A DNA stretch of 64,000 nucleotides from NCBI RefSeq assembly GCF_004010195.1, contig NC_057718.1:45424717-45488716 (forward strand), written 5' to 3'. Below the pieces are notes generated by a model. It had not been told where the DNA came from and did not search any database. It was given only the letters and a program-made list of their open reading frames with translations. Positions 1 to 64,000 of this stretch are shown here, piece by piece. The position numbers were made by a program, and so were the translations under genes. Numbering within the stretch: position 1 is the first letter of the stretch; every line of letters starts with the position of its first letter. The stretch is from Chiloscyllium plagiosum (Eukaryota).

Positions 1-3000
1 TCCGTGTGTAAATAAAGGATGACTTGGTGAGAGGATACTGGCCTCTATGGAGTCATGTCAGTGGCAACAAGATTAAAGCACACTCCTGAAGAAATTCGCT
101 CACAGCAATCATCTCTGAGTTCGGGTAAGCATTTCTGGCGTCATGCCTTTATTTGTGAAGTTTGACTCATTCAATCCTGCCATCAACTACTGGGCCAAGT
201 ATGTGGAAATTTTTCTGGGCAAATTACATTGGGACAGATTAAAAATAATGAGTAATTCTCCTGACTGTTTGTGGACCCGCAGCTCTTTGGGTAATGAAGA
301 ACCTAACTCTCTCTGAGTGACCAGATACTAAAACTTTTCAAGAGTTGATCATTTAGTTAAGGATTATTATGACCCCAAACTGCCTCTAATTTGGACATGC
401 TATTGATTTAATTCAACAATTCGAGAACCAGGGGAATCCATATTGGGATTTTTGACTATGTTAACATGACTAGCAGAGATAGGTGACTTTGATTTAACTC
501 TTAATGAGATGCTAAGAGACAATTTGCTATATGACAGTAATTATATAACCATGCAAAAGTACCCACTAGCTGAAGCCCAACTGGACTGGCTTTGTCATTG
601 GAAAATGCCGCAAATTGAGCATATGAGTTGCGGTGTAATCCGATAGAAGTGGATACCCTCGCCAGGCGGGCTGAGCTGTGGAACACCACTTGAGTGAAGG
701 CAATTGCATAGTTTCACTCAGTACATATTCTAAACAGAGGGACTCTAGGTCAGCCCACAACAAAACCCTGAAACAAAGCCAAACCTCAGCCAAATGTTTC
801 AATATTTCTTAAGGATCCAGGCATGCTTTTTTAGTTGCTGCTGATATGTGAACCTGAGACAGCAAAAGAGCCCAACTTGACCTAAATTGAGTAAGATATC
901 TCCTGGGCTGGTATTCAGGAGAGTACACACCTTGAAAAGTCCACCTACATCTGGTTTGCAACAGTTAAATTGCATAGCAACATCCAAATTAGAATCAGTC
1001 AAAACAAACCTCTGGTTAAATAGTCATCTGGTTCTAATGGAGGTTAATACCAGTTTCAGTGATCGTAGAACCAATCTTTAACAATGTTCATTCTGGATTC
1101 CAACCCTTGGGTTTGCAGAAGACCTTGGCTCGACTAAGAATCTATACTGAGGACCCTTCACAAATTAAGGGTACAGCTTTGATTACAGTCTCTTATGCGA
1201 AGCAGCTGGTTTAGTTACCACTGATTGTAATGAAGGTAAATGAGGTAAATTAGTTGAGAAAGATTCACCTAGATTGGCTCAACATTTTTCAATTAGAAAA
1301 GGCTGCCTGACTAGCTAAGTACTGGGCGTTTCTTCAGGAACGTCTAGGGAGTATCAAAGGAGCCAAGGCTACCTTGCCTGTTGACCAGGAAGCAATTCCA
1401 TGATTCTGCAAGGCCTGCCTAGTGCCATTTGCCTTGTGGGCAAAAGTAAAGGCAGAAATCAGAAGGCTGGCAAGCAAAGGAATCATCAAACCAGTTTGCA
1501 AAATGGGCAGCGTTGGTCGTACCGATTTATGAAGCTTGACAAGTTGATTTGCCTTTGTGTGGATTTTAAACATACAGTAAACTGCTGGCTAAATACCCAG
1601 TCCCTGGCATAGAGGATTTATATGAAAAGCTGGCAGACAGAATGTCCTTCATGAAGCTGGACATGAGCCATGCGTACTTGCAATTGTAATTAAATAATGA
1701 GTCCTGTAGGTATGCTGCAGTTCATACCCAAAAGGGTTTTGTACCGATGTACAACACTGCCATTTGATGTATCATCGGCCTGTGCAATTTTTCAATGAAC
1801 GATAAAGAATATTTTACAATGTCTACCCCATGTTGCCATTTATCCAAATGGTGTGCTAATAACAGGGAAGACTAATAAGGAGCACTTAGAGAACTCAGAC
1901 ATAGTCTTCAGACGTTTCTCCCTGGTGGACATAAGCCTTAGAAGTGAAAGGTATGTGTTCCAGGCACCCCTGGTCAGCCCACGTGACAAGACCGGATTAC
2001 ACCCATTGGAAGATAATGTGAGGGTGATTAAAGATGCCTCAGCTCTCACATCTGTCCTGGAGCCTAGGTCTTTCCTTGGGCTGGTGAATTATTATGGAAA
2101 GCTCATACATAACCTGGCCTCCGTCCTGGCACCTTTGCATCAATTATTTTTTAAAAATAAAATAAAATGTCAGACTTGCAAATAGGCATGTAGCCAAGTC
2201 ATAGTCTTCAGGGAAATGAAGAAACAGCTATCATTCTGTAAGGTGTCAGCACACTATGATCCCAAATGAGATCTGGTGCTGACATGCAATACCTCCCTGT
2301 ACAGCATTAGGGTAGTATTAGCTCTTAAGTGGCCCTGTGGTGAGGAACACCTAAATGCATTCAGGACTTTGGCTAATGCAAAGTGTAAATATGTCCAGAT
2401 AGAGAAGGAGAGTTTGGCTGACATATTTGGATTCAGGACGTTCCACCAATAACTTTACAGATGTAAATTTGTTATAATAACAGACCACACACCTCTGCTA
2501 GGCTCACTTAAAGAGGAGAAGACAGTGTCACCCAGGCCGAATTTAGCAGTGGGCTCTAATACTATGTGTGTATAATTACAAGTTGGAAGGCCAGTTAGCA
2601 AATGCGGATGCATTGAGCTGCCTCTCACTGGCAGATACCCCACTGGTGGTACAGACATGAAACACTTTGTAATGGTTTTAAATTTTCTAGGCACACTTCC
2701 AGTCACAGCTGACAATGTCAGATTTTGGATGGAGGAAGATCCGGTCCTGGCAAAACTGAAAGAGCTGGTGGTAATGGAGGAAACAGTAGGGCTGTCACAA
2801 CTGAAATTGAAACCTTTTTGGACCTGGAGAGACTAGATCACAATAGAGGACAGTATATTATTAAGGAGAACAAGAGTGATTGCCATCAGCAAAGTTCACT
2901 GCCAGATACTGGCTGAACTACACCAGGGTCATCCAACAGTGTCCAAAATGTAGATGTTGGTGAGACACTATGCCTGGTGACCAGGTTTGGCTGTAGATAT

Positions 3001-3714
3001 AGTTGGTGGGACAGTGCCCAGAGAGCAACAAGGACAAAAATTACCACCATCAGCTCTCCCACATTTGTGGGAATGGCTGGGTAAACCCTGGACTCAGTTA
3101 CATGTTGACTATGCAGGTCCTTTCATGGGCTCAGCATTCTTGGTTATTGTGGATGCCCACTGAAAGTGGCTGCATGTGCGTAGAGTTCATCTGCCAAACA
3201 CAGGGAGGACAGTAGAACAACTGCGCTCCTCTTTCACAGTACGTGGACTTCTCGGAATCTGAGATGGACATGGCAGATGTCTCTACCTCAGTGACCCTGC
3301 CGCCTGAATAGGGGAATGAATTTCTTGCAAGATGCTGTAGATGCAAGAGGCGGGGTACTGTGTGTTACATGCCATCCGTATCAGAGGCAGAGTTGGAGGA
3401 ACCTGACCCAGTACTACATGACCCAGCAAGAGCTACAAGAGAAAGAACTAATCTATATCCTTGGACTCAGTGGGAGGGATGTAGTGGTTGTAATAAGGTC
3501 AGTCAATGGACTTCATAGAATACATGTTCCCTGATTGGGGCTGTTAACCTGGTCGAATCAGGAAGTCCTGGCTGACTGATAAAAACGGGAGTGTCAAAGG
3601 TTCTGTTTACTCTGACAGTTGGCTCCAAGAAAGCTGGATCAGTATCATGGATTGTCCATGTGTTAATACAGAGTGACTTGGTCACAGGATACTGGCCTCT
3701 CTAGTATTATTTTA
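1..3714 (+). mobile_element. Decayed Ty3/Gypsy LTR retrotransposon (5' LTR cut by the window edge; gag-pol with stops and frameshifts; integrase truncated)
   Basis: 1-60 matches 3655-3714 (gacttggt.a.aggatactggcctct). PBS-like tggcaacaag follows at 62. Recognisable pol peptides: RT KLDMSHAYLQL (~1653), LPFDVSSACAIFQ (~1757), decayed YxDD as YPNGVLITG (1841), RNase H YVQIEKESLA/FVIITDHTPL, integrase ELHQGHP and LHVDYAGPFMGSAFLVIVDAH*KWL (~3098). Purine tract gggaggga precedes TG at 3480. Confidence 0.9.
3480..3714 (+). repeat. 3' LTR (~235 bp) of the Gypsy element
   Basis: Starts TGTAGTGG immediately after the PPT; its 3' end aligns with positions 1-60. Confidence 0.8.
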
Positions 3715-4499
3715 AGATGCCTACAGAATAGTTACACATATGTGTTAGGATTATCCTGAAGATCAATGTTAAAAAACAAACTCAAATTTTCAGTTAATAG
3801 CTGAAAGAGTAATACATCAAGACTTATTTTTCAAAACTTTTGATGTAAGAAATGAATAAAAGAACTGTTGATTAAACACTTTTTTATTGGTAACTTATGT
3901 TTTAAACAAAAGAGAGAAACATTCCACTTTTATATTGATAACACACTTCACTGTCCACAGAACTAGAATCCTTTTAGCTGACATGGTTGCTTCAAGTTTC
4001 CAATTGATTCCTGTATTCTCAATTCAGCACAAAATAATTTGGAGAAACTGTCTCCAGTGAATTTCCTTAGTTGTAGAAGACCCGCACCCCTAGCTATAGA
4101 GCCTGTTCCAATGATTTTTCTTCCCATAACAATTCCAGGATGAATCTCTTGTGATCAATAGATAGCTACAGGATGATCTCTTCAATGAGAGACTGCCTCG
4201 CTCCCACATCCACTTGTGGTATCTTGCAAAGTCACACACAATCTCTGCTGTCTATCAATGATAATATTTGGCTTGTAGGGAAGCCTGAAAATTGAACTCA
4301 AAATTGGCATCCTCTGCCTTATTCCTCATTACATTGTGAACAACATTAACAGCACAACTATCCATAACCCAAATTCAGTAGTGCCTTTCAGGGACTTTGG
4401 GATATTCTGGGACAGATTTTTACTACTGAGATGGATGGTTCAAATCGGGGAATTTCTGGACCTAGTATGCCCAATTTGCAACCTGTTTCCCTTGGCATA

Positions 4500-4800
4500 G
4501 TTCAAAAACTAGGGGTCATAGATTCAAGCTGAGTGACAGAAGGATTAGAGGGGATGTGAGGAAAAAACCTTTTTATGCAGAGGGTGGTGGGTGTCTGGAA
4601 TGCATTGTCTGAGTTGCTGGTAGAGGCAGAGATCCTAAACTCTTTTAAGAAGTACCCAGATCTGTACCTTAAGTTCTGTAAGCTGCAGGACTATGGGCCG
4701 TGTTTAGGAAGATGGGATTAGAAAGGGCATCTGAATGTCTTTGCGTTGGCCTGGAAAAGATGGGCTAAATGGCCCTCTTTTGTTCTGTATCATTTCTACA
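4500..4800 (+). mobile_element. CR1 LINE 3' fragment
   Basis: ORF2 C-terminal TRGHRFK / QRVVGVWNAL, followed by a CR1-type 3' UTR. Confidence 0.85.
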
Positions 4801-6374
4801 GATGAAAATACCAAATTTTGCCAGGCGGAGATTGTAGTCTCGCCCACCACTTTGGGAAGCAGATCAGCGGCAGCTGCATTCCAAGGCAGGCCATTTGAAA
4901 TGTGTGCTTTGGCTCTGTGAGAGTTGGTGCCAGCTGTAAGCTAAACTTTTAGGTTCTCCAAGCCTCACCCTCACACTTCCACACTCTCTCCATATCATTT
5001 ACATGTGAACTTATTACAGCAGTCATCCTCCATAGAACCCCATACCCTCCATGCCAAACAATGACATTCATATCTATTCATGCAGTATATACTGCAAACA
5101 CAGAACCAATAAACCCTATAGTAGCAATGGCATACATGGAGCTACTGGAAAAAAATTATAATTTTGTTTTAAACAAACTGCTGTTGCTAAAACCCTGTAG
5201 AAAAGATAATGAGACATGCCTTTAAAATACCAATACCAGAAACTATAAGCATTTGATCCCTCTTTATCTTCTGAAAGTAAACATCAAGCCATTGACAAAA
5301 GAGATCAATGACAAAATTGCTTATTATGACATCATACAGTCTCAATTAAGTAGATTCGTTCTTTCTTTCTTGCCTGCTGTGTCTAAAGAGAAAATCCTCA
5401 TATGGCAGTCTGGGTTTTCGACCAAGCCTCATTATTCCTGAAGTTGATGGGAATCCCAAGATCAGATCCCACTCTTTTTTTTTAATGGTTCTGGAGTGCT
5501 GAAAATACCACAAAGGTCATCCCTTTCAGAGATAATGGCAGATAATTTCCAAGTTTACCAAGTGTAAATTGGAAACATCTTTTATTACCTTCTCAGGTAA
5601 ACAACGTTCCTTCCATCTCTAACAATTAAAAAAGCCAGGCTTACTGTCAGAACAGGTCACATGACTTCATTTTGTCTAAATTTGAAACTACAGTCCTAAA
5701 ACAGTGATCTTATAAACCTCAAGTATAATGTTAGTCCTTGTGTTCACGGATCGAGATTTATTTTTGCAGAATTAATATTTCAAAAGTAGTTGAAAACAAA
5801 TTATTCTAAATATAGTTATAAGCTATTTTTGTGTCATGGGAATCTATGGATTGGCAAATTGTCTTTGTTCTGAACATTTTAAGTAGAAGTCCCATTTTAA
5901 AGATGACCTTATCAACAAATTTACAATAAAAGAATATAATTTAGGGTATTTCTAAGTCTATTGTAAAACCACAGACATTTTTTTTCATATCATAAGAAGG
6001 TTTGTTTTGTTGTTCTGAGTTTGAAAATAAACTGTTTTGCTGATCTTATTTTGCAGCTGCAAACCGTTTGTATTTTAGGCAACTTCCTTGCTAAAAAAAA
6101 AACCTTCAGGTTAAAAGACAAATACCAACCCCTGACCCAGAGAGTGATGAGATTGCAGACTTACTAGCACAGGGAATGGTCAAAATAAATAAAATTAGAT
6201 GCAATTAAAGGGAGTCAAGATAAGTACATTAGGGGAAAGAGAATGCTGAAAGGTTGGTTGAGAAGTTATGGGAGAAGAATTCAGTAGGTTAAAAATGTTG
6301 GCATAGGCTGATTAGGCCAAATGGCCAGATTCTCTGTTATAAATCCTGTACTGACTCGGGTTACAATGTAGATC

Positions 6375-6485
6375 CCACCATCTCAATCTCACCCCTTGCC
6401 TGAGACATGGTGACCCTAAATTACCTCCAGGTTGTCATCTCTCTAATAAGAGAACAGCCCTGTGGTCCACTATGATTACTTTACC
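6375..6485 (+). mobile_element. 3' part of an unnamed SINE (same family as 60185-60390)
   Basis: Shares cctgag.c.tggtgaccct..a.tta...catctctctaat.agag..cagcc with the copy at 60298-60365. Confidence 0.55.
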
Positions 6486-6869
6486 ATTTTCAATATATTC
6501 TTTAGATATATTTCAGTCAAAAATAGTGAATGTTAATGTAGATATTGATAGTTCTAGTTATTAGTGAGATGATAAAAATCCAGACATAAGTGCAATGCTG
6601 GCATTTGAATTGCCTGTGAAACTTGTCTCCCTTCCATTGAGAAATATTTGCTCTGCATTATGTGTCCTGAAGCTATTAATGTCTTTATTGTATGGATAAA
6701 GGAAAGTTAATTTGCAGAGCTGTAGAAAACCAGTACAGCTCTTTCATGGATCTGTGCTGTGTGATTACAATTGTGTTACTCTATCCTCGAGCCAACCACC
6801 TTCAGATGCTTTATTGATGACTACCTGATTAAGGTCAGAACTGGAGACATTCATTGATTATCACAGTGT

Positions 6870-7570
6870 TTGACTCTGTCCAAGTGTATCTGCAGCAGGA
6901 CCTGGACTATACACAGCCTTGGACTGATAATTGGCAGTTGCCCGAGACATTCAACAACATTACAATGGCTTAATATCCCACCTTCGTCCTAAGGTCACTG
7001 TTGATCAGAACCTTAACTGGATTAGCCACAGAAATGATGTAGATACAAGAGCAGATCAGAGGCCAAGAATACAGTGCCACGTAACTCAATTCCATTGGCA
7101 TAAGTGTGATGGAATATTCTCCATTTGTGTAGACAAGAACATCATTGATCATGCTCCAGAAACTTGACACCATCCAGGAAAAAAGAATCCATTTGGTACT
7201 GCATCCATCACCATAAAAAGTTGCTCCTTCCATTATTTACTTAATGTATCTCATAGACAGTGTACACTACAGTACCTTGTCAAGATTTTAACAGAACCAT
7301 TAAACCCACAATTATTATTTAGAAGGACAAAGGCAACATAGAAAAGTCGCCACCTGAAAGTTCCCATCCAAGTCGCACACAATACTGACCTGAAATTGTG
7401 ATGCTATTCCTTTTTTATGGCTAGATCAAAACCTTTAACTTTTTTGCAAGCAGTACCATGGGAGTGAATACTTCCTCACATACATTGAAACTGTGCAAGA
7501 AGATGCTTCACTACCAACTTCTCAAAAACAGTTATCAACAGTGACCTTAGGCCAAAGATGGGATATTCAG
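6870..7570 (+). mobile_element. Old CR1/L2-group LINE 3' fragment; its tail continues at ~8806-8860 after a nested CR1
   Basis: Similar to the 14715-15967 element (cttgacaccatccagga, tagaaggacaa.g.cag). The tail aataaatgctggc resumes after the CR1 insertion. Confidence 0.7.
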
Positions 7571-7571
7571 C

Positions 7572-8804
7572 CATGGTTGTGTCTCACTAACCTCATTGAG
7601 GTTTTTGAGAAGGTGACCAAGCATGTAGATGAGGGTAGGGCAGTTGACGTGGTATACATGGACTTCAGTAAAGCCTTTGATAAGGTTCCATATGGAAGGG
7701 TGTTAGAGAAAATGCAGAGACATGAGATTGAGGGTGCTTTAGCAGTTTGGATTAGAAACTGGCTTTCTGAAAGAAGGCAGCGAGTGGTGGTTGATGGAAA
7801 ATATTCAGCCTGGAGTCCAGTTACTAGTAGTGTGCCAGAAGGATCTGTTTTGGGATGACTGCTGTTTGTCATTTTTATAAATGACTTAGATGCAGGCATA
7901 GGTGGATGGATTAGTAAATTTGCAGATGACACTAAAGTCGGTGGAGTAGTGGACAATTTGGAAGAATGTTACAGTTCGCAGGGGGACTTGGATAAACTGC
8001 AGAATTGGGCTGAGAGGTGGCAAATGGAGTTCAATGCAGCTAAATGTGAGGTGATGCACTTTGGGAAGAATAACAGGAAGGCAGAATACTGGGTCAATGG
8101 AAAGACTCTTGGTAGTGTGGATATGCAGAGGAATCTTGGAGTCCATGTACATAGATCCTTGAAAGTTGCCACCCAGGTTGATAGTGCTGTTAAGAAGGCA
8201 TACGGTGTGCTAGGTTTCGTTGGTAGAGGGATTGAGTTCCAGAGCCGCAATATCATGCTGCAACTATACAAAATGTTAGTGCGGCCGCACTTGGAATATT
8301 GTGTACAGTTCTGGTTGCTATATTTCGGGAAGGATGTGGAAGCATTGGCAAAGGTGCAGAGGAGGTTTACCAGGATGTTGCCTGGTTTGGAGGGAAGGTC
8401 TTAGGAGGAAAGGCTGAGAGACTTGGGTCTGTTCTCATTGGAAAGAAGAAGGCTAAGAGGGGATTTGATGGAGACATACAGGATGGTCAGAGGATTAGGT
8501 AGGGTAGACAGTGATAGTCTTTTTCCTAGGATGGTGACAATAGCTTGTACGAGGGGGCATAACTACAAATTGAGGGGTGATAAATTTAAGACACATGTCA
8601 GAGGCAGGTTCTTTAGTCAGAGAGTGGTAAGGGCATGGAGTGCCCTGCCTGCCAGTGTAGTTAACTCAGCCGCATTAGGGAGATTTAAACAATCGTTGGA
8701 TGATGATGGGATAGTGTAGGGGGACAAGCTGAGAATAGATCACAGGTCGGCGCAACATCGAGGATCGAAGGGCCTATTCTGTACTACTTTGTTCTATGTT
8801 CTAT
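7572..8804 (+). mobile_element. 5'-truncated CR1 LINE (RT and 3' end), relatively young
   Basis: ORF2 peptides CLTNLIE, YMDFSKAFDKVP, SKFADDTK, VRPHLEYCVQFW, LFSLERRRLRGD; ends in a (gttctat)n tail. Confidence 0.95.
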
Positions 8805-9354
8805 AGCAAATAAATGCTGGCTTTGTGAAGCCTGCACTTCTTGAGACAATGAACAAAGTACATAGTACAAAATGAACATTTCCCATTTGTTGATGGACAC
8901 AGATTGATGGAGTGACTGTCAGTATTCTTGGTACGTACATTGTGATTGAAAATATTCGTAATGTGTACTGATAGGGAAGAAATTGGATTATAATCAGATT
9001 TCTATTAGCCACTTATTTTAAAGTGAAACATTTGCAGCAATATTGTGTTTTTCCTTCTTGAATTTTTTTTTTCCAGTTTGCTGAATAAATATCAATGATG
9101 TCCAAGGCTGTTCCTCTGCCACTTTGGCACTCCTACTATGGTAATAGCCTTGGTTATAACCATTGACTGCTTGAGCTTTATGCCCTCTCAGACTGACCTG
9201 TAGTAAACTTTCACGTTGCCACATGAGCCTTGCTTTGCCGTTCATACTCAGCATATCTGGGCAGCCAATTTAATTTGAAGTCTCACAAACGTATGGGGTT
9301 TGCCGAATCCACTTTTGAGTATAAGTGTAGTAACCTAGTGGCTTGAGAAAGAAA

Positions 9355-10800
9355 GATATGACACAAGAAGTAGGAGCATGAATAAGCCATATCACCTTTG
9401 AACTTGTGCCAGCATTAAATACACTGGCAGTTTTTCTACCTCAACTCCATCTTCTCGAACTATTGCCAGATCCCTTGATTTCTTTAGTATCTGAAAATCA
9501 TTTAGCCTCTGTCTTGAATATACTCAATAACTGAGCATCCTTCACCTTTTGGGATAGTGTGTTGATTCACTGCCCATCCCAGTCCTAAAGAGAAGATCCT
9601 TATTCTGAGGTTGTGGGCTGTGATTCCCTAGTTCTGTACTGCACTGCCACTCCCCAAAATCCCAGCCAGTAGAACTGTCCTTTTAGCATAACCTAATAAG
9701 TATTTTATTATGAGAGCTGCTTACTCTTTTATGTGAGAAGTTCTAATCCAGATCTAATTCATTCAGTTTTATTTCTTGTAATAGAATCCCCTCATCCCAG
9801 GAATCAATCTATTGAACCTTTTGACCTTCTTCTTTTAAAGCTTCTATAAAACATTAAAGCTCTAAAGTTTCTATATACTTCCTTCAGTGAGGAGATTAAA
9901 CCTATATATGGTGCTCCAGGTGTAGTCTCACCAAAGGCTTACATAATTCACTCTGCAACCCCTTTGTAATAAGTGCCTTCCTTCCTTGCTTGTTGTATTT
10001 GCATGTTAACTTTGTGATTTTGTACAAGGATATCTAGGTTCAAATTAATAGTAACATTTTTTAACCTTACACATTTTAAAAAATAAATTTGCCCATTCAA
10101 TTTTTCTAACTAAGGAATTCTGATGAATGGTCATTGACCTGAAACATGAACTATATCTCTTTCTGTCCTCAAATGCTGCCTCATTTGTTGAGTATTTTCT
10201 AACTTTTTTTGTTTTTTTTATTTCAGATTTCTATTATTTGTCAGATTTCACTATTGGATTATTTCACAATTCCCTAGTTATTTTCCATCTATCACGTTCT
10301 TGATCAATTCTTTGCTGATACTTGCTCACTGCAATTAATTATCAATTAACTTGAATGCATTACCCATGTCCCCTCCTTCATGTGATTGTTGGAGATTATA
10401 AATAGTTGAGGCCCTTGCATTACTCCTTATTTATAGCTTGCCAGCTGGAAAGTTATTCGTTTATTTCTATTTCCTTACTGTTAACCAATCTTCAAACAAT
10501 GCTAATATATTATCTGTATCCCATGAGCATTAACTTTGTGTCATCACTTCTAGTGCGGCATCTTACAGAGCACGAGAAAATGTGAAAATCCAAATAACTC
10601 CATTGGTTCCCTCTTAACTACCCTCATAGAATTGGTTTGAGATTATAACAGACTTGTCAAGCACGATTTCCCTTTCACAAATCCAGTGTGACTCTGGTAT
10701 GCTATGTTATAATTTTCTAAATTCCTTGTTACCACTCCCCAAATAATAAATTCTAGCATTTTTTCTACTATTGTTTCCTGGCTACTTGGCTGGTAGTTCT
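9355..10800 (-). mobile_element. Degenerate CR1 LINE fragment
   Basis: Reverse-complement CR1 3' UTR (aagtaggagcatgaataagcca), then decayed RT-region sequence. Confidence 0.65.
10115..10240 (+). mobile_element. Penelope-type pLTR short element with hammerhead-like core, nested in a CR1
   Basis: ctgatga-at-ggtca-t-tgacc-tgaaacat, followed by the family body (atgctgcc...tttcagatttc) seen at 48585 and 32455. Confidence 0.6.
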
Positions 10801-11134
10801 CCAGTTTGTTTCCCTGCTTTCTTCAGACTGTACTTCCTCATGAGTCAGGGGCTTGCATTTCCTGCCTGGCTCTGCCACCCATGCTATCTTTGTAGTGGGG
10901 TATAAGCGATAGCTTGCAGTTAGGGCTGCCACCTCTCAAAGCAAGCCTGAGGTGGCACATGATGCGATGATATCAACCCAGTTATGAGTATTAGGCACCT
11001 TAGCTTCATGTCTCTCCATACTTCTATCCCCACTCACCAAAATCTACATTAGGCTAATCATAAGCCCAAAATAACATTCAGAAATATTTGGGATGCTTAT
11101 AAAAATGCCAAAGCAAACAACCAACCAAACTCAG

Positions 11135-11465
11135 GGGAAGGTGAGGACCCAGTGGTATTATTGCTGGACTGTTAATCCAGAGACCCAGAAAATGTTCTGG
11201 AGACCCAGGTTCAAATCCTGCCATGGAAGAATTTGAATTTTAAAAAATTTTGGAATTAAGCATCGAATGACCATGAATCCATTGCTGATTGTGGGAAAAA
11301 CCCAGCTGGCTCACTAATGTCCTTTAGGCAAGGAAACTGCCATCCTTACCTGGTCTAACCCACATGTGACTCTAGACCCACAGCAATGTGGTTGACTCTT
11401 AACTGCCTCTGGGCAATAAATGCTGGCAGAGCCAGCGGTGCCCTCATCCTGTGAATGAATATTTT
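11135..11465 (+). mobile_element. tRNA-derived SINE with a LINE-derived 3' tail
   Basis: A-box-like (cagtggta), B box ggttcaaatcc, and tail gggcaataaatgctggc..gccagcg..gccc.catcc.gtgaatgaat shared with the LINE at 15905-15967. Further copies at 45637 and 53895. Confidence 0.85.
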
Positions 11466-11470
11466 TCAAA

Positions 11471-11527
11471 ATTATCAAAAATGCTTAATTCTATTAGGAG
11501 CACATAGAATTAAGCATTTTTGATAAT
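11471..11527. repeat. Perfect 24-bp inverted repeat with a 9-nt loop
   Basis: attatcaaaaatgcttaattctat-taggagcac-atagaattaagcatttttgataat. Confidence 0.95.
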
Positions 11528-12419
11528 CAAGCTGCCATAGAAGCTCCATTTAGCATCAAAAACGTAATCCTCTCAAATGCTGTTAGATAGTTAAAATAAA
11601 TGAAGAGCCACTCAAAAACCAATCAAAGAAACATAATCCTCCTGGGAGTTCACACTACCAGCATTTCAAAAACACGCACAGCACATTTAATAGCCCTGCT
11701 GAGTTGAATTCTGTAATGTGGTTTGGAGTTAAGCCAAGCATTCATTACATGATCAGATTGTAGAGCTTTGCAACAAAATCTCCAGAGCTTAACATGTTAA
11801 GCTTTTCAAGTAGTTAAATGAATAACTATGAGTTCTGTTACTTCAAAAGCCGAACAGCTGAATGAAGTGGCAATCACAGAAGTCAGCCATCTGATCAGCT
11901 ATTTCAAAGGCTTAGCAGATGACCTGCATTTCAATGTAAAGAACACAGTACATTGTCCAATTGGCAAATTAAAACCTGGGTCACAATACTGTTGAATACA
12001 AGAAGTCCTTTATCTCCTCTAGAAATTACTCCAGTATATCTTGCACAGTATTGGTCAATTTACTGGTCATTTGCATTTTAAGGACAAAGTTCTATTATTA
12101 ATTACAGTATCAAAAGCCAGCATAGGCCTCCCTGTAATCATGTAACCCCACTCATATGACCTGATTCACACAAGCTTCATAAAAGCATCCATCTCTCTTT
12201 AAATACCAAACACAGTGAAATACTAAATAGAGGTCAGCAGAAAAATGGGAGTCCTGACACTGGTTTGCATGTATGCAGAACACAATCTGCTGTATTTCCA
12301 CCATGTATGAAAATGGCAGCCAACAGCAATGAGGTCATAACTTTGGATTTCTGGTTCACCTCATTTCCATTTAAGTATACCAATGTGGGTTTGTTCTTCT
12401 TTGGGTTGGCAAAATATGG

Positions 12420-13125
12420 CCTTTTAGCTATTAGTTGATAGAGCCCTTGGGAGTGTTGTTGAACATAGACCTAAGGGTTCAGGTGCATAGTTCCTTGAAA
12501 GTTGTGTCACAGGTATACAAGATGGTAAACCGTTGAGTTTAGGAGTTGGGATGTCATGTTGTGTTTGTACAGAACGTTTGTGAGGCCACTTTGGAGTACT
12601 AGGTACAGTTCTGGTCACCCTGCTGTAGGAATGATATTACTAAATTGGAGATGGTGCAGAAAAGATTTGCAAGGATGTTACTGGAAATGGAGGATTGAGT
12701 TATAAGGAGAGGCTGGATAGGCTATGATTTTTTACACTGCAGCATGAGAGGTTAAGAGGTGACCTTTTGGATGTTTGTAAAACCATGAGGAGCATAAATA
12801 AGGTGAATAACAAAGGTTTTCCCTCAAGGTAGGGAGTTCAAAACCAGAGTGCAAAATTTTGAGGAGAGAAAAGAAAGATTTAAAAGATCCTGAGGGGCAA
12901 CATTTTTCACACAGAAGGTGGTTTGTATGTGAAATGAACTGCCAAAGAAAGTGGTGGTACATTTACAACATTTAAAATACTTTTGGACAGGTACATGAAT
13001 AGTAGAGGTTTAGAGGATTATGGGCCAAACCCAGGCAAAAAGGGACTAATTTAGTTTGGGAAACCCTAGTCAGCATGGATGAGTTAGACCGAAGGGTCTG
13101 TTTCCATGCTGTATGACTCTATGGC
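12420..13125 (+). mobile_element. CR1 LINE 3' fragment
   Basis: Decayed RPLLEY.VQFWSP / LRGDL coding sequence; tail tgtatgactctatggctc. Confidence 0.85.
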
Positions 13126-14714
13126 TCAATTTGTGACAAATCCTAGGAATTTTAGAAATTCAAGATAAATGTATCCACTGTCAGTAGCTAAATCAATTAA
13201 ATGATCAGACCCACAGTAATTGTCAACTTGTTGTCATCTTAATGTTTTATGGTACTATTTCTTCACTGTTAAATGAATAAAAGCTGCCAATCTCTTGTGC
13301 CTTGAGAGTTGCTAAAATGCTGAGGTTGAAATAAATCAAAATCTTTGATTTCTTGTGCACCAGAAAAGCTCTCAAACACGACAGCTGATTTGCCACCAGC
13401 TTCACATCCCAAGTCCTCCCTTTCAATACTTGTTTCTGTCAATGAAATATGCAAGAGCTCGATCAGAAATAAATAGACAAAGCAACACTCTGTGCCTGCA
13501 GGCCATCCCTCACCCTGTAGGGCATTATCTTTTGTTTCTAATTTCCAAGCCAAGTCAGGACTGCTCATTTGAAGCTTTTTTTTGTCTGAAGATCAAACAC
13601 ATCTGATTCCTTTCAGGCCTTTTTTTTAATAAAAGAAAAATCTTTTTGACTTTGCAGGTGTACCTGATCTAAACAAGCCACGTCTCAGATTAGTTCATTA
13701 GTTAATTTTCCCCACGACTGTCAGCAAACCAGAAATTCTGCTTTAAGGACTGCTTGTATTATGTCAATATTGAAGATGAGTTTCAAAGGTATTTACAAAT
13801 CTCAATTGTGAGCATATCATTGATGTCAGAAATGTGAGAGTATCTCACTGTTTTAATTCAATACCATATTTCTCAAATAAGTTAGCTACCCTCAGAATCC
13901 GTGAACTACAATTATGCAAAGGTTATGAAGGTTGGGGTGGGAGTTCATTTTATTACATAATTAATGGGGCACAGCTGTGGCCTCTTTGCCCTTGTTATAG
14001 GCAATAAAATGTCTAGCACTACTGAACCTATTTTTTTAAACAAAAAAGGCATTTTTTTCTCAAAGACTTGTTCTGCATTGAAGCAGTATGGTGTCTGATG
14101 CACAAAACAGCTTGGTTGGTGACGGGCACTTGTTGGAAAATTATTCAATGGAAAATAATTTAGTCTAATTATTCTGTTCATCGCTGCACAATGTGTTTTT
14201 TAAGGATAAAGGGATGAATTGTGACATCAGTTCTTCTTTCAGTTCTTAATCCACTTTCAAACGTCTGTCACTGGGCTTATGTAGGGAAACAAATTAATTG
14301 ATAATTTTGATGGGAGTATTTCATCAATAATGCATTTTTATTACCATTCTTCTCCTCCTCATTTTCCCAAATTCCAGAAGGCACTGCTTTTAATTAAAGT
14401 ACAGAGGTGAGGCATAGCTGTCCTCAGGCTCTCATCTGGATGTCAGCAAAATGGTCTCAAAAATAATCAGAGAATGTTTGAGAAAAAAATGCAACAGCTC
14501 CTTCTTAAGTAACTGCTTGCTACTCAGAAGAAATGCTTACATTTATATGAGTTTTCCTGTCTAGATGGAGATACATTATTTTGAAAGTGATTCACTCAGA
14601 AATATTTGGAAAGGTAGAGAACATGACGGATCTTTTAATACTGTAAAGATATAAGATAAATTCAGCTGGAGATCACCACCAGAGTGATTAGTCGGAGGAG
14701 GAGGAAGCAAAGGA

Positions 14715-15967
14715 CAAATCTAACCTGGCCAATTACTGTCCCATCAGTCTACTCTCAGTCATCATTAAAATGATGGAACAGTGGTATCAAATGACATTGT
14801 GCAGCATTAACCTGCTCAATGATGCTCAGTTTGGGTTCCGCCAGGGCAGTCAGCTCCTAACCTCATTACAGCCTTGGTTCAAACATGGACAAAAAAGCTG
14901 AATTCCAGAGATAAGGTGAGAGTGACAGCCCTTGTCATTATGGCCACATTCAACTGAATGTGACATCAAGAAGCCCGAGCAAAACTGGAATCAATGATTA
15001 TCTGCTGGTTGGAGTCATACCTGGCACATAAGATGATTGTGATTGTTAAAGGTCAGTCATCTCAGCTCCAAGATATCTCAACAGGAGTTCCCCAAGCCAA
15101 GCCATCTTCAGCTGCTTCATCAATGACTTTCTCTCCATCATAAGGTCAGAATGGGTTGATCCTTCAAATATTAAAGTAATTTATGTTCAAATGCAACAAA
15201 ATCTGGATAATATCCAGGCTTCGGCTGATAAGTGGCAAGTTACATTCATGTCGCGCAAATGCCAGGCAATGACTATCACTCCAATAAGAGACAATCTAAC
15301 CACTGCCCCTTGACTTTCAATGGTGTTACCATCACTGAATACTCCACTTTCAACATCCTGGGGGTTACCGTTAACCGGAAACTCAACAGGACTCATCACA
15401 TAAACACAGTGGCTGCAAGAGCAGGTCAGGGACTAGGGATTCTGCAGTAACTCACCCCTAACTCTCCAAACCTGCCTACCATCTACAAGGCACAAGTCTG
15501 GAAAGTGTGATGGAATGCTCTGTACATGCCTGGATAGATGCAGCTCCAACAACACTCAAGCTTGACACCATCCAAGACAAAGTCCTCTTGATTTGCACCA
15601 CATCCACAAGCATCTGCTCCCTCTTCCCCTGATACTGAGTAGCAGCAGTGTATACTATCTACACTTCACACTACAGAAATCCACCATTGGCACCTTCCAA
15701 ACTCTCAATCTTTCATCTAGAAGGACAAGGACAGCAAATACATGGGAACACCACTGCCCACATGTTTCCCTCCAAGCCATTCACCATACTGATTTGGAAA
15801 TGTATTGTCACTCCTTCACTGTCACTGGTCAAAATCTTGTAGGTCTACCCACAGCTCATGGACTGCCGCAGTTCAAGAAGATAGCTCACCACTACCTTCT
15901 CAAGGGATGGGTGATAAATGCTGATTAGCCAATGATACCTAGGTCCCACGCGTGAATTTTAAAAAAA
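14715..15967 (+). mobile_element. CR1/L2-group LINE (RT and 3' end), partner of the 11135 SINE
   Basis: KSNLANYCPISLLS, QFGFRQG, GVPQ motifs; tail gggatgggtgataaatgctg...gtgaattttaaaaaaa. Confidence 0.85.
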
Positions 15968-16079
15968 TGTGCCACTATGAAGGCATCAGTCAGCTGATCT
16001 AGATCTCCCACTGCCTCCAGGTGGCAGTCTGATGTACAGTAATGCTCAGTTAGGCAGAAGTAAACATACCTGGAGAAAA

Positions 16080-16700
16080 GTCATAGCGTCATACAACATG
16101 CAAACAGACCCTTCAGTCCAACTAGTCCATGCGGACCATAATTCCAAACTAAATTAGTCCCAACAGAGAAGGACTCACCAACATCCTTTCCAACCTCAAC
16201 ATAATGTTCCAACTTGTTTACTACAAGGTTTGAGCAATGAAGACAAGTGTGCTAAATACCTCCTTAATACCCTATCTATATGTGACACAAACCTCAAAGA
16301 ATTATGTACCTGAACCCTGGGGTCTCTCTGTTCTATAACACTACCAAAGGCCCTACTTTTAATCGTACAAGTCTTGCCATTATTTGTTTTACCAAAATGC
16401 AATTCTACACAATTATACAAATTAAACTCCGTCTGCCACTCTTTTAGCCCATTGACCCAAGTGATCAAGACCTCTGTAATCTTAGATAACCTTTGGATAT
16501 TACCAATTTGGTGTCATCTGCAAACTTACTAATCATTGCCTCCTGTATTCTCATCTAAATCATATGTAAATGACAAACAAAAGCGGACCCAATACCGATC
16601 CCTGTGAAACACAGCTGGTCACAGGCCTCCAGTCCAAAAAACAACCTTCCATCACCACTCTGTCTCCTGCCATTAAGCCAATTTTGTATCCAATATCCGA
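16080..16700 (-). mobile_element. CR1 LINE fragment with internal deletion
   Basis: Minus-strand SKFADDTK (gtgtcatctgcaaactta), WQTEFN...LHFGK, and the CR1 tail at the left end. Confidence 0.85.
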
Positions 16701-17534
16701 TACCTGATCGATTTTGAAAAAAAGATACAGACAGATTATAACACTGAGTGTCAGTGTTTTTAATTTTCTTTTGATATTTTTAATGTATGCTTTAATTGGG
16801 GAGACAGGCCTTGTGACAGTAAACTTGAATGTTGCTGTGAGAACTGTTGCTTGGCACCAGCAACAAATTTAACATTAAGTCAGCAAGCAAAATTAATATA
16901 TGTTTAATTGCATTTTCATGCAAAAGGCATACTTGTACTTTAGGGGATCTGTGGAAAGTTAATTTTGGGAAAGCAGGATCGCATGGAGAAAGATTGATAA
17001 TCGCAACCAGAAGGGTCAATCATCATGTGTCCAAGTAGAATATCTGCAGAATCCTGCTCAATTCTTGTTATAAATTCAGAAAGTCAGCAGAAACCGTGGA
17101 CCAGCAGCAAGTGATTGGGAGAAATCCCAAAAATTCCATTCATTTGTATAATTGAGGGCACCTCTCTGAAACCCAGTTATATTTTTGCCTGAATTTACAT
17201 CAGCACACAGAACAACTTATATTGATATCGTATCTTAACCTAATAAGAATCCCAAATAAAAATCAGGGATAGCAACACGGAGTGTTTTTTTTCTCTCCTC
17301 TCCAGCCAAGAGAAACTTATGGTTTTATTGTGAAGAATTTGCTTTACAACGTGTTACCTCATTTGACACAAGCATGGCTCTCTTGACTTGTAACTAATAA
17401 GGCCTGAAACTAACAAGAAAACCTCTCAATTTCTGTTTATGAGTAGCAACTTTACAAGGCTGTAAATGATTTATAGCATTAATAACTATGATTAGCTGCC
17501 AAATTTGTACAATATTGTGGTGATCTGTTCACAG

Positions 17535-17605
17535 GACTGGGCTCAGGATCAACGGGTTCTGGAAGAAATGACGTGCAAGGTAGCACTGCAGCACCAGGCC
17601 TACAG
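17535..17605 (+). CDS. PTPN14: PTPN14 coding exon (FERM; human exon 6 equivalent, 71 bp)
   Basis: cag|GAC...TACAG|gtaag; DWAQDQRVLEEMTCKVALQHQAY; phase 0 to 2, matching the next exon. Confidence 0.9.
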
Positions 17606-18639
17606 GTAAGCTAGGTTTCTAGTACCATTGGACTCTTAACTGAAATCAGGAACCCCTAATTATGTTATACAAGAGCTTGGTTTCTTCCAGATGAACCATT
17701 CCTTCAGTTTTGAACTAATAGTCATCTACGAATTGTTGCCAAGATAGAGCCTGACATTGGATTACATATCTCTGTAAGCTCACTGCTCATTTATGTTGCT
17801 ACAAACAGGATCACAGATTTGAACTCATGTTTTAGTAAGGTCAAATATAATGTTACTACAAAACAATACAGTTATCAGTCGGTATTGGTGATAACGACCA
17901 TGTGTAATTCTGTGTGGTGTCTTAGAGTGACAGATTTCAGGATATTCTCAAGAATCTCATTTTGATACTTCTGGTGTTAATGGTATCAGCAGAATATGCT
18001 AACCATGTAAAACTGTATTCTGTTTGCGCTTTGCATCATAGATCAGATTGTCTCTGAAGCTGGTTTTAGTTGAGTTTCAGATGTGCTAGCTGGTTCACCC
18101 AATTTTTAATGCTCATGCAGAATAAAATCTACTGAGTACCTAGTATCAGAACCCTAAGGAGCATTGGCCAACTGTACCTCATATGATTGGGGCAGCAACT
18201 GCAACCCAGTCATTTATTTTTCTCAATTTATAGGTAGCGGTCCCACTGTTCGTAGCTCAGCATTTCCTTGTACGCAATTCAAATTCTAGAACAGGCTTTC
18301 CATGTGACTTGAACACCTATTCCAATCTACCCTCAGCATTTTCCAGATTGGAGGTTTGGATCATGGCACCATCCACTGTACTTTAATTTTGTAAATTGTG
18401 CTGAGCTTATGTGTTGTGAAGTATGGAGCATTCCAGCATCTTGGGTGTGATTATTTGAAATTCTTAGTGGTTGTGATGTTACATGTTTAATCAACCTCAC
18501 AAGCTGGATAACTGATTCACATTGTGTGTGTGTGTCTGTGTGTATCCATGTGGCACCAATCTTCCTTGTTCAAGCGCCATCTATAAAAGCCCATTGTGCA
18601 CTCTGAAAAGCACTGTCTGGAGCTGATGTGACTGACAGG

Positions 18640-18855
18640 AAAATTGGCTTCCACTTAGCAGGCAGGGTCCTGGAGATTTTGCTGGATGGGTTGGTGCACA
18701 GGCAGGTGTTCCTTTTGCGCCTGGAGTAGTAGTGGAGGATACGAGACCTGACCATATTAGCCTGGCCCAGGGATGCCAGACAGTTTAAAGCCATCTTGAC
18801 TAATTCCAAGCACTGTAAGAAGAAGACCAATGTCCTTCTCTACTCCATCAGCAAA
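18640..18855 (+). mobile_element. Pseudogenised Myb/SANT-like ORF, probably from a PIF/Harbinger transposon
   Basis: Reads HLAGRVLEILLDGLVHRQVFL..**..TILAWPRDARQFKA...HCKKKTNVLL, the L..L...V / AW..A / QCKKK.N.L pattern of Harbinger Myb/SANT proteins. Confidence 0.55.
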
Positions 18856-19732
18856 TGCGACACCATCTTCTCTCCACTAACTTCTACTCACTTTATCTCT
18901 ACTATTGCACCTCCCGCCCACCAAGTCTCTTGCTCTTCCATACTCTCAATTGCTTGCATCTTCACCTTCATCTACCCCAACTGCACTACCATGAATCCTG
19001 CGTACCCTCCGCACTGCTTACACACTCATTTGGCACACCTCACCACCTGCACAAACAGTAATTGCTGTGACTCTCACTTTTGTTTTCCATAATATATACC
19101 TCTCGCTCATTACATGAGAAAGACAGATTTAATAGAGCAGAAAGAGTCAAGATGAGTAGTGTGCTGTCTTCATCTGGCTCCTCAACCCTAATGAGTAAAA
19201 GATCTTGATACTGACCAAATCATGCAGAACCTAGTATTGGATGCACTTACTTACTGTGCCAGGATTCTGAATGAAGGCCTGCTGATGACTATGACCAGCT
19301 TGCTGGCTTTGTATCTGTGCTAAATGGCATGGCAATATAGCAATATTACGCCCTTGGTATCTTTGCCTGAGTCAAAGTGTGAGCACTATGTCAATGAGCA
19401 GAGAGACAAGAGATGCATCCTGGTTCAGTCCATGACCTGGGTTTGACCCCCTGAGCACACAGTGTCCTTGTGCAACACTAGTTTCTTGTTGAGACAGAAT
19501 TGCAGAAGTGGATCAAAGAAATGCGGTGAAGGTTTATAGAGGTTGACATATGTCAGTTGCCAATGTCTGTGGATATGGGGTGCAAGTGGTTGGTACTCTT
19601 GAAGCATGCCCTGAGATGTTGGTGTCTAGTTTCCACAGTGGAGGTCACTTGAAGCAAATGGCAAGCCGAATTTGCCAGCTGCTTGCCTCTAGTTTCCTGA
19701 TTGAATTATCCTGGTGACTAGCTTATAAGCCC

Positions 19733-20125
19733 ATAAGACATAGGAGCGGAAGTAAGGCCATTTGGCCCATCAGGTCCACTCCACCATTCAATCATGGCTG
19801 ATGGGCATTTCAATTCCACTTACCCGCATTCTCCCCGTAGCCCTTAATTCCTTGTGACATCAAGAATTTATCAATTTCTGCCTTGAAGACATTTAGCGTC
19901 CCAGCCTCCACTGCACTCTGTGGCAATGAATTCAGAAATGTCTCCGCATTTCCGTTCTGAATTTAACCCCTCTAATTCTAAGGCTGTGTCCACGGGTCCT
20001 AGTCTCCTCGCCTAACGGAAACAATTTCCTAGCGTCCACCCTCTCCAAACCTTGTCGACATGGATGGGTAAGTTTTTATTAGATCTCCTCTTAATCTTCT
20101 AAACTCCAATGAATACAATCCCAAT
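19733..20125 (-). mobile_element. CR1 LINE 3' end
   Basis: Reverse-complement tail cataagacataggagcggaagtaaggcc, which also matches the + copy at 35585-35707. Confidence 0.85.
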
Positions 20126-20180
20126 TATGAGATAGAATGGAAATTTTCTCTATTCTCAATAGAAAAACTTAAATAACAAT

Positions 20181-20258
20181 GGGGTGGCATGGTGGCTCAG
20201 TGGTTAGCACTGCTGCCTCTCAGCACCGGGGTCCCAGATTTGATTCCAGCCTCGGGCG
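20181..20258 (+). mobile_element. HE1/V-SINE 5' end (runs into the gap)
   Basis: ggcatggtggctcagtggttagcactgctgcctc...gattccagcctcgggcg, the same head as the 61061 copy. Confidence 0.85.
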
Positions 20259-20831
20259 NNNNNNNNNNNNNNNNNNNNNNNNNNNNNNNNNNNNNNNNNN
20301 NNNNNNNNNNNNNNNNNNNNNNNNNNNNNNNNNNNNNNNNNNNNNNNNNNNNNNNNNNNNNNNNNNNNNNNNNNNNNNNNNNNNNNNNNNNNNNNNNNNN
20401 NNNNNNNNNNNNNNNNNNNNNNNNNNNNNNNNNNNNNNNNNNNNNNNNNNNNNNNNNNNNNNNNNNNNNNNNNNNNNNNNNNNNNNNNNNNNNNNNNNNN
20501 NNNNNNNNNNNNNNNNNNNNNNNNNNNNNNNNNNNNNNNNNNNNNNNNNNNNNNNNNNNNNNNNNNNNNNNNNNNNNNNNNNNNNNNNNNNNNNNNNNNN
20601 NNNNNNNNNNNNNNNNNNNNNNNNNNNNNNNNNNNNNNNNNNNNNNNNNNNNNNNNNNNNNNNNNNNNNNNNNNNNNNNNNNNNNNNNNNNNNNNNNNNN
20701 NNNNNNNNNNNNNNNNNNNNNNNNNNNNNNNNNNNNNNNNNNNNNNNNNNNNNNNNNNNNNNNNNNNNNNNNNNNNNNNNNNNNNNNNNNNNNNNNNNNN
20801 NNNNNNNNNNNNNNNNNNNNNNNNNNNNNNN
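20259..20831. other. Assembly gap (573 N)
   Basis: Run of n. Confidence 1.
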
Positions 20832-21515
20832 GGGGTTACAACAGTGATCTTCCAATCATCCGGGACTTTCCCTGACTCCAGTGATTTTTGAAAGATCTCA
20901 ACCAACGCCTCTGCTATTTCCTCAGCCACCTCCCTCAGAACTTTAGGATGTCGCCCACTAGCACTTTCTCTTTTGTAATGGCAACCATACTTAACTCAGC
21001 CCCCTGACTCCCTTTAATTGTTGGGATATTACTCATGTCTTCCACTGTGAAGACTGACGCAAAGTACTTATTAAGTTCTCCAGCTATTTCCTTATCTCCC
21101 ATCATTAGGCTTCCAGCATCAGTTTGAAGTGGCGCAATGTCTACTCTTGCCTGTCGTTTGTTTCTTATGTATTGAAAGAAACTTTTACTATCATTTCTAA
21201 TATTACTGGCTAGCCTACCTTCATATTTGATCCTCTCCTTTCTTATTTCTCTCTTTGTTATCCTCTGTTTGTTTTTGTAGCCTTCCCAATCTTCTGATTT
21301 CCCAGTGCTCTTGGCCACTTTATCGGCTCTCTCTTTTTCTTTGATAGATTTCCTGACTCCCTTTGTCAGCGATGGCTGTCTAATCCCTCCCTGGATAATC
21401 TTTCTCTTCTTGGGGATGAACCTCTGTACAGTGTCCTCAATTTTACCCACAAACTCCTGCCATTTTTCCTCTACTGTCTTCCCTGCTAGGCTCTGCTTCC
21501 AGTCTATTTTCATCA
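20832..21515 (-). mobile_element. CR1 LINE ORF2 fragment (between EN and RT)
   Basis: 192-aa ORF with KSFFQYIRNK, LNKYFASVFT; also IFQKSLESGKVPDDWK. Confidence 0.9.
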
Positions 21516-21789
21516 GTCTGGCAAGTTTGCTAAACTGGGACTCCGAAAATTGCTGAGGTGAGTTGGGCAGTTAACAAGACATTTAGCAAGCAATAATGAG
21601 CATCAGTTAGCATTTCACTGCTGCCCAGTGAGAATCTCACCAAGCCCCTTGCGAAAAGCCGAAAAGATGTAGGAAGCTGACCTCTGTGTCAAGGTGGACC
21701 CCTTACTCTTCACTGTCTCTTGCCATAGCGCAAATCACTTGGACCCCAATTGAATTCTGCCCTTACAATTTTCTGAAACTTTACCTAGC

Positions 21790-21955
21790 ACTGTCCCCTC
21801 ATTCAAAACCACCAAAGATAAAGGTCATCCATCTCACCTGCTGTTAATGGGGCTTTGCTGTGTCAAATTGACCCACACAACCATTGTTACTATAATTCAA
21901 AACAATGCATTGGATTTGAAGCAATCCTAAAAGACGTGCTAAGTAAAAGCAAGTT
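21790..21955 (+). mobile_element. Degenerate DeuSINE (SacSINE1/AmnSINE1-like) 3' half
   Basis: atctcacctgctgttaatggggctttgctgtgtcaaattg...ttcaaaac..tgcattggatttgaagc...gctaagtaaaagcaagt resembles the recalled Deu domain end and L2 tail. Confidence 0.55.
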
Positions 21956-22349
21956 TGCTATTTCTGTATCAATGCCCAAATATTCATGATATTTGTTCTA
22001 TTAAACTGGCTTGTGAAAGGTTAATTTTATAAAATTTGACTTAATTTTTGTGTTTCCTGCTTTTCTCTTTTCTTCATGTCTTAGAAGGACTACAGACCGG
22101 CACCTTTCTTACAATCCTTTGTCCATGTTGTCTTAGATTCAAATCGTGGAAATGATATCCGCCATGGTTTGCCATATGCCTGGCGTATTTGAGCTTCTCC
22201 AAGCTGATTTTGAGAGGGTTCAAATGTATTATTTGCTGTTGTCCGAAGTCCATACTTGATCAATGCAGCTAGAGCTGTATTTGGACAGGGAAAGTGTTAT
22301 CTTTGAAGGACTTTTGGGTGTATTGAATTAAATTTTTCTCTCTTCCAAG

Positions 22350-22437
22350 TGGAATGCCAGCTGCAGAAGCTGAGTTGCTTTATATAAAGGAAGTGGAACA
22401 GCTTGAAGGCTTTGGGCAAGAAAGTTTCCCTGCTAAG
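22350..22437 (+). CDS. PTPN14: PTPN14 coding exon (FERM; exon 7 equivalent, 88 bp)
   Basis: ttccaag|T...AAG|gtatat; (S)GMPAAEAELLYIKEVEQLEGFGQESFPAK. Confidence 0.95.
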
Positions 22438-25400
22438 GTATATCAAAATTATCACATTGATTTAGAAAGATAACTTCTCAGATATTTTATGTATTTATTG
22501 TATTTTTAGTTTGGTTCTGAACATGCTTAACTTCCTTCCAAGTTGGATTGATGCAATTGAACACAAGTTTTAAAGAGAAAATGGAATTTAAATGTACATT
22601 AGCAAGGGTTTCTTTATTTTATAAAAGTGACATTGATGCACTGTGATGCAAGTAACTTCAATGTTGCAAAGGCGTATTCTGATTCTAGACCAAACTGGCA
22701 AATTTATGCTATGGTCTGACAGGGAACAGTAACTTTATTTTTAAAATAGACAATGTGCAAGACCCAGGTACTTACTAGGACAGTAAGGGAATAAAGCCAC
22801 AGATCCTACAGAATTGGAAAATAACCCACTTTAAATTTGCTGTTTGAAGATCGAACAGTCAACAAATCTATAATATATATTTTTATGCTCTAACGAACAG
22901 AATTAGCATTATGTAAATATGTGCAATGGCAAACTGGTCAAACACCACTCAGAGCACATCAAATGGCAAATGTGATCAAGACATTTCCCACAGATTTCTC
23001 AGCAACTCCCCAGATGGTAATGTCACTGCAGGTCATAAAATCACGTGAAAACTTTGCAAAGTGCTCCGATTCTTCTTTTCAAAGATGTAGCTTCAGAACT
23101 CTCTCAATAGCAGCTCAGTTACAGACTGCCACACAAACTGCTCCCGTCCTGGTGTTCATACTCCTTTTGGCACTGTACCTGCCTCAATTCATAAAACTGT
23201 ACTCACAGCATCTACTGACAGGCATAGTTCCAGCTTGTTCATAGCCAGCAAGCTTTACCATGCTAGTACTGGTCCTGAGTTTCTCTGAGCTCCAGTCTTG
23301 TTGAGTTATATCAAAGCTACTTTCAAGCCTCAATGTCTCCCAGTAGTACTCAAAGTTCCAATTGTTTGGAGCCTACTCTGGCAGCACGTTGTTTGGATTG
23401 GAGCCCATCCTTTGTGCAATCGACTGCCTAACTCCCAAAACTGACAACTTACAATTTATGGCTGCCCTGGAACCTGCAATATGTTTTCTGTGCCATTCCC
23501 AGTCCAGTGGTCTCCCTGCTGTACAAACTGGCAGGTAATGCCGGATGACCAAGATGGCTGAGCTCTTTTAAATGTTTAAAAGGAATGCTTGGCAAAGCAT
23601 GGTGTCCTGTCTCACTCTGTGCAAGCCTGTGCAGGACTCCTGGGAGCCTAATGGGAGATAGAGTCCTCATCAGATCCTGAAACTGAGTGAGTTTATGTTT
23701 GTAATGGGACATAATTTTCAAATGTAAACAATCTCCCTTATAAAATATCTGTGATTGACTGTAGCATTTTTGAGATGTAGGAATTACAGTAATCCATCAT
23801 TTGTGTAGACGCAACCCACAACCGACCTACCAACAGCTTGTTCTTTAAGGGGGTTGACAGAAACAAAAGTCAAATAATGAAATGTTCATCAGCTCAGTTT
23901 GTTTAAATCAATCACAAAGCTGAAAAATCATAAGCAAACACTTAAGGACTTTGTCCAAGAAAGCCTACTGAATGATTTATCTTGTGGCAATTAACATTTG
24001 AAAATTTTGATTGGTTCATTTCCACTCTTTTAGTGTCCACCTTTCTAATAAGTGCTTTTTAAAAAATGAAAATAATCTCTACAATTTCAAAACTTGCTCT
24101 TGTTTATTAGATTGATTGTGAGTTCATACAATGGCCTACTCTACTAGATCCCCATTATTACAGTTTGAACAGAGTTTACAGCTGGACACATTTTCTGTCA
24201 TAATTTCCTTTGAACAATAGAATCTTCATTACTGAAATGAATGGCATATTTGAGACAATGAGGGTGTAGCAATATGCTAATCTTATGCTGTCATTCCTGC
24301 CTCAATTAAGTTCCATTATAATCAAAGGATAAACAACAGATATCCGGGTTAGCTTGGTGCAAGAGGAAAGTAGGAGCTAATATTAAGAACCGGGGACAGT
24401 GGGGAATAGCTTTTAGGTTATTTTATTTCTTTTTTTGTCTTTTCATTCCATTCTCCCTGGTCCTTCTCCCATTTTCTGTGATAGTGGCTCCTCTCAATGG
24501 TCAGGGTGTAGTGGGTTTTCTAGTGGAAATTCTGTATGGCATTTACCGCTTCGAAGAGAAGGATGCCAGAGCAATTGAGGGAAGCTTGACTGTTAACACT
24601 GAACTAGACCTTACATTCATGGTCTCTGGACACTGAAGGATACAAGTGAGGTCTTCCTTATCCATTTCCTTACAGGAGCCTTTTAATTAGACTACCAAAT
24701 CTATCTATTTCCTTTAGTATTTCCCAGATTTCCTTTTCTCACCAGTAAAATATCATCATCCAGAGAACCTTCTTTGTCAGCCATATATCATACAGCCCTC
24801 AAGCAACATTCAAAGCCTAAAAGAACAATGTCTAAATGCTTTAATGCAGTCAAAATTATTTTCCAATCACTTTTGAGATAATTTTCCTACTTAGATATAA
24901 TCTTATGCTCTTAGCTAGTACCTGGATGGCAGGGATGAACAAAGCTTTTGTAAGTTGGATTAAGAGCCTCCAAATCTTCGAAGAAGAGATACTATCCCAC
25001 CCTCACTCTGGTACTGTATTGGCTAGCATGGCCATTTGAGCTGTTTAAGAATCATGAAGCCTCTTGTGAGTCTTTTGACAAATTGAAAGCCATTGCTTAG
25101 AAGTCAGAAGAGAGGACCTGCTCCAATCTGGCATCTTTGCCAATTCCAGTGACCAGTTTTGAGTGCTTATGGATAAAACACTGACTGACTGCTCCACCTA
25201 AAGAACAGATGCAGTGAGAATGTAATTAGTAAGTACAAATTGTGTGGTTCTCTGACATACATGAGACTCTGATGTGTTTGACTGGTTTCAGCATGAGCCA
25301 TCAGCCAAGACAAGCCGATGGGGAAGGAATAAAGCCCTCAGTAGTATGTATTGATAAGAAGAAGACTTTCCTTTGTGAGGCCAGATGGAATAGGAGGGCT

Positions 25401-25891
25401 CCTCTGGTTTCTTTTGAAGTCCAGGCCTGTATTCCCTGGGGATATCTACTCTCATTAGCTTGAAACCCCTCTCAAACATTCCCCATCCCTACCGTAACAG
25501 AAAACAGCTTAAAACATTGGCACGTGATTTCATTGTAATATCTGTTCTTTTCAGTCCACCTTCAGGAATATTGGAAATGTACATGTAAGAGCACATGTCA
25601 AAGACAAAACTACAATGTTGGAATACTAGGTTGAAAAATCACATTGTCGTTAGCTAATGTGGACCCGCTCCTAAATTTTAGACACTCCAGTTTCTTGGGA
25701 ACATTGTACCCATGAAAGTATCTGAAGTAGACCTAAATTACTCGTGTACAAATTAGGGAACAAATTATGGTTAAAGACATTTAATAGGGGCCTTGCTTGG
25801 AGACGTCTAAAGTAACTTGGTAGTACTTGTATGAGTGCGGGGTGTAATGTACGTTTCACCTTGTAAATGAACATTTGTTTCCCTTGAACAG

Positions 25892-25980
25892 GATAACCTT
25901 GGAAACGACACTGTTATTGGTATTTCTTTTATGGGAATATTCGTAAAGCACAGGAATAGCCGGCCAACTATAACTTACAG
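25892..25980 (+). CDS. PTPN14: PTPN14 coding exon (FERM; exon 8 equivalent, 89 bp)
   Basis: aacag|GAT...TACAG|gtaaac; DNLGNDTVIGISFMGIFVKHRNSRPTITY(R). Confidence 0.95.
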
Positions 25981-26476
25981 GTAAACAAATAAGCTGCATT
26001 GGACCAAATGCAATAAACTTCTGAGATTTAAAGCTATGGGAAATAGCCTCCTGTTTCCTTTTCCCCAGTTACATTTTTGAGGCAGTTTTTGATATTCATG
26101 CACAATGCGGCTCCTTAATCCTGAGGAATTTATCATTAGTTCCTCCTAAGAACTGAAATATGTGCAAGAACTGAAAAGTATGTGCAAGAACAGTTTAAAT
26201 TGAGTCTTACTTTTTGTATAATTTTCCTCTGTATCCCCTCGTGCCCAAACAATTAATTTTACATTGATTGATAGGTTTCAGATTTTCCTTGCCCCAGAAT
26301 GGACTCTTCCACGCCCCAGAATGGACTCTTCCACCTCATTTCAATGAATCACCCAATGAATTTGGCTGAGGAGTTTATGTGGATTTTCACCCGAAATATT
26401 TAGCGCTAACCAGAGTTGATACAAAAGAATAAAACTGAAACCTGATCGATAATGCAAAATGTCTTTTAACCTACAG

Positions 26477-26564
26477 ATGGAATGAAATTGGAAATATTAC
26501 ACACAACAGATCTTCAATTAATGTGGAGCTAACGAACAAAGAAGAAACAGTTCCATTTTACACT
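26477..26564 (+). CDS. PTPN14: PTPN14 coding exon (FERM; exon 9 equivalent, 88 bp)
   Basis: ctacag|A...ACT|gtatgt; WNEIGNITHNRSSINVELTNKEETVPFYT. Confidence 0.95.
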
Positions 26565-26964
26565 GTATGTACCTGGAGCTATAGTGGTTTGCTTTACAAA
26601 CTTCTTTGAGTTTATAGTAATTTAATAGTTATTTAAAAATCATTGTTATCCTCTTAGATACTTTGGAGTTGACCTCTGGCATTTATTCAGCAAGTTGTCT
26701 GTAAAGTTCCTTCTTTGTGAATCTTTTGTGATCATCTTATTCTAATTTCTAGCAAATGTCTTCTTAATACCCATGCTGCAATGTTTTTTTCACATTTTTC
26801 CTAAATGCATCAATTGAATGCCTGTTGAATTATGGTTTCCAGATATTGAACTGCCTTGTGAATTGTACTCTTCCAGATATCAACAGAAGCTATCACATCC
26901 ATTATTAATTTGAATTAAACAAATTTAAGCTTAATCTAAGGCATTTACAAACATCTTCAAATTT

Positions 26965-27180
26965 GGAGATGCCGGTGTTGGACTGGGGTGTACAAAGTTA
27001 AAAATCACACAACACCAGGTTATAGTCCAACAGGTTTAATTGGAAGCACTAGCTTTTGGAGCGCTACTGCTTCATCAGGTGATTATCAACCACCTGATGA
27101 AGGAGCAGTGCTCCGAAAGCTAATGCTTCCAGTTAGACCTGTTGGACTATAGCCTGGTGTTGTGTGATTTTTAACTTCAT
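26965..27180. mobile_element. Fold-back Penelope-type pLTR element with hammerhead cores on both strands
   Basis: Inverted arms ~26995-27085 and ~27087-27177; + core ctgatga-a-ggagc-agt-gctcc-gaaa-gc-ta at 27094-27122; TSD tcttcaaattt at 26954-26964 and 27181-27191. Confidence 0.85.
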
Positions 27181-27729
27181 TCTTCAAATTTCTCCTTCTT
27201 CTAAATCGAAGACAGCATCTCCTTCTGAATTCATTGAACTTAATCAAGGATAAAAGATTGCTTCAGGAAATCTGATTAATCTTTTCTGGCCTCATCACCC
27301 TCCCTCCAAGACCCAGTTGCAAATATAGCTATCCAGTTAGACTGTACAATTCAGAATCACCCATGCCCTCTTTATGACAGTATTTAAGAAATCTTATTCA
27401 CCTGTTATAGGATGTTATCAATATGACAGTAGAGGAGATAGTACTGGGAAATTTATATTGGTTAAACATAAATAAAGATATTTAACAGCTGACCAGGAGA
27501 AATGTCACCCATTCCAGGTGACAGTTGTTCTAAGTAGATGAAGGAAATGAGGATGGAAAGAGCAATGCTTATTAGCACATATGAAGCAATTCCTGCAAAT
27601 TTACAGCCTGTTCGATAATGAGGAGAGGAATGAACCTGACAACTAAAAGGCCACTCAGTTTGATGTTGGTTGTGAGAATAATGTTAAAATAATCAAGAAC
27701 AAAATTAATTATTGCTTGAAAAGATTTGA

Positions 27730-28400
27730 TTAATAAATGACAACCAAATTTAGCAAATCATATTTGTCTAACTTGATTGTTTTCTTTGAAGTATTAGAAA
27801 GGGTCCATTATGAAGTCCGAAGTAGGAATTCCATGATGGTTTCATATATTCAGGCAGATAGGCTGAATAAACTGCCATAAGGCATAGTCAGAAGGATGGC
27901 AACATAAAGCTTTTTATGTATCACTAGTTAGACCCCAGCTGGAGTATTGCATCCAGTTCTGCAATACTTCAGGAAGGATGTCAACAACTTGACAGAGGAG
28001 ATATTTAAATGGTATCAGTGATATATGGAATCCAGATAAATTGTTTCTCTTAAAGTGCAGAACATTAAGGAGACATTTAATGATAGTCTTCAAAATCTTG
28101 AAGGGTTTTGCTGAATGAAGTAAATGAAGAAAAACTGTTTCCAGTGTCAGAAGAACAAACTTAAAATATTTGATGAAAAAATTAGTAGCAAGATGAAGAA
28201 TGTTTTTTTGCACCATGCGATGTCATTATTTGGAATGCATTGCCCAAAAGGCTGGTGAAAGCTCATTCATAATGTACTTGACGGGGAAAGATCACAAGTC
28301 TGTGGGAGAAGAGGAGAGTATTGGGACTAATCAGATAGCTTTCCCTAAAACACAGGTGCAGTTGACTAAATAGCCTCACTCTGCAGTGTGCTGTGTGATG
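27730..28400 (+). mobile_element. Degenerate CR1 LINE fragment
   Basis: LVRPQLEYCIQF, LRRHL, IWNALP remnants. Confidence 0.75.
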
Positions 28401-29667
28401 ACTTTCCCAGTCTTAAGCAGAATGTCTGGTTTTCGGTTCCCCTTCCTGGCAACTAATCATTAGCCACTTTTGGTGTTTCACATCTTCATTAAATTATTTT
28501 TTTTTTGTTCTTTTGTTAATAGAACAATCTCCTGTACATATCTGGAATTCTACATAAAAGCTCTAAGTCTTTGTTGTTTCAGGTTGAACAGAGATATTTG
28601 AAAATCTTTGTTTCTTGTCAGGAGGTGCATTTCTGATTCTATACCTTTCAATGGTGAATGCCCTAATGCCTGATTTAGTTAAATTTTCTTGTGAGTGTAA
28701 ACAGAAGCCTCAACGCAGAAACAATGCAAATTGATGTGCAATCCAACTGCAGTCAACAAATGTAACTGTACTTTAAACATGCAGGAAACCCACCACTAGA
28801 GTTGGTGCTTCCTGCAGGTCATTTGTGTTAAACGTGTATGGTGAAAACAGCACATTAGTGGCAATAGGATACACGGGAGTTAAATAGTTCTTCATGTCTA
28901 AGTCAGTATATAGCTACTTGTTTTGCTATTTCAAATTCCATTTGTCTGCAATTTTTTAAATAAGTTCTCATTTTGCTTTTATTTTTGTCATTCACTGCTT
29001 TGTTTTAAGAAAGTTTTCTTGCAATAACTGTACAAAATTTTTGTTAGTGTGATAAAACCATGTCACAATTCTTTTCGAATGCATGTGAACATTCAAACCC
29101 ATTTATATTAATTAACTGTTTACTGCATATTGCTGAATATGCCAATTTGTTTTATAAATCAAGGGATTGTAAATCTATTAATTTTTTGATGAAAGTCTCT
29201 CTTAGGAGAGCAGCTGAACATTTATTGCACTGTACTGGCTAAAAGAATGGCTTGCCAATATTAGTGCTTTATTGTATTTGGACAGAACAAGTGGTTGTTT
29301 CACAGGAAGATATTTATTGAAGTCATAGACACAGCAGAAAGTGAAACATTAGCTGTATTTTAAGTTTGTTTCTTATTTGTAATGGCACAAAAAGAGGAAC
29401 AAGAAAAGGTTGTTGAATCTATTAACTTAACAATATTATCCATTTTTGTTTTCAGTACACAATGTTTTTACATATTTTCCTTCAAACCCATTCTTGCTTC
29501 CTGTTGGTCCACTTACAGTTCCCTTTACAGTAATTCAAATAAGTGAGTGGGAGGCAGCACGACAGGGTGTTACTTTCACAATGGCATGCAAAATAAAAAT
29601 AACACATTTACAACGAGAGAGGAATGAATGCCTGTAACACTCAATCTCTTGGGATACTGGGGCCATT

Positions 29668-31210
29668 TAGAATCATAGAGATGTACAGCACAGAATTAGA
29701 CCCTTCGATTCAACTCGTCCATGCTGACCAGCTATCCCAACCCAATCTAGTCCCACCTGCTAGCACCCAGCTCATATCCCTTCAAACCCTTCCTATTCAT
29801 ATACCCATCCAGATGCCTTTTAAATGTTGCAATTGTACTAGCCTCCACCACTTCCTCTGGCAGCCCATTCCACACACGCACCATCCTCTGCGTGAGAAAG
29901 TTGCCCCGTAAGTCTCTTTTATACCTTTCCCCTCTCACCCTAAACCTATGCCCTCTAGTTCTGGACTCCCCCCATCCCAGGGAAAATACCTTGTCTATTC
30001 TATTTACCTTATCCATTCCCCTCATGATTTTTATAAACCTCTATAAGATCACCCCTCAGCCTCCAACCCTCCAGGGAAAACAGCCCTAGCCTTTTCAGCC
30101 TCTCCCTATAGCTCAAATCCTCCAACTGTCAACATCCTTGTAAGTCTTTTCTGAACCTTTTCAAGTTTGACAACATCTTTCCGATAGGAAGGAGACTAGA
30201 ATTGCAAGCAATATTCCAAAAGTGGCCTAACCAATGTCCTGTACAGCCACAACATGACCTCCCAACTCCTGTACTCAATACTCTGACTAATAAAGGAAAG
30301 CAAACCAAACACCTTCTTCACTATCCTATCTACCTGCTACTCCACTTTCAAGGAGCTATGAACCTCCACTCCAAGATCCCTTTGTTCAAGAACACTCCCT
30401 AGGACCTTACCATTAAGTGTATAAGTCCCACTCAGGTTTGCTTTCCAAAAATGCAGCACCTCACATTTATCTAAATTAAACTCCATCTGCTACTTCTCAG
30501 CCCATTGGCCCAACTGATCAAGGTCCTGTTGTAATCTAAGGTAATCTTCTTCGCTGTCCACTACACCTCCAATTTTGGTGTCATCTGCAAGCTTACTAAC
30601 TATACCTCTTAAGCTCACATTCAAATCATTTATATAAATGACAAAAAGTAGTGGACCCAGCACAGGTCTTTACGGCACTCCAGTGGTCACAGGCCTCCAG
30701 TCTGAAAAACAACCCTCCTCCACCACCCTATGTCTTCTTTGAGCCAGTTCTGTATCCAAATGGCTAGTTCTCCCTGTATTCCATGAAATCTAACCTTGCT
30801 AACCAATCTACCATGAGGAACCTTGTCGAACGCCTTACTGAAGCCCATATAGGTCACATCTACTGCTTTGCCCTCATCAATCCTCTTTGTTACTTCTTCA
30901 AAAAAACTCAATCAAGTTTGTGAGACATGATTTTCCACACACAAAGCCATGTTGACTATCCCTAATCAGTCCTTGCCTTTCCAAACACAACTACGTCCTG
31001 TTCCTCAGGATTCCCTCCAACAAGTTGAACACCACCGATGTCAGGCTCACTAGTCTATAGTTCCCTGGCTTGTCCTTACCACCTTTCTTAAACAGAGTCA
31101 CCACGTTAGCCAACCTCCAGTTTTCCGGTTCCTCACCTGTGACTATCAATGATAAAAATATCCCAGCAAGAGGCCCAGCAATCACTTTCCTAGCTTCCCA
31201 CAGAGTTCTA
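29668..31210 (-). mobile_element. 5'-truncated CR1 LINE
   Basis: Minus-strand ORFs with FKKGGKDKPGNYRLVSLTS, FSKAFDKVPHGRL, RGHRFRVRG...WNGLPEEVV; tail at the left end. Confidence 0.95.
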
Positions 31211-31229
31211 GGGTGGTTGGGACTAGTAC

Positions 31230-33325
31230 AAACTGAGTGGGTTGCACCTGGGCAGAACTAGAACTGATGTTTTGGGTGAGTATTTGCTAATGCGATCAGG
31301 GAGGATTTAAACTAAAATGGCGAGGAGATGGGAACCTATACAAGGAGTCAGAAGACAGGGAAACAAAAGCAAGAACAAAGACTGAATGGGGAAATAAGAA
31401 AAGTCAATTCAAGGGCAAGAATCAAATGGCTAACATGTGAAATGTGAATGACACTAAGAATATTAAAAGTATGAGCATTCAGGCCTTGTGCCTTAATGCA
31501 CAGAACATTTGCAATAAAGCAGATGAATTATTTACACAAATAGATATAAACAAGTATGATACAGGTGAGATTGCACACGCGGAATATCCAGGGTATTCAC
31601 TTTTAGGAAGGACAGATGAAAAGGAGGTGAGGTAGCATTGCTAGTTAAAGAGGGATTTAACACAATAGTGAGGAAGGAGCTTAGCTGCAGTGAAGTGGCA
31701 TCTGTAGATCAGCAGAGCTTAGATACACCAAGCGTTGGAAAAAATAATAAGGGTTATATATAGTCCATCAAATTGTAGTGGTAATGTTAGGAAACGCAGT
31801 AATCTGGGAATTAGACATGCAAGCAATAGGGGTATGGCTGTAATTATGGGCAACTTTCATCTGCACATCGACTGGGCATAGCAAACTAAATGGTAGGTAT
31901 TCTCAGAGTGTGTGCGTGATAGTTTTCTGGATCAATATGATGAGGAACCAACTGGAGAACAGCCATCTTAGATTGGTTATTGTGTAATCAGAAAGGAATA
32001 TTTGGCAGTCTAGCTATGCAAAACATTGCAAGGGTGAATTAATATGATAGAGGTTTTCCTTAAAATGGAGAGTGATTTAGTTCATTCTGAGACTATGGTT
32101 CTGAATCCTAATCAAGGAGTCTGATGATATGAGATGCGTGCTAGCTATGATAAATTTGAGAACATTACTTAAAGAGATGAGGGTAGTAGGCAATGACAAA
32201 TATTTATTTAAAGAGTGCACGGAGGAACTGCAACAGTTATTCATTTTACCACGTGACAGGCATTATCTTGTGGAGTACTACAGGGATCAGTGCTTCACAA
32301 CATATATTAATGATTTAGTTGAAGGAACTAAATGTAACATATACAAGTTTGCAGAAGACAGAGTTGGGTGAGAGGTTAAACTGAGGAGGATGCAGAGAGG
32401 CTTCAGTGTGAATCTTAAAAGAAATTGCTGGAAAATCTCAGCAGGTCTGGCAGAAGTACTGAGGCAGGGTTGCTGGACCCAAAGCATTAACTCTGATTTC
32501 TCTCCACAGAAACTGCTAGACCTGCTGAGATTTTGTTTTAGATTTCCAGCATCCACGGTTCTTTCAATTTTTTTTGTCTGAAACAGAGAGGTGCAATGAG
32601 ACCTGAATGTCCTTGTACACCCACCACTGAAAGCAAGCATGCAGGTGCAGCACACAGTGAAGATGACAAATGGTATGTTAGCCTTCGTAGCAAGAGGATT
32701 CGAATACACGGGCAGGGAAGTCTTGCTGCAGTTGTACATGCCTTGGTGAGATTCGAATACACGGGCAGGGAAGTCTTGCTGCAGTTGTACATGGCCTTGG
32801 TGAGACCACACCTGTGCAGTTTTGGTCTCCATAGCTGAGAAAGGACATTCAGGTTATGGACAGATTGCATAGCAGACTGATTCCAGGGATCACAGAGTTG
32901 AAGAATGAAGAGAGACTTGATTGGTTAGGATCATTTTCACGCAGTTTAGAAGAACGAGGGGGGGTCGCATAGAAACCTATAAAGGTCTAGCAAGACAAGG
33001 TAAATGCAGGAAGCATCTTGTAAATGACTAGGGAGTCCTGAATAAGGGCTCATAATTTAAGCATAGAGGGTCGGCTATGTAGCACTGAGATGAGGAAAAA
33101 TATCTTCATCTAAAGAGTGGTGAGCTGTAGAATTCTTTGCCACAGAAAGCGGTTGTGGCCAGAACATTTGAACTTGTTCAAAAGGAGTAAGATACAGTTC
33201 TTTAAGTTAAAGGGATGAAAGGATTTGAGAGAAAGCAGGAACAGGGGTCTGGATTATTATCCACAATTATATTGAAAAGCAGAGCAGGCTCAAACGGTCT
33301 ATTTTCTGTGCCTATGTCTTTCGTG
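31230..33325 (+). mobile_element. Old CR1 LINE (end of ORF1, EN, deleted RT, 3' end)
   Basis: GLHLG (ORF1 end), LCLNAQNICNK and IMGNFH (APE endonuclease), YKFAED, LYMALVRPHL. Confidence 0.85.
32410..32580. mobile_element. Partial fold-back PLE-type short element nested in a CR1
   Basis: aaaatctcagcaggtctggcag is inverted against ctgctagacctgctgagatttt; decayed core ctgaggcagggttgctggacccaaagc. Confidence 0.7.
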
Positions 33326-33662
33326 AACATTAGATGAATGCCAGGTAGCCATATAAACCTATTTATTAAACACTGAGTACTGCACAGTTAGCTGGATGTT
33401 CCATTCAGCATTATTTTCACCAATTTATATTAAACAATGGTGGCATTAAAATCGCAGCAATTTGAAACTGTAGGCTGTTGTATCAAAGCAAAGCCTGCTA
33501 TATTTCTATGGAGGTCTAGCAGCATCATTTACCCTTCCCAATATGGAGCTTGCAGAATAACTCTGATCTGGCAATGCTGCATTACTTTTAGCAACATACC
33601 AGACAAAACATAAAACATCTTGAGAAGAGCTGATGACTTGTAAAATATGATATAGAATAATA

Positions 33663-34695
33663 AACCCCACTCTATGCAACTGGATCCTCAGTTTCCTGAC
33701 CCACAGGCCACAATCAGTGAAGATTGGGGACAATAGTTCATCCTCATAAACACTCAATGCTGGAGCCTCTCAGGGGTGAATACTCAGCCCTCTCCTGTAC
33801 TTGCTGTATACCCATGACTGCGTCGCCAAACACCAGACTAATGCCATTTACAGGTTCGCTGCTGACACCACTATAGTCGGTTGAATCTCAGATGGCGATG
33901 AGACAGACTACAGAGGGGATGTGGAAGACCTGGAAAAATGGTGCACTGAGAACAAACTAGCTGTCAATGCTGACTAAGCCAAGGAACTCATTATTGACTT
34001 TCAGTGGGATGTTACTCATTCCCCCCTACACATTAACAGCACAGAGGTGGAATGAATGGAGAGTGTCAAGCTCCTGGGAGTGGTCATCCACAACAAGTTT
34101 TCTTGGAATGTTCATGTGGATGCACTGGTTACAAAGGCCCACAATGTCTCTTCTTCCTCAGGCAGCTGAGGAAATTTGGCATGACAGCGAATACTCTTGT
34201 CAACTTTTAAAGGTGTGCCATCGAGAGCATTCTGTCTGGGTGTATCATTACCTGGTATGCCAACTGTACCATTCAAGATCGGAGACATTTACAGAGAGTG
34301 GTGAACTCGGCCCGGACACTCACAAAGGCCAACCTCCCATCTATAGAATCCATCTACCAGACCCGCTGTCAACGAAAGACTGCCACCATTTTCAAAGATC
34401 CATCCCACCCTGGCAATGCTTTTCAACAGCCTCTACCATCAAGGAGAAGGTACAGAATCATGAACACACACTCCAACCAGTATCAAAACAGTTTCTACCC
34501 TACTGTAGTTAGAATACTGAATGGACTCACAAACTTAACATTCGCCTGTACCTGTGTTTTTGTATTTGCCGCTGTTTACCTATTATTTACTTATCTATGC
34601 TACTTAACTCTGTGGTCTGCCTGTATTGCTCACAAGACAAAGCTTTTCACTGTGCCTCGGTACACATGACAATAAATTCAATTCAATTCAATTCA
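33663..34695 (+). mobile_element. Rex1/Babar-clade LINE, 5'-truncated
   Basis: [68 protein letters not shown]; (aattc)n tail after aataaa. Confidence 0.85.
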
Positions 34696-34984
34696 CTTCA
34701 ATATAAAATACTTAGCTACAAAGAGATTGCAATGGAACATGAACGTACCATGACTGATGTTGTAACTGTTAAAAATTAAAATGGTTGCTTTTCATTTCTC
34801 CTTCTCGTGTATGATAAGTACAAAATTTAAAATTTACTCCTTGTCAGTTTGATAACTGGCTAGATTGCAAAAGACGATTTTATTTCTTAGTGTAGGGGAG
34901 TCCAAAACTCTTCTACCATCTCCAATTAAAAGTTTTTAAATTTTCTTTTTTATGACAAAATATTTTAGAAAAACAGCTAGAAAA

Positions 34985-35082
34985 TAAAAAAAACAGAAAA
35001 TGCCGGAGAAGCTCAGCAGATCTGGCATATTTGTGGAGAGGGAAATAATTAACATTTTGAGTGCAATGACTCTTTTCTGAAA
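34985..35082 (-). mobile_element. PLE-type short element (same family as 48585)
   Basis: aaacagaaaatgccggagaagctcagcagatctggca..tttgtggagag...ttaacatttt, reverse complement of the family body. Confidence 0.6.
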
Positions 35083-35584
35083 AATAACAGGTTGCATAGC
35101 TAATAATTCAATTTTCAGAACAATATCTGATTCAAGAGAGTGTCATCATTGTTTAAAAATATTCTTTAAGAATATATTTGGTTTCATTATATCACTGGCA
35201 GTTTTTGATAAAAATTTGACTGTACCTCTTCCACATGACAATGACTACTTGATAGTTCAAGTTTTTATTTTAAGTTTAGATTATGCTGCTTGTTGCGTTG
35301 GGCAGGTATTCTGATTATATTCTAATAATATTTTGCTTTGATTGAATAATTATTTGCTAATGTTTAAAAAAAAATGTTGTTTTGACTTCCACATGGAGTG
35401 ACGAAAGTTTGAGTTTAATATTGGGTGTCTGCAGACTTTAAATGTTAAAGTAAAAATGTTCCTTGTGTGGTTTTCATTACCTCATGCAATGCTTACCAAA
35501 TTAAGTATAAAACTAATACTTGAATACTAATTAAATAAAGAGCCTAAGGATCTATTGATGCTGCATCCCTCTTGAACACATCTG

Positions 35585-35707
35585 ACAAAGGGATTCAGGG
35601 AGAGTGCGGGTAAGTGGCAATGAAATGCCTATCAGCCATGATTGAATGGCGGAGTGGACTCGATGTGGCCGATTGGCCTTACTTCCACTCCCATGTCTTA
35701 TGGTCTT
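35585..35707 (+). mobile_element. CR1 3' tail fragment
   Basis: Reverse complement of 19733-19850; ends atgtcttatggtctta. Confidence 0.8.
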
Positions 35708-35877
35708 AAAAATGTCTACTGCCATTTATGGGAACCTTGGATCAATTAAATTTACCCACAAAGGTTAATGTGATTTTTCCTATAAATATGTATGTATATG
35801 TGCAGGTGAAATAATGTGAATTATATTATGGGGTGATTTAAGGAGTTTAAGAATGCGAGCCTGTGTTATACAAGACA

Positions 35878-36110
35878 CAAAGCAGCATACTAGTCTGAAA
35901 ATATCCAATATCTTCTGATCTCAAAAGCTAAGCAGACTCAGACCTGGTTAGAACGTTGTTGGGAGATGGCCTGCGAGTACCAGGTGCAGTCAGCTTTAGG
36001 GCTCTTGTGACACAGTGGTGTTGTCCCACCTCTGAGCAAGAAGGTCTGGCTTCAAGTCCCACCTGCTCTAGAGGTTCATAATGACATCCTGGAACAGGTT
36101 GGTTTTTTTA
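35878..36110 (+). mobile_element. 5S rRNA-tRNA chimeric SINE (decayed 5S pseudogene head plus tRNA-like segment)
   Basis: 35878-35997 is colinear with 5S rRNA (catac...tctgatctc..aagctaagcag..tc.g.cctggttag...tgggaga..gcctg.ga.tacc.ggtgc.gt..gcttt). It is directly followed by A-box-like tgacacagtgg, B-box-like gcttcaagtcc and a T7 run at 36103-36109. Confidence 0.75.
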
Positions 36111-36873
36111 AAAAGGGACTGAAATTTCATTTTGGGGCTGATGGGTGAGCTGCCGAAATTGGTTCATGCAAGAGCTAATGCTTGTTGCTTACACTTAGTC
36201 ATTATCCGAACCCATTTTACTGAGTCAGATCTCAATGTAGATCGCTCAGGTCTGATTCAGAGCAGATTCTTTGCAGGTTTGCTGCCCATCAGTGGAGAAT
36301 TTGCCATTGACGACAAGGAAAATCAGTTGCATTGTGTAAAAAAAGGAAAGTAAAAGGGACGAGAGGTGCAAAAAGGATTTTATTTAAAATTCTAACCTAG
36401 TTCTGAATAAACTGCTGAGTGTGTTAGTGCAGTTGAAGATAAAAATGAGAGGGAGGCATGGCTACTTTGACGTCAAATCTTTCTGGCATGCTCGCTAACA
36501 AGATTCCCACAGCCCCTTGCATTTCAACTTGCCTTAAATGTATGTGGCATCACTGATACACGAGTGGGAAGGCATGGAAATAGTAGATTCCCAACTAATT
36601 ACAAGATGTACACATAATTTGCAAGTTGATTGGGCCAAAAACCCTGCTGAGAGTGGGGAGAAGTTTGTTGTAGGCTGTAAATTCTCCTGGGCTGTCAGTG
36701 TAGTGGTGAGAGATGTTATGTTAAGAGTGTGCAATACCACTCTGTCTTGCTGCATTGTGGTGAGGTATGCACCAAAATTATATGGTGGAAATTACTAACT
36801 TGTTCATCATGTTGGTACGAAATCCATTATTTTAGATATTATATAGTATTATTTTTCTTTTACTTTTCCTTAG

Positions 36874-36956
36874 GATGATATGGAAATGGCTAAATACATC
36901 TCACGGTTGTTCACAGCAAGACACAAATTTTATAAACAGAATAAAATCTGCACAGA
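36874..36956 (+). CDS. PTPN14: PTPN14 coding exon (end of FERM; exon 10 equivalent, 83 bp)
   Basis: ccttag|GAT...ACAGA|gtgagt; DDMEMAKYISRLFTARHKFYKQNKICT(E). Confidence 0.97.
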
Positions 36957-37839
36957 GTGAGTATTCTGATCATTACACTTATTTTTAGAACATTATTTAT
37001 TTAAGAGTGGAGTTGCTTTCAATTATATTATTCTCTTTCAAAAGTGACAGTCAAAGGTTGGCAAAATTTGAGATTGCTAAGATTTGTTTTTCCCAATTCG
37101 TCCTTGTCAAAGATATTTCAATATTGCACTTTTAATATACTTTGTCTCAACTACAGTTATGCTTTTCTGTTTTCCTTCAAGGTTTCACTGCTCATGCAAA
37201 TTTTAGAAATTCTACATTGAGATTTTAAATCCATAACTAAATACTAGCTGTTTTCTTAGGTGAAGTAGCCTATAAGGAAGATATCTTTCACGTCTATTGA
37301 CATTATTGATTAAGTAGAGTTAATTGGAGAGGTATGAGAAGAAGTTTTTTCAGTTATTTCAAACCACAGACAAAATGTAAAGTAATGCATCAAAATCTGA
37401 AGGAGCATGGTGTGAACACTTTAAATTTCAGGATTTTCAATCTTTGGATGTATACCTATCAGTTTAGGGGAACTAAACTTTACGTATGAAAGGTAACCCA
37501 GCCTTTGGACATTAAAAATTTGGGGCAACTTTAAGTAATGTCAGTTAACATGATTATCTCTATTTATTTAATAAGGTCAGCAAAAATAGGATCTGTTTGA
37601 ACTCAGCAATGACTTAGCTTTGAAACTAACAGTTAATATAAATATTTATCAGATATCCCAGATGTTTTCTGTTACCATAGAGATAAGGGGGTTAGTATGG
37701 AACTGGCTTGCATCTTCTGAAAGTTATTATTTAAAAAGGGATTAACTTACTGGGTACTAATGGAAGGAAGGTCCAAGAAATCTTAAATATTAGCTGTGAT
37801 AAACATTGAAACTGGTCCCAAGAAATAATTACACAATGT

Positions 37840-38560
37840 TAAGCACCTTTTGCAACTCCTCAAATCCTGAAGCAGTCCCTGCCCAAATGCAGTCAGACCT
37901 GGCCAGTATCCAGGTTTGGGCTGACAAGTGGCAGGTAGCATTCACTGTGTATAAGTGCCAAGCATTGACCCTTTCCAATATGAAAACCCTTTGACGTTCA
38001 ATGGGATCGCTGATCCCCCACTGTCAACAGCCTGTTGTTATGTCTTGACTCCTGTCCACTTCCTGACTCCCCAAAACCTGTTAACTATCTACAAGGCCCA
38101 AGTCAAGGATGTGATTGTATTGTCGCCACATAACTAGATAAGTGCAGCTCCAATGACACTTAAAGAAGCTCCACACCATCCAGGACAAAGCCGTCTGTTT
38201 GGTTGGCATCATATCCACTTCCTTCATCAGCGATACTTAGTATTAGCAATGTACTCCATCTACAAGATGCTGTGCAGAAACTCACCAATGCTCCTCAGAT
38301 AGAACCCTACAAAACCACTACCATCCATAACAAGGGCAACAAATACTTGGAAACACCTGCACTTGCAAATCTCAACCATCCTAATTTGGAAATGTATCAC
38401 CATTCCTTCAGTGTCGCTGGCTCAGAATCCTGGAACTCCCTTCCACAGAGCATTGTGGGTCTACCTACAGGAAGTGAACTGTAGTGGCTCCAAAACAAAC
38501 TCACTACCCTCTTCTGAAGGGCAGTTAAAGGATATGCAATAAGTACAGGCCCAGACAGTG
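37840..38560 (+). mobile_element. CR1/L2-group LINE 3' fragment (family of 14715)
   Basis: MQSDLASIQVWADKWQVAF, LTIYKAQV; decayed tail. Confidence 0.8.
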
Positions 38561-39877
38561 ATACTGTCATGTCAAGATTGAAAAATATGAAAGTGCTGAG
38601 AGTAGATCAAAGGGGGGGTCTGATATTATGGTCACAAGGGTGTAAAGCAGAGCAGAAAGACTGATAGGGCAGTCTGAAGGTCATAATCTGGAGGAGGATG
38701 GTCTGAACGTACAGGTTGAGGGACGTATGTTGGCACTTCTAAGTCCAGGATCAGCAGCCAGTGAAAGCACTTGAGTCAGGCCAGTGGAGATCACATGTCC
38801 CTCTATCACTGAACACAGGTGGAAGGATCGATGCTGAGGGATATGTCTGCAGGAACCAGTGACCTCATCAGAAGGTTGGAGGAGCAAAATATCCAGTCCA
38901 AACCATGTCATTGAATGGCCCTGCATTTCACCTTTCTTCCCCAGCCGCTAGGGAATCTTAACTTTTGGGTCCACTGACAGGAGCCTGTCCCCTGGAATAA
39001 ATTCTCCCCTTGTTTTTAGTATTAGAGAAATTCTTCCTTCATTGTCACCAGGTTGGGTTTGTGCATTATGATTGAGCTTATAGTGATTTCCTGATGAAGT
39101 TTGTATTGCAAACTGTTCATATAACTTACAAATGAAATGTGGAATGCACTTTGGTACAAGTATTCAATGTGCCTTTTATTAAGATTGATAGAGAGTATAT
39201 TAATCAATTGATGAGGCTGTTGGCTGATCGTGACCAATCAGTCCAAACCCATTTTTATTACATCATATTATTGAACTTGTACTCTTACTTTAGGGAATCA
39301 ATTGTGTAATTATGACCATTGTTATTGTTAAAGCCAAGTAGTATCTTTAGTTAATAGGAAACTCTGAATCCATGTTTTTTAACTATAATTTCCTCAACTT
39401 TTATGCACCCAGCAATCACTATAGCTAAACCTAAACTAAACACTATACCAGGGTTTAAGAAAAGGAAATAAAAATTATAAAGTGTTCAGAGTAGGAATTC
39501 TTCAGGTGTGAAGAGCAAGGATAATGTGATTCAATTAATAACAAAGAAAATATAGGTTGAAATCCAAATTTAACTGATATGTTGCAGCTGCAGCATATTG
39601 GAGTTCCTGGACACAGAGGTGACCCATATCTGCTGCATATTTGCAGCTTGAGCAGCTTCCAATCAGAGTTGAGCTGGAGTCCAGATATTGCACCAAATCA
39701 AGGAGGGATACATTATCTGGATGCTTTGCTCCCCCTTGGATTTATATTGTATCTCACTCTGGTAGTGTGTTGGAAATAAAGCCCAGATATTCCTGGAGTA
39801 GTCACAGAAGTTAAACGATTTGGTAAAAGTATACAGGTCCTTAAGCTAAAGCAAAGACCTGTGGGTGCTGAAGAGTT

Positions 39878-40045
39878 GAAACAAAAACAAATCCTGGAGA
39901 AACTTAGCAGGTCTAGCAGTATCTGCAAAGAGAAAGCGGAGTTAAAATTTCGAGCCCAGTGTCCCTTCGTCAGAACTGGTCTCAACTTCCCCTCCACAGA
40001 TACTTCCAGATCTGCTGAGTTTCTCCAGCAATCCTTTTTTTGTTA
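39878..40045. mobile_element. Fold-back PLE-type short element with a minus-strand hammerhead-like core
   Basis: ctggagaaacttagcaggtct is inverted against agatctgctgagtttctccag; minus strand reads ctgacga-a-gggacactgggctc-gaaa-ttt. Confidence 0.75.
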
Positions 40046-40479
40046 AACTAAATCCTTGTTTCCCGCAGGGCATGGGGGATGGACTTCTTGCAGATAATAC
40101 GAGAACGCAGATTAAGCTATAATCAAAGCTATGCAAAGGACTGCTTGGGAGCCAGTCACATAGTTGTTACAGGCAGAAGGCACTTGTCACCTGTCTGTGG
40201 AGTAGTGACCAATTGTCAATCATCTAGTTGTTGCCAGCCAAATCTCCCTTCATTCTCACCTCCTGGCTCCAGCTAACCACTCCCACTGCTTGAAAAACCA
40301 CAGTATAAACAGCATTCAAAATGCGTGTCTTGATTTTCAAAAGAGCAGTGATCATTTCCACCATCTTTGATTTTTAAAACAGTCCTGTTTTTATTTCAGT
40401 GCACAATCAACAATACAGGAAACTACAAAGATACAGTCCTTATATTACGTAATTCAAACTTGGCTTGTGTTCAAGGACA

Positions 40480-41176
40480 GGGGGTGTGATTGTAAGTCAA
40501 GCAAGTATGGGGACCCAAGGAGTGGCTCTTGAGAAGCCTTTGTCCCTGCAATTGTTCAACAGATACTAAGCTTTCAAGCTGTGTGGATGTGTCTTGATTG
40601 CAGGGAGGAAGAGCAAATTGACCGTGGCACAGTGGTGCATGAAGCCACTCAGGTGGCAGGATGAACTAGGAACAGAGTAGTGGTAGGGGACAGTTCAGTT
40701 AGAAAGTTAGTACTGTTCTCTGCAGCTGAGAGAGAGTCCTGAAGGATATTGTTTCCCCACTGTAGGGATTCTATGATTCTATATGTCGCCTGCCAGGGTT
40801 AAGGATATCTACTCCAGTCTGGAATGGAATTTGGAGTGGGAGAGAGACTATCCAGTTGGCATCATCCACAATGGTGCTCATGACTTTGATAGGACTGGAA
40901 GGGAAGTTCTGCTGACATTTTTTTTTACCAGTTAGTGACTAAACTGAAAAGCAGAACCTCTAAGGTCATAATTTCAGGCTTACTACTGGAGCCACAGGCA
41001 AATTGGCACAATAAATTTAAAAGGAGTTAAATGTGTGTCTCAAAGATAGTGTGGGAAGAATGGGCTTCAGTTCATGCAACACTGGTACTAATATGGGTGT
41101 AGAAGGAGAGCTATTCCACTGGAACAGGCTTCACCTAAACAGACTAGTGTCCTGGTGAATTGAATATCTAGGGCTG
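40480..41176 (+). mobile_element. CR1-type LINE ORF1 (SGNH esterase) remnant
   Basis: VVVGDSSVR, KLKSRTSKVIISGLL, LF..NRLHLN (decayed DGLHLN) motifs. Confidence 0.7.
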
Positions 41177-44100
41177 ATTTTGTTTGCACGATGTAGACTG
41201 AAAGTAATCAGATTCATGAAACCATTTTTAACAACCTCAAATAAGCGATGTAACATATTTTAAGCTATTATTGAAATTGAGATAAATCAGAAATTTACCT
41301 TGAATTGGGAATTTAATTAGAATTAAATCAGGATTGACTTAACCATTACAAAATGACACATTAATGGCTATTGTTGATTTGGAGTCATAGCATCAGAACT
41401 AATTTAATTGTGAAGTGATTAAAGCAGATCACAGTTCACTTTGTTCATTCTGTAGTTCTAACTATTGTTTTTGACATAGTTTTCAGAAAAGTAGCTGCAG
41501 CATGACTTTCTGGAACTTGGCTGAGTACAGAGCTGAGCAGAACTGAATCTGCTGTCTCTTCTAGAAATTGCATTTAGCTCAGGCCTTGGAAGAATGCTTG
41601 TTCGCCATTTAACTCTCAGATAAAGAAGAAATGTCAATAGATTTTGCAAGCTCTGGATATCTTGTACATGATTGCTGCTTCTCTGAGAAGTAATGTTGAA
41701 AGTTTGGACATCCTGATTTAAAAGTGCCAGCTGAAAAGCATGCCCCAGGGTGCAGACTATCAAGAGACAATTTGAAAGCAACATGGTGGAGATTTCTCCA
41801 TAGATTTTGCCAGGTCAGAAACCCAGCATAGTTTGATAAATTTCTTGCATCTCTGCACAGCACAGAGGATAGGGGAAAATTTCAGTGAGAACTTTGGAGT
41901 AAATACTCTGACATTAACATGAAGGAAACTTTTATCTGCTAGGAAATGTAGACAATCTACTGAAGTGACTATATTTCCATTTTATTGATTTTTCTCTTTG
42001 TTTTCTACCTGACAGCTGACCAAGTTGGAAGACTGGCTAACTGTCGGGGTGGAAGGCTTCGGGTAAAATGCGATAGCTAGGGAGCAGGAAGGGCAGAGGA
42101 TATTTGCAGTGGGTGAAGTTTAAATGTCAGATCAATGTACGATAGATGGGGTGGGGAGTAGATTACACTTGTTGAACTTGGGCTGGGAGGATGGCTCAGG
42201 GGAAGTGTTCCTGCTGCCCTTGGCCTATAAGAAGTGTCAGTAAAGCATTTGCTGGCTGGATTTGGAAATTCCCACCTTGTTTAAGCTGCTAGGATCCAGG
42301 GAACCCTGACTCACATTTGTTAAATGTCATAGTCACAGAGAATGTGGTTCAAGGCTTTTTTTAGTCATTTCAGTGATGTGGGGTAGTGACAGAGCAATTC
42401 AAACAAAACGTTGAGTGATAAGAATGATGTTCAGAGGTATCAGAACTTGCAGGAGTTTAGAGAGGAACAGGAATATGGGGTGAACATTTAGATAGCAAAG
42501 CAAAGGGATAAGTATAGGTTTTTTTTTACTTACAGGTGTTTATGGCATTCATGGAGAAGAATGGGACAGTCCTTGGAGAGACGAAGCTATTTACAATATT
42601 TGGCCAATACTAGAACTGGAAGCGAAGTTGAATGATCAGTTCATTGTGAAGGAAATAAAAGGCTGTTGTCACAGACAGAATCACCTTAGAGATGGCATGG
42701 GAGGAGATGAAACAGAAACTAAATATGGATGAGAGTTTCAGGTTTAGGCAGCAGGGCTAAGGGAAAGAGAGGAAACCACTGAACACATCATCTCGATCGT
42801 TATAACAAATAGTGGTAGTTACCTTTGAATTTAATTCTTTAAGGCAATCACTTTCATTTCTTAGCCCATTTGGAATTCTGACTAGCATAGGATTTATGTT
42901 TGAGCCATCTATCCCAAGCTGGGCTTCATGCATTTGCATGTTTCTGAACTGGACATCTCTTGATTCATTGTTCTTGTATCCAGTTTCACACTTGTATCTT
43001 TAATGATTCATGGTTGCTGAGAAAGAATCCAAATAACAGCACTTTTAATCAGAAAGTATTCTTGCTTTCAGTTCTGGTTCTAACATTCAATATGATGATA
43101 AGAAGAAATTTCCCACTCTCTCTACCTACATGTAAGCATTCCTGCCATGTTCCTAACCTCCCTTTAATTTATCTGTACCTTGTTTTCAGGGCTAACACCA
43201 CTAATAGCATGTTTTTTCTGAGGTTTATAATTTCTTGCATTAATCTATGTATTATATATTATGAATATAAACAGAGTCTAAAAGCCAATGAAATGAAACG
43301 TAAAATCAGATAGATGGAACCCTCTAAATCCATGTGTGCAGTGGGCACATTCATCCCTAAAACACTGAGGAGAAAGCAATTACAAGGGCAATCACAGAGA
43401 AAAGGGTAGTCTGCTTATGTGAGAACAACAGAATCTGGGAGGAGGACCTTGTCCAATCACAGATTCTGCCTCTCATGCTGCTCCAGTCATAGATTCCCCC
43501 TCCATTGCTCTTATTGAGCCTCAGGACGTTTAATTGGACAAGAGACATGGTAGGTGACAGAAATTCTATAATTCGAGGATCTAGAGCAGACTTTGGCTGC
43601 ATCGCTACCAATCGATGGATATCCTTCAGAAGGCAGAGGATAAGAATCAGAAAATGAAACCAAGATGAATGAAGTCTCAGTCTTCGTTGTACCAATGAGT
43701 GCTGATTGGGTTCAGGCTCTCTCAGATTGGTGCTCAGCCTCAGCAATAAATGGGGCAGTTAACCTAGTGCTATTAGCAAAGAAAGAAAGATACAATTTGG
43801 AAATTTTTTTCAAAAGAGCATGTACAGGGAGGATGTCTAGGTATTCTGTAACACCTCGTAAAGATCAACGAATGATTATGCAGAGCATTTCCTTAAGTGA
43901 ATAAAAATGTGGCAGTGTCCAACATTATATCGATTACTTTTGAACTGCAAAAGGGATTAAAGAGATTTAAGTGAATCCATCAGCTGATGAGTAGGGGCTG
44001 TGATTTGGAGGAGACGTGTGTATACCTTGATAGCTTGGAGGGGGGGGGCTGATTATAATGTGGTTGTAAGAGTATTTGATACATTATCTAAGAAAATGAT

Positions 44101-44344
44101 TGCAATTCATTCAGAACTTAATTAGTTGGGCAATTTTAATTGGAATGTCCAGACCCAGACTACAGTCGGTCAAATTCGAATCATTCGTCACCTGTATCAT
44201 TCAGATGTTTCCATGATCCCATTTTCAATACAGAATGGTGGAGTTATTTCTCAAAAATGTTTTTAAAAATTTCTAGATTCCAAACTTAGTAATGTTTGTA
44301 TGTATGAAATCTTTGGTGTTTATGCTGTCTTGGCTTTCAAAAGA

Positions 44345-44610
44345 TAGAATTGCCACTCCCCTAGTCAAGGTCATTCAGTACAGTTACAATACTGGCATCT
44401 ACCCAACATTGTGGAAAATTGCCCAGATATATCCAGTACACAAAAAGCAGGATAAATCCAACTTGACCAATTACCACCCCATCAGTCTGCTCTCAATCAT
44501 CAGTAAAGTCATCATCCATGCTATCAACAGCACCTGTTCAGTAATAACCTGCTCAGTGACACACAGTTTGGGTTCCATCAGGGCCATTCAGCTCCTGATG
44601 CCATTACATG
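44345..44610 (+). mobile_element. CR1/L2-group LINE RT fragment
   Basis: YPTLWKIAQIYPVHKKQDKSNLTNYHPISLLSIISKV. Confidence 0.85.
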
Positions 44611-45636
44611 ACTGCCAGCATTCCCAATAATTTCTGTTTCTTCTGCATGGCCCTCTGAGGTGCAAGCGTAGCAGCAACTTCTGGAACCAGAAATCAATGC
44701 TGCAAACAGCAATGATGCAGTGATCTCCATGCAACTAAGAGGGAACATTGGTTATGCACCATCTGATGAAGGAGTTAATCAGAATGAAAAAGATGAGACT
44801 GTGAACAGAAACGTTGGGTTTGTTTCTGTGTTATGTGATGCTATGACTCTAAGTAGCCCCCAAGAATCAAAAAAGAGCCCTCAACTAAATCTCAAAGAGT
44901 CTTAAACAAAAGTAGTTTTGAATCTTAGTGGGAAGTAAGTCAGGTGTTTGACCGGAATCTTCCTGTTATTTGCAAGGCAGTTTTGATTAAAAGTAAAACT
45001 TCAGATTTAATCAGCTTCACAGCCCTTTATAGCACTAAAGCAGAGGAAATTTAATAGGTCCTGCTTAATATGGATGTAAATGTGAGAACTTAGGCATCTT
45101 TATAGTACTACATATGCCTGCGATCTAGCTCTACACATTAATTTTTTTGCATTCTTGCATTATCACTAAGTGATAATGGTCAATGTCTTGGTTTTGGCGC
45201 AAGGTTAGCCGCAATTACCCAGTGGTACTTCCAAGAATGTTTGTGTCATTTAAAGATTTGATTCTAACCATTTTTGTAGAATTCTTGAAATTAAAAATCT
45301 AGATTATTGATGCAGCTTACTAGAATAATGTGCCTTTGAACTCAACCAGATATATTTCAGGTATTAATGTTTTAAAAGGTGTGTGATTTTGTGTTATAAC
45401 ATTTGCCATGACCTAGTAAAAGTAACTTCCTGTTGTGGTTTGCCACAGTGAAAAGCTACACGGCATCGAAGCAATGGGAAAATAGCTTATTTGTCCCTGG
45501 TGTTTGTTTTGTTGATTTAAAGAAAAGTTGTGTTTTTCATTAGTACGAAGGTTTCTCTGCATGAACTGATTGAGAAAGACCATTGGAGCATGATCTCTAA
45601 AGGTTAATACTTAGAATACTTTATTACAAGAGTATG

Positions 45637-46010
45637 ACAGCATAGTGGTCATGTTACTGTTCTACTATCCCAGGTCCCTGGTTTAATGATCCGGAACTAT
45701 GAGTTCAAACCTTACTAAGGCAGCTGGAAAATTTGAATCCAATTAATTAAATAAACCTGGAAGCAAAAAACTAGTTTCAGTATTGGTAGTTATGAAACTA
45801 CTCAAATGTCATAAAAAACACATCTAGTTCATTAATATCCTTTTGGGAATATACACCATTGTCCTTACACCAGCTGATATATTTGCAATTCCAGATATAT
45901 AGCGATGTGATGGACTCTTAACTGTTCTCTGAAATAACTTAACAAGCACTCAGTTATGCAAACAGGGATGGGTATTAAGTGTACTGCCTGCATCCTTTCA
46001 ATGAATCTTT
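45637..46010 (+). mobile_element. Degenerate copy of the 11135 tRNA SINE family
   Basis: gagttcaaacc B box, catctagttcattaatatcc, gactcttaactg.tctctgaaat, tail gggatggg...aatgaat. Confidence 0.7.
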
Positions 46011-46209
46011 TTAAGAAATTTACTTATTTATTGAAGCTACCTTTTGCATTTTGAGCATCGAGGATATATGTGTGAAGAATGGCTTTCTTTCCCTGGAGAT
46101 TTGCAATCTATGAAGCATGTGTTTGTAACAGAGCAATAAGTCCCTCAAGGAGGAGGATTATTCAAGTTCCGTTCTTGGACTGTTAACACTTTGTGGTATT
46201 TTCTCACAG

Positions 46210-46273
46210 ACAAACACAGTCATGTTCTCCGACACCAATCAGGAGACGACCCACATGGAGCAGATCATCTTTG
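46210..46273 (+). CDS. PTPN14: PTPN14 coding exon (exon 11 equivalent, 64 bp)
   Basis: ctcacag|A...TTG|gtatgc; QTQSCSPTPIRRRPTWSRSSL; phase 2 to 0 fits both neighbours. Confidence 0.92.
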
Positions 46274-48393
46274 GTATGCTTACTATCACCAGTAATATAC
46301 GTGGCATTGGATAGCAATGATTAATTAAACAGTGGCTTATTTATATTACTAACTTTGTTTTAACCTTCTCATTTGTATCTTATTTTGTAAAGTGTTTCCT
46401 GTGAGTACAATCCTATAGATAATTCACATGTTTAAAGCATCGGGAGCTCAGAAGTCATCAAGTTGGATTGATTTGTTTGCTTTCACTTTTTTTCTAAACA
46501 TAAACAGTTAGAAAATATCATTTTTGTTTTCCTTTTGCTACACTAATATACTGTCTCTCAAATTGCTTTATTTTGCAGTTAGCTTGTCTCCTGGATTTAA
46601 TTCACTGGAAAATATTCTAGGAAAGGTCCCACCCATGATTTTTGTGTTAATTAGAAGTAAAATTTTTTATAAAATTGATGTAATAATGTGATGAATATCT
46701 TTATTATGTTTTGTTAAGATATGATCTATTTACTAAAAATGCTAGAAGGGATAGAGTTGAAATGATACGAACTTGTTTAGGACAACTTTCGTTAACTGTC
46801 CAGTTAATTGAATAGAAAATCAGGATCAGGGCAATAGCTGTTTTTACCCTTCCTCACTCAGGGGTACTGTGGTCACCTACACTACTATCTCCACTGAGGT
46901 CAATTAAGATGGCACAGATAAAAGCCTGTTTTACTGGCCCAAAACTAGCACCAAAGTGGGGACTAGCAGATACCCATTTCGCAGTGAAAGTGTGCCACTG
47001 ACCCGAACTGTATTGGAGTCCGTGGCTTATGCCTGGAACAGATTCTGAGCACCTTCAATTCAGAGGAGTGGGTGCAGGGAGGCCTAAAGCTGGTTGAGGC
47101 TCCTCTTTGCAAAACAAATTGGTGTTTAGCCACAGAATGTGGCTAATCGGTGGTCGGTATTCTCAGTGCCTGTCTCTGGAAAGCGCATTATTTCACAACC
47201 GGCTCCCGTTTCACCTGGCTCCATGTTAAATTAAAGATCCTGTGCTTGCTTCATTTCAGTAGAAATCCTTCCATCTCATTCTTATGTCCTATTATCTGCT
47301 CCACCTCGTGAGTCTGGGCCAGCCAGCTGTAATGCTTTCTGAAGCTCAATTGTGATTTCCTGTGGTCTTGCCAATAGCTTCAATATGTATGAGTAGTAGG
47401 CGTGGCACTGGGATTGCTAATTTGGGAGGTCTCGATTTGTTTAACTCAATGCATTAATTTACCAAATGAATCATTAGAGCAATTCAATGAAGACCATTAA
47501 CAAAATTAATTCTTGCATCTTCCATCCTTGAGTCATGATTTTCTAGAGGTTATTTGTATAAATAAATTCAGATTTCAAAATTTGTATTGATTTATGTATT
47601 ACTGGAAATTTCTACCAATGATGTAAGACTGGATAACATTTAAAGTCGCATCTTTAACTTTTAAGCACCTCTTCTCATAATAATCAGAGAACAAACGTGT
47701 GATTCAATTTTCAACCGAGCACTTTTGTTAATTCATGATCCTCGCCAGCTTAGTATTTTGCATTAAAAATTATACATATCAGCACCTGTCCAAATTTCTC
47801 CTCAGGATGTGGGGACTCTGATAAGGTTCACTGGTGTCCAGTCACCAATTAATCTGAGCTAGTGATGGTCATACTCATTTATAGTTGCAGCCCTTGCATT
47901 GATGGCACTTCTGTGGGGTTTTTGCAAAGTTATGGTAATGGAATAAAAGAAATGGAAGGGAAATTCACTCTCTTGCAATTAAAATAATACATCTGCCTAC
48001 AATGAAGGTTCCAAGAATATGTTATCTTGCAAGAAATAATATTCTAGCTTTTCTCATTTTCTGATTCAATCTATGTCCTGTTTCAGCAGAGAAGTTGTTT
48101 AATGTTTCCAATGGATAAAGAAACCCGTCCAGCTCATAATTTATTGAACCACAATGAACCTGTCAACCTAATTCAAACATTCATGTTATTAGGGCAAAGA
48201 GAGAGATCACCTCTGATATTATGACAATATAATGGATTTAATTTTCAAAAAAAGTGTTAGATGTTAAATACTGTCAGTTTTCATATCCGTTTCTGAGAGA
48301 TATTACAGTACAAAATTAATAGCTATACGAATGTACTTAAGTGCAAATAGTGCTGCTTCTAATTTTCATATAATTCTTATTGCTTGATTTTAG

Positions 48394-48472
48394 CCAAGGC
48401 AACAGCCATTTATAATGTCACCAATGCATGTACAGTACGGAGAGCATTATACTGAAACAAACACCTCACAAG
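48394..48472 (+). CDS. PTPN14: PTPN14 coding exon (exon 12 equivalent, 79 bp)
   Basis: ttttag|CCA...CAAG|gtattt; PRQQPFIMSPMHVQYGEHYTETNTSQ. Confidence 0.95.
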
Positions 48473-48584
48473 GTATTTATTTTAGTTTCTGGTGTATCTA
48501 GTATATCTTATTTTATTTCTCGAGGTGGTATTACTGTTGTAACAGTGCTGAATGACAATGTTGTGGCTTAAGTGAAGCTTTTAC

Positions 48585-48717
48585 TGCCCTAAAGAAGGGT
48601 CACTGGATCCAAAATATTAATTCTGCTTCCTTTGTAGATGCTGCCAGACCTGCTGAGTTTTTTGCCCAGTTTCTATTTTGTTTCTGATTTCCAGCATCCG
48701 CAGTCCTTTTTTTTTGA
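48585..48717 (+). mobile_element. PLE-type short element with a decayed hammerhead core
   Basis: ctaaaga-a-gggtc-actg-gatcc-aaaa, then agatgctgccagacctgctgagttt...gatttccagcatccgcagt. Confidence 0.75.
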
Positions 48718-49109
48718 AGCCCTGCAATTGAATGGCTATCAAAATAACTCAGGGATGTTCATCATTTTGACCCATAATAACTATGCAATAATTCAGAAAA
48801 TGGGTGGAGAAAAGTTGGAAAAGGAAAGAACATGTAACTGGATTTAATTGGATGAATGGGAAAAACTGGTCTCTTGTTCATTACATCAGTTTCTGCTGGT
48901 GAAAAACTTATTTGAATTGAGTATGTATTTAGTTTTATTCACTTCAGTTTTATGTATTTTTAATGTGTGCTGTAAGCTGTGTGAATACATTGGCAAACGC
49001 ATTTAGAATCAATTATCATGAGAAGATGCCTTATTCATACCATTGACATATCAAGAATTTTTCCTGTAACTCACTTGCAGTAGATGTAAGCATGTCTTAT
49101 TACACACAA

Positions 49110-49900
49110 ACATAGGAAATAGGATCTGGAATAGGCCACTCAGGCGAAAGTGAGGACTTGCAGATACTGGAGATCAGAGTCAAGATTAGAGTGGTGCTGG
49201 AAAAGCACAGCAGGTCACTCAGCATCCGAGGAGCAAGAAAATCAACATTTCGGGCAGGAGCCCTTCATCAGGAATGAGGGCTCATTCCTGATGAAGGGCC
49301 CCTGCCCGAAATGTCGATTTTCCTGCTGTTCGGATGCTGCCTGACCTGCTGTGCTTTTCCAGCACCACTCTAATCTTCACTCAGCTCTTCAAGCCTACCC
49401 CACCATTCAGTAAGATCATTATTTGACTTTAACCTCAACTCTCCATTCCTTCCTCCCCTGTTAACCTTTTACCTCTTTGCTTATCATGAGTCTGTCTGCC
49501 TCTGTCTTAAAATATTCAAATCTTCTGCCTCTGCCATCTTTTGATGAAGAGAGTGCCAAAGACACTAACCACTTTGAGAGAAATAATTCTCCTTATCTCT
49601 GTCTTAGCTGGACAACCCTTAATTTTTATTACAGTGATTCTCCCACAAGAGGCGATATCCTCTCCACAGCAATCAAAACCTCTCACTTTTGATGTTTTAA
49701 TCCTTAATCTTCCAAAGTCTAATGGATATGAGCCAAGCTTGTCCAACTTTCCCTCATAAGAAGACTTAATGAGTCCAGGTATTAGTCTGGGAGACTTCCT
49801 TGAAATGCCTCCTACATGTTTACATTTTAGATTAAATAGGGAGACCAGTACTGTACACACTATTCCAGGTGTGGTCTCAGTTATACCCCGTATAACTGAA
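49110..49900 (-). mobile_element. CR1 LINE 3' fragment (host of the 49144 hairpin element)
   Basis: Minus-strand TTPGIVCTVLVS, RLIPGL..SYEGKLDKLG; CR1 tail at the left end. Confidence 0.8.
49144..49377. mobile_element. Fold-back Penelope-type element, ~100-bp arms, two head-to-head hammerhead cores
   Basis: Arms 49177-49278 and 49281-49382 with a 2-nt spacer; + core ctgatga-a-gggc-ccct-gccc-gaaa-tg-tc at 49288-49315; mirror core on the minus strand; TSD cactcag at 49137-49143 and 49378-49384. Confidence 0.88.
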
Positions 49901-50055
49901 GCATATCGCCCCCTGAAAGATGTAACACAGATTGTGTATATAAAGGCAGTGATTTTATTGTAGATTGAGGTATCATCTCTGTGATCTTGCATATAGTAAA
50001 GCTTTAAACTGCAGTCATTTAATCACAATTTTTAATTGTTCATGCTTTATTTTAG

Positions 50056-51527
50056 ATAGCATTTACCATGGCAATGAGGAAAGATTCTACTGCAGATCTC
50101 AGTCTAGTTTGGACAGATGTCCAGTGGAATATAATTACATGAATGGAACTGTGCCAAATGGCAGTGTATATAGTGCTTCTAGCATGAACTCATTGAATCA
50201 TTCACAAAACTTCATCCAGGCATCACCAGTGTCTTCTAATCTCAGCATTCCTGGAAGTGACATCATGCGTGCAGATTACATCCCCAGCCACAGGCACAGT
50301 GCTATCATTGTCCCCTCATATAGGCCTACGCCTGACTACGAGACTGTAATGAGGCAAATGAAACGAGGCATCATTCATATGGATTGTCAAAGTCAGTCAT
50401 TGAGAAACCTTAATATTGGAAATACTCATGCATACAATCAGCCAGAACCTATGGTTTACAGTCAACCGGAGATTAGGGAGCGATCGCAATATCCCTCTCG
50501 ATATGGGTCAAAGCACAGTTACAGTAAACCTGTAGCCACTTCTGCTCAACAAAATGCCAGCCATCCAGCATCTACCCGGACAGCAAATAGTGCAATCTCA
50601 CACACAGTAAGCACACCAGAGCTTGCCAATATGCAATTACAAGGTACTCAGAATTACAGTACTACCCACATGTTGAGAAACCATTTTTGTAGACCACCCC
50701 CTCCATATCCACGTCCTCGGCCTGCCACTAGTACACCAGACCTTGCCAGTCACCGCCATAAGTACGTTAGTGGCAGTAGCCCTGATTTAGTCAGTCGGCG
50801 GGTCCAGCTCTTTGTGAAAACATTTCAAGAGGACAGTTCACCTGTCGTACACCAGTCCTTGCAGGAGGTCAGTGAACCCCTCACAACAGCCAAACATCAT
50901 GCAGCTGTTAACAAACGTCACAGCCTAGAGGTAATCAGTAGTATGGTACGAGGTATGGAGGCCATGGCACTGAAAACTTTAAGTGCTTCAGTCCCTCAAC
51001 GTAGGAACACCATGCGTGACCAACGCCGTCAAGACGACCAGGTTCAAGAGGTTCAACAGCAACCTTCATATCATCACAAGAAGACACTGTCGGATGCCAC
51101 AATGCTAATTCACAGCAGTGAAAGTGAAGATGAAGAGGAGACCCCTGACTATGATGTCCAAATACCAACATTTAATCACAATATAGACTATCGAGCCCAG
51201 CTGCAGGCAGCATTGGCAAAAATACCAAACAAACCCCCTCCTGAATACCCAGGCAACAAAAAAAGTATAAGCAATGGTGCCTTAAGACAGGAACAAGCTA
51301 AAATGTCAGAGTTTGCTATCAGGAACAAACTGCCAGGTCCTGAACTGGATACATTCTCACGAAATGAACAGATGACACTTAATGGGTCTTCACTTGGGCC
51401 ATCCATTTCTGAGCCTGATCTCACCAGTGTGAAAGAGCGTGTCAAAAAGGAGCCAGTCAAAGAAAGGCCTGTATCGGAACTGTTTTCTACTGAAGACAGC
51501 ATTGTGGAAAGGGAAATCATGTTGAGG
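50056..51527 (+). CDS. PTPN14: PTPN14 large linker exon (exon 13 equivalent, 1472 bp) with two PPxY motifs
   Basis: tttag|AT...TTGAGG|gtaatt. Contains SSNLSIPGSDIMRADYIPSHRHSAIIVPSYRPTPDYETVMRQMKRG, RPPPPYPRPRPATSTPDLASHRHKYVSGSSPDLV and KPPPEYPG, diagnostic of PTPN14. Confidence 0.98.
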
Positions 51528-52238
51528 GTAATTCTCTTTATTTCTAATATCATGGATGCATATTTATGCAACTGGAAAAATGCTGGTTTAGAATTTATCA
51601 AAGGGTTAGAGATACCTTGTTCCATATCCATATTGTATAGCCAAAAATTATAAAATATCTTTTGTTATATGGAGAGATAATTATCTGTATTAATAGAGAT
51701 TTTAGTGTGTTGTTCCTGCAGAAAAAAATACAACAATCATATTATAATTTTCTTAAAGTTTACTTTTCTTTATAAAGTTAATACTTAAAATATTAAAATC
51801 AGATCCACTTCTTGAACAAGGGAAATTGTGTTCTTGGGTTTAAGCACAATCTGTTTTAAAAGCTCTTTGCCTTATCTCCATTTTTTTAAAATCCAAAGTC
51901 AGTTCAATGCTCCCATAAATCATTGAGTTCAATTAATTGTTTTAATTCAGCTAAATGAAATCACTATGCCATTCCTAAACATTTTTCATTCCTAGTCTGG
52001 TTATATTCATTTGCTGATAAAAAGTGAAAAATGGTGCTTAATTCTGTAAAGCTTAACATTTGATAAACAGAACAGTATTTTATGGATATTTTTGGAGTCA
52101 AAAGAATGTTATTTGTAATGGTCACCTGGGTTCAATATCTTTGTTAAGCCAATTGTTGAAAGATAAAAAATTTGGTATTATTTTTACTTTCGAATATCAG
52201 TGCCAATGACATTAGCATTTCTTCTTCCCCATCCAAAG

Positions 52239-52388
52239 AATTTAGAAAAGCAGAAACTAGCAGCAGCAGCAGAAGCCCAAAAGATAGGGCCACTGAAGTG
52301 GGCGGCCCTCAATGGACTATCAATGGCCAGGGTTCCAGTGCTCGAGGACAGCCAAGATGACACTTCAAAGGTCCCAATGGATGAAAGG
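52239..52388 (+). CDS. PTPN14: PTPN14 coding exon (exon 14 equivalent, 150 bp)
   Basis: ccaaag|AAT...AGG|gtgagc; NLEKQKLAAAAEAQKIGPLKWAALNGLSMARVPVLEDSQDDTSKVPMDER. Confidence 0.93.
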
Positions 52389-53475
52389 GTGAGCATATTT
52401 CAAGTAGTGAAAGAAATTGTAATGCTTACAAAAATAACCTTCCTGTTTGCAGCCTTTTTATGTTGCTCAATTTGACTTGTTTGATCATTCATTGACTCAG
52501 GATTGAACATTATTTACATATTACTGAAGACAAAAGCAGAAGTAATAACATCAGTAGTTCACATTAAACATATTATGTTCTGAGGAATCATTCTGCTTGT
52601 CATTTGCTAAACATGTCATGTTGTCTTTGAGTTATAATTGAGGTGATGCGATAGCATACGTTAGGGTTGCCACCTGGTTCGAGATAACACAAATGTAAAA
52701 TAAACTTAGGACCTTTCCTCACAAGACTATCGGAAATTATGTTAAAATATGATAAAAGTGTTTAAAGCCATGAAAGGCTGAGATAAGCTTATATAAAAGC
52801 AGACTTGGTCATTTAACAGCCATTAATGCAAGACGTAATGAAAGATTTACGATATCTTTATACAGTGAGTCAAGAATATAGAATTTACTTCCAGGATTAG
52901 TCATGGAGGTAGAATCCAAGTAAACATTGAAGGTTAGGTTGAATAATGGAAAGAGTGGTTAAGGTAACTGGCATCGTACCTGAGATTGGGACTGTTTTGT
53001 TGAATAGAGAGTAAACAGTAAAGCCACCCAGTTATGTCAAATATTTTGTTTTGGTATTACAGCTTCTATAGGTATTCTTTGTATATCTCTGTGTCTTTAC
53101 ATGTAAGTATTGCATAAAATAATAAGCCCTACATTGGTTGCAAAACAACAGGTTTTCCCTCCTGTTATAAATGATTTAATCTTTACTCTGCTCTGACATT
53201 ACATAATGTGCTGTTTTAAATAAAATTACCAAAGAGGAATGACTAAAAAGTTGTAATCTTTATATATTTGTAGCACAACTGACTCATAGTACTGGATTTG
53301 AATATTTGAAAACCATTTGTGTTGTTATTTTTATTGAAGTTATCCCTGTGGCTCTTAGGATCTTTCCTTCATCAAGGCTTGTGTAGCAATTTCCCTATCT
53401 TTTTGCTGACCTATTGACACAACCATATAGACCTCGTTTGTTAAGTCCCAATTGTCAGAAAAATGTCTTAGGAAT

Positions 53476-53874
53476 TAACGAGTATTGAGAAGATTTGTAG
53501 CTCAGCTTGAGGTTCTGGATGTAGATTTGCTTGCTGAGCTGGAAGGTTCATTTTCAGACGTTTTTGTCACCATACTAGGTAATATATTCAGTGAGCCTCT
53601 GGACGAAGCATTGCTGGTATTTCCTGCTTTCTATTTATATGTTTGGGTTTCCTTGGGTCGGTGATGTCATTTCCTGTGGTGACGTTGCTTTCTATGGTGA
53701 TGTATGTCCTGTTCTTTTTCTCAGTGGACGGTAGATGGGATCCAAGTCAATGTGTTTGTTGATAGAGTTCTGGTTGGAATGCCATGCTTCTCGGATTGCA
53801 CGAGAATACACCACTAGTATGGTGACGAAACATCTGAAAATGAACGTTCCAGCTCAGTGAGCAAACCTACATCC
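53476..53874 (-). mobile_element. 5'-truncated Penelope element: end of the GIY-YIG ORF, pLTR, and an inverted partial pLTR
   Basis: Minus strand EAWHSNQNSINKHIDLDPIYRPLR (53790-53718); inverted arms 53516-53578 and 53814-53875; TSD atgtctta(g/a)gaat at 53463-53475 and 53875-53887. Confidence 0.85.
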
Positions 53875-53894
53875 ATGTCTTAAGAATAGTTTTC

Positions 53895-54120
53895 TTTTCT
53901 TTGATGATATCAGGCTGTCACTGCCAAAGACAGTATTTGTTGCTCATCTCTAATTGCCTTTGAATGGAGTAAGGACTATGCCATTTTAAAGGAAAATTAA
54001 GAGATAACCACTTGTTCTGGGTCTCAAGGTAAATGTAGGCCAGACTAGGTAAAGATAGGAAGATAACCTTCCTTAAGGACATTAGTGAACTACTTAGATT
54101 TTTTGCAATAATCAATGCTA
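53895..54120 (-). mobile_element. 3' half of the 11135 tRNA SINE family
   Basis: Reverse complement of ttcactaatgtcctt.aggaagg...tacctagtctggcctaca and the tail. Confidence 0.7.
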
Positions 54121-54159
54121 GTTTCAGAGCCACAGATAATTAAGGCCATATTGCAGAAT

Positions 54160-55290
54160 TTGCAGAATAGATTCAATCCAACAATTCCTTGGGAAGGACT
54201 CAATATCTATAGTTCATTAAAAAGGTTAAAGGTTATATTTGAGGGAAAAGGACATAATTGTACAAAATAGGGTGGCAGGTCAGAAGATTGGGCAGAACAT
54301 ACAGAAAAATGACAAAAAGATCAAACAGGAGTGAAATCTAAATGAATCAAACTGGTATTTTGTGTTGGTTTTCACAATAAAAATTTAACCAACATCTCAG
54401 AAATAGCTGTCAATAAAGAACTGGAAGGGAGGGAGAAATTCAGGAAAATAACAGTCACCAAGAAAATAGTACTTATCAAATTATTGGAAGTATGGGCCAA
54501 CAAGACCCCAGGTTCTGATGTTTCCATTCTAGGGTCTTAATAGATGTGGTTAGTGTGATAATTATGTGTTGGTTGTAATTTTTCAGAATTCATTAGATTT
54601 GGAGAAGGTTCCATTAGATTGGAAAATAGTTGATGTAGCTCCTTTATTCCAAAATGAAGGAACACAGAAAACAGGAAATGATAGGCTAGTTCACTGTCTC
54701 ACTTCCTTTTGAGGAAGAGAGTTGCAAAAACTTGAAACCTTCTGAGGAACAAAATCTCCTGGTCTCTGCCTTCAATAAGTGACCTGAAGTTTTAAACCGT
54801 GACCCCTGTTTTTAGATTTTTCCAGAAGAGGAAACATCCTTCCCACAATTCCACATCCACCTTGTTGAGCCCCCTCAGAATCTTGTATGTTTCAATGAAG
54901 ACATGTTTTCCTCTTCTAAACTCCAGTGCATACAAGCCTAACTTGACTAGCCTTTCCACAAAAGATGACTGCTTATTCCAGGGATTGGCCTAAAATGCTT
55001 TCTCTGAACTGCCTGCAATGTATTTCCGTACTACCGTATATAGGAAGATGAAATGTTGTACTCTAGATCTTTTTCTCTCAAGTACCCTTTATAAATGAAG
55101 AATAGCCTCCCTACTTTGGTATTCATTTTTTTTTTTTGCAAAACAAACATTATATTTACTTTCTGATCTACTTGCTGTGCCTACACACTAACCTGTTTTT
55201 TATGCATTTGGCATCCCAGAGCTCTGCAATCTCTTACCATTGTGAGAATATGCTAGTCTTTTTTTATATTCTGCCTGTGGAAATGGACAG
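54160..55290. mobile_element. Two degenerate CR1 fragments (+ strand ~54160-54690, - strand ~54695-55290)
   Basis: + part: IFQNSLDLEKVPLDWKIVDVAPLF; - part resembles the CR1 3' region. Confidence 0.6.
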
Positions 55291-56809
55291 TTTCTTTTAG
55301 GTTTGAGGTGAAAGGGCTCCCAATGTTGCAAATAAAATATTTTCCAGGTTGGTGCTTTTTTTTTTACCCCGCCCCACTCTTCTGTCTCTTTATCTTTATT
55401 TTGAATCATTACGAAAACATTAGCAAATGAAGGCTCAGTCCAAAGGAGTATCTTGTAGCCTTGAACAAATTACTTTTTATTATTATTATCTTTTGGATAA
55501 GTGTTGGTATGAGAGACATGTCATTCCCAAGCCAATTTAAATATTTCACAACATGTTTTACTTTTTAATCCTTTTTAGGCAGTATTTCTGATCAGTTTTC
55601 TGTGCTGTGTAAAGGTATAGCTATTAATGAAAATAATTGCTATACCTTCTCTCCCTTTTCCATTTGATCTGCAGTATTAATATGAATCTAGACTTGTCAA
55701 CACACTAAACAATTTAAAACATGAATTTATTACAGCCCAGTATTGAAGGAAAATAATTGAGTTAGCAAAAATATCTGAGCTGAAACAATACATGCTATTG
55801 ATTGTTTGCTTTCAAATGTGATGCGACAAAAGAGGGTGTGAGTTACTGATACGTTAAGTGAAATTGATGTAAGACATTTTTGGGTACAAGGTGCTGTTGA
55901 CCCATTATCTATCTTTTTTGACCCATTGGGAGTCAAGAGTTTTTGAATGCAGATTGGAAAATGGAACAGAGAAGATGGACAGATGGCCATGATCTTATAT
56001 TGAGTGGTCAAACAGGCTCAAAGGAGATCTTCTGCCTTGCAGTCCTATCTGCCCATCTCTTTTCTCCCCTTCCATTTCTCCAACTTCACACATACTCAGG
56101 ATGAGTCTTGTCAGGTGTTGAGAAGTAGCACTACCAGGATCAAAAGTGGGAACTGACCCCTTGCTGGAAGGAATTTGGAAAATCTGGAATTGTTGCAGAA
56201 AACTGGGGCGATTGAGCTAGTCCTGACAATCAGGGGTGAAGGGTGTGAGCAAATGTATTTGCTATGGTGGCAGCCTCCTGGTGAAAGTTAAATGGTGATG
56301 TATGAGGAAAATGATCCTTATTTGGTTGCCTCGATAGTTCATTTGGCCACCTGAATAACAACTGTGATGTTGATGTGCCTGTTACTAATAATATATCAAG
56401 GTTATCCAAAGATTTTGAGCTTCTCTCCCAGTGCCTCCCCCCTCACATTACCAGCCTGTTATTATAGGGCTGGTACACCTAATGTGACTTACATTTTATC
56501 CTGTTATTTAATGAAAGGTCCAGAGCCATTCTAATGAGACAAATCTATCTGAGAGTCTGACTCAGCATGTAATTTTAGTTTGAATTATCCAGAATTTCAA
56601 CTTGCCTAGGGGAAATAAACCAAAGAAACTTTGTGATTTAGAATACAAGTCTAATGATCTTACATTTTATGGAATGGTTTATCTAGGCTCCACTCACTTT
56701 CTCTCACCTGAAAATGTGGAGTGTGATGATGGCCTTACTGCAGTAAATTTCAGTTTGGCTCATCCACCAATCGAGACTTGTTCAGGTAGGACACTGGGTG
56801 AGAATGGTT

Positions 56810-57973
56810 CTGAGGTAGTCATATATATGGACTTTAAGGCGTTTGATAAGTTTCCCCATGGTAAACAAATAGAGAAGGTGAAGTCATATGAAGTGCAGGG
56901 TGTTCTAGCTAGGTGGACAAAGAACTGGTTGAACAACAGGAGACAGAGTAGTAGTTGAAGGAAGTTTCTCGAAATGGAGAAAGGTGACCAGTGTTTTTCC
57001 ACAGGGGTCAGTGTTGGGGCCACTGTTGTTTGTGATATACATAAATGATCAGGAAGAGGGTACTGTTGATATAATCAGCAACTTTGCAGATGACACAAAG
57101 TTGGTGGAGTAGCAGAAAGCATAAGGGACTGTCAAAGAATACAGGAGGATATAGATAGACTGGAGAGTTGGGTGGAAAAATGGCAAATGGGGTTCAATCC
57201 AGACAAATGTGAGGTGATGCATTTAGGCAAGACTAATTCTAGAGTGAATTATACAATGAACAGAAGAGCCTTGGGAAACGAGAGATCTGGGAGTGCAGGT
57301 CCATTGTACCCTGAAGGTTGCTGCACAGGTCATAGAGTCATAAAGAAGGCATATGGTATGCTTGCCTTCATTGGGTGGGGTATTGAGTATAAGAGCTGGC
57401 AACTCATGTTAAAATTGTACAAGACATTAGTTTGGCCGCATTTAGAATACTGTGTACAGTTCTGGTCGCTACATTACCAATAGGATGTGTATGCTTTGGA
57501 GAGGGTGTAGAGAAGGTTTACAAGGATGTTGCCTGGTATGGAAGGTGCTAGCTATGAAGAGAGGTTGAGTAAGTTAGGTTTGTTTTCATTAGAAAAAAGG
57601 AGATTGAGGGGGGACCTGATTGAGCTTTACAAAATCATGAAAGGTATAGACAGGGTGGCTAGAGATAAGCTTTTTCCTAGGGTGAAGGATTCAGTAACGA
57701 GAGATCATGATTTCAAGGGGACAGGTGAAAAGTTTAAGGGGAATACACGTGGCAAGTACTTCACACAGAAGGTGGTGGATGCCTGGAACACGTTGCCAGC
57801 AGAGGTGGTAGAGGCAGGCAAGGTAGATTCTTTTAAGATGCATGAGTAGGTGGGGAGCAGAGGGATACAGATGCTTAGGAATTGGGTGACAGGTTTAGAC
57901 AGTAGATTTGGATCAGCTAGGCTTGGAGGGCCGAAGGGCCTGTTCCTGTGCTGTAAATTTTCTTTGTTCTTTG
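56810..57973 (+). mobile_element. 5'-truncated CR1 LINE
   Basis: YMDFKAFDKFPHG, NFADDTK, LVWPHLEYCVQFWS, LFSLEKRRLRGD; tail ttctttgttctttg. Confidence 0.95.
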
Positions 57974-58464
57974 TAGGGAAATGGAATCCATCTTGTCCTC
58001 ACATTGTGCTCTCTTTGATCAAAAGCTGGGTCTGCTCTAATTGACCTAATTTCTTCCTCATGTTGCCCTGCAGCCCAATCGACATATTTAGCAAATTTAT
58101 AATTTATTCAACAAAGTCCTGAAGAGAATTTACAGAATAAGTTTTAGTAGTGTGCCGATGACGTTTTTACAATATGTCTAGAAGTCCCCAATGTGTTTCA
58201 CAATTCATCTTCAAATTTCTAAGAGAAACCGAGTAATAAAAGAGTTTTGACACATTGTCTAGGGTAAAGATGTAATATAAATACAGTTTGTGAATATGGC
58301 TGCTAACACCTGCTTTATACTTGTGTATATATTGAAATAGTTCTGGGGATCCTTTATAATAACCTGTTTACTCCGAAACAACTGATCTCTGTTCAGAAAA
58401 TGTGACAATTGAAGTTGTAGTCTCGGAAATTCCATGCATTTTCTGAGTGAGTTCCACTTAAGTT

Positions 58465-58915
58465 ACCTTTAATATGGCACCTTTTGTGCATAAACGCATC
58501 CCAAAGTTCTTCGGAGAGGTGTAATCAAACTAAAAATCAGGGATTAACCAAAGAAAGAGATATTGGGAAAAGTGATCAAAAGCTTAATTGAAAGGTGCAA
58601 TTTTTAGTGAGTGTGGTCTTAAAGGAGGAGACTGAGCTAAGGGCTTTGAGGGACAAAATTCCAGAACATGGCTCTTAAATGGCAGATTGAACCACTGCCA
58701 ATGGAGGGGGGAGAAAGGTTACAAGCAAAATAGGTTAAAGGACTAGTAGCTGTGTATGACCTTTTATAGGAAGCTGCCTGCTGTATGTTTGGTTCAGTTG
58801 AGGTTTATGCAGAGTGGGAAACCTGACAGGAGAATATTGGAATAGTTGAGAGTGGGTCTGACAAGGCATGGTTGAGTTTTTGAACAGCAGAAGAGCTGAG
58901 AAAGGGATTGAGGCA
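58465..58915 (-). mobile_element. L2 LINE 3' fragment
   Basis: Reverse-complement L2-type tail (atatggcacctt...catcccaaagt.cttc) followed by purine-rich L2 body. Confidence 0.55.
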
Positions 58916-59093
58916 ACTTATATACATCAAACCTAATTCAACAGAGAAATCTTTACATACAAGGGAATGAAGTTTCATTGTTGAAAAGAGTTCTACAGCT
59001 GGAAAAAATGTACAATATTGAGGTGGAACTTCTGCAATTCTTGTAGTTCTGGAATAAACATGGAAGTTTGGTTACTGCTAGCAACTTTAATAT

Positions 59094-59803
59094 AGTGCGC
59101 GCACATACACACACACACTCATGCAGAACCCCCCCTCTCATGTGCACACACATGCACTCCCCGCACTCACACCCATGCACGCGCCCTCTCACAGGCTTAC
59201 ACCCCATCACACTCACGTACATACTTGGCCAAGCCTACACACACGTACACACACTCTTTCACATGTACTCGTACCACATGCACACACCCGCTCTGTCTCT
59301 CCTGCATGCGCGCACACACAAATTTGTGGGGTGGAACTTTAGTTGCAGAATTATATTTTATTTTGCTCAAAAGCTGCACAAATCCATGTAGGATTCTGAA
59401 AGTCCTACTTTAGAAATAAAACTGACTCACATTGGGACAGACTTTAAGTTCACACCTTTAATATATTGTCTGAGCTAAAATAACACCTATTGTTAGATAA
59501 ACTGAAGCCATCATCAGAATGTAACTTAAAGGTTTTTGAATTTGCACATTTAAAAGCCTAAACCAGCATATCCCATCCTAGAAGATGCAAGACTTAATCT
59601 AAGTTTGTTTAATATTACAACTCCGTGACACTTTAACCTTTTGCTATAAATTCGGTGTCATACGGTCATGTTCCACAACCACCTGGTGAAAATGCAGTGC
59701 CTCAAAAGCTAGTCCTTCCAAATATACTTGTTGGACTATAACCTGGTATTGTGTGATTTTTAACTTTGTCCACGCCAGTCCAACCCTGGCACCTCCAAAT
59801 CAT
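59094..59803 (+). mobile_element. PLE 3' region (CA-rich segment plus pLTR), parent family of the 26965 hairpin
   Basis: 59675-59803 matches the 26965 element arm (caaccacctg.tgaa...aaagctagt.cttcc...gttggactataacctggt.ttgtgtgatttttaacttt...ctccaaat). Probable TSD aacttt(a/t)atat at 59083-59093 and 59804-59814. Confidence 0.75.
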
Positions 59804-60184
59804 AACTTTTATATCAATACAGTATCAGTGATAACTTAGGAATTTTACATCCCAGATCCATCTCTACGGTCGCAGAGGACAGACTAACGTGGAGTAGTTA
59901 ACTCCATGAGCTTGTTAATCATTTGACATTAAACTACATTAGCTTAGAAATGGGTTTGTCTTCAACCTGATAAACAGGGCTGTACTTTTACTGCTCGAAG
60001 CAGCTGTAAATTTCCTTGAATACAAATTACCATTGGAGAGAATACCAGGAGGCTGCTTATAGCTTTTCCAACCTACATCATTTCTGTTAGCACTGTTAAG
60101 GTCAAATTTTAATGTTTATAGTTGACGAAAGGTCATGTAATATAACCTTTTGAGGGTTGAGGGGGGTGGGGGTTGTTGGTTTGC

Positions 60185-60390
60185 CCAGTGGGCTGGGCAA
60201 CTTTTTTGCCATACAGACTTCTTCCAACAGCGTGGGTTCAATTCTTGCACCAGACGAGGCTACCATGAGAGCCTCTTGTTCTGAACCTCTCCCCTCACCT
60301 GAGGCGTGGTGACCCTCAAGTTAAACCATAACCATTCATCTCTCTCTAATGAGAGAGAGCAGCCATGAGGTCTGGTAAGACAATGGAAAG
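60185..60390 (+). mobile_element. Unnamed tRNA-like SINE
   Basis: B box gggttcaattc; body shared with 6375-6485; small hairpin ctctctct-aatg-agagagag. Confidence 0.55.
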
Positions 60391-61060
60391 TTAAGATAGT
60401 TGCAGTGAGAGGTGTGTATGTGTGGGGTGAAATTCTAGCAATACATTTACTGTGAAATGCTGACTAGTTCTGTGCTTGGATAAAGATTTGACTCTGCTAT
60501 GACACAACAATCTGTCAAAATGACCACCTGTTTATTGGTGGGTGGTGTGTTTCCATCTGGATAAGTTTACAGTTCTCGGACATTAGTGTTTAACAGTTAA
60601 TCAGCCTGACCAGATAGCTTGCTTTCAACTTGGTAATTTTTAGGTATATGGTCAGTACTATATGTAGTTCTTTGTCATATATTGGTTCATACTATTTTAT
60701 GGTAAATCAATAAAAGATATATTTAATTTTAAATAGAAGCCAAATTGATGGTCAATGTTTTTGCTTCTGCTTTCAGTGGTGATTCAATGTTGAGCTAATA
60801 CAAAATGCATTAAAAGTATCTTTGATATGAAGTGTCACTTAAATAGTGTTCAATTTATTTGTAATTGGATGATAGAAGATGTATGAATTGTTAACATATT
60901 TCTATTGTTGACTAGGCACTGTTTAAGAAACCATTTGTAGCAATGGGTAATATCACAAACCCAAGATAATCTTGTTCTTTGCTTGATGGATACTATCAAG
61001 CATATTGTGTGTACCTGTGTTATTGCATTGGATATCTGACCACTTCTCACAACCTCTCTT

Positions 61061-61359
61061 GGGGTGGTATGGTGGCTCAGTGGTTAGCACTGCTGCCTCA
61101 CAGCGCCAGGGACCCACGTTCGATTCCAGCCTTGGGTGACTGTGTGTGGAATTTGCACATTCTCCCCGTGTCTATGTGGGTTTCCTCCGGGTGGTCCAGA
61201 TGTGCAGGTCAGGTGAATTGACCATGCTAAATTGTCCATAGTGTTAGATGCATTAGTCAGGGGTAAATGGGACTGGGTGGGTTACTCTTCGGAGGGTCAG
61301 TGTGGACTTGTTGGGCTGAAGTGCCTGTTTCCACACTGTAGAGAATCTAGTCTAATCTA
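61061..61359 (+). mobile_element. HE1/V-SINE, near full length with a small internal deletion
   Basis: tRNA head (tggctcagtggttagc, gttcgattcc), V-domain tgtgtggaatttgcacattctccccgtgtct.tgtgggtttcctccggg, and CR1-like tail cctgtttccacactgta..(aatct)n. Confidence 0.92.
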
Positions 61360-61381
61360 AAATTACATTCTATATAAATAG

Positions 61382-61532
61382 GAGAAAGTGAGGACTGCAG
61401 ATGCTGGAGATCAGAGCTTAAAAATGTGTTGCTGGAAAAGCACAGCAGGTCAGGCTTATGCTCGAAACGTCGATTCTCCTGTTCCTTTGATGCTGCCTGA
61501 CCTGCTGCGCTTTTCCAGCAACACATTTTTAA
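61382..61532. mobile_element. Fold-back PLE-type element (family of 49144) with its centre deleted
   Basis: Arms ttaaaaatgtgttgctggaaaagcacagcaggtcaggc and gcctgacctgctgcgcttttccagcaacacatttttaa; only ...gctcgaaacgtcga of the core remains; 15-bp TSD attctatataaatag at 61367-61381 and 61533-61547. Confidence 0.88.
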
Positions 61533-61970
61533 ATTCTATATAAATAGTCTACTGAATAATCCGAGCCTTTAAGCTTTTAGCTCGGATGGTAATAATGTCA
61601 TAACAATTTTGAAAGTAACTGGCTATTCAAATTTATTATACTGGATGTTACGTAAAAGAATAACAACAAACAACGAGCTTACCTTTTGTTTTGAAAAGTG
61701 ATTCTCTAACTATGACTTAAAAAGAGCAGATGTGAAAAGTGTTACTTAATGGTTTGAGAAATCTATCATTCAGATACTTCCTTGACTGAAGCATGCCATT
61801 GATGTATTAAGTATTAGTGTAACTAGTCCATGTCAGTGAACGTTGATATCCATAGATTTCAGTTATTATGTGCAAGGAAGCTGTTTTTCAATTTTAAAAA
61901 ATAAATTGACTGTAAAAAAAACTTCATAAGTTAGTGGCCCTGACATTTTGTGAACTCCGAAATGTGTGCC

Positions 61971-61988
61971 CTGGCGCCATCTAGTGAG
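61971..61988 (-). promoter_or_regulatory. Candidate CTCF site
   Basis: Minus strand tcactagatggcgcca versus consensus CCASYAGRKGGCRS (1 mismatch); motif match only. Confidence 0.45.
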
Positions 61989-62899
61989 TGTTTTTTTATG
62001 AATTTCATTGAGAGTTAAATACTGAGAGGGTGACATTGGTCTGTACCAGAGAGATGGGTTTGGAACAAATCGGCAGTCTTATATTTTATATTCCATTTCC
62101 TGGAAAAGTATTGTGAAGAATTTTAATTTCAAACCAAATAAAATCAACATTGAGACTATGGAACAATTCTCCAAAAATAGGTTGAACTAATGTCTTTTGA
62201 ACTTTTCTGGAAAGTGTTGCGGAAACACAAATAATTGCTGATTAGCTCTGAGCCTGTCACATGATTGTCATAGACTAATTTTACACCCAAATCTTCTTGG
62301 ACAAAAGTATTGTGCAATTTGGATGTTTAGTATTTATTTGTTTAATAAATGCATTTTTAAAAAATGTATTCCATTCACACAAATCTTGAATCAAATATAT
62401 CATGTCAGATAATTGCAAAATGTATAGCTTCGTCCTTATTGAATTAAACTGGAAAGACACCAAGATGTCAGGATAGATGAGATTAAAATAAATATTTTAG
62501 CTTTCTTCCATAATCCATAGTACATAAAAAATAAAAGCAATATTTTCATTACAAACAACATCGGATAAGACAGACAGGAAAAGGCTCAAAAGCTAAACCA
62601 AATGAAATGAAGTAAAATTATACCACTCCGAAGTGGGGAAAAAAAGTAACTTTTCAGGTTGTCTCCGTGTGTAACTGTGTTGTTGAAAGATTGTGTGGGT
62701 CAAACTACCTTAGAAGATTTGTCGAGAGCTTGTTTTCCAGCTTGTGGTATCAATCCATCTATTGCCTCTGTACCATGTTAGTTAGTAGCAAATATGATAA
62801 AATACTCCCTCTATGCCTGCTGTTTATGCAATTACTCTTTATTTTCAAGACATTGTATGGAACTCCACTAATATCGCATTTGTTTCCATGGAAATGCAG

Positions 62900-63118
62900 T
62901 GTAGAATGCTGGAAAAAAAGCTGGAAGAGGATATGGTGTTTACAGAATATGAACAGATCCCAAAGAAGATGGTAGATGGTGTTTTCACCACAGCAACTCT
63001 TCCAGAAAATGCAGAACGGAATCGTTTCAGGGATGTTGTTCCATATGAGGAGAACAGGGTGGAACTTGTGCCAACCAAAGAAAACAATACTGGCTATGTC
63101 AATGCCTCCCACATCAAG
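62900..63118 (+). CDS. PTPN14: PTPN14 coding exon (start of the PTP domain; exon 15 equivalent, 219 bp)
   Basis: atgcag|TGT...AAG|gtgaga; [23 protein letters not shown]...[37 protein letters not shown]. Confidence 0.97.
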
Positions 63119-64000
63119 GTGAGAATGTTTTTCAAGAATAAGGCTTTGGCAATGTGCCAATTTATATTTCCATAAATTACAGTAAATGTTATATTAGAAC
63201 TTCTAAATATATCATGGTCAGACAAGAGCCTCAACTTGTGCTGTACATTTAAAAACATTTGTTTTATTTTTGATCATGTATATTTTTGAACAATAGTTGT
63301 GAAGTAATGTCTGAAATGATATTTCATAAAGAATCAGATTATCACATTTTTGTAGTCATGAGTTGAATCACCATCATTTCATTGCCCCATACTGATGTTG
63401 GTAACTGTTTCAAAGTTTGATGGATTAGGGTCTGTTCATGTTCAATAGTGGCTCTTTTGCTTATGCATCCTGAATACATAATATTCTGTTAAATAGGTGG
63501 GCAGTTCCAAAAATATTTTATTAACTGGTGGATTGCTGGAATTACATCCCCTCAGGCGGCTTTATTTTTATTTGAGCATTCACTTGTGGTTTTTATTTCG
63601 AGTGAAAGTTGTGCACCTTCAGTCATGACAAAAGTCCTTAATTTTTAGAAATCTATTCTTAAACATAGATACAATAAATCTTACCCTCTGAAAAGACTGT
63701 ATTACCAAGGGGTAGGCCTGTGACCTGAAACCAGCAGCTGAGTGATTTGTAGAATGAATTTTAATGGGTCCCAAACACTACACAGTGTTTCTGCTTTCCT
63801 CATTTTTGTTATATCTGTGAAAGTGTTTGCTGTCTATTAATTGTTGTCCCAACAGCTAGAGGCTAACAGTCTTTAGGTTACTGCTGCACATAGACATTTA
63901 CACTGCAGTCAATGATGCTTTGTATTGTAATGGATCCTACTCCTTGAACTCACATATTTCCCATATTTTGTCAATCTCACAAAATGCTGTTGATCTTGTA

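Follow-up and report, generated by a model that had tools for sequence, protein, structure and literature searches.

Short hammerhead-bearing inserts in and around a shark gene as probable independent products of Penelope-like elements

Based on the accessible parts of two descriptions of endonuclease-positive (EN+) Penelope-like elements (PLEs; Arkhipova et al. 2013, PMC3846280; Craig et al. 2021, PMC8557442), the insertion units of these elements have a characteristic anatomy, in which the hammerhead-bearing 3' end (the pLTR) is accompanied by a head-to-head inverted pLTR copy, a 30-40 bp tail at one end only (given as 30-40 nt in PMC8557442 and as 31 bp in PMC3846280) and a target-site duplication (TSD) of 8-10 bp. 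Palindromes at the inverted junction, strong 5' truncation and solo pLTRs complete this picture, which the shark inserts described here resemble in each of these respects. They also resemble the minimal hammerheads of PLEs, as far as the consulted portions of that literature go, in the CUGANGA motif, the single extra nucleotide before stem II, the G-C pair closing stem II, the palindromic bases after GAAA and the occurrence of many sequence families per genome, mostly as single motifs; opposite-strand pairs 100-700 bp apart have already been noted in Schistosoma. In the Poseidon element PAc of Anolis (Frangieh et al. 2024, PMC11167929, in part), two RT start sites bound the tail, the targets are AT-rich and the main template in vitro is uncleaved RNA, all of which is also proposed for the shark inserts below. 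Metazoan non-LTR retrozymes (bioRxiv 10.64898/2026.07.22.740005, available sections), found in the one chondrichthyan sampled, are likewise non-coding, pLTR-related and dispersed as monomers with a type-I hammerhead, but they form head-to-tail tandem repeats with a ribozyme per unit, whereas the shark inserts consist of one arm, or of two arms joined head to head, with a tail and a TSD. In the part of PMC5753468 at hand, UCON13 alone is given as Penelope. A description specific to sharks was not found in the literature searched; Repbase and Dfam entries, subscription papers and supplements, which lay outside this search, may hold these families.

The window (the whole stretch of DNA that was analysed, 64 kb) contains ten short inserts (A to J) in and around one shark gene. 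An open frame at 49953..51653 (+), without a Pfam match of its own, is part of this gene, which we take, from its position, to be the one that includes the PTPN14/21-like phosphatase exon at 62801-63175. We regard the inserts as probably independent, transposition-dead products of endonuclease-positive PLEs, which keep only the pLTR and whose inverted arm was likely built at the same insertion. They are real but likely to be largely ordinary, following the already described pattern of an inverted copy plus a tail. Compared with the EN+ units as published in the accessible text, they are mostly without an ORF (9/10), very dense, and start mostly 0-8 nt upstream of the ribozyme core; compared with the published minimal hammerheads (seen in part, and there without mention of sharks), they have a stem II of 4-6 bp, are mostly decayed and are known from sequence alone. 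Such inserts are useful for repeat annotation, and they provide a dense natural record of PLE integration.

Sequence comparison within the window recovered all ten insertions where an earlier note on this DNA had placed them, and profiles built from the ten detected nothing beyond them in the window; a reversed control was likewise empty. Six are head-to-head fold-backs, as had been claimed, with arm pairs recovered at all six by an inverted-repeat search, and four are single arms. The number of families had been overestimated: instead of at least four unrelated families sharing only the ribozyme pattern, there are three groups, because the inserts at 49144/61382 and those at 10115/32410/34985/39878/48585 have a block of about 30-45 nt and the tail in common (blastn E down to 2e-5, plus alignment). 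Group 1 comprises A, C, D, E, F, G and J, group 2 comprises B and I, and group 3 is H; all three contain fold-backs.

Two fold-backs are symmetric. Insert B (26965..27180, group 2; arms 26995-27084/27088-27177, 90% identity) has cores at 27078(-) and 27094(+), 15 nt apart, with the tail-bearing arm on the minus strand (a tail of about 30 nt from 26965) and the tail-less arm on the plus strand. Insert G (49144..49377; arms 49168-49278/49281-49391, 90%) belongs to a second subfamily of group 1 and has a tail of about 38 nt on its left arm. The remaining fold-backs of group 1 are asymmetric. In C (32412..32563; arms 32432-32453/32513-32534, 95%), the long, tail-bearing arm is on the plus strand, with a decayed core at 32459 and an internal deletion which blurs the tail, and the short arm, on the minus strand, begins about 57 nt downstream of the core. 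In E (39851..40042; arms 39876-39941/39981-40046, 73%), the tail-bearing arm is on the minus strand (core 39973, tail of 27-29 nt), and in J (61382..61532; arms 61413-61455/61495-61537, 93%), of the subfamily of G, a 36-nt tail is carried by the shorter, left arm, the right arm beginning inside stem II, without CUGANGA. Insert H (53476..53874, -, group 3; arms 53516-53563/53828-53875, 90%) is a 5'-truncated PLE copy plus an inverted tail-less arm (53814-53874), the main copy holding an ORF end, a decayed core near 53591 and a 40-nt tail. The single arms of group 1, all with approximate edges, are A (10109..10232, +, decayed, core 10120), D (34980..35086, -, decayed) and F (48586..48706, +, with a tail and a decayed core); that of group 2 is I (59094..59803, +), a 710-bp arm with a tail and about 590 nt upstream of its decayed core at 59683. 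The one-sided tail is seen across all three groups.

Candidate TSDs were compared with 1500 random pairs of edges, none of which was as good as those of B (26954..26964 and 27181-27191, 11 bp, exact), J (61367-61381/61533-61547, 15 bp, exact) and H (53463-53475/53875-53887, 13 bp, one mismatch). For I (59083-59093/59804-59814, 11 bp, one mismatch), 8 of the 1500 pairs were as good, and for G (49137-49143/49378-49384, 7 bp, exact), 22. These are the five inserts for which TSDs of 7-15 bp had been reported, and they are clear; E has a probable sixth (39841-39850/40043-40052, 10 bp, one mismatch, 22/1500), absent from the earlier note, and its left edge was therefore moved to about 39851. In sum, six inserts of ten have a TSD at 22/1500 or better, A (10115) is borderline (74/1500), and the candidates for C (32410), D (34985) and F (48585) are at chance level. 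The duplications are mostly AT-rich and vary in length, and a single one encloses both arms in B, G, H, J and probably E.

A strict minimal-hammerhead descriptor has three matches in the window (27094+, 49288+ and 49271-), whereas 200 dinucleotide shuffles averaged 0.025 matches and never gave more than 1. A complete minimal hammerhead is kept in only three arms of two inserts: in B at 27094..27121 (+; CUGAUGA, one extra A, a 5-bp stem II and GAAA-GC-UA), and in G at 49271 (-) and 49288 (+), 16 nt apart. The core had been called intact or decayed, and decay prevails: eight of the ten inserts fail the descriptor, and J (61382) has wholly lost CTGANGA. The sequence of stem II differs between groups while its pairing, judged by eye, is kept. 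The covariance-model check that had been proposed gave no support when run on the window, since none of the 14 Rfam matches at E <= 10 was to a hammerhead model; microRNA precursors were rejected, with Rfam scores of 24-30 bits against cutoffs of 70-100. No contig from metagenomes, prokaryotes or viruses matched degenerate hammerhead patterns, which is unsurprising for repeats of a shark, and RNA ends over 58900-61700 in one poly(A) single-cell run, which is uninformative on self-cleavage, had no pile-up. For 50000-59900 no RNA data set with this sequence was listed, which carries no weight in either direction. For the symmetric fold-backs B and G, folding predicts a paired core (P unpaired <= 0.001), and a transcript through the fold-back would, according to this model, pair its own core away in a long double-stranded hairpin, without cleavage.

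The proposed PLE origin is supported, both by the one-sided tail and TSD of the fold-backs, which are of PLE type, and by insert H, which keeps the end of a PLE ORF. Protein matches on its minus strand identify a remnant of the region coding for the C-terminus of a PLE RT/GIY-YIG protein at 53603..53805 (main match 53707-53805; a second piece, 53603-53677, in another frame), with E 4.3e-10 against shark proteins and 77% over 30 aa with P0003. The PLE class of these relatives rests on Pfam matches below curated cutoffs, namely an RT match in P0003 (PF00078, E 3e-6) and GIY-YIG matches in 4 of 29 scanned proteins (E 2e-4 to 2e-3), located upstream of the part that resembles H. P0005, P0006, P0009 and P0026 were set aside, being by Pfam plainly unrelated repeat proteins. 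In group 3 (relatives P0001 and P0003) the ORF end reaches the core; in PAc, as far as its description could be consulted, the ORF begins at stem II (PMC11167929). The ORF link is direct for one of the three groups: tblastn with eight proteins gave no PLE coding remnant elsewhere in the window, and the translated G arm had no match in the protein search.

Among the six fold-backs of the window, no two of one group share a junction. Relative to the core, the inner ends in group 1 lie at -8/-8 (G), +57/+9 (J), -5/+57 (C) and -7/about +36 (E), and group 2 has one fold-back (B) and one single arm (I). The varying apex positions noted earlier are borne out within groups, but they are less random than was implied, since the core spacings of B and G, of unrelated groups, are nearly equal (15 and 16 nt). 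Furthermore, seven of the ten inserts (four of the six fold-backs; A, D and F placed by eye) begin 0-8 nt upstream of the core and not at the cut site, a clustering with P about 1e-8 under our own geometric-truncation model, which hints at a fixed template start; H and I extend farther upstream, by about 210 and 589 nt. Such clustering was not found stated in the accessible parts of the EN+ PLE descriptions (PMC3846280, PMC8557442). In alignments assessed by eye, 12 of 16 arms span the predicted cut site on both sides, which led us to reject inner ends set by ribozyme cleavage and agrees with the uncleaved template of PAc (PMC11167929, in part). The short arm of E is the sole arm possibly starting near the cut site, in an ambiguous alignment. 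The accessible description of PAc (PMC11167929) was not found to account for the formation of the inverted arm; the pile-up of inner ends at the upstream hammerhead foot in unrelated families gives a cheap handle on the template start and on whether the ribozyme functions by cleavage.

Extrapolating from PLE biochemistry, the GIY-YIG endonuclease would make staggered nicks in AT-rich DNA, giving rise to the TSD, and the RT would start at one of two neighbouring sites bounding the tail. The template would be RNA still uncut at that ribozyme, and copying would usually halt about 5-8 nt upstream of the core, probably at the template 5' end or at a structural stop. The second arm may arise when the cDNA folds back and primes itself, or when synthesis is primed again at the opposite nick and the products are joined head to head, and its outer end would lie at the tail-less site; the inserts would then decay after integration. 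We also consider, as a tentative suggestion, that these are programmed short products, in which the RT, from the tail site, runs off the RNA 5' end about 8 nt upstream of an uncut hammerhead in the manner of a strong stop, the product being inserted directly or folded back. If so, the pLTR-only units would form a non-autonomous class that resembles SINEs and is conserved among unrelated PLE families, and the hammerhead fold would mark the template start rather than cut the template. Some observations stand against the reading as independent PLE products: the tail-bearing arm of J is the shorter one, for which simple self-priming needs a later deletion; the near-equal geometry of B and G is also expected from a fixed hairpin master; C, D and F have no significant TSD; and the direct ORF link is confined to one group.

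A possible, although less probable, source of the template is a short non-coding RNA that comprises the pLTR alone, begins immediately upstream of the hammerhead, and is transcribed from single-arm masters and mobilised in trans by the PLE RT, as in SINEs; the inverted arm would still be made at each insertion, and the difference concerns the template source only. The clustering of starts fits this proposal, as do the internal promoter of the pLTR (PMC2377424, in part) and the report that the pLTR suffices in cis for mobilisation in trans (PMC3846280, in part). The summed depth over I is also much higher at the pLTR end (1.2-2.5 million) than upstream (0.4-70 thousand; mostly 1-50 in unique flanks), but it depends on local identity and gives no copy number. 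However, identical ends would result if the RT stopped at the ribozyme fold, or if it initiated on a full-length RNA at the 5'-proximal tail site, and the upstream extents of H and I imply that longer templates were used.

It is very unlikely that the hairpin itself transposes as a unit (a self-propagating fold-back, retrozyme-like or MITE-like). The near-symmetry of B and G, with their similar core spacing, would agree with it, and in three fold-backs the closest match of an arm is its partner at the same locus (G 36/38, J 34/36, C 21/23; E tied, 30/38), which one template per insertion fits equally well. Against it are the absence of a common junction within any group, the four single arms, the variable TSD length and the predicted burial of the core. 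The retrozyme-like option is unsupported: none of the four tandem arrays in the window overlaps an insert, and, with one core on each strand, a single transcript cannot form a tandem dimer. A consensus drawn from 548 reads of RNA loose ends upstream of 61453 (agreement 0.55) follows G for 17 letters and thereafter agrees with only 2/13 letters of the G mirror arm, a weak result, as hairpin reads may be filed as joints. The independent truncation products preferred by the earlier note fare better, given the ORF end of H, the one-sided tail, the TSDs and the differing junctions; its description of the minimal integrated unit as a non-coding palindrome was too strong, because four of the ten have only one arm and coding sequence is present in one fold-back. 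That the fold-backs formed after insertion (through recombination, the repair of a palindrome or two separate insertions) or reflect errors of assembly is scarcely credible, for although palindromes undergo central deletions, which could explain J, and none of the listed contigs spans a whole fold-back (only J was covered), one TSD encloses both arms, these differ by 5-27%, unlike an assembly mirror, and the tail is one-sided in all three groups.

The reading as independent PLE products is also supported by fixed outer ends that recur in whole-genome contigs. Over 58900-61700, the apex is mapped by none of the listed joints (15 of 3260) or loose ends (24 of 4935). For loose ends before 61380/61381, each listed row comprises 872-1295 records, and the flanks beyond are AT-rich and unrelated (agreement about 0.33); in group 2, among the joints listed, there are joints leaving at 59764-59769. 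No empty site was seen for I, because organism B carries this insert too, with one contig that crosses the right edge of I by 49 letters.

All ten insertions claimed in the earlier note are present, at 10115 (A), 26965 (B), 32410 (C), 34985 (D), 39878 (E), 48585 (F), 49144 (G), 53476 (H), 59094 (I) and 61382 (J), in vertebrate DNA of 39% GC with LINE fragments and, at 62801-63175, an exon of a PTPN14/21-like phosphatase whose closest PDB entry is PTPN14 (E 3e-37). The description of six as inverted repeats (B, C, E, G, H and J) holds, and five of the window's six longest inverted-repeat pairs belong to them. The claim of at least four unrelated families is reduced to three, with G/J and A/C/D/E/F having the central block and tail in common: group 1 (A, C, D, E, F, G, J), group 2 (B, I) and group 3 (H) are mutually unrelated. 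Profiles made from the insert copies found no further copies in the window and did not match a pair of inverted arms at 6957-7005 and 7534-7582 (49 nt, 86%, 528 nt apart); an AT-rich hairpin at 11471-11527 (perfect 24-nt arms, 9-nt loop) is also unrelated to the three groups.

The fold-backs all have their two arms arranged head to head, with one reaching 27-40 nt beyond the other (B ~30, E 27-29, G ~38, H 40, J 36), this one-sided tail being blurred in C. Near their start, the tails of B, G, H, I and J (e.g. 26965-27004, 49144-49195, 61382-61430) carry a pyrimidine-rich run ending in CAG, found on the sense arm in all three groups and preceded in B and G by a branch-point-like TTAAC/CTAAT; the tail-less arm stops 0-15 nt before the AG of that run. 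By the splice consensus, this run is a possible acceptor site for an intron in the pLTR.

Target-site duplications (TSDs) were scored against 1500 random edge pairs, with insert edges placed by eye from alignments. Six inserts, rather than the five previously claimed, have significant ones: B, H and J (no random pair as good, each), I (8 pairs) and G and E (22 each). That of A is borderline (74), C, D and F do no better than expected from the same random pairs, and five of the six significant TSDs are AT-rich.

Of the proposed common hammerhead core, a strict minimal-hammerhead descriptor identified three arms (the right arm of B and both of G) versus 0.025 per shuffled window; in the other eight inserts the motif is decayed, J being without CUGANGA, and an Rfam search gave no hammerhead match in the window.

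The minus strand of H covers the coding sequence for the C-terminal end of a protein, and its named matches are from Stegostoma and Chiloscyllium, which makes a carpet shark the likely source of the DNA. This remnant matches a Stegostoma protein (E 4e-10), whose matching region retrieves Chiloscyllium P0003, which has a reverse transcriptase (RT) match and, upstream of the matched stretch, what we take by eye to be a GIY-YIG-like motif. GIY-YIG matches occur in 4 of the 29 proteins scanned, all under the curated cutoff; several top hits of the protein search were unrelated on this domain scan. The C-terminal residues of P0001 and P0003 would overlap the H hammerhead core. Given the coding remnant and its RT/GIY-YIG relatives, H is, judging from sequence, a copy of a Penelope-like element (PLE) that is truncated at the 5' end and carries an inverted terminal arm. 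In the case of groups 1 and 2, neither PLE proteins compared with the window nor a protein search with the translated G arm gave an ORF link, and their assignment to PLEs rests on insertion anatomy. The shark gene models P0001, P0002 and P0004 (CDP-alcohol phosphatidyltransferase, EYA3-like phosphatase and MAP3K7) contain the group 3 PLE ORF end, through either exonisation or an annotation artefact.

This anatomy resembles, in head-to-head arms and one-sided tail, the rotifer PLE unit, for which PMC3846280 describes an adjacent inverted pLTR, a 31-bp tail on one inverted pLTR, an 8-10 bp TSD and junction palindromes taken as self-priming; PMC8557442 presents such a unit as general among PLEs. 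Hammerhead motif features also present here are defined in PMC4209133, which also has opposite-strand motif pairs 100-700 bp apart. The inserts are explained by known PLE biology: they are real, well above chance, and add cases of a known type.

What residual novelty there is lies in the inner ends, which cluster at the hammerhead foot. Counted from the first core base, the tail-bearing or sole arm ends at -4 (A), -8 (B), -5 (C), -2 (D), -7 (E), 0 (F), -8 (G), ~-210 (H), -589 (I) and +57 (J), those of A, D and F being placed by eye, and the other arm at -7 (B), -8 (G), +9 (J), +12 (H), ~+36 (E) and +57 (C). Seven of the ten inserts (4/6 among fold-backs alone) fall within one 9-nt window (P ~1e-8, computed after the positions had been tabulated, under a simple geometric model built for this analysis, with H entered as -220), away from the predicted cut site (~+30). 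Most simply, the template would have its 5' end, or copying a strong stop, a short way upstream of stem I. No paper stating this clustering was found among the literature passages covered.

For insertion, an endonuclease would nick AT-rich DNA, RT would start at a tail site and copying would stop early; PMC11167929 shows that the tail is delimited by two RT start sites, that targets are AT-rich and that the template is uncleaved. The second arm was likely made during the same event, because both arms lie within a single TSD and related inserts have different junctions. It may have formed by second priming or by self-priming, the former fitting J better unless the centre of J was lost later. 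Self-propagation of the fold-backs as hairpins or retrozyme-like elements would suit the nearly identical core spacing of B and G and the arms of one locus being nearest neighbours in 3/4 loci, but in this comparison of six fold-backs the evidence is against it, since cores on opposite strands leave a transcript with one sense core and its complement, the core in B and G has a predicted probability of <=0.001 of being unpaired, and the window lacks the tandem units that, according to bioRxiv 10.64898/2026.07.22.740005, define non-LTR retrozymes.

Contigs from three DNA sets and reads from a single RNA run were aligned over 58900-61700. Summed depth, which over I and J varies with local identity and is not copy number, reaches 1.2-2.5 million at the pLTR end of I, versus 0.4-70 thousand upstream, and is very high in J too; unique flanks are mostly at 1-50. 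Among the outer ends listed, those at 61380/61381 (with random AT-rich flanks) and 59764-59769 recur at fixed positions. Among the loose ends listed, 548 RNA reads end before 61453 and 349 end behind 61455, so that the junction seen in J is not typical of its family. The upstream part of I (59094-59350) opens with a degenerate CA-rich tract, either part of the element or a microsatellite-like truncation point. Another repeat, at 60216-60403, has ~14-20 thousand summed depth, and a SINE-like repeat of very high depth (61060-61350) adjoins J, with a second copy at 20180-20256 running into the assembly gap 20259-20831. A 5S rRNA-like match at 35881-35992 (+), with 40.2 bits and over the Rfam cutoff, may represent either a pseudogene or the front part of a 5S-derived SINE.
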